From the sequence record SRR20825010_1540: a DNA stretch of 56,145 bases. One strand, written 5' to 3'. A model generated the notes under the pieces. That model was not told the origin of the DNA. It did not search any database and was given only the letters and a program-made list of their open reading frames with translations. Each line of letters opens with the position of its first letter. The stretch's first letter is position 1. Position numbers and translations under genes: made by a program. Below, piece after piece: positions 1 through 56,145 of this stretch.

Positions 1-18
1 TTCATATAGTGTTCTCGT

Positions 19-52
19 AAAAGAGCTTTGCCTGACCGGCAAGGCTCTTTTT
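19..52 (+). terminator. Intrinsic terminator hairpin of an upstream gene (possibly bidirectional)
   Basis: AAAAGAGCTTTGCC-tgacc-GGCAAGGCTCTTTTT inverted repeat with flanking A and T tracts. Confidence 0.7.
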
Positions 53-156
53 AGTTTGGACCCATTTAAAGCACAATAGGTCCATAATTGCGTCTTAACA
101 ATTGTCATCATGAAATGATGGTACTTATATTGGGGTGCCTGGCTATTGCCAAAACC

Positions 157-171
157 ATGCAAACCTTTGCA
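157..171. promoter_or_regulatory. Putative LacI-family operator (inverted copy)
   Basis: ATGCAAACCTTTGCA; its reverse complement matches 15/16 nt of the motif at 26779 and 43817; lies upstream of GH92. Confidence 0.55.
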
Positions 172-281
172 CAATAAACTTCCCCCTATCTTTCGTATTA
201 TCAATATTTTATCGTTTTTTTGATTAGTACGCACTTCTATTATCAGTTATGATTTTTCAAAGGCTTAAGCTTGTTTATCAG

Positions 282-2543
282 ATGAAAACGAATAAAAAAT
301 TCTTGTACCCCCTAGTTCTACCTTTATTCTGGATAACAGTTCTATCTGCCCAAAATAAAATGGAAGTTGATTATGTAAATCCGCTAATTGGAACTCCCTC
401 TTCTGGATTTATGGAAGGTAGGGATGGCGGTGGTACCATGCCCTGTGTGGGCACCCCTTTTGCCATGACCAATTTTGTGGCCCAGACGCGTGAAAATAAG
501 ATCAGTGAAATGCCATACTTTTATGAGGACAATACCATTCAGGGTTTTATGGCAACACACCAGCCCACGGTCTGGATGGGAGATTACGGCTACGTATCCG
601 TAATGCCACAGGTAGGTAAGCTAAAGCTTCTTCCTAAAGACAGGGCCTTACCGTTTACCCATAAGGAAGAGATTTCGAAACCCAATTACTACAGCGTTTC
701 CATGGGGGATAAAGGACAAAAAATTAAAGGGGAAATAGCCGCTGCCTCCCGCTGTGGCATCTTTCAATTTACCTTTCCAAAATCGGATGAATCGCATATC
801 ATTATTCAGGGCATTAATATTACCGAGAACAAGAAGGCGTTTCATGGCTATATACGCATAGATGAAAACAAAAGGGAGATTACCGGGTATAACCCTGAGC
901 GAATGTCTTCCCATTTGGGTCCGGAACTTAAAAACTTTAAAGGTTATTTTATAATTCAATTCGATAAATCCTTTGAGCGATTTGGAACATGGAATTCTTT
1001 TAGAACAGAGCCCGATATCAATGAAATGGGCAGGGAACAGACAGGTGCAAGAATGGGTGGATACATAAGCTTCAAAACGGAAAAAAATGAAAAGGTCAAA
1101 GTTAAAATTGCCACTTCCTTTATAAGTTTGGAACAGGCCCGGAAAAACCTATCCAAGGAAATACCGCATTGGGATTTTGACAAAGTGGTGGAAAATACAG
1201 GAGATATCTGGCAGGAAAACCTTTCCAGAATTAAGGTAGATGGGGCTACCGAAGATCAAAAAAGTATTTTCTATACCGCCTTGTTCCACACCATGTTGTT
1301 CCCTAGGGAATTTTCGGAGTACGGACGTTACTACAGTCCGTTCGACGACAAGGTCCATGAAGGGGTTTCGTATAACGACTACTCCCTTTGGGATACTTTT
1401 AGAGCCCTGCACCCCCTACTGCATTTTACACATCCCGAAAGGGTAAGCCCCATGGTTCAGTCCTTGTTGCAGATGTACCAAGAAGGAGGCTGGTTGCCAA
1501 AATGGCCCAATCCAACCTATACCAATATCATGACCGGCACTCATGCAGATGCCGTAATTGCGGATGCCTATGTAAAAGGATTTAGGGACTACGACCTGGA
1601 TCTAGCCTATGAAGCCATAAGAAAAAATGCAATGCACCCGCCTTACAGGGACACCGAAAAAGCTTGGGGCGATAGGGATGAAGGCACTTTGTACGAAGCC
1701 AGGGGCGGACTCACCTATTACCACTCACTGGGATATGTAGCTTCTGACAAGACTAGGGAATCCGTAACCAGGACCGTAGAGTTCGGTATAGACGATTATA
1801 GCATTGCCCAGATGGCCAAGGATATGGGTAAAATGGAAGACTATGAGCGATTAATGGGATGGAGCAAGAATTACAAAAACCTCTACAACAAGGAAACGGG
1901 ATTCCTCAATGCCCGACTGTACAACGGCAATTGGGACAAAAACGAACAGGAAGGGTTTACGGAAGGTGGGAGATGGACCTATTTATTCGGTGCCATGCAC
2001 GATATCCAGGGAAGCATTGAACTCTTTGGCGGAAAGGAAAAGTTTGCCGCCAAATTAAATGAAAACTTTGATGGGCAGCACTACAGGCACGATAACGAAC
2101 CTGGGCACCACTATGCCTACCTATTTAACTATGCCGGGCAGCCCTGGAAAACCCAAGAGCTTATACGTAAGCATACCTCAACCATTAATTATAGGAATCA
2201 TCCTCTAGGAATCAACGGAAACGATGATTGCGGACAAATGTCGGCCTGGTATGTTTTTGGAGTTATGGGATTTTATCCAGTCACCCCCGGAACCGAAATT
2301 TTTGCTATTGGAGCACCACAATTTCCCGAATTCACCCTCAGATTACTCAAGGATGGAGCACCAAAACCTTTTAAAATAATTGCCAACAACCTTTCCGAGA
2401 CCAATAAATACATTCAATCGCTTACTTTGGATGGAAAGGTGGTAGAGGAACCCTTTATTAGCTATACCCAAATAATGAACGGCAATGTCCTCGAATTTGA
2501 AATGGGAAACAGCCCAAACCCAACTGCCTTTAAAAACAATTAG
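282..2543 (+). CDS. GH92 alpha-mannosidase (alpha-1,2-mannosidase family), secreted
   Basis: YVNPLIGT N-terminus, SLWDTFRALHPL, FTEG, HDNEPGHH and GNDDCGQMSAW GH92 motifs; signal peptide if started at ATG 282 (ORF opens at 249). Confidence 0.92.
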   Translation: MKTNKKFLYPLVLPLFWITVLSAQNKMEVDYVNPLIGTPSSGFMEGRDGGGTMPCVGTPFAMTNFVAQTRENKISEMPYFYEDNTIQGFMATHQPTVWMGDYGYVSVMPQVGKLKLLPKDRALPFTHKEEISKPNYYSVSMGDKGQKIKGEIAAASRCGIFQFTFPKSDESHIIIQGINITENKKAFHGYIRIDENKREITGYNPERMSSHLGPELKNFKGYFIIQFDKSFERFGTWNSFRTEPDINEMGREQTGARMGGYISFKTEKNEKVKVKIATSFISLEQARKNLSKEIPHWDFDKVVENTGDIWQENLSRIKVDGATEDQKSIFYTALFHTMLFPREFSEYGRYYSPFDDKVHEGVSYNDYSLWDTFRALHPLLHFTHPERVSPMVQSLLQMYQEGGWLPKWPNPTYTNIMTGTHADAVIADAYVKGFRDYDLDLAYEAIRKNAMHPPYRDTEKAWGDRDEGTLYEARGGLTYYHSLGYVASDKTRESVTRTVEFGIDDYSIAQMAKDMGKMEDYERLMGWSKNYKNLYNKETGFLNARLYNGNWDKNEQEGFTEGGRWTYLFGAMHDIQGSIELFGGKEKFAAKLNENFDGQHYRHDNEPGHHYAYLFNYAGQPWKTQELIRKHTSTINYRNHPLGINGNDDCGQMSAWYVFGVMGFYPVTPGTEIFAIGAPQFPEFTLRLLKDGAPKPFKIIANNLSETNKYIQSLTLDGKVVEEPFISYTQIMNGNVLEFEMGNSPNPTAFKNN

Positions 2544-2590
2544 AAACGGAAGTAGCCTTGTTTTAAATTTTTGGTTATTGCAAAAAGAAC

Positions 2591-2628
2591 AAAGGGGATG
2601 GTTTCCACATTTTAAAACCATCCTCTTT
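2591..2628. terminator. Bidirectional terminator between convergent genes
   Basis: AAAGGGGATGGTTT...AAACCATCCTCTTT inverted repeat between the GH92 and amidotransferase stop codons. Confidence 0.7.
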
Positions 2629-2649
2629 AAATTTCATAAATTATGTCTT

Positions 2650-3447
2650 TTATTCTCCAGATATGTATTTTAACCAAGCCATTATTTCTTGGGTATGGAG
2701 ATGATAATCGTTTATTTCTACCGGAAGGCCTTTTTGCACCCTCAATTGCGAACAAAAATCCTGAACTTCTTTCAAGGATTCAAAAGCAGCGCTTTTGACT
2801 AGTTTTTCGGATAAAAATGAAGCTATCAAAGCCATTTCCGAAGTATTGAATTCAGGATGGTATTGTACCCCAAAAAATGACCCATTCTTATAGTCGAAAG
2901 TCATGCCCTGCACCTTGGAATGCGCATTACTGGCCAAAATAATAGCATTTTCAGGTGCTTCTGCCACCTCGTCATAATGGATACACAGGGCTGTAAACGG
3001 CGTTTTTCGATGTTTAAAAAATGGGCTTTCCTTTCCAGAAGCTGTTACTTCAATGGGCTTGGATATCCCAAACTCCAATCCATTAGGACTTAATGCCACC
3101 TTTCCCCCGGCCACTACGGTGGCCACCTGCATCCCCCAACAGCTGCCGTAGAACGGCACGCCGCTTTCAAAAATCTCATCGGCAAAATTCAGTTGCCCAT
3201 GAACATCCGGAATATCATCAAGAACACTTAAGGAACTTCCTGTCCATAAAACACCGTCATACTGCTTCAATTCCGCAACTGTTGGCAATCCGCCTGTACC
3301 ATCTGCAGGAAAAGCAAAATCTGTCTGTGCCTTTGGAACCAATTCCTTAAGCATAACCTGAAACGTAAGATGATAGGGCTTTATCCCAAAAGCTCCCCGC
3401 TGCAGACGTGTTTGTTCGTTATTACCTTCTACAATTAATAGTTTCAC
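2650..3447 (-). CDS. Class I glutamine amidotransferase-like hydrolase (putative gamma-glutamyl amide hydrolase)
   Basis: GSCWGMQ nucleophile elbow and QYHPEF His-x-Glu complete the triad; GTG start 2 nt after the ADH stop. Confidence 0.8.
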   Translation of the reverse strand: MKLLIVEGNNEQTRLQRGAFGIKPYHLTFQVMLKELVPKAQTDFAFPADGTGGLPTVAELKQYDGVLWTGSSLSVLDDIPDVHGQLNFADEIFESGVPFYGSCWGMQVATVVAGGKVALSPNGLEFGISKPIEVTASGKESPFFKHRKTPFTALCIHYDEVAEAPENAIILASNAHSKVQGMTFDYKNGSFFGVQYHPEFNTSEMALIASFLSEKLVKSAAFESLKEVQDFCSQLRVQKGLPVEINDYHLHTQEIMAWLKYISGE

Positions 3448-3449
3448 GC

Positions 3450-4622
3450 TTACAGTCCGTTTATATCTCCAGATACCGCGGCTCTAAAAAGCTGCTCCAA
3501 ATCCTTCGCGTTAACAGGTTTGGCATTTGAAGGAGTGGAAGGATCCTTATAGGCCATTTCCCCAATTTCCTGTGCATTATCCAAATTAATGTCTATTTCC
3601 TTTAAAGTATGCGGGATATTCAATTCTTTTCTCAAACCGATTATATAATTGATAATAGCATCGGCACCCTCCTTTTCCAGACCCAACACCTTACTTAAAT
3701 GCACCATTCTTTCCTCTATTGCCGATTTGTTCTGTTTTAGGGCATAGGGCAATATTACAGCGTTTAACAAACCATGCTGTTTGTTGTAAATAGCGCCCAA
3801 TTGATGGGCCACGGAATGCACGGAGCCCAATCCTTTTTGAAAGGCGGTTGCACCCATGGATGCCGCTACCAACATCTGTCCCCTAGCTTCCAGGTTTTTT
3901 CCGTCCTTAACTGCTATTGGTAAATACTTGGCAATAATTCGGATAGCCTCAATGGCAATACCATCGGCCATAGGGTGGTACCCTGGAGCACAATAGGCCT
4001 CAATGGCATGTACCATAGCATCTACACCGGTCCAAGCCGTTATATGTGGTGGCAGGCCCAAGGTTAGTTCCGGATCCGATATCACGATTGCCGGTAACAT
4101 TTTTGGGTGAAAAATAATTTTCTTGGTATGCTGTTTTTCATCCAATATTACCGAAGCCCTACCTACCTCCGAACCTGTACCTGCTGTGGTAGGGATGGCT
4201 ACAATAGGTGCAATTCCGGCAGGATCTGCATAACTCCAATTATCTCCCACATCTTCAAAATCCCATAAGGACCTTGTTTGGCCGGACATAAATGCAATGG
4301 TCTTGGCCGCATCAATGGCAGATCCACCTCCAAAGGCAATGACCCCATCATGTTTGTTCTTTAAATAATGGGCCACCCCATCAACCACATTTTTTTCTGT
4401 TGGATTTCCCTGCACGTCACTATAGACCGTGAAATTCAACCCATCCCTTTTTAGAATATTTATGGTCTTCCCAACTATATCCAGTTTTACCAAGCCTTCA
4501 TCGGTAACAAATAAAGGGTTATTGATTCCCAATTTTTTGCATGCCTGCGATATTTCGTTTATTCTACCATTTCCAAACCAGATGGTGGTAGGATAATTCC
4601 AATTTGTATTTGCTAATTGCAT
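3450..4622 (-). CDS. Iron-containing alcohol dehydrogenase
   Basis: GGGSAIDAAK, PTTAGTGSE, DAMVHAIEAY, HSVAH and HGLLN metal and NAD motifs. Confidence 0.92.
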   Translation of the reverse strand: MQLANTNWNYPTTIWFGNGRINEISQACKKLGINNPLFVTDEGLVKLDIVGKTINILKRDGLNFTVYSDVQGNPTEKNVVDGVAHYLKNKHDGVIAFGGGSAIDAAKTIAFMSGQTRSLWDFEDVGDNWSYADPAGIAPIVAIPTTAGTGSEVGRASVILDEKQHTKKIIFHPKMLPAIVISDPELTLGLPPHITAWTGVDAMVHAIEAYCAPGYHPMADGIAIEAIRIIAKYLPIAVKDGKNLEARGQMLVAASMGATAFQKGLGSVHSVAHQLGAIYNKQHGLLNAVILPYALKQNKSAIEERMVHLSKVLGLEKEGADAIINYIIGLRKELNIPHTLKEIDINLDNAQEIGEMAYKDPSTPSNAKPVNAKDLEQLFRAAVSGDINGL

Positions 4623-4664
4623 TAATTCTTATTTTTTAAATTCTATAAACTGATCTAAAATTTC

Positions 4665-6050
4665 TTACTTCCCTTTTCGAAAATTGAATGATTTAACCCG
4701 GGTAACATGGTCGTATCCCATTTTTGACAATGTAACGCCCTTGCCGGAATTTTTAACGCCCGTCCAAGCCAGTGCAGGATCCAAATAATCGCAACGGTTC
4801 ATAAAAACGGTACCGGTCTCAATTTTCCTCCCCAGATCAATAGCCCTATCCATATCGTTTGCCCAAAGGGAAGCGGTAAGTCCATATTGGGAATCATTCA
4901 TTAACCTTAATGCCTCCTCATCGTTCTTCACCTTCATAATCCCAACTACGGGTCCAAAACTCTCCTCGGTCATTACCTCCATACTGTGATCCACATTGAC
5001 AAGTACATGCGGAGATAAATAAGGCGTATCTTTTTTGGATGCTGCAAACAAAGATTCGGCCACCAAGGATTTTGCCCCTTTACCCAGGGCCTGCTCTATT
5101 TGTTTTCTTACATAATTGGCCGCATCGGTCTTTACCATTGGTCCCAAATTGGTTTCTGCATCCAAAGGATTCCCTAATTTGTATTGCTTGGTAAGCGCTA
5201 CAAATCCATCAACAAACTTGTCGTAAAGCGTTTCATGAACATAAATCCTTTCAATACCACAACAGGACTGCCCACTGTTAAAAAAAGCCCCATCCACCAA
5301 ATTTTCCACACTATTTTCCAAATTGGCATCAGCCATGACATAGGCAGGATCCTTTCCTCCCAATTCCAAACCACAGGGTATAAATTTGTTTGTCAAGGAA
5401 TTCTGAACGGCTACTCCACCTTGTACGGAGCCTGTAAAGTACACCCCGTCTATTCTGGAATCGGCAATTAACTGGGCCGTATTTTTATGGTTCAGGTGCA
5501 GTATCTGAAATACCCCTTTTGGCAGTCCAGCCTTTGCAGCTGCCTTGGCATAACGTTCCGCCACCAATGGTGTCTGGAAAGAATGCTTTAAAATAACCAC
5601 ATTTCCTGCCATTACGGCGGGAACAATAGCATTTACTGAGGTCAAGAATGGATAGTTCCAAGGACTCAGCACGCTAACCACACCTATTGGAACACGCTCT
5701 ACCCATCTTTTATCCGGATTCGCGGCATCTACAACTTTATAGTCGCCCAAAGCCTCTTCCGCTATTCCTATCATATAATGGGCACGGTCTGCAAAGCCCT
5801 TTATCTCTCCAGGGGATTGTCCCAAGGGCCTCCCCATTTGCCAGGTTATTTCGAGGGCGATATCATTTTTATCCTCAACAATGGCTTCAACAAAGGCTGT
5901 AATAAATTTAGCACGCTCGGCAATGGAAAGATTGGACCAAAGTGGAAAAGCACTTTTCGCCTGATGTAAGGCCTGTTCAATATCTTTTGGGCCATGTTCT
6001 TCGGCAGTGAAATAAATAGTGCCGTCTATAGGTGATATGGTATTTATCAT
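4665..6050 (-). CDS. Aldehyde dehydrogenase
   Basis: PWNYP, FTGS, LELGGKDP, catalytic NSGQSCC, EESFGP. Confidence 0.93.
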   Translation of the reverse strand: MINTISPIDGTIYFTAEEHGPKDIEQALHQAKSAFPLWSNLSIAERAKFITAFVEAIVEDKNDIALEITWQMGRPLGQSPGEIKGFADRAHYMIGIAEEALGDYKVVDAANPDKRWVERVPIGVVSVLSPWNYPFLTSVNAIVPAVMAGNVVILKHSFQTPLVAERYAKAAAKAGLPKGVFQILHLNHKNTAQLIADSRIDGVYFTGSVQGGVAVQNSLTNKFIPCGLELGGKDPAYVMADANLENSVENLVDGAFFNSGQSCCGIERIYVHETLYDKFVDGFVALTKQYKLGNPLDAETNLGPMVKTDAANYVRKQIEQALGKGAKSLVAESLFAASKKDTPYLSPHVLVNVDHSMEVMTEESFGPVVGIMKVKNDEEALRLMNDSQYGLTASLWANDMDRAIDLGRKIETGTVFMNRCDYLDPALAWTGVKNSGKGVTLSKMGYDHVTRVKSFNFRKGK

Positions 6051-6054
6051 TTTT

Positions 6055-7431
6055 TTAAATTATTTCGAAATAACGTTTTAATTGCCAGTCGGTTATAGCT
6101 CCAAGTTGTTGTTGGTCTTCCCAAAGTCGGGTATACGCATAATGATCCACAAATATATCACCAAACAGGTCCCGTGCAATTGTTGAATTCTTAAATTTTT
6201 CGGCCGCTTGGGACAAGGTCCTGGGCAACTGAAGCTCCTGTGAAAAGTCTACATCGTAGGCGTTCCCGTCTACCGCTTTTGTAGGTTCAATTTTATTCTT
6301 TATGCCCCACAGTCCAGAACCAATGGCGGCTGCCAGTGCCAAATATGGATTTATATCGGCTGCGGAAACCCTATATTCCACTCTTTGCGACTTTTCAGAA
6401 CCAGGAATGGCCCTGAGGGCACATGTTCTATTATCTATACCCCAAGAGGCGGCGGTGGGTGCCCAAAAACCTGGAATGAGTCTGGTATAGCTATTGCATG
6501 TAGAAGCCACCATGGCCAAAAACTCGGGCATTAACTTTTGTTGCCCTCCAATAAACCATCGCATTACATCTGACATGCCATCGGTTTTATCTTTATCGAA
6601 GAAAGCAGAGGAACCATCCGCATTTTGCAAGGAAATATGGATATGACCGGATTGTCCAGGATAATTGGAAGACCATTTGGCCATAAAGCAGGCCATTAAA
6701 TTGTTTTGTTGCGCCCAAACCTTAATAAAATTTTTAAACAAAGCTCCATTATCGGCTGCCCTCAAGGCTTCGGAATATTCAAGGGCTCCTTCCAGCACCC
6801 CTGCACCAGTCTCTGTATGCAGCCCTTCCAAAGGCATGTCCATCTCCTTGGAGAGTTCCATTATTTCGTGATAAAAACTGGCATGGGTAGAACTGCGCAA
6901 AATGGAATACCCAAAGTTACCTGGCGTCATTGGTTCCAGATTATGATAATTCTTATCGCGAACGGATTTAGGGGATTCATTAAAAAGGAAAAATTCGAAC
7001 TCAAAAGAGGCACTTGCCTTAAGCCCCAAGTTTCCCAATCTATCCAAGGTTTTCCGCAGAATAGATCTTGGACAAACACTTGCTGCACTGCTCTCGGAAA
7101 AATCTACCAAAAAAATAACGGACTTGAAATCTTCCGTTGGCAGCATTCGCATACTGGATGCATCTATCGTAGCGTTGGCATCGGTAAAACCATCTGCCCA
7201 GCCAGTAAAGGAATCATTCTTATATAGTACATCATTGGAATCCCAACCAAAGATTACACTGCAAAAACCAAATCCCTTGTCCAAAGCTGATAGGAACTTT
7301 TTGGAATTTACGTATTTCCCACGTAGAACGCCATCAACATCAACAACGGCCAACTTTATATTTTCAATTTGATATTCTTGGATATAACTTCTAACCGATT
7401 CTACGGTCATTTTTGGTGCTTCCTTTTTCAT
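6055..7431 (-). CDS. Glutamine synthetase-like gamma-glutamyl-amine ligase
   Basis: EFEFF, EGLHTETGAGVLE, GQSGHIHISL, WGIDNRT and RVEYR GS motifs; operon context with dehydrogenases and an amidotransferase. Confidence 0.85.
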   Translation of the reverse strand: MKKEAPKMTVESVRSYIQEYQIENIKLAVVDVDGVLRGKYVNSKKFLSALDKGFGFCSVIFGWDSNDVLYKNDSFTGWADGFTDANATIDASSMRMLPTEDFKSVIFLVDFSESSAASVCPRSILRKTLDRLGNLGLKASASFEFEFFLFNESPKSVRDKNYHNLEPMTPGNFGYSILRSSTHASFYHEIMELSKEMDMPLEGLHTETGAGVLEGALEYSEALRAADNGALFKNFIKVWAQQNNLMACFMAKWSSNYPGQSGHIHISLQNADGSSAFFDKDKTDGMSDVMRWFIGGQQKLMPEFLAMVASTCNSYTRLIPGFWAPTAASWGIDNRTCALRAIPGSEKSQRVEYRVSAADINPYLALAAAIGSGLWGIKNKIEPTKAVDGNAYDVDFSQELQLPRTLSQAAEKFKNSTIARDLFGDIFVDHYAYTRLWEDQQQLGAITDWQLKRYFEII

Positions 7432-7664
7432 TGATATATTTTTATTATTAACTATTAACCTATAAGTCCCTAGCCATGGACATTAAGATTACATTTTTGT
7501 GCTATTTTGGTTCATTATTCTATTCTTATTCCCTTATTAGTGATATGCTTTAGATATAGTTGAAAATATATTATCGGTCACATATCCCTGTTTACATTAT
7601 TGCCATCCCTTGATAAAAATGCTCCATAAAATTATTGAATAATGCCCACCTATAATCGTAAAAA

Positions 7665-9155
7665 TTAGTTTTTTGCCATTTCCTTTTTTGCCTCGTGTTC
7701 CAAAGCAAACTCTTCTTCCGGCGACAGTATCAATCTATGCCTACCTTTTAGCCCAAAGTATACCAACCCGATAATTAGATACCCTATGGATATAAAAACT
7801 GCCGTCCTATAAGATTGATCCTGTAATTGAAAATATATAATTATACTGGCCAAAAATATAGTGGTCCAGGCACCGAATTTCCCGAACGGACTAACATAAG
7901 GCCTTTCCAAATCCGGTTTATCCTTCCTCAGCAATAAAAAGGAGCCACATTGCAATATATAGGAGAGCATGGCACTAAAAACGGCAATGTTCAATAAAGC
8001 CCCCCCAACAAATACCTCACTTTCATTTCCGGCCAAAAATTTGGTGACCATCAAAACCGTAAAACCTATCAAAGAGCCGAGGATCAATGCGGTATATGGT
8101 GTTTTTCTTTTGCTATGGGTCAATGATAATAATACAGGGAAATACCCTGCCCTGGACAAGGAATAAATCTGCCTACCAAACGCAAAAATTATGGTATGGA
8201 AAGATGCCAACAGGCCAATTGACGCCACCAAGGCCAATAGCTTGGCTATATTGTCCCCGTACAGCACCTTAAATCCGTCCAGTAAGGGTTCCCCTGATTG
8301 GGAAAGGGCATAGGACCCCAAAGGTATAGAGGCATTGAGCCATAAAATTAAAAAGGCCGAAATAATCAAAGTAATTATCCCATAGGTCAACCCCTTGGGC
8401 ATATCCTTTTTGGGATCTACGGATTCCTCCGCCGCCAAGGGTAGCTGTTCAATGGCCAAAAACAACCAAACTGCAAAGGGCATTGCCTTGAGCGCTCCTT
8501 CCCATCCCATTGGGAAAAGGGAACCTCCGCCACCATCCAAATGTTCAGCACTCCCGTCCGGTCCAGCCTTAATATCCAGGGCATAAGTCATAAAATCAGC
8601 ACTTCCAATAGACGACACCCAAAATATGCCTAAACATCCCAAAGCCAATAAGGTTAAGGCCACGGTAAAGCGAAAAGACAGCTCTACCCCTACGATATTC
8701 AAAAGGGTAAAGATGGTATAAAATCCGAACCACCAAAAAGGCAACATTTCCGGTGCCGTTTCAAAGATGCCCTGCATATAATTACTTAGAAAAAAAACAA
8801 TAACGGCCGGGGTAAGTATAAATTCCAAGTTTTCCACCAAACCAGTAAAAAATCCACCCCAAGGTCCCATGGCCGATCTGGCAAATGAATATGCTCCGCC
8901 AGTATGCGGCAGGGCAGGAGACATTTCAGCGACGCTTTGGGTGAGTCCAACATACATTATAGCTACGATAATAGTAGCGACGAACATACCGCCCCATCCT
9001 CCAGAAGCCAAGCCCAGATTCCACCCTGAAAAATGTCCTGAAATCACAGCTCCAACACCCAAGGCCCATAAAGACCAAACACCTGCATGGCGTTTCAGTT
9101 CCCTGGATTCAAAATAGGATTTATCCATTTTTTTGTACTTAACGCCCTTGCCCAT
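7665..9155 (-). CDS. APC amino acid/amine permease, ethanolamine permease (Eat)-like
   Basis: About 12 hydrophobic segments; LWALGVGAVISGHFSGWN, LPHTGGAYSFARSAMG, FLAIEQLPLAAEE and SPEEEFA are typical of the Eat subfamily. Confidence 0.8.
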   Translation of the reverse strand: MGKGVKYKKMDKSYFESRELKRHAGVWSLWALGVGAVISGHFSGWNLGLASGGWGGMFVATIIVAIMYVGLTQSVAEMSPALPHTGGAYSFARSAMGPWGGFFTGLVENLEFILTPAVIVFFLSNYMQGIFETAPEMLPFWWFGFYTIFTLLNIVGVELSFRFTVALTLLALGCLGIFWVSSIGSADFMTYALDIKAGPDGSAEHLDGGGGSLFPMGWEGALKAMPFAVWLFLAIEQLPLAAEESVDPKKDMPKGLTYGIITLIISAFLILWLNASIPLGSYALSQSGEPLLDGFKVLYGDNIAKLLALVASIGLLASFHTIIFAFGRQIYSLSRAGYFPVLLSLTHSKRKTPYTALILGSLIGFTVLMVTKFLAGNESEVFVGGALLNIAVFSAMLSYILQCGSFLLLRKDKPDLERPYVSPFGKFGAWTTIFLASIIIYFQLQDQSYRTAVFISIGYLIIGLVYFGLKGRHRLILSPEEEFALEHEAKKEMAKN

Positions 9156-9265
9156 ATCTATTCTCTTGGTTTTTGGTTTGATTATGTATTTCTAAGCTGG
9201 TAACTAATATACCATGAAATAAGAAAAATATCACTCTCTAAACTTGAAGGATTTATTTTGCGAAT

Positions 9266-9297
9266 AAAAAAGACCATGGGGAGGAATCCCCATGGTC
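9266..9297 (-). terminator. Intrinsic terminator after susD
   Basis: On the minus strand GACCATGGGGA-ttcc-TCCCCATGGTC followed by T6. Confidence 0.85.
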
Positions 9298-9334
9298 CGT
9301 AAGATTCATAATAAGTTTTATATTAACTGCACAT

Positions 9335-10915
9335 TTAATTGTTACTGGTAACATCCCACCAAAGTCTGGTGTTGAGATCGTCCCCACCCATACGGGTCAC
9401 CGCCTGCTGGTAGTTGGCATTATTTGTTGATTTCACGGAATTGGGATACTGAAACCTTACCGGGACCTTCTTATCGTTTACGGCATCCGGACCTGGTATA
9501 ACTTCAGGCATTCCGGTACGCCTCCAATCGGACCAGGCCTCAAAACCGGTATAAAACAGGGCTATCCATTTTTGAAGGGCCACTTTTTCCAGCTTTTCGG
9601 CCGTTGTCCCCGTATAGGCCACCGCCGCCTGTGCAATATAGCCGTCCAGGTCAAAGGCCTGTAGATCCGCAGCGATCTCGTTCCAGCCCCCGGCAATTAT
9701 CCTATCCAAATAATACGAAAAGGAAGCTCTTATTCCATTTTCATAATAAGTGGCGGCATCGCCCACGCTTATGAAATTTCTTTCCCTGGCCTCGGCAAGG
9801 ATAAACTGGAGCTCAGAATAATCCATAATGATGGTCTGGGAAGCTGTTGGCGAGGCAAGCTCCACGTTACAGGCCCTGCACGCCAATAGGATCCCTATTC
9901 TGGAGATGAAATTGGACCCCACCTCATTGGGATTACCGGAAGGGCTGTAGCCTAGGGCGGCCTCATCGTCCAGGCCGTTGGGCATACCTACATAATCATC
10001 CAAGTTGTCGGAATAGATCCCTTTTCCGGAATTGGAAGTGGGCTGGGCAAAGACGATAAGCCTTCTATCGTTCAGGTCCTTCAATCTGGTCTCCAGGGTA
10101 AGGCTCAGCCTGACCTCGTCAAAACTACCGGACCGGGTATTGTATTTGGGCTGTGGATTATCGGAATTCCATTGCAACAGTGCCGCATCCCCATTGCCCT
10201 CGAATATGGGATATGTGGTCGGGTCCCCCATAATCTCTGCCATACCGGCCGTAGCCTTGGCCTGGTCCACATCACTGATCCTCATCAGGAGACGAAGCCG
10301 AAGCGAATTGGCAAACTTCCTCCATTTCAGTACATCGCCACCGTACAATATATCCCCGGATATATTCTGTGTACCTGTCAATGCCGCGTTGGCGGCTTTT
10401 AGGTCGGCCAGAAGTCCGTCATAAATTTCCTGTTGGGGCGTAAACTCAGGCGTAATATTATCATCGCTGATCCCCTTTACGGCATCGGTGTAGGGAACAT
10501 CGCCATAAGCATCCGTTAGGTAGGAATAGATCCACGATTTAACGATAAGCCCAACACCATAATAATTTTGGCGATCCGGGTTTTCCCTGTTATCGCGGAT
10601 AATATTCTCAATATCGCGCAGCCCGTCATAGGCGTCGTTATAAGGGTCACTGGTAGGGGACCACTGGTATATATCCCCGGAGGTAAACTGCAATCGGGCA
10701 CCATATTGAACCACGGTAAAGCCTTCTTCCCATCCCTGGTTTCCCCAATTATAGGCCATCTGTCTTAAAACCCCGGGCAAGAGCAGTTCCGAGGAAGCCT
10801 GCTCCGGAAAGTTGGGGTTTTGATTTATTTCTTCAAAATCTTCCGTACAACCCATAAAAGCTGCCAAAAGAAACATCGCGAAGAAACCCTTTTTTATATT
10901 ATGTATGTTTTTCAT
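9335..10915 (-). CDS. susD: SusD/RagB family lipoprotein
   Basis: Lipobox FMGC, DFEEINQNPN, YGDVPY, WRKFANSLRLR, QKWIAL, EAWSDWRRTG and LWWD; directly downstream of susC. Confidence 0.93.
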   Translation of the reverse strand: MKNIHNIKKGFFAMFLLAAFMGCTEDFEEINQNPNFPEQASSELLLPGVLRQMAYNWGNQGWEEGFTVVQYGARLQFTSGDIYQWSPTSDPYNDAYDGLRDIENIIRDNRENPDRQNYYGVGLIVKSWIYSYLTDAYGDVPYTDAVKGISDDNITPEFTPQQEIYDGLLADLKAANAALTGTQNISGDILYGGDVLKWRKFANSLRLRLLMRISDVDQAKATAGMAEIMGDPTTYPIFEGNGDAALLQWNSDNPQPKYNTRSGSFDEVRLSLTLETRLKDLNDRRLIVFAQPTSNSGKGIYSDNLDDYVGMPNGLDDEAALGYSPSGNPNEVGSNFISRIGILLACRACNVELASPTASQTIIMDYSELQFILAEARERNFISVGDAATYYENGIRASFSYYLDRIIAGGWNEIAADLQAFDLDGYIAQAAVAYTGTTAEKLEKVALQKWIALFYTGFEAWSDWRRTGMPEVIPGPDAVNDKKVPVRFQYPNSVKSTNNANYQQAVTRMGGDDLNTRLWWDVTSNN

Positions 10916-10926
10916 CTTTTATGCAA

Positions 10927-13900
10927 TTAAAAATCGATTTGTAAATTCAGAGTGTATGTTTTGGTACTGGGATAGGACATATTCTCTATACCGGGCTGCA
11001 GGGTGCCTCCGGCCACCGAGACCGTTTCCGGATCAAAATGGGGGTTGTCCGTCCATAGCGCCAAATTCCTTCCCGTTAAAGACAATCTTGCCTTGCTGAT
11101 GGGAAGCCTGTCTATAATTTTCTTGGAAAGGCTATAGCCCAAGGTAACCTCGCGCAATTTGGTGTAGGAGGCATCGTACTTGGCCGCCTCCACGTTGTCA
11201 CGCTCGTAGTAGCGGTTATTGAAGGTCCTAACGTCCACGTTTATAGTGTTGGGCGTATATACTCCGGGAGAGGTCTCCAATACCCCTTCTGCAACGATTC
11301 CGGTCTCCCTTCCTTCCAAGGTCTCCTTTAACTGCCCGGAAGTGGAACCTATCGTCTTGGTCCTGGATACTACTATCCCGCCTTGTCTGATATCGAACAT
11401 AAATCCAAAATCCAACGACTTGTACTTAAAACTGTTCAGTATCCCCAAGGTATAATCGGGGGCATAATCGCCCTGGTACACCAGATCGTCCGTCCTGATG
11501 GGGATACCGCTGTTATTTACGATCATTTGCCCGTAATACTCACTGTTCTCGTCCTCTACACGTTGGAATCCCCTACCGTAAATGGCACTGATGGAACCGC
11601 CTTCCCTGGCCTGGATAAAGACACTGTTCCTCTCGGTAAGCGTATAATCTATACCTCCCAGATCGGTAACCTCGCTCCTGTTCCTGGAATAGTTGAACAT
11701 GGTGTTCCAAGTAAAGTTTTCCGTTCTTACAGGTACTACATTCAACATGGCCTCGAACCCATAGTTCCTCACCTCACCGGCGTTGATAAGCTTACTGGTA
11801 TACCCACTGGAAATATCCGTACTTATAGGTATGATCTGGTTCTTGGTGCGACCGTCATAATAGGTGGCATCCAAATTAAGCCTACTTTGGAACAAACGGA
11901 TATCGGCACCGATCTCATAGGATGATGTAATCTCGGGCTTCAGGTCCGCATTGGGGATCAAGGAGGATTCCGTCAAAATCGGGTTATCCCCAAAAGGCGT
12001 TTCGTTGGTAAAGAAACTGCTCAGTTTATAGGGATCCGTATCATTACCTACCTCGGCATATGCCGCCCTTAATTTTGCAAAGGACACAAAATCCGGCATT
12101 TTGAACATGTCACTGGCAATGGCACTCAAGGTAACCGAAGGATAGAAATAGGAATTATTGTCCGTTGGCAAAGTACTTGACCAATCGTTACGTCCGGTTA
12201 CATCCAGGAAAAGTAAATTATCATAGGCAAACCTGGCAAAACCATAGAGACTGTTGATCCTCTTCTGTTCGTTGTTGGTATATACCTCCAGCGGCCTCCT
12301 GGTGTTGTTGAAGGAATACACGCCCGGGTTGATCAACTGCGGTGCAACGGTCTGGGTATACTCCTGTTTCTGGCGAAATTGGTTGCCGCCTGCGGAGATA
12401 TTTACGTTCCATTTCCCGTTGAAGGTCTTATCATAGGACAAAAGGAAATCCGTATTGGACTCTTCAAAGAACACATTGTCCTCCCTATAGTAACCAAGGG
12501 GGAAACGCTGTGTGCTGAACGCCCTTTTCTTGGTCCTTAGATCGCGATAGAAATCCCTTCCGGTCCTTACCATTAAGCTCCAATTGTCGTTTATGGTGTA
12601 ATTGGCACTAATGTTTCCATATACCCTGTCCTTGTTCTGGGAGTTGGTATTCTCATATACATTGAAGAAAGGGTTGTCGTGATAGTTGTAATTATAGTTG
12701 AACTGCTGCAGATCTTCCCTGCCCGGCATCCAATAATCCCGCATACTGTTGGTGTTCAATTGCCTACCGTACCAGATAAAGAGGTACATGATACTTTCCG
12801 TACCATAGCTCAGGGAAGGCCTATTGTCACTATCGGATTTTATATAATTTACATTGGTATTGATCGTCAGTTTATCCGTCAGGTCAAGGCCCGTATTCAG
12901 ATTAAAGGTATTTCGCCTAAGGTCCGTATTGGGCACTATGCCCTCCTGATCCAGATTTTGGTAGGAGAACCTGATATTGCCCAAGTCCCCCGATTTGGAA
13001 ATGGCAATGCTATTGGTCTTGGTGTAGCCCGTATTAAAGAAATCCAAGGTATTGTCCGGATTGGAAACCCATGGCGTTGGAATTATAGGGGAATTGCTTA
13101 CCAAATAGTCCCCTCCCCTGGTACCGTCCTCACGTGGCGAATCGAACTGTGGGATCATTAGCCCGGTATCCAATCTGGGGCCCCAACTTTCGTCAACACC
13201 ATCGGCGATACCGCTCCCACTTCCGTCAACGAATGCAAACTGCTGGTTGTTCCCCTGGCCGTATTCGTTTTGCCAGTCCGGCAACAACAGAACGTTTTCC
13301 ATAGTAATTCCAGAATTGATGGTAATCCCCAATTGGCCCTTTTTGGAAGTTCCCTTCTTGGTGGTTATAATAATGGCCCCGTTAGCCGCCCTGGCCCCAT
13401 ATAATGCCGCGGCGGCAGGACCTTTCAACACGTTGATGGATTCTATATTCTCAGGATTAATTTCCGAAGCCCCATTTCCATAATCCACATCCTGTGTCCC
13501 GGAACCGCTCGACCCTACAATTTCATTGCTGATGGGGGTACCGTCCACAATGAACAAAGGCGAGTTGCCATTGATGTTCAGGGAAGCATCGCCCCTTATG
13601 GATACCCTGGCGGAACCTCCAAGGCCCGAGGGGCTGTTGGTAATCTGTAGTCCGGCCACCTTTCCGGAAATGCCGTTCAAAAGATTGGGCTCCCTGGCCG
13701 CGGATACTTGCTCGCCATCAAGCTCTTGGGACGCGTATCCCAAGGACTTCTTTTCCCGTTTAATCCCCAAAGCCGTTACTACCACTTCACTTAGACCGGT
13801 AGCGCTCTCTTCCAAGGTAATAGAAACATTGGTCTGTCCATTTATTGCCATTTCCGAGGTAGTAAACCCTATATAAGAAACTACTAGAACTGCATTTGGC

Positions 13901-14445
13901 CCGCTGACATCAATGGAAAAATTACCATCAAAATCGGACTGGGTACCGTTGGTAGTTCCTTTTTCCAGTACGTTGGCTCCAGGCAATGGGCTACCATCAC
14001 TGTCCAAAATAGTGCCATTTACCTTAAACGGCTGATACAACTCAACCTTTTCTTCTTTGTCCCTAGTTGGGGGGGGAACATTTTTTTCCGGTTTAAGCAC
14101 TATCTGTTTATCCAATACCTCATAGGTAATGTGCATCTTAGAAAAAATTCTATCAAGAATTGTAGTTACCAATTCTTTATCAGCGCTCACAGAGACAATT
14201 TTTTTATAATCTACCTCCTTATCATTATACATGAATTTGAATTCTGTAAGCGACTCAATTCTGTTCAATACACTTTCGATGCTTACATTTTCGAGGTTCA
14301 AGGTAATTTTGGTCTTTTGACCATAAGTTTCGTTGGCATGAATTTGAAAAAGCGAAACAATCAATAATAATGTAGTAAGTTTCATCTTCAAATCATATTG
14401 TAGCCGAAAACGGAATTTCCTCCCCGGCATGATCAGGTTTTTCAT
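10927..14445 (-). CDS. susC: SusC/RagA TonB-dependent transducer with N-terminal STN signalling domain
   Basis: STN-like N-terminal extension, carboxypeptidase-like domain, VVVTALGIKRE, LKGPAAAALYGARAANG, C-terminal Phe. Confidence 0.95.
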   Translation of the reverse strand: MKNLIMPGRKFRFRLQYDLKMKLTTLLLIVSLFQIHANETYGQKTKITLNLENVSIESVLNRIESLTEFKFMYNDKEVDYKKIVSVSADKELVTTILDRIFSKMHITYEVLDKQIVLKPEKNVPPPTRDKEEKVELYQPFKVNGTILDSDGSPLPGANVLEKGTTNGTQSDFDGNFSIDVSGPNAVLVVSYIGFTTSEMAINGQTNVSITLEESATGLSEVVVTALGIKREKKSLGYASQELDGEQVSAAREPNLLNGISGKVAGLQITNSPSGLGGSARVSIRGDASLNINGNSPLFIVDGTPISNEIVGSSGSGTQDVDYGNGASEINPENIESINVLKGPAAAALYGARAANGAIIITTKKGTSKKGQLGITINSGITMENVLLLPDWQNEYGQGNNQQFAFVDGSGSGIADGVDESWGPRLDTGLMIPQFDSPREDGTRGGDYLVSNSPIIPTPWVSNPDNTLDFFNTGYTKTNSIAISKSGDLGNIRFSYQNLDQEGIVPNTDLRRNTFNLNTGLDLTDKLTINTNVNYIKSDSDNRPSLSYGTESIMYLFIWYGRQLNTNSMRDYWMPGREDLQQFNYNYNYHDNPFFNVYENTNSQNKDRVYGNISANYTINDNWSLMVRTGRDFYRDLRTKKRAFSTQRFPLGYYREDNVFFEESNTDFLLSYDKTFNGKWNVNISAGGNQFRQKQEYTQTVAPQLINPGVYSFNNTRRPLEVYTNNEQKRINSLYGFARFAYDNLLFLDVTGRNDWSSTLPTDNNSYFYPSVTLSAIASDMFKMPDFVSFAKLRAAYAEVGNDTDPYKLSSFFTNETPFGDNPILTESSLIPNADLKPEITSSYEIGADIRLFQSRLNLDATYYDGRTKNQIIPISTDISSGYTSKLINAGEVRNYGFEAMLNVVPVRTENFTWNTMFNYSRNRSEVTDLGGIDYTLTERNSVFIQAREGGSISAIYGRGFQRVEDENSEYYGQMIVNNSGIPIRTDDLVYQGDYAPDYTLGILNSFKYKSLDFGFMFDIRQGGIVVSRTKTIGSTSGQLKETLEGRETGIVAEGVLETSPGVYTPNTINVDVRTFNNRYYERDNVEAAKYDASYTKLREVTLGYSLSKKIIDRLPISKARLSLTGRNLALWTDNPHFDPETVSVAGGTLQPGIENMSYPSTKTYTLNLQIDF

Positions 14446-14527
14446 ATTTTTGCAGTGTTTTTTAAGTGGTTAATTAATTTAATCACGTTAGATCGGGAAG
14501 TGTTGGCGCACTTTCCGATTTTTTTTT
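14445..14527 (+). ncRNA. Putative cis-antisense sRNA to the susC leader (promoter plus terminator)
   Basis: Bacteroidota -7 box TATTTTTG at 14445-14452 on +, then hairpin ATCGGGAAGTG-ttggcg-CACTTTCCGAT (14492-14519) running into a T tract on +, opposite to the minus-strand operon. Confidence 0.55.
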
Positions 14528-14786
14528 GCCTTTGAGACTTATAATATAAGGGTCCCGCAAATATTGTGATCTGTCCAAGAAACTGTTTAAGTTTTATTCT
14601 TTGGTTCTTTTAGGCGTCTTTTTCCACCATGCTTCAGCTATTTTTCGGTCCGTAGCTATGGCTATGCACCTTAAAATACCTTCGCCTGACGAAAAAATAC
14701 ACTATAAAATATTCCAAAAACAAAATTTAAACAGTTTCTAAATTTTAGAAAGTCTATTTCATTGGCAGTTGTTTTTGCTTAGTTAG

Positions 14787-15935
14787 TTAGTTTATAATTA
14801 TTTGTCTGTCGTTGATCTTGTATTCCATTTCGTAGGTGAGGTTGAAGGTCTTAAAGACTTGATCTATGGTTTCAACATCAAAACTTGCCGTAAACAATTC
14901 TTCATCAAGTTCGGGATTATTGTTCACGATCTCTACATTATAGTGCCGTTCCAATTTCTTTACTATGTTCTTAAAGGGCACATGTCTCAATATGATTTTC
15001 CCATTCAACCAATCGGTGTGCATAGCTATATCCGCTTCTTCTACTGAAATTTGTTTATTGTATTTGTTCCATTCCGCTTTAAATCCAGGTTCCAGTAAAG
15101 AAGCATTGGAAGAATCAAAAGTGTCCTGTTTATTGTATACAGAAACCGACCCTTCCAAAAGCGTAGTATTCACATATTGATCTTCCGGATAGGAGGATAA
15201 ATTAAATTGTGTCCCCAAAACACGCACATTAAGCCCATTGGTATTTACTATAAAGGGATTTACCGAATCCTTGGCTACATTAAAAAAAGCTTCCCCATCC
15301 AGAAAAACCTGCCTGTTTTTTGTTTTTAAGAATTGCACTGGATATTTGAGGGATGTTCCAGAATTAAGAGTTATCCGGGTTCCATCGGAAAGCAATAGAT
15401 CAAATCTCTTACCGTAGGGAACAGTGAGCGTATTATAGGTTATCTCCTCTTGTGAAGTCCCATTGTTCTTGTAGACTAACTGTGCCCCTTGTTGGGCACC
15501 CAATACATTGCCTTCAGAATCTACAACCTTGGCCTCTCCCCCTTCTGAGATTACCTCAATATTTCCATTCTCCAATTGTAATATAATGGCATCCCCAGGA
15601 ATAACGGGGGCAGTATGGGAATCAACAATAGTATTCCTAAATATAAAACCAAGCCCTACTAGAATTGCCAAAATAGCAGCAGATTTCAAAATAGCAAGTG
15701 GAAGGCGACGTCCGTTTCTGGAGGCTGATTTTTTGGCATTGACAATACCGCGGAAGGAAGCATCTAAATCCACATCCGTTTCATCCAAGGTGGATGCCAC
15801 ATATTTGGCCTTGATCTCAAGGAATCTTTTGGCATTTAGATCCGAAGAAACAATCCAGTCCTGAACTTCCTTTTCCTCCTTTGAAGTCGCAGTACCCCTT
15901 AAGTATTTGTATATTTTTTGATCCAGCATCGTCAT
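14787..15935 (-). CDS. FecR family anti-sigma factor
   Basis: One TM segment, NTLTVPYG, LSDGTRITLNSGTSLKYP, LDGEAFFNV, VRVLGTQFN; lies between sigma and susC. Confidence 0.92.
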   Translation of the reverse strand: MTMLDQKIYKYLRGTATSKEEKEVQDWIVSSDLNAKRFLEIKAKYVASTLDETDVDLDASFRGIVNAKKSASRNGRRLPLAILKSAAILAILVGLGFIFRNTIVDSHTAPVIPGDAIILQLENGNIEVISEGGEAKVVDSEGNVLGAQQGAQLVYKNNGTSQEEITYNTLTVPYGKRFDLLLSDGTRITLNSGTSLKYPVQFLKTKNRQVFLDGEAFFNVAKDSVNPFIVNTNGLNVRVLGTQFNLSSYPEDQYVNTTLLEGSVSVYNKQDTFDSSNASLLEPGFKAEWNKYNKQISVEEADIAMHTDWLNGKIILRHVPFKNIVKKLERHYNVEIVNNNPELDEELFTASFDVETIDQVFKTFNLTYEMEYKINDRQIIIN

Positions 15936-15995
15936 GTGTTACCTTTAATAGACGATTCAGAAAAGATTTACACCTAGTGCCGGATAATAAATTTA

Positions 15996-16577
15996 TTATG
16001 AAATTGAGATAAATTCCCTTAAATGAAACCTCATATGCCTCAGGGCAGTGGCAATATGGTTATCTACCGTTTTGTGGGAAACACCCATCTGTGCTGCTAT
16101 TTCACTATGCTTCAAGCCCTCTAGTCGGCTCTTCTTGAAAATATTTTTACATTTTTCAGGCAACAATTCTATACTTTGAATAATTTTGCTTTCCAATTCG
16201 TTTTCAAGCAACAATGAGGCTGCTTCATCCTGAATAAATTTATATTGAATTTCGGATTTTATACGATAACTATTATCTATGTAGTTCCTCTTAACCTTTT
16301 CGTGCTTCAATTGGTCCAGGCACAAATTCTTGGTCATGGTATATAAATAATTATTGATATTGGACACATCGCCCAGAGATTCTTTATTTTCCCATATTTT
16401 AAGAAATACGTTCTGTACTATACTTTCTGCCTCCTGTTGGTAGACTAGATATCCTTTTGCAATTTGTACGAGTTTGGGGAAGTAGAGTCTGAACAAGGTC
16501 TCAAATGCACACTGCTCTCCCTTTTCCAAAAGGGAAAGAAAAAGCTCATTGTTGATATTAGGCTGACCTTTTTTCAA
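15996..16577 (-). CDS. ECF RNA polymerase sigma-70 factor
   Basis: AFETLFRLY, VQNVFLKIW, LPEKCKNIF..SR.EGL..EIA and TVDNHI regions 2 and 4; probable TTG start at 16577 (ORF opens at 16664). Confidence 0.9.
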   Translation of the reverse strand: MKKGQPNINNELFLSLLEKGEQCAFETLFRLYFPKLVQIAKGYLVYQQEAESIVQNVFLKIWENKESLGDVSNINNYLYTMTKNLCLDQLKHEKVKRNYIDNSYRIKSEIQYKFIQDEAASLLLENELESKIIQSIELLPEKCKNIFKKSRLEGLKHSEIAAQMGVSHKTVDNHIATALRHMRFHLREFISIS

Positions 16578-16865
16578 CTTATAATTGGGTTTAAATATCC
16601 GGCTCCAAGAATTTACCAACCTAGAAAGCAACTTCTTCCTATTAATATGGCATACTGATCCCACTAAATTTTCCCCTTCAACATCAAGATCGTACTAAAC
16701 TTATAGGTAATGCCATCGTATTCGCTTCCTTTTCCAAGTGGCATCCCTGCCATTGATAAATACAAAATCACCACAATTTAACAAAAAATTATATTTTAAC
16801 CAAGAATCAAATTTCTTTACTCTGCCTATAAAAATTGATTTTGGATTTTCGTAGTTTTACGGATG

Positions 16866-17876
16866 CTAATTGCCTATTTCCTCAATTTTTACAGGTCTTT
16901 TTTCCCGTAATGATTTTATGGCAGCTAGGCCAATTTGAAGTGACCGCAGTCCGTCGGTGCCATCTACCTCCATGGTATCTCCATTTTTTAGACTTGTTAC
17001 ATAACTGGCCATTTCGGATTTGTAAGCCGCCGCATACCTTTCCAAGAAGAAGTGCAACGGTAGCGATCCTTGTATTCCCTTGCCGGTATACAGTCGATGT
17101 GAATCCTCATAATTATTGTCTGCCTGGGCCATTCCCTTGGATCCGAACACCTCTATTCTTTGGTCATAGCCATAAGCGGCTTCCCTACTATTGTCTATAA
17201 CGGCCATGGTACCGTCCGTATAGGTCAAGGTAACCACAGCAGTATCTATATCCCCGGCCTCGCCTATAGCAGGATCCACAAGGACTGCTCCTTTGGCATA
17301 GACCTCTTCGATTTCCTTGCCCACTACAAATCTGGCCATATCAAAGTCGTGTATGGTCATATCCAAAAAGAGACCTCCGGATTGTTTAATATAGCTTACC
17401 GGTGGTGCTCCTGGATCCCGACTGGTAATTTTTACCAAGTGGGGCTGCCCTACGGCACCCTGCTTTACCAAATCATGAACTTTTCTAAACTCCTTATCGA
17501 ACCGGCGATTAAAACCCAACATCAATTTAATATTGGCTTCTTTTACCACTTTTAAAACCTCTACAACCCGTTGCATGGATAGATCCAAAGGTTTTTCGCA
17601 GAACACATGGATACCGGCTTTGGCCGCCATTTCAACATAGTCGGCATGGGTATCTGTCGGGGAGCAGATGACTACTGAATCGAAGGGGGCAACAACCAAT
17701 AGTTCATCATAAGTATTGACAATATGGGGTATCTTCCTTTCCCTCGCATATTCCCTACATTCTTCCATGGGATCCATTACGGCCACCACTTCCACCTGGT
17801 CCATTTGAAGCAGGTTTTCCAAATGGATCTTTCCTATCCTTCCCAACCCTGCTACCGCGAATTTAACTTTAGTCAT
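16866..17876 (-). CDS. iolG: myo-inositol 2-dehydrogenase
   Basis: GLGRIG, CEKP, GFNRRFD, SRDP, DMTIHDFD, YGYDQRIEVFGS; within the iol operon. Confidence 0.92.
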   Translation of the reverse strand: MTKVKFAVAGLGRIGKIHLENLLQMDQVEVVAVMDPMEECREYARERKIPHIVNTYDELLVVAPFDSVVICSPTDTHADYVEMAAKAGIHVFCEKPLDLSMQRVVEVLKVVKEANIKLMLGFNRRFDKEFRKVHDLVKQGAVGQPHLVKITSRDPGAPPVSYIKQSGGLFLDMTIHDFDMARFVVGKEIEEVYAKGAVLVDPAIGEAGDIDTAVVTLTYTDGTMAVIDNSREAAYGYDQRIEVFGSKGMAQADNNYEDSHRLYTGKGIQGSLPLHFFLERYAAAYKSEMASYVTSLKNGDTMEVDGTDGLRSLQIGLAAIKSLREKRPVKIEEIGN

Positions 17877-17919
17877 TGATGTATATTTCTTTAAAATTGT
17901 TTCGTAAATTTTGATTTGT

Positions 17920-18825
17920 CTATAACCCTAAGGATTTTATGTAGTCCCTATTGGCCTGTGCACATATTTTGGGATTTCCCATGCCCGGTAGAATGTCCTG
18001 CTCCACTACTATCCAATCGTTATATTTCATTTCTTCCAATATTTTTACAATGGATTGAAAATCTACCGCACCTTTCCCCAGTTCACAGAACACCCCCCTT
18101 TTAATGGCATCAAAATAATCCCCGTTGGCCTCCCGGGACGCTTTGGCCGCTTCAGGGCTATAATCCTTAAAATGCACATGCCATATTCTTTTGCCATACT
18201 TTTTCAGGGCCTTTACAGGATCACCTCCTCCAAAGGCATAATGTCCCATATCCAAACACAACCCCAACAATTCCGGATCGGTCAGGGCCATGAGTTTATC
18301 TATTTCTTCAGGGGTTTCTACATATCCTGCACAGTGATGATGAAATACCGTCCTAATACCGTAGGCATCCTTCACGGCCTTCGCTATCCTTTCCGCACCT
18401 GCGGCATATACTTTCCACTGTTCTTCCGAGAGCCCCATAGCAGGGGTAATTCTTCCCGCATTTTTGGTACGTTCGGGAACGGAACCATTGTCATCTGCCA
18501 AAACAATAAAAGAATTCCTGTAGCCGGCATTGTACATAAGTTCCGCTACTTTTAAGGCAGAAACAACACCTGCATCATGGTTGGCAGCTTTGGCCAATGC
18601 AACGGGCACAAAGGCGCCCAAAAGATCCAAATGCCTTTTTTCCAACTCTGCTTTTAACAGGCTTGGGGTGGTGGGCATATAGCCCCAGTCCCCCAATTCG
18701 GTGCCTATATATCCGGTTTCCTTTATTTCGTCCAGCACCTGTTCAAATCCTATCTCTTCGGATTTTTCTTCCAGGTCAAATTCCAAGGCGCCCCATGAGC
18801 ATGGAGCATTTGCGATTTTCATCAT
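17920..18825 (-). CDS. iolE: myo-inosose-2 dehydratase (TIM barrel)
   Basis: IANAPCSWG, FHHH, LCLDMGH, HVHFKD, FCELGKG, WIVVEQD. Confidence 0.85.
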   Translation of the reverse strand: MMKIANAPCSWGALEFDLEEKSEEIGFEQVLDEIKETGYIGTELGDWGYMPTTPSLLKAELEKRHLDLLGAFVPVALAKAANHDAGVVSALKVAELMYNAGYRNSFIVLADDNGSVPERTKNAGRITPAMGLSEEQWKVYAAGAERIAKAVKDAYGIRTVFHHHCAGYVETPEEIDKLMALTDPELLGLCLDMGHYAFGGGDPVKALKKYGKRIWHVHFKDYSPEAAKASREANGDYFDAIKRGVFCELGKGAVDFQSIVKILEEMKYNDWIVVEQDILPGMGNPKICAQANRDYIKSLGL

Positions 18826-18837
18826 TCTATAATTTCA

Positions 18838-20313
18838 TTAAAATTTTCTTGACCAAATATTCGGCCATCTCTCAATAATTACCTTGGTCTGCGTAAAGAA
18901 TTCTATAGCATGTTTGCCCTGACCGTGCAGGTCGCCAAAGAAGCTATCCTTCCAACCACTAAACGGGAATTGGGCCATGGGGGCCGCCACCCCTATATTG
19001 ATTCCGATATTTCCGGCATCGGCCTCATTTCTAAACCTTCTGGCATTGGCACCGCTACCGGTAAACAAACATGCCATATTTCCATAATTTCCACTATTGA
19101 CAAATTTTAGGGCATCATCTATATTTTTCATGGATATAAGACTCATTACCGGACCAAAAATCTCTGTTTTAATCAATTCCTTATCCAAGGCTACATCCTC
19201 CAAAATGGTAGGATTTAGGAAGTTTCCTTTCTCATAGCCTGAAATGGAAGCATTTCGGCCGTCCAAAAGCACTTTGGCGCCTTCATCTATTCCTTTCTGG
19301 ATCAGGCCTGTAATTCTTGCTTTACTTTCCGAAGTAATAACAGGCCCCATATTTACTTCCCTGTCCAGACCGTAACCGGTTGTTCGGGATTTAACGGTTT
19401 CATAAAGGGCATCCTTGATCTGTCTTTTTTGATCATCCACAGTGATTATTGTGGAAGCGGCCAAACATCTTTGGCCTGCACATCCATAAACGGAATCCGC
19501 TATGATTTTCGTGGACATTTCTATATCTGCATCCGGCAGGATCACTACTGGGTTCTTGGCACCCCCTTGGGCTTGCACCCTCTTACCATTGGCGGTACCC
19601 TTGGAATAAATATATCTGGCCACCGGGGTACTTCCCACAAAACTCACCGCTTTAATGGCAGGGTGTTCCAAAATGGCATCTACAGAATCCTTACCACCGT
19701 GCACTAGGCTAACAAGTCCCTTTGGGATATCCAATTGGTCCAAAAACTCAAAAATCTTCATCATGGTCATGGGCACCTTCTCGGATGGCTTCACCACAAA
19801 GGCGTTACCAGTAGCAATGGCATAGGGCAAGAACCAAAAAACGATCATACTGGGAAAGTTGAAAGGCGTTATACAGGCTGCCACCCCCAATGGTTGCCTG
19901 ATCATCATCTCGTCTATTCCCGTAGCAATATCCTCAATAACATCTCCAGCCATTAGCATGGGCGTTCCACATGCCACTTCAATATTTTCGATTGCCCTTT
20001 GGATTTCTCCAACAGACTCCCCATAAGTTTTCCCGCACTCCTTGGTAATAATTTCCGCAAGCACTTCGGTATTTTCCTCCATTAGGGATTTTAAGCGATA
20101 TAACACCTGAACCCGTTTTAGCACCGGAACCTTACTCCATTCCTGATATGCTTTGGATGCCGAAGCTACGGCCAAATCAACATCCTTTTGTGTGTCCTTA
20201 CCATAGGGAACCTTGGCCAAAACTTCCTGTGTGGCCGGATTTACAATGTCTATTGTTTCTTTGGATGTGCTCGGTGTCCAAGCTCCATCGATATAATTTT
20301 TTAGAGTTTCCAT
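18838..20313 (-). CDS. iolA: CoA-acylating (methyl)malonate-semialdehyde dehydrogenase
   Basis: ITPFNFP, SFVGSTPVA, GGAKN, GCAGQRCLA, GNIGINIGVAAP, FFGDLH. Confidence 0.9.
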   Translation of the reverse strand: METLKNYIDGAWTPSTSKETIDIVNPATQEVLAKVPYGKDTQKDVDLAVASASKAYQEWSKVPVLKRVQVLYRLKSLMEENTEVLAEIITKECGKTYGESVGEIQRAIENIEVACGTPMLMAGDVIEDIATGIDEMMIRQPLGVAACITPFNFPSMIVFWFLPYAIATGNAFVVKPSEKVPMTMMKIFEFLDQLDIPKGLVSLVHGGKDSVDAILEHPAIKAVSFVGSTPVARYIYSKGTANGKRVQAQGGAKNPVVILPDADIEMSTKIIADSVYGCAGQRCLAASTIITVDDQKRQIKDALYETVKSRTTGYGLDREVNMGPVITSESKARITGLIQKGIDEGAKVLLDGRNASISGYEKGNFLNPTILEDVALDKELIKTEIFGPVMSLISMKNIDDALKFVNSGNYGNMACLFTGSGANARRFRNEADAGNIGINIGVAAPMAQFPFSGWKDSFFGDLHGQGKHAIEFFTQTKVIIERWPNIWSRKF

Positions 20314-20348
20314 TTTTTAATTATTTAATAATTTTGATCATAGCAGTA

Positions 20349-21947
20349 CTACTGGTTGTTCCAGAGCAATACATATATTAATATAGTAACGGCGCACAAA
20401 CCAATGGACATGGGAATGGTGTATTTCCAAGCTTTCAGGTTTACAGCGCCAACATCGGTAATTTCATACAAATTCCCGTTGGGATAGAAATAGGACACTG
20501 AATACATTATGGCCACATTCAGCAAGAATTCTATACCCCATAGATGTACAAAATGTATACCGTGGCTAGTGTAGCCCCAGGTCATGAAAATATAAAAACA
20601 GAGTCCAAATATTAGGGCAACTTTAGCCCCGGTTGCAGAGACTTTCTTCATAAAGAAGCCCGCCAATAGAATGGAGGCAATGGGAATAAAAAATATTCCG
20701 TTAAGCTCTTGCAGCAATTGATAGAGTCCGTCCGAGGCATTGGCTACCATTGGGGCCGCGAAAATGGCCACTACCGCCAAAATTGCGGAAGTGACTTTTC
20801 CAATCTTTACCAGTTTAACATCGCTGACATTTTTGGCAATATGCTTTTTATAAATGTCCATACTGAACAAGGTGGCCACCGAATTCAACACAGAATTAAA
20901 GGTACTCAATACCGCTCCCATGATTACGGCTGCAAAAAAGCCTATCAACCAAACGGGTAATACCTTTTTGACCAATTGAGGATAAACCGTGTCCTGTTGA
21001 TCAAAGTAGGTGTCCTGGAAATAATAGTAACATATTACCCCCGGAAGCACAATTATTAAGGGAATCAAGATCTTAAAAAGACCAGTTATCAAAAGTCCCT
21101 TTTGGGCCTCCTTCAAATTTTTCGCCCCCAAGGCCCTTTGGATAATCGTCTGGTTCATTCCCCAGAAATATAACTGATTAATAATCAGTCCTGTAAACAA
21201 CACTTCAAACGGCAACACCGAATCCCTTGCCCCTACCACATTAAATTTCTCGGGGGCATAATCATATACCTTCACCAAACCGTCCCAGATGTTGTTATCT
21301 CCTATGGCTAGTAGCGCCAATATTGGTATCAACAAACCTCCCAATAAAAGTCCAAATCCATTAATGGTATCGGAATAGGCCACAGCCTTTAATCCTCCAA
21401 AGATGGCATATATAGACCCTATGACCCCAATAATGACCACTGTAATCCATAATCCTTCAGATTTACTGACCCCCAGGGCCTCGGAAACCCCAAACAGGCT
21501 TTCAATGCCGATGGCGCCGGAATACAATACGATTGGCAGCAAGGTAACCACAAAAGAAAAGATGAGTATGGCGGCTACCATGGTCCTTGTCATCCCATCA
21601 AACCTACTTTCCAAAAACTGCGGTATGGTGGTGAGTCCCATTTTTAAATATTTGGGGACAAAGAAAATGGCCGCGATTACCAATGCTATCGAAGAGGTAA
21701 CTTCCCAGGCTATAACAATAAAACCATTTACATAGGAATTACCGTTCATCCCAATAAGGTGTTCCGAAGAAATGTTTGTCAATAACATGGAACCTGCAAT
21801 AACGATTCCGGTAAGACTTCTACCTCCCAAGAAATAGCCATCGGAGGATGTTAAGTTTGTTTTTCTAAGACTATACCATGTAAAAAAGGCAACCCCTCCC
21901 GTAAAAATCAGGAACGAAGTTAAAATGATGATGAGTTCGGAATTCAT
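20349..21947 (-). CDS. Sodium:solute symporter (SSS), probable myo-inositol importer
   Basis: GYFLGGRSL, SMLLTNISSEH and NQTIIQRALGAK SSS motifs; embedded in the iol operon. Confidence 0.85.
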   Translation of the reverse strand: MNSELIIILTSFLIFTGGVAFFTWYSLRKTNLTSSDGYFLGGRSLTGIVIAGSMLLTNISSEHLIGMNGNSYVNGFIVIAWEVTSSIALVIAAIFFVPKYLKMGLTTIPQFLESRFDGMTRTMVAAILIFSFVVTLLPIVLYSGAIGIESLFGVSEALGVSKSEGLWITVVIIGVIGSIYAIFGGLKAVAYSDTINGFGLLLGGLLIPILALLAIGDNNIWDGLVKVYDYAPEKFNVVGARDSVLPFEVLFTGLIINQLYFWGMNQTIIQRALGAKNLKEAQKGLLITGLFKILIPLIIVLPGVICYYYFQDTYFDQQDTVYPQLVKKVLPVWLIGFFAAVIMGAVLSTFNSVLNSVATLFSMDIYKKHIAKNVSDVKLVKIGKVTSAILAVVAIFAAPMVANASDGLYQLLQELNGIFFIPIASILLAGFFMKKVSATGAKVALIFGLCFYIFMTWGYTSHGIHFVHLWGIEFLLNVAIMYSVSYFYPNGNLYEITDVGAVNLKAWKYTIPMSIGLCAVTILIYVLLWNNQ

Positions 21948-21966
21948 AAGTTTGGTTGGTTATGGT

Positions 21967-23826
21967 CTATAAGTAATACTTCTGGGTCTTTTTATTTTCC
22001 AGAGAGGTCTTCAATGAATCCTTCACGGCATCCTTCTCGGATACTTCGGCTACTGCCACATCCCACCAGGCAAATCCGGGCACCGCTTTTTTACGGTCCA
22101 CCTCAATATAGATCACGGTAGTCTTGTCTATGGTTTTGGCTTTTTCAAGGGCCGAATTCAGTTCCTTTACATTGGCAGCTTTAATTACATGGGCACCCAT
22201 ACTCTCGGCATTGGCTGCATAATCTATGGGCAACTTTCCTCCGTCCAATTGGTCTGTCTCCTCATTTCTATATCGGTAGTATGTTCCAAAGCCCTCGCTT
22301 CCAAGGGAACTGGACAAACTTCCTATACTGGAATAACCATCATTGTTCAATAAAATAATGGTCATTTTCTGTTTTTCTTGGATCGATGTTACAATCTCTT
22401 GGGACATCATCAGGTAGCTTCCATCGCCCACCATAACATATATTTCGCTATCCGGGCGTGCCATTTTTGCCCCTAGGCCACCGGCAATCTCATAACCCAT
22501 ACAGGAATAACCGTATTCCAGATGGAAGCCTTTCGGGTTTCGGGTACGCCACAATTTATGTAGGTCTCCTGGCAGACTACCTGCTGCACAAAGCACAATA
22601 TCTTCAGGCTTGGAAAAGGAATTTACTGCTCCGATCACCTCTCCTTGAAAAGCGGGCACCTCATTCTTTTCCGCATAGATATCCTCCACAAACTGATCCC
22701 AGCTCTTATTAAAGTTTTCCACTTTTTTACGATAATCCCCATTCACTTCATAGTTCGCAAGCTCCTTGTCCAGGGTTTCCAAAATAGCCTTGGCATCCCC
22801 TACCAATGGCAGCGCCCCATGCTTAAAGGAATCGAATTCCGTAATATTTATATTGATAAAGCGCACCTTAGGATCTTGGAAAGCTGACTTGGAGATGGTA
22901 GTAAAATCGCTATATCTGGTACCTATCCCAATGACCAGATCGGCCTCCTTCGCAATTTCTATGGCCCCAGGGGTTCCGGTTACCCCTGCTGCTCCCAAGT
23001 TCTGAGGTTCGTTATAATCCAAAGAGCCTTTTCCTGCGAAACTTTCGGCAACGGGGATTCCCGTTCTATTGACCAATTTTTTCAATATTGCGGTTGCATC
23101 GCTATAAATGGTACCACCTCCCGCAATAATCATGGGTCTTTTACTGTCCTTTATCTGTTGGATTGCCCTGGACAAAAGTGTTTTATCGGGCATAGTCCTG
23201 CCTACATACCAAACGCGTTTCTGGAACATTTCCACAGGAAAATCATAGGCCTCCGCCTGTACATCCTGCGGAATGGATAGGGTGACCGTTCCTGTCTCTG
23301 CCTGCGATGTCAATACACGCATTACTTCTGGCAGGGAGGTAATCAATTGTTCGGGCCTGTTGATCCTGTCCCAATATTTGGAAACGGGTTTAAAGCAATC
23401 ATTGACAGATATATCCTGACTTAAATTGGATTCCAACTGCTGCAATACGGGGGCAACCTGTCTGGTAGCAAATATATCCCCTGGAATCAGAAGTACAGGA
23501 ATCCTGTTGATGGTGGCCGCAGCCGCTCCGGTAAGCATGTTGGTAGCTCCGGGGCCTATAGAGGATGTACAGACAAAAGTCTGCAACCTGTTCTTTACTC
23601 TGGCAAAGGCCGCGGCCGTATGTACCATACCCTGTTCGTTCCTGGCTACATAGTAGGGGAAATCCAGATTTTGGTGCAATGCCTGTCCTATTCCCGCTAC
23701 GTTCCCATGCCCTAAAATACCAAGACAACCGGCAAAAAATTTGTTCTGAACCCCATCCCGTTCTACGTATTGGTTCTTTAGATAGGCAATCGTGGCCTGT
23801 GCCACTGTAAGTTTTTTTGTTTTCAT
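21967..23826 (-). CDS. iolD: 3D-(3,5/4)-trihydroxycyclohexane-1,2-dione acylhydrolase (TPP-dependent)
   Basis: LTVAQA, GHGNVAG, RNEQGM, SSIGPGATN, EYGYSCMGYE, GDGSYLM, WWDV. Confidence 0.95.
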   Translation of the reverse strand: MKTKKLTVAQATIAYLKNQYVERDGVQNKFFAGCLGILGHGNVAGIGQALHQNLDFPYYVARNEQGMVHTAAAFARVKNRLQTFVCTSSIGPGATNMLTGAAAATINRIPVLLIPGDIFATRQVAPVLQQLESNLSQDISVNDCFKPVSKYWDRINRPEQLITSLPEVMRVLTSQAETGTVTLSIPQDVQAEAYDFPVEMFQKRVWYVGRTMPDKTLLSRAIQQIKDSKRPMIIAGGGTIYSDATAILKKLVNRTGIPVAESFAGKGSLDYNEPQNLGAAGVTGTPGAIEIAKEADLVIGIGTRYSDFTTISKSAFQDPKVRFININITEFDSFKHGALPLVGDAKAILETLDKELANYEVNGDYRKKVENFNKSWDQFVEDIYAEKNEVPAFQGEVIGAVNSFSKPEDIVLCAAGSLPGDLHKLWRTRNPKGFHLEYGYSCMGYEIAGGLGAKMARPDSEIYVMVGDGSYLMMSQEIVTSIQEKQKMTIILLNNDGYSSIGSLSSSLGSEGFGTYYRYRNEETDQLDGGKLPIDYAANAESMGAHVIKAANVKELNSALEKAKTIDKTTVIYIEVDRKKAVPGFAWWDVAVAEVSEKDAVKDSLKTSLENKKTQKYYL

Positions 23827-23837
23827 CTCTTTTAGAA

Positions 23838-24851
23838 TTAAAATCCGCCCTTTTGATTTATAAAGTCCATGGATTCTTCCAAGGTTGGCATGAAGTTGGC
23901 ACAGCCCTTTTTCGTCACTACTTGAGCTCCACTGGCATTGCCCATTCTACATGCCTTTTTTAAATCCCAGCCTTGAAGGACTCCATATAAAAACCCGCTG
24001 GCGAAGGCATCTCCGGCTCCAAGTACATTTAAAACTGTTACTGGAAATCCGGGAACATCCTCTCTGGAGCCATCCTTTTGGTATATACTAGCCCCTTTCT
24101 CCCCTCGCTTCACGATTAAGGTCTCTATCCCGGAGGAAAGCAATTGTGAAATGGATTCATCAATATTGCCCTTTATTTCTGGGGCTGAAATTTGCTGTTC
24201 CTTAATGGTCACCTGGGAGGAATCGATAAGGGTAGCGGCCAGTATTTCCTCTTCCGTACCAATCGCCATCTTCACTCTTGGGAGTATGGCCCTTACGGTT
24301 AATCCAAAAGCTCTATAATCGTGCCATTGGTCTGCTCTAAAATCTAGATCGAGCACAACGTCCACCTCATTTCTATTGGCTATTTCGGTAGCATAAAAAG
24401 TAGCACTCCTAGTGGGTTCTATATTTAATGCAGTACCATTGATCAACAATATTTTGTAGTCCGGAACATTGGCTTTATCCACATCGTCAATATCCACCTG
24501 ACTATCTGCCGCATTATCCCTGTAATACACTAAAGGAAATTTATCCGGAGGCTCTATTCCCAAGACCACTGCACTACTCCTAGTGCCATTTTTTACTGGG
24601 ATAGCACGGGTATTTACCCCTTCCTTGTTCAAGAAGTTCAGGATAAACTCTCCCACTTTATCATTGCCCACTGCGGTCAATAAACTGGCATTGACTCCCA
24701 GTCTGGCACAGCCCACGGCTATGTTAAGTGGTGAACCGCCCACAAAGGCATCAAAGCCCTTAATATCATTGAATGGGGCTCCAATATCCTGGGAATAAAG
24801 ATCTATACTAGACCTTCCAAACGTGATTACATCAAACTTTTTATTGCTCAT
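23838..24851 (-). CDS. iolC: 5-dehydro-2-deoxygluconokinase (PfkB family)
   Basis: GRSSIDLY, VGGSPLNIA, LDLDFRADQW, GAGDAFASG; ATG at 24851 preferred over TTG at 24857. Confidence 0.92.
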   Translation of the reverse strand: MSNKKFDVITFGRSSIDLYSQDIGAPFNDIKGFDAFVGGSPLNIAVGCARLGVNASLLTAVGNDKVGEFILNFLNKEGVNTRAIPVKNGTRSSAVVLGIEPPDKFPLVYYRDNAADSQVDIDDVDKANVPDYKILLINGTALNIEPTRSATFYATEIANRNEVDVVLDLDFRADQWHDYRAFGLTVRAILPRVKMAIGTEEEILAATLIDSSQVTIKEQQISAPEIKGNIDESISQLLSSGIETLIVKRGEKGASIYQKDGSREDVPGFPVTVLNVLGAGDAFASGFLYGVLQGWDLKKACRMGNASGAQVVTKKGCANFMPTLEESMDFINQKGGF

Positions 24852-24857
24852 TTCCAA

Positions 24858-25733
24858 TTATTGTTTATTCATTTCCGCTGTTACCAAGGGCAATCTTTTG
24901 TCTTTTGAGGTCCAGGAATCATAAATCCATTCATGATCCGGGTCTGTGGTATTGGCCAAGCATTGGTCTGTACCGGCCAAAAAATTAAGATAGTAGCAAT
25001 GAAATCCGTGTTCTGCCACCACTGGATGAAAACCCTTGGGTATCAACACCACATCATTATGTCTAGGCCTTACAATTTCATCCAAGGACCTATCCTTAGT
25101 ATAGACCTGCTGAATGGCATATGCCTCCGGTTTTTGAAACTTATAGAAATACGTTTCCTCTTGGATAGGTTCCAAAACGGTTCCTACAGCGTCTACTTTA
25201 CGTTCATCGTGCTTGTGGGCCGGAAAGGAACTCCAATTGCCCGAAGGGGTATATACCTCCCGAACAACTATTTTACTACAACCAAAACCTGGAGGCACCA
25301 GATCATTGAATTGCCTAGTGGCATTGTCACCTCCAAAAATAACTACCGGGGTATCTTCCGGGGTTACGAATTTTGCAGGAAAATCTTCTTCTACCTTGCA
25401 CCAACCATAGCCTATATCCAAGGAATCACTCAATGATGTCAATGTAAATTTGCTATTCCGTGGAAGATACAATGTATGGGCCACTCCACTAAAGACATCC
25501 TTTCTTCCATTTTTGGTTTCCCAATTGCCGTGATTGCTTTCCACTTTAAAGTTACCGCTCAAAAGGACGATTACCAATTCGTTATCCTTGGTTTCATGCT
25601 CCCAGATTTCACCTTTGGACATTAGCCTGGCCTCAAAATTGAGGTATTCCCAGTTGGCAGATTTGGTTGTAATCTGATGGTATATTCCTGTTTTGGATTT
25701 TGGTTTTATTTGTAAATGTGATGTATGCTCCAT
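24858..25733 (-). CDS. iolB: 5-deoxy-glucuronate isomerase
   Basis: GRKDVF, TPSGNWSSFPAHKHD, EETYFY, PKGFHPV, YYLNFLAG. Confidence 0.93.
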   Translation of the reverse strand: MEHTSHLQIKPKSKTGIYHQITTKSANWEYLNFEARLMSKGEIWEHETKDNELVIVLLSGNFKVESNHGNWETKNGRKDVFSGVAHTLYLPRNSKFTLTSLSDSLDIGYGWCKVEEDFPAKFVTPEDTPVVIFGGDNATRQFNDLVPPGFGCSKIVVREVYTPSGNWSSFPAHKHDERKVDAVGTVLEPIQEETYFYKFQKPEAYAIQQVYTKDRSLDEIVRPRHNDVVLIPKGFHPVVAEHGFHCYYLNFLAGTDQCLANTTDPDHEWIYDSWTSKDKRLPLVTAEMNKQ

Positions 25734-25744
25734 AATATTTTAAC

Positions 25745-26686
25745 TTAAACGTTCATGTCGATTGCTTTGTTTGTGGCACCCAGGAGCTCAAACTTTTCCA
25801 GCATAAATTTTTCGTATTCCCTCATATAGGTTTTCCCTGGTATTACAGGATCAAAAAGTTCAGGGGTATCCCTAAAAAATTCACGGTGCACCCGAGTCCA
25901 TAGCAGCCTAGTATCCGTAGCGATATTGATCTTGCACACCCCATACGCTATGGATTTCACAATCTCTTCCGGGGAAACCCCTGAGGCCCCCTCCATCAAT
26001 TGGCCCCCCGCCTTGTTGATCCGTTCAATTTCTTCCTTATTAACGGCAGAGCCACCATGTAACACTATAGGGAATTCTGGCAGTCTACGTTGGATCTCCT
26101 CCAATATGGCAAACTGAATACCATCTCCGCCCGAAAATTTGTAAGCTCCATGGCTGGTACCTACCGCGACTGCCAAGCTATCGCACCCGGTCAATTCCAC
26201 AAACTCCTGTACCTCCGAGGGCTGGGTGTATCTGGCATGTTTTTCATCTATGGACAAATCATCTTCCACCCCACTCAACACTCCGAGTTCGGCCTCTACA
26301 AAAATGTTTTTTTTATGAGCCTCCACCACTACGGCCTTAGTTCTTTTTACATTATCCTTAAAACTGTCGTGGGAGGCATCGATCATAACAGATTTATAAT
26401 CGTTGGATCGTATGGCATCAAAAGCATGTGCCTCTATCCCATGATCCATATGAACGGCATACATCGCCCTGGGAAATATTTTCGCAGCTGCATTAATCAT
26501 AGCTATGAGCATTTCCGGACCGGCATAATTCCGTGCCGCTGGTGTTATTTGTACTATAAAAGGTGCCTTGGCCTTTTCCCCTGAGCTAAAAAGTCCGAGG
26601 ACCTGCTCCATGGTAAAAACATTAACAGCTGGAATGGCATACCTACCATAACAGTTCTTAAAAAATATCTCCGGTGATAAGTGCAT
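25745..26686 (-). CDS. iolJ: Class II fructose-bisphosphate aldolase family protein, probably 6-phospho-5-dehydro-2-deoxy-D-gluconate aldolase (IolJ role)
   Basis: HMDHG, SVMIDAS, VEAELG, GTSHGAYKF, VLHGGS, KINIATD; first gene of the iol operon. Confidence 0.7.
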   Translation of the reverse strand: MHLSPEIFFKNCYGRYAIPAVNVFTMEQVLGLFSSGEKAKAPFIVQITPAARNYAGPEMLIAMINAAAKIFPRAMYAVHMDHGIEAHAFDAIRSNDYKSVMIDASHDSFKDNVKRTKAVVVEAHKKNIFVEAELGVLSGVEDDLSIDEKHARYTQPSEVQEFVELTGCDSLAVAVGTSHGAYKFSGGDGIQFAILEEIQRRLPEFPIVLHGGSAVNKEEIERINKAGGQLMEGASGVSPEEIVKSIAYGVCKINIATDTRLLWTRVHREFFRDTPELFDPVIPGKTYMREYEKFMLEKFELLGATNKAIDMNV

Positions 26687-26778
26687 AAAAATTCAAATAT
26701 TAAAAGCGCCAAAGAATCAAACTACTATAAATAAACAATAAAAATTGCCCTTTGGAAAACAATTAATGCTAAAAAAAC

Positions 26779-26794
26779 ATGCAAAGGTTTGCAT
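26779..26794. promoter_or_regulatory. Putative LacI-family operator upstream of the iol operon
   Basis: Pseudo-palindrome ATGCAAAGGTTTGCAT, identical to 43817-43832. Confidence 0.75.
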
Positions 26795-26938
26795 TATGTG
26801 CAAAATTCCCTTATCAATTGATTTTGGAATACATTAAGAGGTCTCATATTTTTACCGAGCAATTACGGATAGAAAAACCTTATTGCCCAACTAATGTATA
26901 TTGCCCTTTAGTACAACAACATATAAACCAACTTTTAC

Positions 26939-28579
26939 CTACTCCTTTAACAACTCCCCGATAGGCATACCAGTACAGGCATTCGGAAATTTTATGCCCA
27001 ACAACATAGATATGGTAGGAGCTATATCCGTAATACTATATTTTTGAGTAGAGACACCTTTGGGAATATTATTGCCAAACCATAACAAGGGCACATGGGT
27101 ATCGTAGCTAAACCCTGATCCATGTTCGGTACCATACTTTCTATCTTCGGTCCAAGAAGGATTAAATAACACCACAATGTCACCGGAGCGTTTTAAATGA
27201 AAACCGCGTTGAACCATTCCTTTCTCATCAAATGTATATTCCAACTTTTCTAGATCATTGCGAAGCAAAACCTGAAAAACACCTTCTACAGAATAAAGCT
27301 CCCTTTTACTCTCCTCCAAAACATCATTATAATTGAGTTGATTGGCCTCTATTTTATCCATGTCCAAAAACAATTGCCCATTGGACATGTTTTCCACCAA
27401 GCCGTCTATCTTGAACAATGCCCCCAGCCTTGCATTTACTTTGGTTACTATGTTTTTGGAACTGTAATAACCGGCAGGGACTTTATTATTAATAAGATAT
27501 TGTGGCACATCTGAGGCAGCATGATCTGCCGTTAAAAAGAAAGTGTAGTTTCCTTTACCCATATGGGCATCCAATTTATGTAACAAGGACGCTATATCTT
27601 GATCCAATCTTAAATAGGTATCCTCTATTTCAATGGAATTGGGACCAAATGCATGTCCAATTTTATCCGTACTCGAAAAACTAATTGCCAGAAAATCGGT
27701 TTCATCACCTTTTCCTAATTTTTCATGTTCAAGCGCGGCATGAGCCAGCATTGCCACTATTGTATTTCCAAATGGTGTTTCTTGAAAAAAGTTAAATTGA
27801 TCTTCATCCGACAGTTTTCTGAACTCATAAGGGAAGGCGGCATTATTTTTATGGCGAAAGACTTTTTCATAGGCTTGCTCATCACTCGTGCTCTCCGTGT
27901 AGCTGCCAATAGGTAGCAAAGTATGCCAACCACTTTTCAATAACGATTTCACATACCCTTGTTTATTGAATTTTTCAACCCATACAGGAAGTTCTTGCTT
28001 GTAATACGTACTAGTTATAAAGTTTCCAGTTTCTGCATCGTACCAATATGACCCATCGGACATATGTCCGCCTGGTAAAATGGCACCCCTATCCTTTAAG
28101 GAAATGCTTATCACCTTAGATTTGCCATCATTTGACAACTGCAATTCATCGGTAATTGTCGTCGATAACATTTTGCGAGGAGAACGTTGTCCATTAGAGC
28201 CCTCTCCCCCTATTGTTTGTGTACTAAGATCGTCTACATTATTAATTTCCTGCTTTATTGTCCTGTCATACCATTCATTGGCTATGATACCATGGTACTT
28301 TGGGGTAGTACCCGTATACACCGATGCATGCCCAGGAGCTGTTTTGGTGGGAATGTAATTGTAATGTGTATTTCTACATACAAATCCATCATTCATTAAG
28401 CGCTTAAAGCCATCATCGGAAAATTTATCTTGAAATCTGTACAGATACTCCGCTCTCATTTGATCCACAATAACGCCAACAATAAGCTTTGTTTTTGCTT
28501 GGGGTTGTTGCGAAAAACTGTATACTGAAATGAGGCAGGATAAAATTGTAAATATTAGGTGTTTAGTAATACCACGCAT
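26939..28579 (-). CDS. pafA: PafA-type alkaline phosphatase
   Basis: VDQMRAEYL, Thr nucleophile in TAPGHAS, ISLKDRGAILPGGH, STDKIGHAFGP, LTADH, HGSG.YDTHVP; signal peptide. Confidence 0.9.
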   Translation of the reverse strand: MRGITKHLIFTILSCLISVYSFSQQPQAKTKLIVGVIVDQMRAEYLYRFQDKFSDDGFKRLMNDGFVCRNTHYNYIPTKTAPGHASVYTGTTPKYHGIIANEWYDRTIKQEINNVDDLSTQTIGGEGSNGQRSPRKMLSTTITDELQLSNDGKSKVISISLKDRGAILPGGHMSDGSYWYDAETGNFITSTYYKQELPVWVEKFNKQGYVKSLLKSGWHTLLPIGSYTESTSDEQAYEKVFRHKNNAAFPYEFRKLSDEDQFNFFQETPFGNTIVAMLAHAALEHEKLGKGDETDFLAISFSSTDKIGHAFGPNSIEIEDTYLRLDQDIASLLHKLDAHMGKGNYTFFLTADHAASDVPQYLINNKVPAGYYSSKNIVTKVNARLGALFKIDGLVENMSNGQLFLDMDKIEANQLNYNDVLEESKRELYSVEGVFQVLLRNDLEKLEYTFDEKGMVQRGFHLKRSGDIVVLFNPSWTEDRKYGTEHGSGFSYDTHVPLLWFGNNIPKGVSTQKYSITDIAPTISMLLGIKFPNACTGMPIGELLKE

Positions 28580-28615
28580 GATTCAATGAAGTTTAACAGT
28601 ATTTATATCAATTGA

Positions 28616-30667
28616 TTATTTTAAATCGTCCCCTGCTATATCACGCCAATCGTATATATGAAAAGTTTTATCCGTAGACATTCCTACAAACATGCCCTTT
28701 GGAAATTCATCGCCCAAACCTATAGAGGTAACATCGGAACCATCACTTTCCAGGGTCATCAACTCTACCGATTTAATAAAATTGTGATTATGTGGATTAG
28801 CTTCCGAACCTTCCCTTGAAAAAATATTGAAAGTGTTCCGTTGCTGATCGGATATCAAAATATATCCAGTTCCATCAGCATTCTTGTAGATACTTATACC
28901 TTCTATGTCCCTGCCAAACTCCTTTGTTCCAAATAAGGCCAATTCTTCATCCCCTTTTGAGGGGTCCGCGTAGTATTTACGAACCCCAAAAGCCTCGTCC
29001 GAACAATACACATAGCCCAATTCATTATCTACGGCAATAGCCTCAATTTCTTTAATACCACTATAGTTGCCAAAATCCCTAATTTTAGTTAGCTTCACCT
29101 TTCCTTTACCGTCATTATCTATTCGGTACTGACATAGGTACCCCTTAGACGGTCCATCTTTGGGACCAACTATTGCATATACCAATCCGTCTTTGGGATT
29201 TTTAAACAAGGCAACTCCCATAGGGTCTTTCTTATCCCTGTCCTCAAAAACAGCCAAACCACCACCATCAATAGGCTTCATATCGGGCACACTAAAAACC
29301 CTTAATTGATTTCTACTTCTTTCCGTAGTTACAGCAATATCTATGGGCTTTCCATTTAGGATGTAGCCATATGCAATATCTACATTATTTGGTCTTTGAA
29401 GATTTGGAATAACTTTATCTTTTAATATTTTTCCTTGCAAATCAAAAACGTATAAACCTCCGCCATCTTCTTTGTCCGTACCAATTATTAAACTTTGGGC
29501 GGGATCATTTTTATTTACCCAGATAGCCGGGTCATCCGTATCAAAAACTACTTTTTCCGTTATATACTTAGGTTGTATGGCATTTTTGGTATGTTGAGGC
29601 AGACCATCCGGGGCAACCATTAAATCGTCACCGGCAATATCTTCCCAAGCGTAAAGTTGAAAGGTCCTGTCATCTGACATAGCCACAAACATTCCCTTTG
29701 GAAACAAATCGCCCAAGGATGCATTGGTAACTTCGGAGCCATCACTCTCCATTGTTGAAACATCTATAGATTTTACCAATAAATGTTGGTGAGGATTATC
29801 TGCACTTCCTTCCCTGGAGAATATTTGAAATTTATTGGCCTGTTGATCGGAAACAATTATATAACCGGTACCAATATCCGTTGTGTAAATACTTATCCCC
29901 TCATGGTCTCCAGCAAAACCTTCTGTGGCAAAAATTGCCAACTCCTCATCTCCCTTCCCAACATCAGCAAAATATTTACGTACCCCTACACCTTCATCGG
30001 AATAATACACATAACCCAGTTCATCATCCACTACTATAGCTTCAATTTCCTTTTTCCCACTATATTTTCCAAAAGCCCGTACTTTATCGGCAATGATATT
30101 TCCGTTCTCATCCCCTTTTAATTCATATTGCCAAATATACCCATCTAGCGGTCCAGATTTTCTTCCTACAAAGGCGTAGACCTTGTCTTCCGTATTTTTA
30201 TATAGTGAAATCCCCATAGGGTCCCTTTGATCTTCACCTTCAAAAACCTCAATGCCCCCATTGTCCAAAGGTGTCATTTCTGGAAGCCTAAATATTCTTA
30301 TTTTATTGGTAAGCCGTTCCGTAACCACCGCAATAGAAAATTCTTCCTCCCCCAGTTCAAACTCTTCTATGTCCACATTGTTGGGACGTTTTAACCCCCT
30401 AACCGTTTTATCTTCAATGATATTGCCTTTTAAGTCGTAAACATACAAGGCACCGTCCTCGTTTTTATCCGTTCCCAGAATTAAGCTTTGGGAAGGGTCT
30501 TCCTCATTTATCCATATGGCTGCATCGTCAGTATCATGTTTTGTGACCTGTGTTGTTATTTTTGGTTTTATGGCGTTCTCTGCAATCTTTGGTTTTGACT
30601 CGCAAGCACTAATTAAAACTGCACCTATTAAACCTAAGAGACCAACTGTTGGGTGTGTAAACTTCAT
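28616..30667 (-). CDS. Beta-propeller phytase with two tandem phytase domains, lipoprotein
   Basis: Lipobox LISAC; two copies of DTDD[AP]AIW..GTDK, RPNNVD, KEIEAI, EGISIY, SDQ and ESDG. Confidence 0.9.
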   Translation of the reverse strand: MKFTHPTVGLLGLIGAVLISACESKPKIAENAIKPKITTQVTKHDTDDAAIWINEEDPSQSLILGTDKNEDGALYVYDLKGNIIEDKTVRGLKRPNNVDIEEFELGEEEFSIAVVTERLTNKIRIFRLPEMTPLDNGGIEVFEGEDQRDPMGISLYKNTEDKVYAFVGRKSGPLDGYIWQYELKGDENGNIIADKVRAFGKYSGKKEIEAIVVDDELGYVYYSDEGVGVRKYFADVGKGDEELAIFATEGFAGDHEGISIYTTDIGTGYIIVSDQQANKFQIFSREGSADNPHQHLLVKSIDVSTMESDGSEVTNASLGDLFPKGMFVAMSDDRTFQLYAWEDIAGDDLMVAPDGLPQHTKNAIQPKYITEKVVFDTDDPAIWVNKNDPAQSLIIGTDKEDGGGLYVFDLQGKILKDKVIPNLQRPNNVDIAYGYILNGKPIDIAVTTERSRNQLRVFSVPDMKPIDGGGLAVFEDRDKKDPMGVALFKNPKDGLVYAIVGPKDGPSKGYLCQYRIDNDGKGKVKLTKIRDFGNYSGIKEIEAIAVDNELGYVYCSDEAFGVRKYYADPSKGDEELALFGTKEFGRDIEGISIYKNADGTGYILISDQQRNTFNIFSREGSEANPHNHNFIKSVELMTLESDGSDVTSIGLGDEFPKGMFVGMSTDKTFHIYDWRDIAGDDLK

Positions 30668-30671
30668 AATG

Positions 30672-31094
30672 TTATATCTTTTTTCTTAATATTTTTCCTG
30701 AATCGTTAAAAAGTATATCGTAAATTTTATCTCCTTTTTTAAGATCTATTTCATAAAATATTTGATTATCCGCTGTTTTCACCAACTCTATATCTATTAT
30801 TGAATAATCACTTAATTTTTCAGCTATCGTTTTTGATATGGCCACTGGAAGTTCGGTTTTATCTATTTCCAATTCCGTTTCAAGCCAGTTCCCATCTTTA
30901 TCAAAATAAGAGGTGTAGTTAAAACCGTCCAGGGTATAATGCAACCTGTATAGTTCTCTTTTCAAACTCCATTCAATATTGTGGGCAGAAGGCTCAATTT
31001 CCAAGAATTTAATTTGCACCTCCCTAGGAACGGTTTCCTTGTTACATGAGCAAACCATAAACCCTATAAATACTATTAAAATTAACTGCCTCAT
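30672..31094 (-). CDS. PepSY-like (beta-lactamase-inhibitor-like) lipoprotein
   Basis: Lipobox VCSC; FDKDGNWLETE..I..TELP.AI and YEIDL..G...DILFNDSGKIL repeat pattern. Confidence 0.7.
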   Translation of the reverse strand: MRQLILIVFIGFMVCSCNKETVPREVQIKFLEIEPSAHNIEWSLKRELYRLHYTLDGFNYTSYFDKDGNWLETELEIDKTELPVAISKTIAEKLSDYSIIDIELVKTADNQIFYEIDLKKGDKIYDILFNDSGKILRKKI

Positions 31095-31107
31095 ATTTTA
31101 TGTTAGG

Positions 31108-31140
31108 TAAACTTATGGGTTAATTCTGTAGAGATTCTGT
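31108..31140 (-). promoter_or_regulatory. Putative activator-dependent promoter: 11-bp-period direct repeat plus -7 box
   Basis: Minus strand ACAGAAT-ctct-ACAGAAT-N7-TAAGTTTA; same architecture as 37031-37063. Confidence 0.65.
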
Positions 31141-31148
31141 CTATAAAA

Positions 31149-32393
31149 TCAAAAGTATAAGACAAAATTGTGTAGTCCGTTTTCATAGCAATACTCTAAC
31201 CGAATATGGTATGCCGAACATATTTTATTAATAATTGATAGCCCCAAGCCCAGCGAATTTTTATTTGATCTATTAAACCTTTTAAACTGATTGACATCTA
31301 TTGTGGCTTGATTTCCGCTATTTGAAAACCTAATACAATTTTGCATAGTAATTATATGTATAATGCCATTTGTATTATTATGTTTAATGGCGTTTCTTAT
31401 CAAATTTGACACTAAAATCACTACAAGATCAGGATTAATCTCAAAGTGAATAGGATGACTTAATTCCGTTGTAATCTTAAACCCATTAAGCTCAATTACT
31501 TCTATATAGTGCTGAACTTGGTTCCTAACTACTTCAGTAACATCTATTTTCTCTGAATTATCATATGCACCGGATTCAATTTTAGCCAATAAGGTTAGAC
31601 CGTGATTTATCTTGGATAACCGCAGGCAACTATTGTATATTGATTTTAACGGCTTTAACTCTACCTCGGTAAGGCTTTCAGACTGCAGAAGAATTTCACA
31701 TTTGTTACGGATTATGGCCAAAGGCGTCTGGATCTCATGCGCGGCATTCTCGGTAAATTCTTTAAGATTGAGGTAATCATAATGAATTTTTTTAATCATT
31801 GTGTTCAACATACTGTTGAGCTGGTTGAATTCTTGAGTATTAGTCCTGCGGAAATCTATAGACCGAGTACTTCCCAGTTCATAATTCTTAAGGGTGACAA
31901 GTGTTTCCTTGAACGGCCTCCACAAACCTCTTGAAATGAAAAGGTTACCAAGCAAAAGAAAAGACAACAACCCTAAAAAAACCAATAACATGGGCTTTAA
32001 TATCTCTACAACCAAGAGATTAGATTCGATCAAGGACTTGAAGATGGAGATATCATAATAAACGGCACCTATTTTACGAATGACATTTAATTTTCTATAG
32101 GCGTGGAATTCGTCATCTATGATATCATATACTATGGTATCTGAGAATATTAAATTATCAACTTCCTCTTTGTTCTTGGTGATCTTAATAATTTGCTCAT
32201 AGTTGTTCAATGCTTCTAGAGGAACATCATTGACCAATTGTGTCGTGGCAATTTCTTCCCTATTTACGAGAAAATCATTAATATCATTATCAATAACATT
32301 ATTAAAATTAATGAGGATAATAAAACCGGCAACGGCAAAAAAGAGCAACGAAGCCAAAGCATAATAGAGCGATGTTTTAACTAATAATTTCAA
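31149..32393 (-). CDS. Membrane sensor histidine kinase
   Basis: Two TM segments, H-box ENAAHEIQTPL, N-box NLIRNAIKHN, GLGLSI; TTG start overlaps the regulator stop. Confidence 0.9.
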   Translation of the reverse strand: MKLLVKTSLYYALASLLFFAVAGFIILINFNNVIDNDINDFLVNREEIATTQLVNDVPLEALNNYEQIIKITKNKEEVDNLIFSDTIVYDIIDDEFHAYRKLNVIRKIGAVYYDISIFKSLIESNLLVVEILKPMLLVFLGLLSFLLLGNLFISRGLWRPFKETLVTLKNYELGSTRSIDFRRTNTQEFNQLNSMLNTMIKKIHYDYLNLKEFTENAAHEIQTPLAIIRNKCEILLQSESLTEVELKPLKSIYNSCLRLSKINHGLTLLAKIESGAYDNSEKIDVTEVVRNQVQHYIEVIELNGFKITTELSHPIHFEINPDLVVILVSNLIRNAIKHNNTNGIIHIITMQNCIRFSNSGNQATIDVNQFKRFNRSNKNSLGLGLSIINKICSAYHIRLEYCYENGLHNFVLYF

Positions 32394-33067
32394 ACTTTTT
32401 GGAATTTGTACCCTACGCCATAAATAGTAGAGAGATAATCGTTACCACCTGCATTGATTATTTTTTTTCTGAGGTTTTTTATATGGCCATAAATAAAATC
32501 GAAAGAATCGAACATATCGGTATCATCTCCCCATAAATGCTCAACTATCGATTCCTTGGTTATGACCCGATTTTCATTACTTATAAAATAAAGTAACATT
32601 TGATACTCTTTTTGGGTTAGGGCAATGTTTGTATTGTTTACTGCAACTTCATGGGAAACAGTATTTATTCTAATGTCTCCAAAGTCTATAGTATTATTGC
32701 CGTGAAACTGTTTTCTTCTAATTATTGATTTTATTCTGGCATTTAGCTCGTTAAAATCGAAAGGTTTAGTAAGATAATCATCCGCTCCTAGATCCAAGGC
32801 AGAGATTTTGTCATCAATTGCTCCATGGGCACTTAGAATAATGACACCTGTATCTCTATTTATTTTTTTAAGATATTCCAAAACTTCAAGGCCAGTGCCA
32901 TCGGGAAGGCCAATATCTAAAATAATAGTGTCGTATTCATGCATATAAACTTTTTCTTTGGCCATTGAAGCTGTGGATACGGCCTCGCATAAAAAATTTT
33001 CCCCTTTAAGGAATTCGATTAAGTCATCCTGAACCTCCTGTTCGTCCTCGATAATTAATAATTTCAT
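32390..33067 (-). CDS. OmpR/PhoB family response regulator
   Basis: IIEDE, LDIGLPDG, GADDYLTKPF, winged helix HIKNLRKK and TIYGVGYK. Confidence 0.95.
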   Translation of the reverse strand: MKLLIIEDEQEVQDDLIEFLKGENFLCEAVSTASMAKEKVYMHEYDTIILDIGLPDGTGLEVLEYLKKINRDTGVIILSAHGAIDDKISALDLGADDYLTKPFDFNELNARIKSIIRRKQFHGNNTIDFGDIRINTVSHEVAVNNTNIALTQKEYQMLLYFISNENRVITKESIVEHLWGDDTDMFDSFDFIYGHIKNLRKKIINAGGNDYLSTIYGVGYKFQKV

Positions 33068-33148
33068 ACTAGCTGGTTACCTGTTATTTTTATTTTATGA
33101 TATCTAGAAAAGTATAAAATTTTTCTACCCTTATATATCATAATTACG

Positions 33149-33177
33149 AAAAAAAAGGCTAGACATACATCTAGCCT
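33149..33177 (-). terminator. Intrinsic terminator after the purple acid phosphatase gene
   Basis: Minus strand AGGCTAGA-tgtatg-TCTAGCCT followed by a T tract. Confidence 0.8.
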
Positions 33178-33205
33178 CTTGGTCACTGACATAACTAATT
33201 AAACT

Positions 33206-34198
33206 TCACTCCTTTTTTATTTCCGTGGTGTAGATTACATTGCCCTTATAATTTATGACTTGTACCAACATATTACCTTTGGTTATAGAAACCGCCATAA
33301 ACCCCTGAACAGAGGCGGCAAACCTGGATATACCATCTATCATGCCCGTTGCCCTAACTTCAGAACCTGCTCCTGAAATAAAATGATGGGTCTTTCCTTT
33401 GGGCTTAATATGTTGCAAATCATGCTCATGTCCAGCAAAATATACATCTGCATTACTCCTCTGCAAAATGGGTTGCAGTGAATTTCTTATTTGTTCCGTG
33501 TCCTCCATTCGTTTACCCCCGGAATATAATGGATGATGGCCCGAAAAAATTGTCCAGTCCGCTATTGGCTTAACGGCCATAGTACTATCTATCCATTTTA
33601 TCTGTTGCGTAGAATCCTGTGACTTAACATTAACATAGGTCTCTTCCGCATAATACTTCCTTTCAAACGGACAGGTATCCAAAAACAAAAATTGCACATT
33701 CAATCCAGTGTCTTCATCTTTAAAACCGTACTCATAATATCGTGATGGCATGTGCCACCTCTGGCTTTTGTTGGTGTAGTCTATTTGGGCCTGGGGGTTT
33801 CCCCTATAATCGTGATTGCCCAGCACAACATACCACGGAATTTCTAGATGGTATCCTGAATAAATATTTTCAAAGGAAGCCCCCCAATTGGGGTCGTCTA
33901 TGCTTGCAACACCATTGGGGTAAAAATTATCTCCCAAGGCAATGACAAATTCCGCATCCAATGTTTTGGCTGCTTCTTCCATTCTATCGGCTACCAATTG
34001 CTGGTTGTAATCCCCTTTTCTTCCCCAATCCCCAATTACTAGAAAGTGTAAAGCATCCTTCAAAACCAATAGACTATCTGTAACTTTGTAGCTATCGCCC
34101 AAAGGCTCCTCCTTGCCATCTAATTTTGTTGCAACACAACCATAACCAACAAGGAACAGTAGAAATATCGCTCCAACCTTATTCCATATGCTTTTCAT
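33206..34198 (-). CDS. Purple acid phosphatase / tartrate-resistant acid phosphatase-like metallophosphoesterase, probable lipoprotein
   Basis: All five PAP motifs: GDWG, GDNFY, GNHD, GHHP, GHEH; lipobox-like VGYGC. Confidence 0.88.
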   Translation of the reverse strand: MKSIWNKVGAIFLLFLVGYGCVATKLDGKEEPLGDSYKVTDSLLVLKDALHFLVIGDWGRKGDYNQQLVADRMEEAAKTLDAEFVIALGDNFYPNGVASIDDPNWGASFENIYSGYHLEIPWYVVLGNHDYRGNPQAQIDYTNKSQRWHMPSRYYEYGFKDEDTGLNVQFLFLDTCPFERKYYAEETYVNVKSQDSTQQIKWIDSTMAVKPIADWTIFSGHHPLYSGGKRMEDTEQIRNSLQPILQRSNADVYFAGHEHDLQHIKPKGKTHHFISGAGSEVRATGMIDGISRFAASVQGFMAVSITKGNMLVQVINYKGNVIYTTEIKKE

Positions 34199-34230
34199 TG
34201 AATGACAAATTAAAATGGCAGATAATATGG

Positions 34231-36996
34231 TTAGAAATTAAACCTTATACCCAACCTACCCCAAGAACCATATCTTGTCCTAAAACTGGGCGTATTTTTG
34301 GTATTGTAAAATTCCCTTTCGTCCTCATCGGTTAGGTTAACCAACTCCAAAAAAGCCGTTAATTTATTTTTACTAAAGGTTTGGCTCATGGAAAAGTCCC
34401 ACTGATGTCTACTTTCCACATTGATTATATCCCCACCATCAAACTCATTGATATAAGACCCATTATAATTGAATGACAATCTTGCCTTAAACCCACCAAT
34501 ATTATAGGCGAGGGCAGCATTACCAATATTGTCCGCTTGCCCGGGCAAGTCTATCTCACTTAGATCTGCCCCTTGTGCAAAATTGGACACATTGGCTTCC
34601 GAAGCCGTGTGGGTATAATTTAAATACACTACAAGCCCCTTTAGAACGCCCGGCAAAAAGCTTAAATTTTGTTGATATCCAATTTCAAAACCCAATAGGG
34701 AGGCGTCATCACCATTAACGGATTGGGTAACCTCTACGTCCGGAATACCCCTAAAGGTCTGATCCGTAGTTTGCTGGTAAATAAAATCATTTAATTTTTT
34801 ATAAAAAACGCCTCCAGACAATAGTCCCAAAGTACCAAAATAGTGCTCCCCATAAATATCGAGATTCGTAGCCCTTACCGGTTTAAGATCCGGATTAAAA
34901 ATTGATGCCTCTTCCCCGTTAAAAGTTGCTCCCTGAACAAGATCTTGGAAATTAGGTCTGGAATAGGATTTAGTGATGGAGGCACGCAAAATATCGTTAT
35001 CGCTTATGTTGTATTTTAGATGAAACATAGGCAAGAGAAATCCATAGTCATTGGTCCCACTTACCGCTATTGCTTCCTCTGTATCCTCGTCCCATTGTCC
35101 TGAGGCATAATCAAAATTTGTTTTTTCATACCTTACCCCAGCCAGAAGCATAAGTCTGTTCAATTGTATTTTTCCCTGAACATAACCGGCAAACACATTT
35201 TCCGTTGCCTTGTATTCTTGTAAGGCCTTTTCCTCGGCCGCTTTAATAAAATCGGACTCGAAATCCCCTATATTATTGTTGAAATAGGTATTGAATTCAT
35301 TTCTATCAGTGAAAGGTCCTACCTCTTGATTGAATTCCCCATCCATAAAACTGGAATAAACATGGTTATCGGCAAAATCGCTCAAAAAAAGATCATCATC
35401 TCCTTCATACCCATAACTCTCAAATTTATCTACTATAAAACGTTTGTCCTTAAACCTAAGCTTGCCCCCCATTTTAAGCTCGCCTTGGTTTTCAGATATA
35501 TGCAACGGAAAAGCGGCATTTATTTTAGCGGTCGTATTATGGTCTTTTGCAGTTGTTACCTCATTTTCCCACTCATCCAATCCCAAAAGAGCTGCATTGC
35601 CTACCTGGGCATTTTGCCCATCATAGGTAAAACTATTGAGCTTTGGACTAAAACGATCGGAAATGTTCAGGCTCCATGTTACATCCTCTGCGTTTTCAAA
35701 CACAGATTTTTCGTTTGCCTCAGTTTTCTGAAATGCCTCTGAATGGGCTATTTCATAATCCAATATTACCTTGGCGCCAGAATAGTTTCCTCCAAGGTTG
35801 AAGCTGTATACTCCCTGATTCTCTGGACGATATTTGAGTTCCTTGGAAATTCCGTATTCCAAGACATCATCATCTTCCTCAGATTCCAATTTAAGCCTTC
35901 TTCTTTGCTCCACTTCCCTCAATTCACTGTATAATGTCCTGAAATAGATCTGACTTTTGTCACTGAATTTATAATCCAATGTTGCATTGGCCCCTATGCG
36001 CTTTCTTGAAACCTCATAACTGGTAATTTCCAACTCATCCAATCCTTCCGGATTGTCCTTATCCCAACCATCAAAAGTATATCTCTCCGAAAATTTTTCA
36101 CTAGGGGCATAACTACCCCCAACTATAAACCCAAACTTGTCATTATTGGTTCGTTTGCTCAGGGTAACATTCCCTTGAGCAGTGGTCTTCTCCGAAGAAT
36201 TGTTGTACTCGCCACCTAGGGAACCGGAAACCTCCAATTGTTTTTTATAGGCTGTTGGGGTTTTTAGGTTGACAGAACCTCCCACTGCATCCCCATCCAT
36301 ATCTGGAGTAATGGATTTTGTTATTTCAATTGACGCCAACTGATTGGAAGGTATGGCATCCAATGCCACAAATCGGGAATCCCCCTCAGGCGAAGGAATT
36401 TGTTCACCATTTATGCTAATGTTGGTGAATTGTGGAGCCAATCCACGCACTAATATAAAACGGCCATCACCTTCATCGCGCTGAAGGTTCACCCCTGTTA
36501 CCCTTTGAAGGGATTCCGCTGAATTCTGATCGGGAAATTTTCCCATTTGATCTGAAGAAACAACATTTTTCAGGTTATCGGCAGATTTTTGTTGGTTCAG
36601 TGCCTTTATTTGTCCATCCAAGGAGCCTGCCAAGATTATTTCGTTTAATTGGGTCGCTTCCATTTCGAGTTCAAAATTGACCACTTTGGTTTCCCCTGCA
36701 TTAATCTCCACGTTAATAGTCTTTGTCTTTTCACCGATATAACTCACTTCAATTTCCAAGTTACCGGCGTTAACGGCAAGGGAATATTCACCGTCAAAAT
36801 TCGTAGTTGTACCAGTATATGTACCTACAATTCTAATATTTGCACCGGGCAAAGGATTTTGTGAATCCAGATCCTTTACCGTGCCCCTAATTAACCCCTT
36901 GTTTTGAGACTGGGAATAAGCCAAATGGAAAGAACCAAACATACCGGTTAACAATAGAATTAAGAATATCCTAATATTAAAGTACTTAGATTTCAT
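34231..36996 (-). CDS. TonB-dependent receptor (non-SusC type, phytase-associated)
   Basis: Carboxypeptidase-like N-terminal domain, plug GKFPDQNSAESLQRVTGV..GDGRF..VRG, KSITPDMDGDAVGG, C-terminal FNF; ATG at 36996 gives a signal peptide (ORF opens at 37071). Confidence 0.9.
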   Translation of the reverse strand: MKSKYFNIRIFLILLLTGMFGSFHLAYSQSQNKGLIRGTVKDLDSQNPLPGANIRIVGTYTGTTTNFDGEYSLAVNAGNLEIEVSYIGEKTKTINVEINAGETKVVNFELEMEATQLNEIILAGSLDGQIKALNQQKSADNLKNVVSSDQMGKFPDQNSAESLQRVTGVNLQRDEGDGRFILVRGLAPQFTNISINGEQIPSPEGDSRFVALDAIPSNQLASIEITKSITPDMDGDAVGGSVNLKTPTAYKKQLEVSGSLGGEYNNSSEKTTAQGNVTLSKRTNNDKFGFIVGGSYAPSEKFSERYTFDGWDKDNPEGLDELEITSYEVSRKRIGANATLDYKFSDKSQIYFRTLYSELREVEQRRRLKLESEEDDDVLEYGISKELKYRPENQGVYSFNLGGNYSGAKVILDYEIAHSEAFQKTEANEKSVFENAEDVTWSLNISDRFSPKLNSFTYDGQNAQVGNAALLGLDEWENEVTTAKDHNTTAKINAAFPLHISENQGELKMGGKLRFKDKRFIVDKFESYGYEGDDDLFLSDFADNHVYSSFMDGEFNQEVGPFTDRNEFNTYFNNNIGDFESDFIKAAEEKALQEYKATENVFAGYVQGKIQLNRLMLLAGVRYEKTNFDYASGQWDEDTEEAIAVSGTNDYGFLLPMFHLKYNISDNDILRASITKSYSRPNFQDLVQGATFNGEEASIFNPDLKPVRATNLDIYGEHYFGTLGLLSGGVFYKKLNDFIYQQTTDQTFRGIPDVEVTQSVNGDDASLLGFEIGYQQNLSFLPGVLKGLVVYLNYTHTASEANVSNFAQGADLSEIDLPGQADNIGNAALAYNIGGFKARLSFNYNGSYINEFDGGDIINVESRHQWDFSMSQTFSKNKLTAFLELVNLTDEDEREFYNTKNTPSFRTRYGSWGRLGIRFNF

Positions 36997-37030
36997 TTTT
37001 ATTGATTTTAGTTGGTTGATATTTAGAATA

Positions 37031-37063
37031 TAAAAATAGGTTTCAATTCTGTTTAAAATCTGT
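37031..37063 (-). promoter_or_regulatory. Putative activator-dependent promoter: direct repeat plus -7 box
   Basis: Minus strand ACAGATT-ttaa-ACAGAAT-N7-TATTTTTA; same spacing as 31108-31140. Confidence 0.65.
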
Positions 37064-37687
37064 ACTGCCAATATTACTAAGTTATTGTTAAGTACATTTT
37101 GCCGATAGGTAATATTTGCGTAAACAAATTAGTTCAATAATGGGTCAAACTAGGGAGGGAGACAAATGAACTAGATCAGAGTAAAGATCTTTGTAAACTT
37201 CAAAAAATTTAACGGCTGTCTTTTCATCAAACCTTAAACGAATTTAAGTACATTCAACATAAAGATGAATTAACTTGCCATTATCCTGAATACAAGGCAA
37301 GAATTGCCCAATGCTCTACACAGCTGGTATACAAACTGCAGTGGTCCAATCGGATGCTTGATTTTGACGTTCCAATAACTGTTCCCTATTTCCAAGACAA
37401 AGAATTGCATTTTAAGATAGGTACAAATGCAGGAATCCCTAAAGCACTACCTTATCAATAAATTATTATTTAAAAGGTGAAAAATTCCAGTCTAGAAAGT
37501 TAATCTCGGTTTCCCTTATACATCCCTGACAGCATTATTTCTTGCCATAACAAAACAATTAACATAGGACTATAATTGCAGCAAGGCATAGGTTGTGTTT
37601 CAAACACACCAAAGGTGGGAACGTCCATATCATAACTTTACAATATATTTCCATACATTTTCAATGGTCCGTGAATTCCAATAAACC

Positions 37688-38707
37688 TTAACGCGAAGAA
37701 GCCCTTATAACCAGTTCTGGTTTAAAGACTTCCTTTCTAAATTCCAAAACGTTATTCTTGTTTTTTAAATGGCTCAATAAAATCCTGGCCGAGAGCATAC
37801 CCATACTATATACCGGTTGCCAAACGGTAGATAATGGGGGCGTCATAAAAGAAGAATGGGGTTCATCATCAAATCCTAAAACAGAGACGTCCTCCGGAAT
37901 TTTCAGACCCATTTTTTTGGCAATATGAATAGCAGAAATGGCGATTTTATCATTGTAGGCAAAAATGGCGTCCGGACAAATCTGGAGATCCAATAATTTT
38001 TTAGTGGCCTTTACAGCGTCTTTATGTGCAAACCCCGGAATATGAACAATATAATCACTATTTATGGGAACCTTATTTTTTTCAAGAGCATCCAAATATC
38101 CCTGTAGCCTTTGTTCTGTAGTACTAAGGTTTAAAGGCCCCCCAAGGTGCGCTATGTTTTTACAGCCCGTACCTATGAGGTACTCTACAGCCTGGAACGC
38201 CCCAAAATAATCATCTACCAACACTTTATCCGCCTCAAGCCCTGGACAGTCCCTATCAAAAACCACTACGGGTATACCACTCTTTTGAAGCCTACGGAAA
38301 TGATCAAAATCCTTGGTCTCGGATGAAGGTGCTACCAAGACCCCATCTATCTGGATCTTGGACAACCTCTTTACAATGGTCAACTCTTCCTCGTAGGATT
38401 CGTTGGACAAACAAATCATAATGTTGTATTCGGAATCAACTATTACATCCTGTATACCTGTGATTATTGCCGAAAAAAAGTGGCCCGTAATTTCTGGCAC
38501 GATCACCCCAATGGTATTGGACTTTTTCTGCAACAGGTTCAACGCTAAAAGATTGGGCTGATAATCCAATGCCTCCGCCAGCGCCTTTACAGCATCCTTG
38601 GTTTCTTTTTTTATAGCTGGATGATCGTTCAATGCCCTGGACACGGTTGAGGGGGCTATTTTGAGCTCTCGTGCTATGTCCTTAATGGTAACGCGCCCTT
38701 TCTTCAT
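37688..38707 (-). CDS. LacI family transcriptional regulator
   Basis: VTIKDIARELKIAPSTVSRALN HTH, YQPN hinge, IPEDVSVLGFDD, PPLSTV. Confidence 0.95.
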   Translation of the reverse strand: MKKGRVTIKDIARELKIAPSTVSRALNDHPAIKKETKDAVKALAEALDYQPNLLALNLLQKKSNTIGVIVPEITGHFFSAIITGIQDVIVDSEYNIMICLSNESYEEELTIVKRLSKIQIDGVLVAPSSETKDFDHFRRLQKSGIPVVVFDRDCPGLEADKVLVDDYFGAFQAVEYLIGTGCKNIAHLGGPLNLSTTEQRLQGYLDALEKNKVPINSDYIVHIPGFAHKDAVKATKKLLDLQICPDAIFAYNDKIAISAIHIAKKMGLKIPEDVSVLGFDDEPHSSFMTPPLSTVWQPVYSMGMLSARILLSHLKNKNNVLEFRKEVFKPELVIRASSR

Positions 38708-38945
38708 AATAAGTCACTTTTTACAATCCTTACTTCCCTTATCATATTCATATTGATTATAAAATGCAGCCCTGTGGGCTCCAACCTACTCTAATTACAA
38801 TAATAAGTACAAATTATGGAATTGAACATTAAAGACAAAGTACAACAAAATTTCTATATGGAAATAGGTAAAATGTACTCGACAAAAAAATCAGATATGA
38901 AATATAGCAACATTGATGATTAAGCCAATATCAACCCATAAAAGA

Positions 38946-38975
38946 TTAGGGCAGACAATATATTGTCTGCCCTAA
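38946..38975 (-). terminator. Perfect 30-bp palindrome, probable terminator after susD
   Basis: TTAGGGCAGACAATA|TATTGTCTGCCCTAA, 26 nt past the susD stop, followed by TCTTTT on the minus strand. Confidence 0.75.
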
Positions 38976-39001
38976 ATTAAAATTTAATCTATTATATTTT
39001 T

Positions 39002-40744
39002 CTAATAACCTGGGTTCTGTTGAAGAAAACCGTCAATACCTGAAGCTGCATCCACTGCACTCTGTGGTATAGGAAATACCCTTTTGTTTACATCGGAATC
39101 TGTCTTTTCAGTCCAGGAATCCTCGTATTTGCCAAATCGTATTTGATCCCCGCGTCTAAAGCCTTCCCAGTACAATTCAAAACCTCGCTCACGAAACATT
39201 ATATCCAAATCAATGGATGTCAAAGAGGCCGGAGTCTGATCTGGGCGCGATGTTCTTGAGGACCGCACAAAGTTCACATCGGTTAAGGCCCCTGAAGCAT
39301 CATTCTTTCTCAATTTTGCTTCTGCCCGCATTAGATATATTTCAGCCAATCTCATCATTACAAGATCTATACTACTAAAATTATTGGCATTTGGAGAAGT
39401 ACGGCTAAATTGATACTTGGAGACACGATATCCTGTATTGTGCAACGACCCTTCATTGGTGAAGTTTATTTCTTCGGTATGATTTACATATCCCACATCC
39501 CTATCAGGACCATTTCCTTTAATTTGTTTAACGGGATATATCCTTACCCCATCATCACATGTATAAAACGAACCCCCGGAATCCTTTCTGGGACCCCATT
39601 GTACACCACGTAAGATACCTCTGTTCATTTCGTAGGTAGCAACATCCGCACAATAATAATGATCTTCATCATTCAAAGGGGAGAGCCCAGTTAAATCCAT
39701 CAACTCTGCAGGAATCTGCTGGTTTTGCTGATAGAATCTGGCATCTGCATCTGCAGGATCCACATCCTCATAGGCATCTACCCAAGTCTGATAAAAATCT
39801 GAAGTTATAGCTGGACCATCTGTACCATCAGAACTGGGATATTCCAATCTTCCCCATACGGATCCTGCAATAGACCAATAAGACCAACGGCTTTCCTCGT
39901 TTCTCAAAACCCCACGTTGATCCAAGGCAAATATGATCTCGGAGTTACTATTGTTATCGTCATTGAAAAGATCAAAATATTCTGGCGATAGTGAAAAGTC
40001 TCCTGAATTGATAATGTTATTTGTGTACTCTATAACCTTATCCATATCCGCATCCGTAAAATTTGGTGTGCCATATGGGTCCCTATATACAGCTGCATTT
40101 AGGTGCAACCTTGCCAAAAAGCCCCAAACTGCGGCCTGGGTCATCCTTCCCGGTCCTTTATCTGTGTTAATAACGTCTACCACGGACAACAATTCATTTT
40201 GTATATAATCTATGGCGTCCTGGGTCCTTAACACTTCTGAAAGTTGATTGGAGGCTTCCTTTTTTAATACCATTCCCCAACTATCCAGCATCAACAAATT
40301 TAGGTAGGCCCTAAGTGCCTTCATTTCATACAAGGCTCCCGCCGCTTCCGCATTGCCTTCATCTGCCAATGGAGTCAACACCTCAATGGCCGCCAATGTT
40401 CTTGAAATATTGGTAGTAAGTTCGTTCCAGCTACTGGAAATCAAATCATTACTCGGGGTGTAGGTGTGCGAATGTGTGGCTAAAAATTTACCCCCATCAA
40501 ACCAGTCGGTTCCTCCCCTGTAAGGAAGAATGGCCTCATCCGAGGCAATCAGCTGAAGTCCATAGTAATTGGTATGCCTCCAGGTCCATGAAACGTAGCC
40601 GTAGGCAGGTGCAATTGCTCCGCTAATCACTTCGGCCTGGGCACCCGTTAGGGTTTCATCGAATAATTCCTCTTTTAGGTCCGTACAGTTCCAGTTCAAC
40701 AAGGAACAATACACCAATATTGTAATTATGAGTTTATTTTTCAT
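39002..40744 (-). CDS. susD: SusD/RagB family lipoprotein
   Basis: N-terminal Cys lipoprotein signal (NWNC), ASDEAILPYRGGTDW, MRLAEIYLMRAEA, ERGFELYWEG.RR.DQIRFG, QQNPGY; ATG at 40744 (ORF opens at 40753). Confidence 0.92.
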   Translation of the reverse strand: MKNKLIITILVYCSLLNWNCTDLKEELFDETLTGAQAEVISGAIAPAYGYVSWTWRHTNYYGLQLIASDEAILPYRGGTDWFDGGKFLATHSHTYTPSNDLISSSWNELTTNISRTLAAIEVLTPLADEGNAEAAGALYEMKALRAYLNLLMLDSWGMVLKKEASNQLSEVLRTQDAIDYIQNELLSVVDVINTDKGPGRMTQAAVWGFLARLHLNAAVYRDPYGTPNFTDADMDKVIEYTNNIINSGDFSLSPEYFDLFNDDNNSNSEIIFALDQRGVLRNEESRWSYWSIAGSVWGRLEYPSSDGTDGPAITSDFYQTWVDAYEDVDPADADARFYQQNQQIPAELMDLTGLSPLNDEDHYYCADVATYEMNRGILRGVQWGPRKDSGGSFYTCDDGVRIYPVKQIKGNGPDRDVGYVNHTEEINFTNEGSLHNTGYRVSKYQFSRTSPNANNFSSIDLVMMRLAEIYLMRAEAKLRKNDASGALTDVNFVRSSRTSRPDQTPASLTSIDLDIMFRERGFELYWEGFRRGDQIRFGKYEDSWTEKTDSDVNKRVFPIPQSAVDAASGIDGFLQQNPGY

Positions 40745-40761
40745 TACTAGCATTTTTTTTA

Positions 40762-43734
40762 TTAGAATGATACGTTTAAGCCAAAAAGCAATGTTCTTGG
40801 AGAAGGATATGTAAACCGGTCTATCCCAAAAGTTTGAATCCCGTCTATGGTGCTTCCCGTGTTGATCTCCGGATCAAACCCGGAATAATCTGTAACCACA
40901 AATAAGTTCTGGCCTGTTAGAGTAAATCTGACATTACTTATCAAATCTCCTAAACCAAGATTTTGAGGTTTTAGGTTATACCCTAGGGTAGCATTGTTTA
41001 AGCGAAGGAAACTACCATCCTCTAAATAGCGGGTAGACACTTCATTGGAGTTGCTGTTGTCCTCGTTCGGAAATTCTACTGCAAAATCTGTCGTATTCAG
41101 GTTTCTGCTCAACTGTCCTTTTGAAAATAGGGACATAGCCGTATGGTTAAAGATTTTATTCCCAGAAACTCCATTAAAGTTAAGACCTAAATCAAAATCT
41201 TTATAATTGAATTTAAAATAAAACGCATATATGATATCCGGCAGGGCACTTCCGACAACGACACGGTCATTATCCAAAATTTCACCGTCACCATTGACGT
41301 CCCTAAATTGATTACGGCCATCAGCACCTATACCGATAAATTCCTTCATATAGAATGCACCTACAGGTTCGTTGTTCAGATACCCATTAATAGTGGCACC
41401 AGTTTGCCCGGCACCTTGGGCCGCACCAGTAGTAATCACCTCAAATTGGGAGTTTTCAACTGTATTTTCAGTAAAACTCATATTACCTCCCAAATTAAAC
41501 ATGAAGTCCTCCGAGAGCATTATTCTATAATCCAGGGCCACTTCAACACCCGAATTTATAATTTCCATATCCGGAATATTGGTCCAGATTTTTGAAGTGG
41601 GCTGAATGGGATCTATCCTATTGGCAAGTAGTACCACATCACTGGTAACTTTGTGAAAATAGTCCAAGGTACCCGTCAATTTACTATTGAAGAGACCAAA
41701 ATCCAATCCAATATTGGTCTGTGTGGAAACTTCCCATTTAAGATCAGGATTTGCCGTTCGTGCAGGAACAGTACCAAATGGATAATCATCTATAGTACTT
41801 GCATTTGGATCAAGAGGATAAGTATCATTGTCCGCCTTACTGTCTATATAACTTGCCAAACTTACTTTATTATCTATCCCTTCCTGGTTACCTGTTTGTC
41901 CCCAACTAGCACGAAGTTTTAGATTATTGATAACGTCGCTATCGGCCAATATGTCTTCCTTACTAATATTCCAGCCCAATGCTACGGATGGAAAATATCC
42001 ATATTTGTTGTTGGCGCCAAATTTTGAAGAACCATCGGCACGCATGGTGGCTGTAAGCAGATATTTGTCCGCATAGCCATAATTAAGCCTACCAAAGAAA
42101 GATTGAAGTTCATTCTTAAATGCATAACTGTTCAGGCTCGTAGGATTCTCTTGGCTACTGATCTGATCCTGAAATTTAGGATCAATATCATTGGTTGCGA
42201 AGCCCCTAAGATCGAAATGTTTTTGCTGAACATATATTTCCTGGTAGGAATGTCCCGCTAACAAGGTAAAATTATGAACGCCCTCATTATAGGTATAGGT
42301 CAATGTATTCTCTACCAAGGAATTCCTATTATTGGTGTAGTAAGAACCAAGTGTACCTTCTACCAAGCTTTCCAGTATAGGATACGGATTTGTCTGTACA
42401 TCCCTATCCGTTGCCGAATAATCTACCCCAAGATTGGCCCTATAGGTCAACCCTTTAAAAATTTCTAAAGAAGGGGCAATATTTGCCAAGATACGGTTGC
42501 TGTTGGAAACATCACTATAAATTTGGTTACGGACCGCGGGATTCAATCTATCATCGAACAAAGTGGGTTCCCCGTTGGTATAAAGTGGAATTGTAGGGTT
42601 CAATTGCAGCATATCCACTGTCATGTCACCAATATTAGGCCTATCATTTACTGTTCTTGAAGCTGTCAGATTCAAATCAACATTAAAACGTCCGTCCAAT
42701 GCTTTCTGGGTCAAATTTACCCTTCCTGAATATCTTTTTAAGGAACTGGTATTAAAAATCCCTTTTTGATCATCGACCCCAGTGGATACGTAATAGGAAA
42801 ATTTATCTGCGGCCCCGCCACTCATAGCAAAGTTAACATTCTTGGAAATGGCCGTTCTAGTCAGTTCATCTTGCCAATCCGTATTAGCACCTCCATCCAA
42901 TAAAACACCTCCTACAGCAGGAACCTGTTGCCTAAATTCATCGGCGCTAAAGACATCCATTTTATTGGCCAAAGTGGCCATTGCAGTAGAAATGGATAAA
43001 TTCATTTCAGATTTGCCGTCCCTTCCTTTTTTGGTAGTGATAACAATAACCCCATTGGCGGCGCGCGCTCCATAAATGGCTGCTGCGGAAGCATCCTTCA
43101 ACACATCCATCGAGGCTATATCCTGAGGATTGATAAAATTTAAGGGATTGGAAGCAACCCCAGTACCACTATTGTCTATAACAAAACCATCAATGACAAA
43201 TAGCGGTGTAGTTCCTGATCGGAGACTCCCCAATCCACGAATAATAATGTTTTGGGATGCACCTGGCTCCCCACTTACCGAAGTTACATTGACACCCGAC
43301 ACTTTACCTTGCAAAAGCTGACCGGGATTGGCCACTACTCCCTTATTAAAATCTTCACTTTTAACGGAAGCGATAGATCCGGTTACATCAGATTTCTTTT
43401 GAACGCCGTAACCTACTACTACCACCTCGTCCAATAATGACGAGTCTTCCTGCAAGACAGCACTCACATTAGTTTGACCGTTGAGCGGATACTCCTTGGT
43501 AGCATAGCCTAAAAAGGATATCGCGAGAATCGCGCTTTCATCCGATACTTGTATGGTGAAATTACCATCAAAATCGGTCGTAGTTCCATTGGAAGTTCCT
43601 TTTTCCAGCACGGTTGCACCTGGCAAGGGAACATTCTGTTCATCGGACACCGTACCGGTAACAGTGGTCTGTGCCCATGATGTCATGGATGTGCCTATCA
43701 CAAAGACAAACATCAAAAATTTCAGTTTCTTCAT
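40762..43734 (-). CDS. susC: SusC/RagA TonB-dependent transporter
   Basis: VVVGYGVQKKSDVTGS, LKDASAAAIYGARAANGV, RADGSSKF, NPDLKWE, YSGFDPE, terminal Phe. Confidence 0.95.
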   Translation of the reverse strand: MKKLKFLMFVFVIGTSMTSWAQTTVTGTVSDEQNVPLPGATVLEKGTSNGTTTDFDGNFTIQVSDESAILAISFLGYATKEYPLNGQTNVSAVLQEDSSLLDEVVVVGYGVQKKSDVTGSIASVKSEDFNKGVVANPGQLLQGKVSGVNVTSVSGEPGASQNIIIRGLGSLRSGTTPLFVIDGFVIDNSGTGVASNPLNFINPQDIASMDVLKDASAAAIYGARAANGVIVITTKKGRDGKSEMNLSISTAMATLANKMDVFSADEFRQQVPAVGGVLLDGGANTDWQDELTRTAISKNVNFAMSGGAADKFSYYVSTGVDDQKGIFNTSSLKRYSGRVNLTQKALDGRFNVDLNLTASRTVNDRPNIGDMTVDMLQLNPTIPLYTNGEPTLFDDRLNPAVRNQIYSDVSNSNRILANIAPSLEIFKGLTYRANLGVDYSATDRDVQTNPYPILESLVEGTLGSYYTNNRNSLVENTLTYTYNEGVHNFTLLAGHSYQEIYVQQKHFDLRGFATNDIDPKFQDQISSQENPTSLNSYAFKNELQSFFGRLNYGYADKYLLTATMRADGSSKFGANNKYGYFPSVALGWNISKEDILADSDVINNLKLRASWGQTGNQEGIDNKVSLASYIDSKADNDTYPLDPNASTIDDYPFGTVPARTANPDLKWEVSTQTNIGLDFGLFNSKLTGTLDYFHKVTSDVVLLANRIDPIQPTSKIWTNIPDMEIINSGVEVALDYRIMLSEDFMFNLGGNMSFTENTVENSQFEVITTGAAQGAGQTGATINGYLNNEPVGAFYMKEFIGIGADGRNQFRDVNGDGEILDNDRVVVGSALPDIIYAFYFKFNYKDFDLGLNFNGVSGNKIFNHTAMSLFSKGQLSRNLNTTDFAVEFPNEDNSNSNEVSTRYLEDGSFLRLNNATLGYNLKPQNLGLGDLISNVRFTLTGQNLFVVTDYSGFDPEINTGSTIDGIQTFGIDRFTYPSPRTLLFGLNVSF

Positions 43735-43816
43735 ATTTTTATAGTTTAAATTAGTTTTGTCATAACCAATTTAACACATAATTAACGATTTCGGAATTTT
43801 CAGGACTTTAAAAACT

Positions 43817-43832
43817 ATGCAAAGGTTTGCAT
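43817..43832. promoter_or_regulatory. Putative LacI-family operator upstream of susC
   Basis: ATGCAAAGGTTTGCAT, identical to 26779-26794; abuts a candidate minus-strand promoter TTTG(43866-43863)-N20-TACTTTCG(43842-43835). Confidence 0.75.
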
Positions 43833-44536
43833 TTCGAAAGTAAAGCCGAAATTTCTTACAAACAAATATGCCTTAGTCAAAATTCAGTTTTCCTAGTTTA
43901 ATACAGCCCACTATGAAGCCATATTAATAAGTATTAAGTAAACCCAAAACTATGGCTATTAATAAAGATCATACTACTTACTTCGTCTAGGAAAAAAATA
44001 TAAGACCCCATTGTCAAAGACCCATAACTACGCTACCGATTAATAAATGCTTGGTTATTCACGGCAAAACTATATAAATGCACGTACGAAAATGAAGCGG
44101 TTTTATGATTTTACCTTGGCTTTACAGTTTAATAACAGGGACTTGGTTTTATTGCACCTACATTACTTAAGAGCAACATATATAGGTATAGGAAAGATTG
44201 AATTTACACTAGAGAAGGAGGAAAAAATTTTAAATTTTTACCACTATTTAATTCATTCTATGGTATTTACAGTGATGTTTACTAAAGAAAAACATTGATT
44301 GCAATTTACATGAGGCAACTGTTGATCACTTTTGTATTCCGGTAACCCAAACTTAACATTAAAGTATCCCTACCTAGTTATTATGATAAGTTTTAAAGTG
44401 TCCAGAGTAAATTTAGGTCGAGCATTTAAGGAATAATACCATGTAGTTTACGGACCAAAAAATGACTTTGATGAATAACCGACAAGTTTTCTGAAAGAAA
44501 ATATAATCCATTTGAGCCTTCTATAAAGATAAGCCT

Positions 44537-45037
44537 TTAAAAATCGAAAGTATAGAGCACCCCTACGTTAATAGTGGACCATGTAGCACCATCCAAGGCA
44601 ATACCGGTATAGGATAAATTGACTTCAGTTTGGGCACCCATCAAATAAGCAATTGTGGGCCTATAGTACAATCCACCGTCATTGCCATCGTTTATTCCTA
44701 TAGCCTGACCAACATCGCCCCCAATGGAGAACGAATTGGATGTCCAAAATCTAACAGATGCGGCGAGTGGCACAAATTGAATGTTGGGCAAATCCTCGGC
44801 AAAGAGCTCTCTATCATATTTTTCCGGAAATCCATTTACAAAACCTACCATAACCCCAAGGTCTATAATTTCACTTAATCCCCATCTATATCCCAGATCC
44901 ACTCCGGCAACAAGGCTAAGCTCATCTTGAAATTCATCCAAGGGCAGCCCCCCGTGAATTCCCAATTTCAACCCCTTTTGGGCAAACAATCCCATTCCTA
45001 TAAGTGCAAAAACAAGGGTTACAAGTACTTTTTTCAT
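44537..45037 (-). CDS. Small outer-membrane beta-barrel protein (hypothetical)
   Basis: Signal peptide, alternating amphipathic strands, GGLYYRP, C-terminal aromatic YTFDF. Confidence 0.7.
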   Translation of the reverse strand: MKKVLVTLVFALIGMGLFAQKGLKLGIHGGLPLDEFQDELSLVAGVDLGYRWGLSEIIDLGVMVGFVNGFPEKYDRELFAEDLPNIQFVPLAASVRFWTSNSFSIGGDVGQAIGINDGNDGGLYYRPTIAYLMGAQTEVNLSYTGIALDGATWSTINVGVLYTFDF

Positions 45038-45452
45038 AAATGTTGGTTTTTATTTTGGTTTGGCATAAATCTAGAATCTTCTTTATTCTAGACCATATTT
45101 TTGTTGTAAAACCTACAAAAAAGGTTGTGGGAATGCTCATTATCCTACCCCGCAGTATGCCAAGGTTTAGAATCTGCGTATACTCAATACCCCCCCGACA
45201 CCTATAAATTACAATTATCATGCTCTCCCAATACCCAGCCAACTCAACCTTGGCAAAACAAGGACCTCTATTACATAAACATCATTATATATTATTTATG
45301 CCTAAACATTACATTTTAAAATATTATAGCATAAAAATCATTTTTATGTGTTAAAATTGTAATTTTTACATGCCTTATGTATAACATAATAATATATAAT
45401 TTATATATTGCCCAAAATCTAACAGATATGATAACTCAAACACATCCTTTTT

Positions 45453-48400
45453 ATGAAGCATCTTAAAAAACCATGGACAGGAAATGGACCTACTACCAAG
45501 TCCGTTCAAAACAAAAAAACAACCCAGTCCCCTTCTTTGGTATTCACTTTTATTCTTTTACTGACCTTTGGCTTAACCTTTGCCCAGCAAAAAGAAATAA
45601 CAGGAACCATATCCGATGGAAGCGGACAACCGCTACCCGGAGCCAATGTCTTGGTCAAGGGGACCTCAACAGGGACCCAAAGTGATTTTGATGGCAACTA
45701 CATCATTATGGCGAGTACAGGCGATGTTCTAATATTCAGCTATTTAGGATTCACATCACAATCTATTACCGTAGGCGATCAATCCACAATAAATGCAGTC
45801 CTACAAGAAGACGCTGCACTCCTGGACGAAGTGGTCGTTACCGGCTACGGATCCCAAACCAGGGCCACCTTGACCACCTCGGTCTCAAAACTGGACACCC
45901 AAATCCTAGAAAGCTCCACTAGGTCCAACGCAGCAACAGCCTTGCAAGGTACCATTGCCGGATTAAGGGTAACCAACACCACTGGGCAACCCGGAGCTAC
46001 CCCGCAAATAGTTTTGCGCGGAGGTACCAACTTTGACGGTACAGGATCACCATTAATTTTGATAGATGGGATACCAGGCAGCTTTTATGCTCTAAACTCC
46101 GATGATATCGAATCTATCGAAGTCCTGAAAGATGCGGCGGCTACAGCCATATACGGGGCCAGATCTGCCAATGGCGTAATATTGGTGACAACCAAATCCG
46201 GTAAACCAGGAAAGTCCTCGATCAACTATAAATATAAGTACAGTATGAATGAAGAAAGAAATGACCAAAAATATATTGGTGCGGCCGACTTCATAAATTA
46301 CAACAGACAATCAATTGCTTGGTATCGCGAGGCCATTAATAACCCCGGATCCTTTGGTGCCTTTTTGGACGGGGCCAACAGTATGGGAACAGGCGGTGAT
46401 GCCATTAGCTCCCCTTTCACCACGCAATTGTTAACCGCGGACAATCAATATTTGTTGAATCAACCAGGCTGGAGCACAATCCCGGATATCCTGAATCCAA
46501 GTCAAGACATTTTGTTTTATGACAATAAGACTGTTGGCGATCGAATTTACCAAAATAGTGCCACCAAAGACCACTACCTTTCCTTTGACGGCGGAAATGA
46601 AAAAGGTTCTTATTATTTAGGCCTGGGACTTTTGGATAACGACGGTTTAATTCTGGGATCGGGTTTTAAAAGGTACTCTGGAAAGTTTACGGGATCCTAC
46701 AGAATTACGGACAACCTAAAGGTGAACTCCAATGTACTTTATTCCCATTCCAACCTAAGCTTGAGTCCATTGGGTGGCGATGACACGGTATTCAGGAGAT
46801 TTCAGAGCCAGGCCCCTACCTCCAGAACCTATGACAACAACCCTGATGGCACTTGGTCCAACATATATGCGGTAGGACAAAACCAGGGATTTGGCAATCC
46901 TTTATACTATCAGGATAAATTTGTCAGAAAAAATTTGGAACAAAGGTTATCGGCCTCAGTGGGTATCGACTGGAGCATATTGGACAACCTGATCCTATCC
47001 GTAGATGGAAGCCATTTTACCATTAACAACCACAACGAAAGCTTTAATAGAGCCTATAGAGTTGGCAGTACAACCGGTCCATTAAGAACGGGCAGGGAAG
47101 CGTCGGTAAGTCTGGATAGGACCTTGAGAAATCAGCTGACCGGTACTCTAAACTATATCAAGAGTGTAGGCAGTCATAATCTTAATGCCCTGATTGGTGC
47201 AGAATATTTCAAGGACAATTACTTTACCACCTCTGCTGGAACCAGAAATTCCCCCACAGACCTGATAGAGACCTTGAATGCAGGAGCGGAAGCCAATGGC
47301 ATACCTTCTAGCTTTGAAACTGAATATGTGCTTGCCTCTGCTTTTGGAAGGTTACTATATGATTATGACAACAAATACCTATTTGGGTTTACCTTTAGAA
47401 ATGACGGCTCCTCTAGGCTCGGGAATAACAAGAGTGACTTTTTCCCAGGCGTATCCTTGGGCTGGAACCTGCACAATGAGAATTTCTTTGCCAATTCCAA
47501 TATAGCCAATACTATATCCAGGATAAAGCCGAGATTGAGCTATGGTGTAAACGGTAATCAGGAGGTATTGAGCAATTATGGTGTTTTTGGGGCCTATGGT
47601 AGCCAAGGGGTATATAACGGACAAACCGGTTATGCCAACTCAGGATTACCTACCTTGGATCTACAATGGGAAAAGTCGACCACCCTAAATGCCGGTTTGG
47701 ACATTTCATTTTTTAAGGATAGACTTACCTTTATCACAGATGTCTACTCCAGGGATATAAAGGACAAACTCGCAAATCTTACCCTTCCCTATTACACCGG
47801 TTTTAGCAGTATTCTTACCAACAATGGAACCATTAGGAACAAAGGATTTGAACTGCAGGTCAATGGAGATATAATTCAAAACCAAAACCTTACCTGGAAT
47901 GTTGGCGCCACCATTACTTCCAATAGGAATTACGTAGAGAAACTTCCGGAAAATGCCAACGATCTATACAGACAGGACGGACAGTTGATCTGGAATGCTA
48001 AGACAGGTGAAGAAGAATGGGTAGGAGGTCTACAGGAAGGCCAGCGTGTTGGCAACGACCTTGTTATTGCCTATGAGCAGGAAGGTATCTATGCTAGTCA
48101 GGCCGAAGCCGATGCCGACAGCAACATTCAGGACGACTTCCTGCCTGGAGATAAAAACACACATTTTGCAGGAGATGTAAAATGGAAAGATCAAAACGGC
48201 GATGGAATCATCAACACCTTGGACAGAAAAGTGATAGGACGTACTACTCCAGACTTCTTGGGAGGCTTAACCACCAGTCTTAGATACAAGAACTTTAACC
48301 TGTTCGTAAAAACCGATTTTGCTACGGGACATTTGGTGTGGAACCATATCCGGAACAAAGGTTATGGACAAACACAAGGTAACTTGAACCAGCCTACCGA

Positions 48401-48773
48401 AGTCTTGGATTCATGGACACCGACCAATACGGATACCGACTGGCCACGTTTTGTTTTCGTAAATGGAACCAAAAATGTTTGGAGAGGGAATGAAGGAGCA
48501 AGCTCAGGGGATAGTTCCAGCCTTTTAAATGCAGGTAATAGTCAGTTTTGGGAAAAAGGGGATTATTTGGCCCTAAGGGAAGTAACCTTCAGTTATGACG
48601 TCCCCTCCGAATATTTCAATGATGTCATTAAGAGACTGAACATTTTTGTAACGGGAAGTAACCTACATTACTTCAAAAGTTTCACTGGAGAAACTCCGGA
48701 AATAGGGGGTGTTCAGTACGGAGCATTTCCCGTCCCAAAGACCGTTACCATTGGATTAAACCTAACTTTTTAA
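45453..48773 (+). CDS. susC: SusC/RagA TonB-dependent transporter (NanO-like, sialic acid locus)
   Basis: VVVTGYGSQ, LKDAAATAIYGARSANGV, RNDGSSR, terminal Phe; heads the nan gene cluster. Confidence 0.93.
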   Translation: MKHLKKPWTGNGPTTKSVQNKKTTQSPSLVFTFILLLTFGLTFAQQKEITGTISDGSGQPLPGANVLVKGTSTGTQSDFDGNYIIMASTGDVLIFSYLGFTSQSITVGDQSTINAVLQEDAALLDEVVVTGYGSQTRATLTTSVSKLDTQILESSTRSNAATALQGTIAGLRVTNTTGQPGATPQIVLRGGTNFDGTGSPLILIDGIPGSFYALNSDDIESIEVLKDAAATAIYGARSANGVILVTTKSGKPGKSSINYKYKYSMNEERNDQKYIGAADFINYNRQSIAWYREAINNPGSFGAFLDGANSMGTGGDAISSPFTTQLLTADNQYLLNQPGWSTIPDILNPSQDILFYDNKTVGDRIYQNSATKDHYLSFDGGNEKGSYYLGLGLLDNDGLILGSGFKRYSGKFTGSYRITDNLKVNSNVLYSHSNLSLSPLGGDDTVFRRFQSQAPTSRTYDNNPDGTWSNIYAVGQNQGFGNPLYYQDKFVRKNLEQRLSASVGIDWSILDNLILSVDGSHFTINNHNESFNRAYRVGSTTGPLRTGREASVSLDRTLRNQLTGTLNYIKSVGSHNLNALIGAEYFKDNYFTTSAGTRNSPTDLIETLNAGAEANGIPSSFETEYVLASAFGRLLYDYDNKYLFGFTFRNDGSSRLGNNKSDFFPGVSLGWNLHNENFFANSNIANTISRIKPRLSYGVNGNQEVLSNYGVFGAYGSQGVYNGQTGYANSGLPTLDLQWEKSTTLNAGLDISFFKDRLTFITDVYSRDIKDKLANLTLPYYTGFSSILTNNGTIRNKGFELQVNGDIIQNQNLTWNVGATITSNRNYVEKLPENANDLYRQDGQLIWNAKTGEEEWVGGLQEGQRVGNDLVIAYEQEGIYASQAEADADSNIQDDFLPGDKNTHFAGDVKWKDQNGDGIINTLDRKVIGRTTPDFLGGLTTSLRYKNFNLFVKTDFATGHLVWNHIRNKGYGQTQGNLNQPTEVLDSWTPTNTDTDWPRFVFVNGTKNVWRGNEGASSGDSSSLLNAGNSQFWEKGDYLALREVTFSYDVPSEYFNDVIKRLNIFVTGSNLHYFKSFTGETPEIGGVQYGAFPVPKTVTIGLNLTF

Positions 48774-48783
48774 AATTAGAACG

Positions 48784-50289
48784 ATGAAGAAATATATTTC
48801 CATACTATTAATAGCCTTTACCATGGGCGCTTGCGAAAGTGAGTTGGAACTCACCAGCCCCAGTGAATTGACCACAGCCGGCTTTTGGGATACAGAAGAA
48901 GGGGTTAGAACCGCCCATACGGGCCTATATGCCAATTTAAGATCTTCTGCGGATGACTTATGGCTATTAGGTGAAATACGAAGTGATATTTGGGGTGGCA
49001 GAACCTTTGAATCGCCCAACAACGAATCCCTGATAAGATCCGACATTACCGTTGCCACGGCACCCTTTGGTGGCTGGGCAGGTCTGTACACCCGAATACA
49101 CCGTATCAACGATTTTCTGGCCAATGCCCCAGATGTTAGCTTTGTAAACGAAGAGGATAAAAACCATTTACTGGCACAAGCCTACGGTTTAAGGGCTTTA
49201 TACTATTACACCCTTCTAAAGACCTGGGGAGGAGTTCCTATCATTTTGGAACCCATAACCGATGTGGATCCCGCTAGTTTGAGCAAAGCCAGAGCAACCC
49301 AAGCAGAGGTTATGACCCAGATCAAAGCTGATATTGAAACCTCCTTGAGCACTTTTGCATCTGCAAACAATTTCTGGGAAGGCAATAGAAACTTCTGGTC
49401 CAAGGCGGCAACATTGGCCCTTAAAGGCGATGTTTATATTTGGTCGGGCAACCTAATGGGCGGTGGTGCTTCGGATTTTGAGGCCGCAAAAACAGCCTTA
49501 CAGCAGGTTGCTTCCTTCGGGGTGGCATTGGAGCCGAACATCTCGGACTTATGGGGTGTTGGAAATGAAGGAAATAGCGAGTTTATTTTTGCCATACAGT
49601 ACAAGCAGGATGAAGCTTCCAACTTTTACAACAGCCTTACCGGAAGAAGTACCGAAATAAACCCAACTTTTAATGACAAAGGCAACTCCATGGGCGATTT
49701 TGTAATCGCAGGAGCCAACAGATATGGACAATCGGAAAAAACAATACTGTTGCTGGACGACAATGACGACAGTCGCAAGGATGCCACTTTCATTAGGCTG
49801 TATGTGGACGATAATGGCGGACTTGGATATACAAACTATAATGAATCGGCCTACTTCGGTTCCGTATTCAATAAATTTTTGGGGCAGGTTATTGGGTCCG
49901 AGCGTATCTTTGAAAATGACGTTCCAGTCTACAGATATGCGGACGTAATCCTTTTATTGGCAGAGGCCAAAAACCTATTGGGGGAAGATCCTTCAGGAGA
50001 AATAAACCAAATTCGCCAAAGGGCATACGGTGATAATTATGCGCCCCTCCTCCACGCCTACACTAATGGATCTCCAACAGAAAATGCCAATGCCATCTTA
50101 GATGAGCGATATAAGGAGTTTATAGGTGAAGGCAAAAGATGGTGGGACTTAAGAAGGGCCGGGAACAGCTTTGTACTGGACAATATAAGCTTCTTAAACC
50201 CTGGTGACGAGTATAAATTGGTACTGCCCATTACAACGGATATGATCGGAAGAAACCCATTACTGGAACAAACTCCGGGATACAATTAA
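48784..50289 (+). CDS. susD: SusD family lipoprotein (NanU-like)
   Basis: Lipobox MGAC, LLGEIRSD, KTWGGVP, WSKAATLALKGDVYIW, YRYADVILL.AEA, EFIGEGKRWWDL, QTPGY. Confidence 0.9.
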   Translation: MKKYISILLIAFTMGACESELELTSPSELTTAGFWDTEEGVRTAHTGLYANLRSSADDLWLLGEIRSDIWGGRTFESPNNESLIRSDITVATAPFGGWAGLYTRIHRINDFLANAPDVSFVNEEDKNHLLAQAYGLRALYYYTLLKTWGGVPIILEPITDVDPASLSKARATQAEVMTQIKADIETSLSTFASANNFWEGNRNFWSKAATLALKGDVYIWSGNLMGGGASDFEAAKTALQQVASFGVALEPNISDLWGVGNEGNSEFIFAIQYKQDEASNFYNSLTGRSTEINPTFNDKGNSMGDFVIAGANRYGQSEKTILLLDDNDDSRKDATFIRLYVDDNGGLGYTNYNESAYFGSVFNKFLGQVIGSERIFENDVPVYRYADVILLLAEAKNLLGEDPSGEINQIRQRAYGDNYAPLLHAYTNGSPTENANAILDERYKEFIGEGKRWWDLRRAGNSFVLDNISFLNPGDEYKLVLPITTDMIGRNPLLEQTPGYN

Positions 50290-50323
50290 AATATTGAGTT
50301 AGTTTGAATTGAGTTGTTTGCTG

Positions 50324-50356
50324 AAAAAAGGGTTCCATTTTTTTGGAATCCTTTTT
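50324..50356 (+). terminator. Intrinsic terminator after susD
   Basis: AAAAAAGGGTTCCA...TGGAATCCTTTTT inverted repeat. Confidence 0.7.
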
Positions 50357-50400
50357 AAGCTTTAATTCCACAATTAAAACCATCCAATAAAAATTACCCA

Positions 50401-50417
50401 AATTGATTAAACCAATT
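50401..50417. promoter_or_regulatory. Putative GntR/FadR-family operator upstream of nanA
   Basis: AATTGATTAAACCAATT, one mismatch from the AATTGGTnnnACCAATT FadR-subfamily pattern. Confidence 0.5.
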
Positions 50418-50500
50418 GGGAAGTGTTGACTAATTTATTTTGGGAGAATGAAATCTTTGTGCGTAATTGTATTTTGTAATACATAATAAAAATTAAATAG

Positions 50501-51400
50501 ATGAAAGGACTAATAGCCGCGACTTATGCACCTATGCATAAGGATACCTCAATAAATTTGGGTATAATCTCCGAATACGGCCAATTTTTGAAAAACAACA
50601 AGGTAAGAGGGGCTTTTGTAAACGGATCCACCGGAGATTTTGTTTCCTTAACCACTAAAGAAAGGAAAGATATTATCACTGAATGGGCCGCGAACAAACC
50701 AAACGACTTTTTTCTGGTAAACCACGTTGGACATAATAGTTTAAAGGAAGCCAAAGCCTTGGCAACACATTCTGCCCAAAAGGTAGATGCCATAGCAGCA
50801 TTGGCCCCTTATTACTTTAGACTTAGTTCGTTAAAAAGTTTGTTGGAGTACTGCAAAGAGATTGCGAGTTGCGCTCCCAACACTCCCTTTTATTACTATC
50901 ACATACCGGTATTGACCGGTGCCAATTTCCTCATGCACGAATTTTTGGGATTGGCCTCCCGGGAAATTCCAAACTTTGCAGGGATCAAGTTTACCAACAA
51001 TAACCTGATAGACTATAAATATTGTAAGGATTTTGATAATGGCGCCTATAATATTCTGTTTGGTTTTGATGAAATCTTATTGGCGAGTCTTCCTTTGGGA
51101 GCAGAAGGCTGGGTAGGTAGCACCTACAACCATTTGGCGCCCTTGTATTTATCCATCATAGAAGCTTTCCAAAACAACGACCATAAGTTGGCTGCGGCCC
51201 TTCAGGAAAAATCCATGAAGTTCGTGGATACCCTAAATGCAAAAGGTGGTTTTAATGGGGCGGCCAAATCCTTTATGAAGGTCTTGGGCGTGGATTGTGG
51301 CCCCAGTAGATTTCCACATGCAACCCTTTCGCCAAAAGAATTGGAAGAAGCAAGATCGGCCTTGAATGCCTTGGGAATTATGGACCATACCAGCCGATGA
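50501..51400 (+). CDS. nanA: N-acetylneuraminate lyase (DHDPS family)
   Basis: FVNGSTG, YYYHIPVLTG, Schiff-base GIKFT, GFDE, VGSTYN; next to an epimerase and a sialidase. Confidence 0.88.
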   Translation: MKGLIAATYAPMHKDTSINLGIISEYGQFLKNNKVRGAFVNGSTGDFVSLTTKERKDIITEWAANKPNDFFLVNHVGHNSLKEAKALATHSAQKVDAIAALAPYYFRLSSLKSLLEYCKEIASCAPNTPFYYYHIPVLTGANFLMHEFLGLASREIPNFAGIKFTNNNLIDYKYCKDFDNGAYNILFGFDEILLASLPLGAEGWVGSTYNHLAPLYLSIIEAFQNNDHKLAAALQEKSMKFVDTLNAKGGFNGAAKSFMKVLGVDCGPSRFPHATLSPKELEEARSALNALGIMDHTSR

Positions 51401-53460
51401 ACATTATGATCAATAAAGTAACACAGCTATCCACCGCTTTCACCATATGTCTTCTATGGCTAAGTATGGGCTGTAAAACTGAAAAAACATTAATTTCCCT
51501 CGAAGATAGTTATCCAGTAATTCCTACTCCACAGGAAATTACTTATGGAACCAAACAGCTAACTTTTGAATTTGTCTCCATCACAGCCAATAAATTTAAA
51601 AAGGAAGGCAATCTTCTAGTAGATTTTTTTAATTCCAAGGGTATCGGCACCGCCAAAAACGGCCTAACTATCACTCTGATAAACAAGGAATTGCCCCATG
51701 TTGATAACGAAGAAGCCTATTCCCTAATTATAGGTGACACCATAGCACTAACTGCAGCAACGGACAAGGGCATTTTTTATGGAATTCAGACTTTAAAGCA
51801 ATTGTTCCGTAAACAAAACCGACTTGGTACATTTCCAGAAATAAAAATAGTGGACTGGCCCGCCTTTAAGATCCGTGGTTTTATGCACGATACGGGAAGA
51901 AACTTTCAATCCGTGGCGCAATTAAAGGAGCAGATAGACGTGTTGGCTCAATATAAAATGAACGTTTTTCACTGGCATTTAACCGATGATCCTGGATGGC
52001 GCTTGGAAAGTAAAAAGTATCCGGAATTACAATCCGATAAGGCCACGGCACGGGGGAAAGGAAAATTCTACAACCAGGAAGAGTTCAAAGAAATTTTAGA
52101 CTACTGTGCGGATAGGCAAATTACCCTTATTCCCGAGTTCGACATCCCGGGCCATACCGCAGCCTTTAGAAGGGCATTCGATTTGGAATCCATGGCAGAC
52201 CCAAGGGTCTTGCCCATACTTATGGATCTTTTTGACGAACTAATATCCCTAGGCAATGAAGATACAATGCCCTATATCCATATGGGTACGGATGAAGTGC
52301 GAAACAAGGAAGAATACGTGGACAACCAGATGATTCTAACCCTTATGGATCATATCAAGAAACAGGGCCGGGAAATAATTGTCTGGAAGGAAGGTATAGA
52401 AATTGAGGAAGATTCAACTTCCATAAATCAACTATGGGCCCAATATAGCCCTAGGGAAGGACATCGCTTTATAGATTCACGGGCCAACTACATTAATCAT
52501 TTGGATCCCTTTGCGGGCATGGCAAGATTATTTTTCCAGCAACCCTGCAGGCAACCTCAAGGCGATGAACTGGCTTTGGGAGGGATTCTATGCACCTGGC
52601 CGGACAACAATGTAAACCAAGAACGGGACATTCTAAGACAGAACCCAATTTATCCTTCAATACTTTTCTATTCTGATGCCATTTGGAAGGGAAAAGACAA
52701 GAACTATCCGGAATACTGGGCCAATTTACCGAAAAAAAACAGCCCCGAACTACAAGCTTTCCAGGCCTTTGAAGAAAAAGTACTGCTTCACAGGGATCTC
52801 TTCTTTAACGAAAAGGAATTTCCTTATGTGAAACAAACGGATATAGAGTGGAAAATTATAGGCCCGTTTGACCATAAGGGGGAGGTAGGCAAAATTTTTG
52901 AAGTGGAAAAGGTTTTGAAGGAATCCTACACCATAAATGATAAAATGTTTACATGGAACGGCCCCTATGTTGGTGCTACCATTCATTTAAAGCACTTCTT
53001 TGGCTTCCCTGCCTTAACAGAAGAAAAAAGTGGTACTTTCTATGCCCATACCAAAATATATTCGCCCGAGGCCCGTGAACAGGAATTTTGGATCGGGTTT
53101 CAGGGCTGGTCCAGGTCTGGCGGAAGAAGAGGCGGTCCTACCCCCAACCTAGGTGAATGGCATTACACACATCCAAAAATATGGGTCAATGGATCCCTGG
53201 TGGCCCCTCCTATATGGCAACAACCCAATTTAGGAGTGGAAACCCCTGAAATAGGCTTTGTGGACGAGGATTATTTTTATAGGTCACCAACAGTAGTTCC
53301 CTTAAAAAAAGGATGGAACAACCTTCTTCTAAAGATTCCACATGGAGGCAATTCCTGGAAATGGATGTTTAGTTGTGTCCCCATTAATAGGACGAAAGGA
53401 AACGTCAAAGAGGTTAAAGATTTAAAATTCAGTTCCTCCATGGATACAACACTAAAATGA
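51397..53460 (+). CDS. GH20 beta-N-acetylhexosaminidase, lipoprotein
   Basis: DWPAFKIRGFMHDTGRNF, FHWHLTD, PEFDIPGH, catalytic HMGTDE; ATGA overlap with nanA. Confidence 0.9.
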   Translation: MNIMINKVTQLSTAFTICLLWLSMGCKTEKTLISLEDSYPVIPTPQEITYGTKQLTFEFVSITANKFKKEGNLLVDFFNSKGIGTAKNGLTITLINKELPHVDNEEAYSLIIGDTIALTAATDKGIFYGIQTLKQLFRKQNRLGTFPEIKIVDWPAFKIRGFMHDTGRNFQSVAQLKEQIDVLAQYKMNVFHWHLTDDPGWRLESKKYPELQSDKATARGKGKFYNQEEFKEILDYCADRQITLIPEFDIPGHTAAFRRAFDLESMADPRVLPILMDLFDELISLGNEDTMPYIHMGTDEVRNKEEYVDNQMILTLMDHIKKQGREIIVWKEGIEIEEDSTSINQLWAQYSPREGHRFIDSRANYINHLDPFAGMARLFFQQPCRQPQGDELALGGILCTWPDNNVNQERDILRQNPIYPSILFYSDAIWKGKDKNYPEYWANLPKKNSPELQAFQAFEEKVLLHRDLFFNEKEFPYVKQTDIEWKIIGPFDHKGEVGKIFEVEKVLKESYTINDKMFTWNGPYVGATIHLKHFFGFPALTEEKSGTFYAHTKIYSPEAREQEFWIGFQGWSRSGGRRGGPTPNLGEWHYTHPKIWVNGSLVAPPIWQQPNLGVETPEIGFVDEDYFYRSPTVVPLKKGWNNLLLKIPHGGNSWKWMFSCVPINRTKGNVKEVKDLKFSSSMDTTLK

Positions 53461-53508
53461 ACCAATAAAATCTAAAAATACATTCAAAATTATTAATAAT
53501 AGGAATTC

Positions 53509-54681
53509 ATGATACCACAAAGTAGACTCTATAAGGATGCCCTATTGAACAATATCATCCCCTTTTGGGAAAGGCATTCCCTTGATCGTACAAACGGCGG
53601 CTATTTTACCTGTCTGGATAGGGAAGGCAAGGTTTACGACACCGATAAATTTATGTGGCTGCAAGGAAGACAGGCGTGGATGTTCTCTACCTTGTACAAC
53701 CAGGTGGAACCAAAGGAAAATTGGTTGGAAATTGCCAAAAGTGGGGTCGATTTCATAAGACATAAGGGAATGGATGCACAAGGCAATGTATATTTTTCCC
53801 TAACCGCAAACGGACAACCCTTGGTACAACCCTATAACATTTTTTCGGATTGTTTTGCGGCCATGGCTTTTGCCCAATATGGAATAGCAGCAGAAGATCA
53901 GGAATATAAAGAACTCGCCAAAAAAACGTATCTAAATATTCTTCAAAGAAAGGATAACCCCAAGGGAAAATATGAAAAAGGAACATTGGCCAGACCTTTA
54001 AAAAGTTTTGCCCTGCCCATGATCTTGTCCAATTTGGTTCTGGAGCTGGAAGACATATTGGAACCCAATGAAGTGGAGCGAACCATAGATTTTGCGGTTC
54101 AAGAGGTTATGGAAGTATTTCTGGATGGGAAATCCGGTATAATCTACGAATTCACAAAGCCCGACGGCAGTTTGGAAGACAGCTTTAACGGCCGTTTGCT
54201 GAATCCCGGTCATGGCATAGAAGCCATGTGGTTTATGATCGATATTGCCGTGAGAAGGAATGACCAGGAGTTAATAAATAAGGCTACTGAGACCATCGTC
54301 AAAATTCTGGAATACAGTTGGGACAAAGAATATGGCGGAATATTTTATTTTATGGATTCAAAGGGTCATCCTCCCCAACAATTGGAATGGGACCAAAAAT
54401 TATGGTGGGTGCATTTGGAGACTTTGGTAGCCCTTGCCAAGGCTTATGAACAAACCCAAAACCCGGAAATTTCCGCTTGGTACGCCAAGGTGCACGACTA
54501 TAGCTGGCAGCATTTTTCAGACCCACAACACGGAGAATGGTTTGGGTATCTAAATCGAAGGGGGGAAGTATTGTTAAACCTCAAAGGAGGCAAATGGAAG
54601 GGATGCTTTCATGTGCCACGAGCCATGCTCCAATGTTGGAAAGCCTTTGAGAGAATGGAGAATAAAGGAATAATAAAATAG
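53509..54681 (+). CDS. nanE: N-acylglucosamine 2-epimerase (AGE family)
   Basis: [49 protein letters not shown]. Confidence 0.9.
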
Positions 54682-54704
54682 AAACTATCGTAAATTTATA
54701 AAAT

Positions 54705-55835
54705 ATGAAAAATACAATTTTAGCACTTCTGTTGGTAAGCTTTAGTGCAACTGCACAACAAGAAACCTTCGAGATTGCCGATGGGGTAATACAGCATCAG
54801 GATCTGTTCAACACCACTATGAACCAGGATGTTTCCTGTTATCGCATCCCTGCCTTGACTACCGCCCCAAATGGCGACCTGATCGCCGCCATAGACGAAC
54901 GGGTACCTTCCTGTGGCGACCTAAAATGGAGCAAAGACATTAATATTGTGATAAGAAGAAGTGCTGATAATGGCAAAACTTGGTCAGCAATTGAAAAAAT
55001 TGTGGATTTTCCATTAGGTCAATCCGCTTCGGATCCTTCTATGATCGTCGATGCCATTACCAATGAAATTTTTCTTTTTTACAATTATATGGATCTGGAT
55101 AAGGAAAAGGACGTGTACTATTTACATGTGGTAAAAAGTGCAGATAACGGCAAGACCTGGAGCCAACCCGAAGATATTACCCCTCAAATTGCCAAGAAAG
55201 AATGGCATAACGATTTTAAATTTATCACCTCCGGTCGTGGTATACAGACCCGATCCGGCACCCTACTCCATTGCATGGTAAATCTAAATAACGGTTTACA
55301 TGTGTTTGGCAGTAAGGACCATGGAAAATCCTGGTTTTTTATAGACACTCCCGTAAGTCCTGCGGACGAATCCAAAATTATAGAGTTGGCCAATGGGGAT
55401 TGGATGATCAACGCCAGGGCGAATAAAGAGGGAAAAAGATATGTACATATTTCCAGTGATGAAGGAAAAAGCTGGGTAACCCAACCCGAACCTGCCTTGA
55501 TAGATCCAGGCTGTAATGCCAGTATAGTCCGCTATACCTCCACCGAGGATGGTTACCGAAAAAACAGATTGTTGTTTTCCAATGCCAAAAGTGAAAAAGA
55601 TCGCGTTAACATGACCGTTAGAATAAGTTATGATGAGGGCAAAACCTGGTCCGAAGGAAAAACTATTTACAAAGGGGAATCGGCTTATTCGTCCATGACC
55701 ATCATGGAGAACGGGGACATAGGTCTGTTTTTTGAACAGGACGATTACCAGAAGAATACTTTCGTAAGCTTTTCGCTAAAATGGCTGACAGATGGAAAAG
55801 ACAGGTACAGAAAGCCAAGGCCCAGGAAAAACTAA
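54705..55835 (+). CDS. nanH: GH33 exo-alpha-sialidase, secreted, catalytic domain only
   Basis: YRIP motif, five Asp boxes (SADNGKTW twice, SKDHGKSW, SSDEGKSW, SYDEGKTW), AYS nucleophile region, signal peptide. Confidence 0.9.
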   Translation: MKNTILALLLVSFSATAQQETFEIADGVIQHQDLFNTTMNQDVSCYRIPALTTAPNGDLIAAIDERVPSCGDLKWSKDINIVIRRSADNGKTWSAIEKIVDFPLGQSASDPSMIVDAITNEIFLFYNYMDLDKEKDVYYLHVVKSADNGKTWSQPEDITPQIAKKEWHNDFKFITSGRGIQTRSGTLLHCMVNLNNGLHVFGSKDHGKSWFFIDTPVSPADESKIIELANGDWMINARANKEGKRYVHISSDEGKSWVTQPEPALIDPGCNASIVRYTSTEDGYRKNRLLFSNAKSEKDRVNMTVRISYDEGKTWSEGKTIYKGESAYSSMTIMENGDIGLFFEQDDYQKNTFVSFSLKWLTDGKDRYRKPRPRKN

Positions 55836-56051
55836 ACTATTATGCAATGAAAATACATCCCTGCCTTTGCTGTCAGGAATTTGGAACGGAATGGATGATA
55901 CGTTGGTAGTATACAGTATTCAGTTGGCAACGTGACCTTGACTGAATAAGGTTTCCTTTTGCCAACTGTAGACTACCTAAGTTTTTGGAAACTATAAGTA
56001 ACCTGAGTTCGACTTATATCTAATTGTTAATTAGTTATTTATGATAATTTT

Positions 56052-56127
56052 GTCCGGTCGAGCGCAGTCGAGACCTCAATAAAAAGATATAACTCTCAAA
56101 AAACCTCTCGACTCCGCTACCATTGAC
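56052..56127. repeat. Inverted pair of REP-like palindromic repeats
   Basis: GTCCGGTCGAGCGCAGTCGAGACC (56052-56075) and an inverted degenerate copy CTCTCGACTCCGCT...TGAC (56105-56127). Confidence 0.6.
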
Positions 56128-56145
56128 GTCTTTATTAATAGTCTC

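Follow-up and report, generated by a model that had tools for sequence, protein, structure and literature searches.

A phytate cassette of 11 kb and an older locus for inositol catabolism appear to make up, as two modules with myo-inositol as their common metabolite, the composite locus found in a marine Arenibacter, and we consider this reading likely. It is built on the observed gene content, the boundaries of the cassette, two cis-elements and a repeated juxtaposition. Within the window, the whole stretch of 56,145 nucleotides that was analyzed, the ORF listing gives 18 consecutive, non-overlapping ORFs on the minus strand (16866-43734), and all gene functions given here are in silico assignments. 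The first-pass annotation had described this run with 17 genes; the run stands, the count does not, and the gene that was missed is probably a small PepSY-like gene (30672-31094). A search for synteny found the same order in three other Arenibacter assemblies with protein identities of 84-100%, and this recurrence indicates that the order is non-random.

The older module, all of it on the minus strand, has the order SusC-SusD-LacI-iolJBCD-SSS-iolAEG. Its SusC-like TonB-dependent transporter (40762-43734; TIGR04056, 779 bits against a cut-off of 368) is followed by a SusD-like lipoprotein with acidic residues after the lipobox cysteine (39002-40753; PF07980) and by the LacI-family regulator of the carbon arm (37688-38707; PF00356 and Peripla_BP domains). 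The catabolic genes are a class II aldolase in the iolJ position (25745-26686; PF01116; TIGR00167 subfamily, 235 bits against 216), iolB for 5-deoxy-glucuronate isomerase (24858-25733; TIGR04378, 294 bits against 205), iolC for 5-dehydro-2-deoxygluconokinase (23838-24857; TIGR04382, 382 bits against 300), iolD (21967-23826; TIGR04377, 895 bits against 715), iolA for a CoA-acylating (methyl)malonate-semialdehyde dehydrogenase (MMSDH; 18838-20313; TIGR01722, 542 bits against 448) and iolG for inositol 2-dehydrogenase (16866-17876; TIGR04380, 438 bits against 355). An iolE-like gene for inosose dehydratase, encoding a xylose-isomerase-like TIM barrel (17920-18825; PF01261), matches TIGR04379 with an E of 1.6e-63, but its 215 bits fall short of the cut-off (290), and its assignment rests on context. 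Between iolD and iolA lies a sodium:solute symporter (SSS; 20349-21947; PRK10484, 705 bits against 401), the putative inner-membrane importer of inositol, whose gene sits within the iol cluster in 18 of 20 relatives. The aldolase opens the iol operon in 14 loci, and a LacI gene is found immediately upstream of iolJ in 10 of the 20 iolD-bearing relatives.

A 16-bp palindrome is the predicted LacI operator of this module. Perfect copies lie 92 bp upstream of the iolJ ATG (26779-26794) and 83 bp upstream of the SusC ATG (43817-43832), and a third copy with one mismatch (157-172) is found 77 bp upstream of the start of a plus-strand gene of the GH92 alpha-mannosidase family (249-2543; PF07971, PF17678). 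Over both strands, the window holds 6 matches to the palindrome against 1.05 expected, and five genomes have 3-5 sites each. Its position before iolJ is constant (89-98 bp upstream in 14 loci of several genera), the copy upstream of SusC recurs at the same place in L058 and L063 (84 bp in both) and in L072 (112 bp), and the copy upstream of GH92 is perfect in a congener (G042, locus L081, with GH92 downstream). The GH92 gene lies 16 kb away from the iol locus and probably belongs to the LacI regulon as an outlier; in other genera, GH92 genes are found inside the orthologous loci. The earlier description of a locus with no CAZyme holds within 16866-43734 but not for this gene, which has the operator common to SusC and iolJ.

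The SusCD pair had been counted as part of the uptake of phytate. The exact arrangement of the older module is present in two phytase-free Arenibacter genomes (G042 and G333, with no match to PF02333) as well as in other genera, and SusD orthologues of 70-95% identity are found in cassette-free loci. Since SusCD with the same operator is present in relatives that have no phytase, and since its orthologues in other genera neighbor GH92/GH125 mannosidases and GDPD-PhoA/NPP phosphodiesterases, the pair belongs to the LacI (carbon) arm, outside the phytate arm. The carbon arm could be a PUL for the head groups of inositol glycoconjugates, with SusCD importing mannosyl-inositol(-phosphate) and not free inositol; inositol, as the end product of both, would be its sole point of contact with the phytate cassette. 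Among the genes that other genera have next to the LacI operator, or between operator-flanked genes of one locus, are GH92, GH125 and GH28-like genes, a GDPD_2-alkaline phosphatase fusion and a phosphodiesterase of the NPP type that carries a PA14 domain. The window, too, retains an operator before GH92, and all of this favors the idea. However, the Arenibacter orthologue of GDPD-PhoA (64% identity) is located elsewhere with no operator found nearby. We regard the head-group reading as a possibility to be taken seriously, if somewhat short of probable, and it complements the two-module explanation instead of excluding it.

The cassette (26694-37694, minus strand) is missing in two congeneric genomes. 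In their loci, L063 and L058, the order is OMP-SusC-SusD-LacI-iolJBCD-SSS-AEG and the interval between LacI and iolJ is empty; blastn homology to the window stops at 26693/26700 and restarts at 37695. Cassette-free SusCD-LacI-iol loci were also found in three other genomes (L057, L061, L069). The GC content of the cassette is 0.375 compared with 0.44 for the iol block and 0.412 for LacI-SusCD, and at the gene level GC3 is 0.31-0.40 in the cassette compared with 0.41-0.48. The cassette-free loci, the homology breakpoints and the differing GC argue against the single integrated, PUL-like unit that was originally proposed. Instead, the cassette was probably inserted into an older SusCD-LacI-iol locus, in the interval that runs from the LacI stop to the iolJ operator. 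Neither an integrase or transposase gene nor terminal repeats were found to mark it. In the iolD tree, cassette-bearing and cassette-free Arenibacter genomes are intermingled with weak support (87-92%), and the absence of the cassette from some Arenibacter may be due to loss instead of gain in the others.

The genes of the cassette, likewise on the minus strand, encode a TonB receptor, a purple acid phosphatase (PAP), a response regulator and histidine kinase, a PepSY-like lipoprotein, a tandem beta-propeller phytase (BPP) and a second PafA. The listed ORF of the TonB-dependent receptor (34231-36999; TIGR01782, 515 bits against 310) extends to 37071; a signal peptide follows M25, and the start is likely the ATG at 36999. 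The PAP (33206-34198; Metallophos) is a small lipoprotein of the ACP5/TRAP type by its lipobox and PDB matches (1WAR, 2BQ8, 1QFC, 1QHW, 7OV8 and 1UTE, E 2e-39 to 4.5e-37). These structures are the human, rat and pig TRAP/ACP5 enzymes and, together with five readable motifs (GDWG, GDNFY, GNHD, GHHP and GHEH), they bear out the label given in the first-pass annotation. PAPs usually prefer acid pH. The gene is present in 7 of the 13 cassette loci that cover its place. Next come an OmpR-type response regulator (32390-33067; PF00072, PF00486) and a PorY-family sensor histidine kinase (31149-32393; PF00512, PF02518; NF052314, 390 bits against 350). The PepSY-like lipoprotein (PF11396, Cys lipobox) is the first gene of a PepSY-BPP-PafA unit and lies between the kinase and the phytase in 14/14 cassette loci. 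The phytase (28616-30667) is a two-domain lipoprotein (two PF02333 domains, lipobox LISAC), with halves that are 56% identical to each other and that each align with residues 25-310 of Bacillus phytase structures (E 1e-24 and 5e-35). The last gene encodes a PafA with a signal peptide (26939-28579; NF042991, 727 bits against 650). It is predicted to be a dedicated second paralogue of the phosphate-insensitive kind; cassette genomes have two PafA genes (G001, G405, G410) and cassette-free Arenibacter have one (G042, G333). The transcription units are likely TonB receptor-PAP and RR-HK-PepSY-BPP-PafA.

The cassette has its own cis-element, a direct-repeat box. The first box (37045-37062, minus strand; 7-nt unit, 11-bp period, exact) lies upstream of the TonB receptor, inside its longer listed ORF, and the second, with one mismatch (31122-31139, minus strand), is between the kinase stop and the PepSY start. 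These places are conserved: the box is upstream of the TonB receptor in 13/13 loci covering that place and precedes PepSY by 20-36 bp in each of the 14 cassette loci. An exact box occurs once per genome in G001, G404 and G405 and twice in G406. Being a direct repeat of the OmpR-family kind, it is the putative target of the cassette's own response regulator. Against the Bacteroidetes PhoB model, this regulator scores 139 bits with a cut-off of 270, the lowest of four PhoB-like matches in G001. No copy of the LacI operator was found in the cassette, counted from the LacI stop to the iolJ operator. The earlier division into a two-component phosphatase arm and a LacI carbon arm thus survives as two regulons, each with its own conserved cis-element. 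As for termination, a hairpin resembling an intrinsic terminator (12 pairs and a T run; 33153-33180, minus strand) is located 3' of the PAP gene and is also seen in L002, L003, L004 and L007, and a strong terminator-like hairpin of 13 pairs (38946-38975, minus strand) is located 3' of SusD. No terminator-like site was found between PafA and iolJ in the window; L011 and L030 have strong terminators 3' of PafA.

Whether the neighborhood of phytase and inositol genes is meaningful can be judged from other genomes. RR-HK-PepSY-tandem BPP is present in 14 of 30 BPP loci, the cassette loci. The cassette leads directly to iolJ in Arenibacter (four loci), Jejuia L005 and L029, and the iolD genes next to cassettes fall into three clades, each with 100% bootstrap. 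In L007, the cassette is followed by MIOX and an SSS that is 72% identical to that of the window. The distance from the PafA stop to the next start is 0 bp in L005 and 2 bp in L007. With the cassette beside three iolD clades and once beside MIOX and SSS, two of these as operon fusions, selection, not accident, seems to have joined phytate dephosphorylation to inositol catabolism, and the pairing would have arisen several times independently. This adjacency tally leaves out cassette loci L008, L009 and L013. Furthermore, iolD (10) or MIOX (3) is found in 13 of the 14 cassette assemblies; the exception is a 1.6-Mb MAG with a contig ending after PafA.

It could be argued that the cassette is purely a phosphorus scavenger which came to rest beside iol incidentally (for example, at a permissive intergenic site), with the inositol of phytate being no significant source of carbon. 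Ordinary phytases in Flavobacteriaceae have no link to inositol catabolism: iolD or MIOX is found in 20 of 78 BPP-positive and 61 of 323 BPP-negative genomes (odds ratio 1.48, p 0.21, phylogeny-uncorrected), and BPP and iolD/MIOX are adjacent in only one of the 78 (G001). Moreover, L011 and L030 have no inositol-catabolic gene beside the cassette well past PafA, and in L004 and L010 none follows PafA before the contig ends at 2.5-3 kb; all four genomes encode iolD or MIOX elsewhere. The cassette can therefore stand alone, as in L011 and L030, and the link between phosphatase and iol blocks assumed in the first-pass annotation is broken in these two loci, and in L004 and L010 to the contig end. 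Scavenging would also agree with the phosphate-depletion response of a published Flavobacterium johnsoniae phytase (available part of PMC8115612) and with the separate controls, LacI operator and direct-repeat box. Against it stand the four structurally different juxtapositions, two at 0-2 bp from PafA, and an inositol entry enzyme in 13/14 cassette assemblies compared with 81 of 401 genomes in the family sample. In addition, the box is no genome-wide Pho box and the response regulator falls below the PhoB cut-off, the extra PafA belongs to the phosphate-insensitive type, and L029 and L013 have a third direct-repeat box, placed before an operon that encodes an SSF transporter and an IolE-like TIM barrel. 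We therefore consider pure scavenging unlikely. Least probable is one integrated phytate PUL of 18 co-evolved genes in which SusCD and the TonB receptor both import InsP6: the genes are contiguous on one strand, the PafA-iolJ interval has no terminator-like site and one marine metatranscriptome contig spans the spacer (26703-26954; a weak sign from contigs only, at depth 2-3, with DNA carry-over possible), but SusCD-LacI-iol with its operator occurs in phytase-free genomes, orthologous SusCD pairs keep company with mannosidases and phosphodiesterases, composition differs between the parts, and the cassette, which also occurs alone, is equipped with a receptor, a regulator, a box and terminators of its own.

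Under the favored two-module explanation, in which substrates, protein localization, the kinase signal and every binding event are predictions, the TonB receptor would import phytate or its partly dephosphorylated products. Bacillus beta-propeller phytases remove alternate phosphates to about InsP3, and the Ca-dependent tandem phytase would likewise strip alternate phosphates down to about InsP3. PAP and the extra phosphate-insensitive PafA would complete dephosphorylation in the periplasm, with the released phosphate serving P nutrition. The freed inositol would enter the cell via SSS and relieve LacI repression of the older module. As in B. subtilis, where the iol route leads from inositol to DHAP, acetyl-CoA and CO2, IolG, E, D, B, C, J and A would yield these same products. 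With separate control elements for the two modules and no LacI operator in the cassette, the modules would be induced together only if inositol is actually released.

Several known systems resemble parts of this locus. According to the available part of one study, phosphate depletion induces the F. johnsoniae phytase Fjoh_1367 together with the TBDT Fjoh_1368 (Lidbury et al., 2021, PMC8115612). There, as here, a beta-propeller phytase adjoins a TonB-dependent transporter in Flavobacteriaceae, and the cassette is also like the 'phosphate utilisation systems' (PUS) described in it, in which outer-membrane transporters are co-localized with periplasmic phosphatases and not CAZymes; the GDPD_2-PhoA in the LacI regulon of other genera has the architecture of PhoA1 of PUSII. 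Unlike the F. johnsoniae pair as presented in that part, the Arenibacter phytase is a two-domain tandem, and the cassette has its own RR/HK and a private cis-element with no evident PhoBR control, carries an extra PafA and a PAP (PafA being an orphan gene in F. johnsoniae), and is physically joined to the inositol catabolic pathway. PafA has been proposed to let Bacteroidetes use organophosphates as C and P sources (Lidbury et al., 2022, PMC8812569, in part). The cassette protein scores above the PafA equivalog cut-off and the same C and P logic is proposed for it, but that PafA is a constitutive orphan gene, whereas the cassette PafA is a second copy under a two-component box; in the paper, 'phytate' is present once, in a reference title.

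For the carbon arm, a survey of iol clusters gives the core order in Flavobacteria as B-C-D-E, with which Arenibacter agrees, and their rarity, 2% of Flavobacteriaceae species, is in line with the 24 of 401 genomes found here (Weber and Fuchs, 2022, PMC9430895, in part). This survey does not mention TonB and, in its accessible text, does not link phytase genes to iol clusters. The Arenibacter genes cover the same seven enzyme steps as the iolABCDEFGHIJ clusters of B. subtilis. Unlike in canonical clusters, control is by a LacI-type regulator that has a defined palindrome, the regulon includes a SusCD pair, the operon is preceded by a phytate cassette, and the transporter is an SSS symporter; in model organisms, inositol transporters are MFS or ABC systems. 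SusCD-type PULs of Bacteroidota likewise have adjacent SusC/SusD and a local regulator, with GH92, GH125 and GH28-like genes in the orthologous loci, but 16866-43734 has no CAZyme and its downstream pathway is for a cyclitol, not a sugar. A literature search for 'iolG' together with 'SusD' found no paper naming both. Finally, PhyH of a Bacillus strain is reportedly a dual-domain beta-propeller phytase with an incomplete N-terminal domain. The Arenibacter enzyme also has two tandem BPP domains in one polypeptide; unlike in PhyH, both halves are full length, end-to-end with Bacillus phytase, and the genomic setting differs.

The locus is an unbroken run of 18 back-to-back open reading frames, all on the minus strand, spanning 16866-43734; the first-pass annotation had recognized this single-strand run at its full extent and put its gene count at 17. 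The source genus is Arenibacter, with proteins 96-100% identical to those of A. troitsensis DSM 19835. Read along its strand, the run opens with an adjoining SusC (40762-43734; TIGR04056, 779 bits, above the NCBIfam cut-off) and SusD (39002-40753; PF07980), a pair of the PUL type, followed by a LacI regulator (37688-38707) with a PF00356 helix-turn-helix and a periplasmic-binding-protein-like effector domain (PF13377, PF00532). Then come a TonB-dependent receptor of the Xanthomonas/Caulobacter subfamily that passes its NCBIfam cut-off (34231-37071, likely start ATG at 36999), a small purple acid phosphatase (PAP; 33206-34198), an OmpR-type response regulator (32390-33067), a histidine kinase (31149-32393), a PepSY-like lipoprotein (30672-31094), a two-domain beta-propeller phytase (28616-30667) and a phosphatase of the PafA family (26939-28579; NF042991). 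SusD, PAP, the PepSY-like protein and the phytase carry lipoprotein signals and PafA an ordinary signal peptide. The remaining genes, from 25745-26686 down to 16866-17876, are an iolJ-like aldolase, iolB, iolC, iolD, an SSS symporter, iolA, an iolE-like gene and iolG. IolG, IolD, IolB, IolC and IolA all score over their curated cut-offs (438/355, 895/715, 294/205, 382/300 and 542/448 bits, respectively). The IolE model gives 215 bits against a cut-off of 290, and the aldolase in the iolJ position passes only a generic ketose-bisphosphate aldolase subfamily (235/216 bits); both genes are assigned partly from position, and both hold conserved positions in at least 14 loci.

The flanks of the window are unrelated to the locus. 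To the left (2650-7431 and 7665-16664), genes for an amidotransferase, an iron alcohol dehydrogenase, an aldehyde dehydrogenase and a glutamine-synthetase-like protein (gamma-glutamyl polyamine-type by family names) stand beside an amino-acid permease and are joined by FecR, an ECF sigma factor and a SusCD pair that has an STN domain. To the right, on the plus strand, is a sialic-acid-type PUL (45453-55835) with SusCD, a DHDPS/NanA-family lyase, GH20, an N-acylglucosamine 2-epimerase and a BNR sialidase-like protein.

These genes were originally read as one integrated PUL-like system, a view that comparison with other genomes does not support. The 20 kb around iolD was compared in 20 of the 24 iolD-bearing genomes among 401 sampled Flavobacteriaceae. 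Two congeneric Arenibacter genomes without a PF02333 match (G042 and G333) carry the order OMP-SusC-SusD-LacI-iolJBCD-SSS-iolAEG, which is the locus of the window minus all genes between LacI and iolJ, and three further genomes have SusCD-LacI-iol without the middle block (loci L057, L061 and L069). LacI stands immediately upstream of iolJ in 10 of the 20 loci compared. Nucleotide homology to the cassette-free Arenibacter breaks at 26693/26700 and returns at 37695, which sets the boundaries of an 11-kb minus-strand cassette (26694-37694) from the TonB receptor to PafA within a composite locus. The GC content of this block is 37.5%, while the iol genes have 44% and LacI-SusCD has 41%. Two observations, this compositional shift and the presence/absence polymorphism, point to transfer of the cassette. 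That it is itself a mobile genetic element, a transposon or integrative island, was considered and rejected: integrase and transposase families are absent from the 18 genes, and terminal repeats or target-site duplications sought around 26694-37694 gave nothing convincing, only the internal phytase duplication (999-nt spacing) and weak short matches. In the iolD tree, the cassette-bearing Arenibacter (the window, L002, L003 and L006) and their cassette-free congeners (L058 and L063) are intermixed with support of 87-92%, a pattern suggesting that, at this one site, the genus has seen recent gain, loss or recombination.

The cassette recurs as a unit. Its core of response regulator, kinase, PepSY-like gene and tandem phytase is present in 14 of the 30 phytase loci recovered; these 14 belong to Arenibacter, Maribacter, Jejuia, Flagellimonas and three uncultured lineages. 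Among the loci covering each place, the TonB receptor stands in front in 13/13, PafA behind in 12/12 and PAP is present in 7/13, and in two Maribacter loci strong terminators after PafA close the cassette. Tandem-length phytase frames are rare, occurring in two of the 78 phytase-bearing genomes of the family sample. Both propeller domains of the protein encoded here are full-length (E 3e-82 for the two PF02333 stretches). They share 56% identity, and the alignment of either one with Bacillus phytase runs over its whole length (chain residues 25-310); the match to structures 3AMR/1H6L has E 5e-35 for the C half and E 1e-24 for the N half. Several acidic positions of this alignment are retained in both halves of what is predicted to be a Ca2+-dependent phytate hydrolase. 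The label of purple acid phosphatase, given at first pass, is sound: the protein aligns over 280 residues to the human, rat and pig TRAP/ACP5 structures (E 2e-39 to 4.5e-37). It contains each of the five metal-ligand motifs (GDWG, GDNFY, GNHD, GHHP and GHEH) that characterize small ACP5/TRAP-type PAPs. The cassette PafA reaches 726.8 bits against the NF042991 equivalog cut-off of 650 and is a paralogue, cassette genomes having two PafA genes and cassette-free Arenibacter one. As described in the available text on F. johnsoniae PafA, the activity of that enzyme is neither inhibited nor repressed by phosphate (PMC8812569). A second PafA of this phosphate-insensitive type would gain a functional reason here, as six phosphates per inositol are expected to shut down phosphate-repressed phosphatases.

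The cassette also has a DNA element of its own. A 7-nt unit, directly repeated with an 11-bp period that fits OmpR-family binding, occurs as an exact copy before the TonB receptor (37045-37062) and with one mismatch in the short gap that separates the end of the kinase gene from the PepSY start codon (31122-31139). This box is conserved wherever covered, before the receptor in 13/13 and before the PepSY-like gene in 14/14 cassette loci. In two loci (L029:400-417, from a Flammeovirgaceae-labelled MAG, and L013:425-442) there is a third box, some 33 bp ahead of an operon that lies just upstream of the TonB receptor; that operon encodes a 3-hydroxyisobutyrate-dehydrogenase-like protein, an IolE-like TIM barrel and an SSF transporter. 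A reading of the direct repeat as a global Pho box was dismissed, with exact sites numbering only one or two per cassette genome (one each in G001, G404 and G405, two in G406). The cassette-free G042 has one site, which is unrelated. It is because the exact site is essentially private to the cassette that the box is not taken for a global Pho box. With 139 bits, the cassette's response regulator falls short of the Bacteroidetes PhoB cut-off (270 bits), and it ranks last among the four PhoB-like matches in G001.

Terminator-like hairpins follow SusD and the PAP gene, and none was seen between PafA and iolJ. The sigma-70 promoter scan was uninformative, with 81 sites against 66.7 expected, and the terminator list alone was kept; another promoter type is also in use in this phylum. 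Metatranscriptome contigs from two seawater sets of one study lie on iolB/iolJ (25000-26263), and those of one marine metatranscriptome on the PafA-iolJ spacer, PafA, the phytase/PepSY junction and PAP, at a depth of 2-5. All four sequencing runs consist of contigs only, free of transcript ends, strands and levels, and stretches not covered by them carry no information. The metatranscriptome contigs come from RNA libraries that may contain DNA, and as hints of expression they are given little weight.

Does phytate hydrolysis go together with inositol catabolism? Across the family sample (n = 401), a phytase is found in 78 genomes, iolD in 24 and MIOX in 59. Either iolD or MIOX is present in 20/78 phytase genomes versus 61/323 without phytase (odds ratio 1.48, with p 0.21 before any correction for kinship), and a phytase gene adjoins iolD or MIOX in only one sampled genome (G001). 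These figures speak against a general link between phytase and inositol. Juxtapositions and co-occurrence favor one that is specific to the cassette. Directly behind it lies iolJ in Arenibacter (four loci), in Jejuia (L005) and in the Flammeovirgaceae-labelled MAG (L029), and the iolD genes of these three form separate clades, each with 100% bootstrap, in differing gene orders. A Maribacter MAG (L007) has myo-inositol oxygenase behind the cassette, together with an SSS symporter 72% identical to that of the window. The PafA stop is 0 bp from the next start in the Jejuia locus and 2 bp in the Maribacter MAG; these two are operon fusions under the box of the cassette. Among the 14 cassette assemblies, 10 have iolD and three more have MIOX, while the fourteenth, a MAG of 1.6 Mb, has a contig that stops behind PafA. 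As for the synteny check proposed at first pass, on whether the phosphatase and iol blocks are linked in relatives, they are adjacent in six of the iolD assemblies, and in the other four iolD lies elsewhere or on other contigs.

In Maribacter antarcticus, the roughly 33 nt that follow PafA look like the opening codons of iolJ from Jejuia, until a stop codon interrupts them (L004:13729-13765 against L005:13677-13712); the match is short and weak, and the stretch may be what is left of an earlier fusion between PafA and iolJ. In Ignavibacteria, KSB1 and Sulfomarinibacter MAGs (L015, L016 and L024), which belong to other phyla, phytase genes have as neighbors a LacI gene, a TonB receptor and iolG-like genes, the latter being one or two GFO/IDH/MocA oxidoreductases of 33-50% identity.

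A second cis-element belongs to the host locus. Perfect 16-bp palindromes, of the form usual for LacI-family operators, are found 92 bp before iolJ (26779-26794) and 83 bp before SusC (43817-43832), and a copy with one mismatch (157-172) lies 77 bp before a GH92 gene (249-2543) at the left end of the window; this third site is perfect in a congener. At up to three mismatches, the window has six strand-matches versus 1.05 expected. In 14 loci from several genera the palindrome precedes iolJ by 89-98 bp, elsewhere it also lies before SusC and before LacI itself, and sites number only 3-5 per genome in five genomes. From this adjacency, it would be the operator of the neighboring LacI. The first-pass proposal of a two-component-controlled phosphatase arm and a LacI-controlled carbon arm is thereby supported, with two separate conserved cis-elements marking two regulons. 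One extra palindrome per Arenibacter genome falls between a TPR protein and a glyoxalase-family gene (L075, L076 and L087, from G333, G042 and G001).

Tracing the palindrome through other genera removes SusCD from the phytate arm, where it had been placed initially. There, the genes that adjoin the palindrome or are enclosed by operator-flanked members of one locus include several GH92 genes, one GH125 gene and one GH28-like gene, and in the same setting are found a fusion of GDPD_2 with alkaline phosphatase, an NPP-type phosphodiesterase and an orthologous SusCD pair. Loci with the fusion and an NPP (CHB_HEX_C and PA14) come from five genera: L090 (G318), L091 (G280), L092 (G282), L072/L096 (G009) and L095 (G194). 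The architecture of the fusion is that described for PhoA1 in the available text of Lidbury et al. (PMC8115612). The operator-linked gene content suggests, as a hypothesis only, that the ancestral SusCD substrate was a mannosylated inositol-phosphate compound, and the GDPD_2 and NPP genes hint at an inositol-phosphodiester or glycolipid head-group substrate. The comparison made at first with a PUL holds for the adjacent SusC and SusD; no glycan-degrading CAZyme was found by family search between 16866 and 43734, and the operator-bearing GH92 is 16 kb away. Besides its own locus, Arenibacter has GH92 alone of these enzymes under the operator, its GDPD-PhoA orthologue being elsewhere. The idea that Arenibacter lost GDPD-PhoA and acquired the cassette as its replacement is not supported in that form, because of this very orthologue, which is 64% identical and present in G001, G042 and G333. 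The wider LacI regulon points to an unexplored degradation route for inositol glycolipid head groups.

From these elements a pathway can be proposed. First, the cassette kinase would sense a periplasmic cue and activate the two boxed promoters. Phytate or its products would then be imported by the TonB receptor, and alternate phosphates stripped by the tandem phytase, removal of alternate phosphates being a property of Bacillus phytase. PAP and the extra PafA would complete hydrolysis, a phosphate-insensitive type of PafA being apt at this step because the substrate yields six phosphates per ring. Finally, inositol would enter via the SSS symporter, lift LacI repression and be burnt by the iol enzymes.

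We tentatively propose, while holding it to be somewhat less than an even chance, that the locus is a nested pair in which a portable phytate-to-inositol cassette sits inside a host locus representing a new PUL class for inositol-phosphate head groups. The cassette, with its private two-component circuit and DNA box, may have fused with inositol catabolism at least four times in marine Bacteroidota, and such fusion may let phytate supply carbon in addition to phosphorus. The host locus, for its part, may be one piece of a LacI regulon that extends across the family and comprises SusCD, GH92/GH125 alpha-mannosidases, the GDPD-PhoA fusion, the NPP-PA14 phosphodiesterase and iol; this regulon might harvest mannosylated inositol-phosphate head groups such as those of glycosyl-inositol-phosphoceramides, GPI anchors and phosphatidylinositol mannosides. 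If true, it would be a PUL dedicated to one class of glycolipid head groups, with a cyclitol pathway as its final stage.

Inositol phosphates make up a sizeable share of coastal dissolved organic phosphorus according to the available text of one report, which names neither TonB, SusC, iol nor gene clusters (PMC12406696). The locus offers a concrete genetic model, comprising a cassette with set boundaries, two cis-elements and a cassette-plus/-minus congeneric pair, and the tandem phytase, PepSY-like gene, two-component pair and box together are a possible metagenome marker of phytate-carbon users. The first-pass remark that its reader was aware of no such characterized locus in Flavobacteriaceae agrees with our literature search over main texts outside subscription journals, which returned nothing on iolG together with SusD, nor on beta-propeller phytase, PafA and TonB-dependent in combination. 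Judged by title and abstract, no match for phytase with iolD concerned such a locus; the sole match for inositol, GH92, SusD and Flavobacteri- was a species description, and in the available part of PMC2597717 phytase is mentioned only in a reference. The component parts are already known, namely phytase-TonB receptor pairs and PUS loci (available text of PMC8115612), PafA, and iol clusters, which are described as rare in Flavobacteriaceae in the available text of PMC9430895. The TonB receptor is co-localized with PAP, phytase and PafA, i.e. an outer-membrane transporter with phosphatases, and the locus shares this transporter-phosphatase co-localization with the PUS loci (Lidbury et al., 2021).
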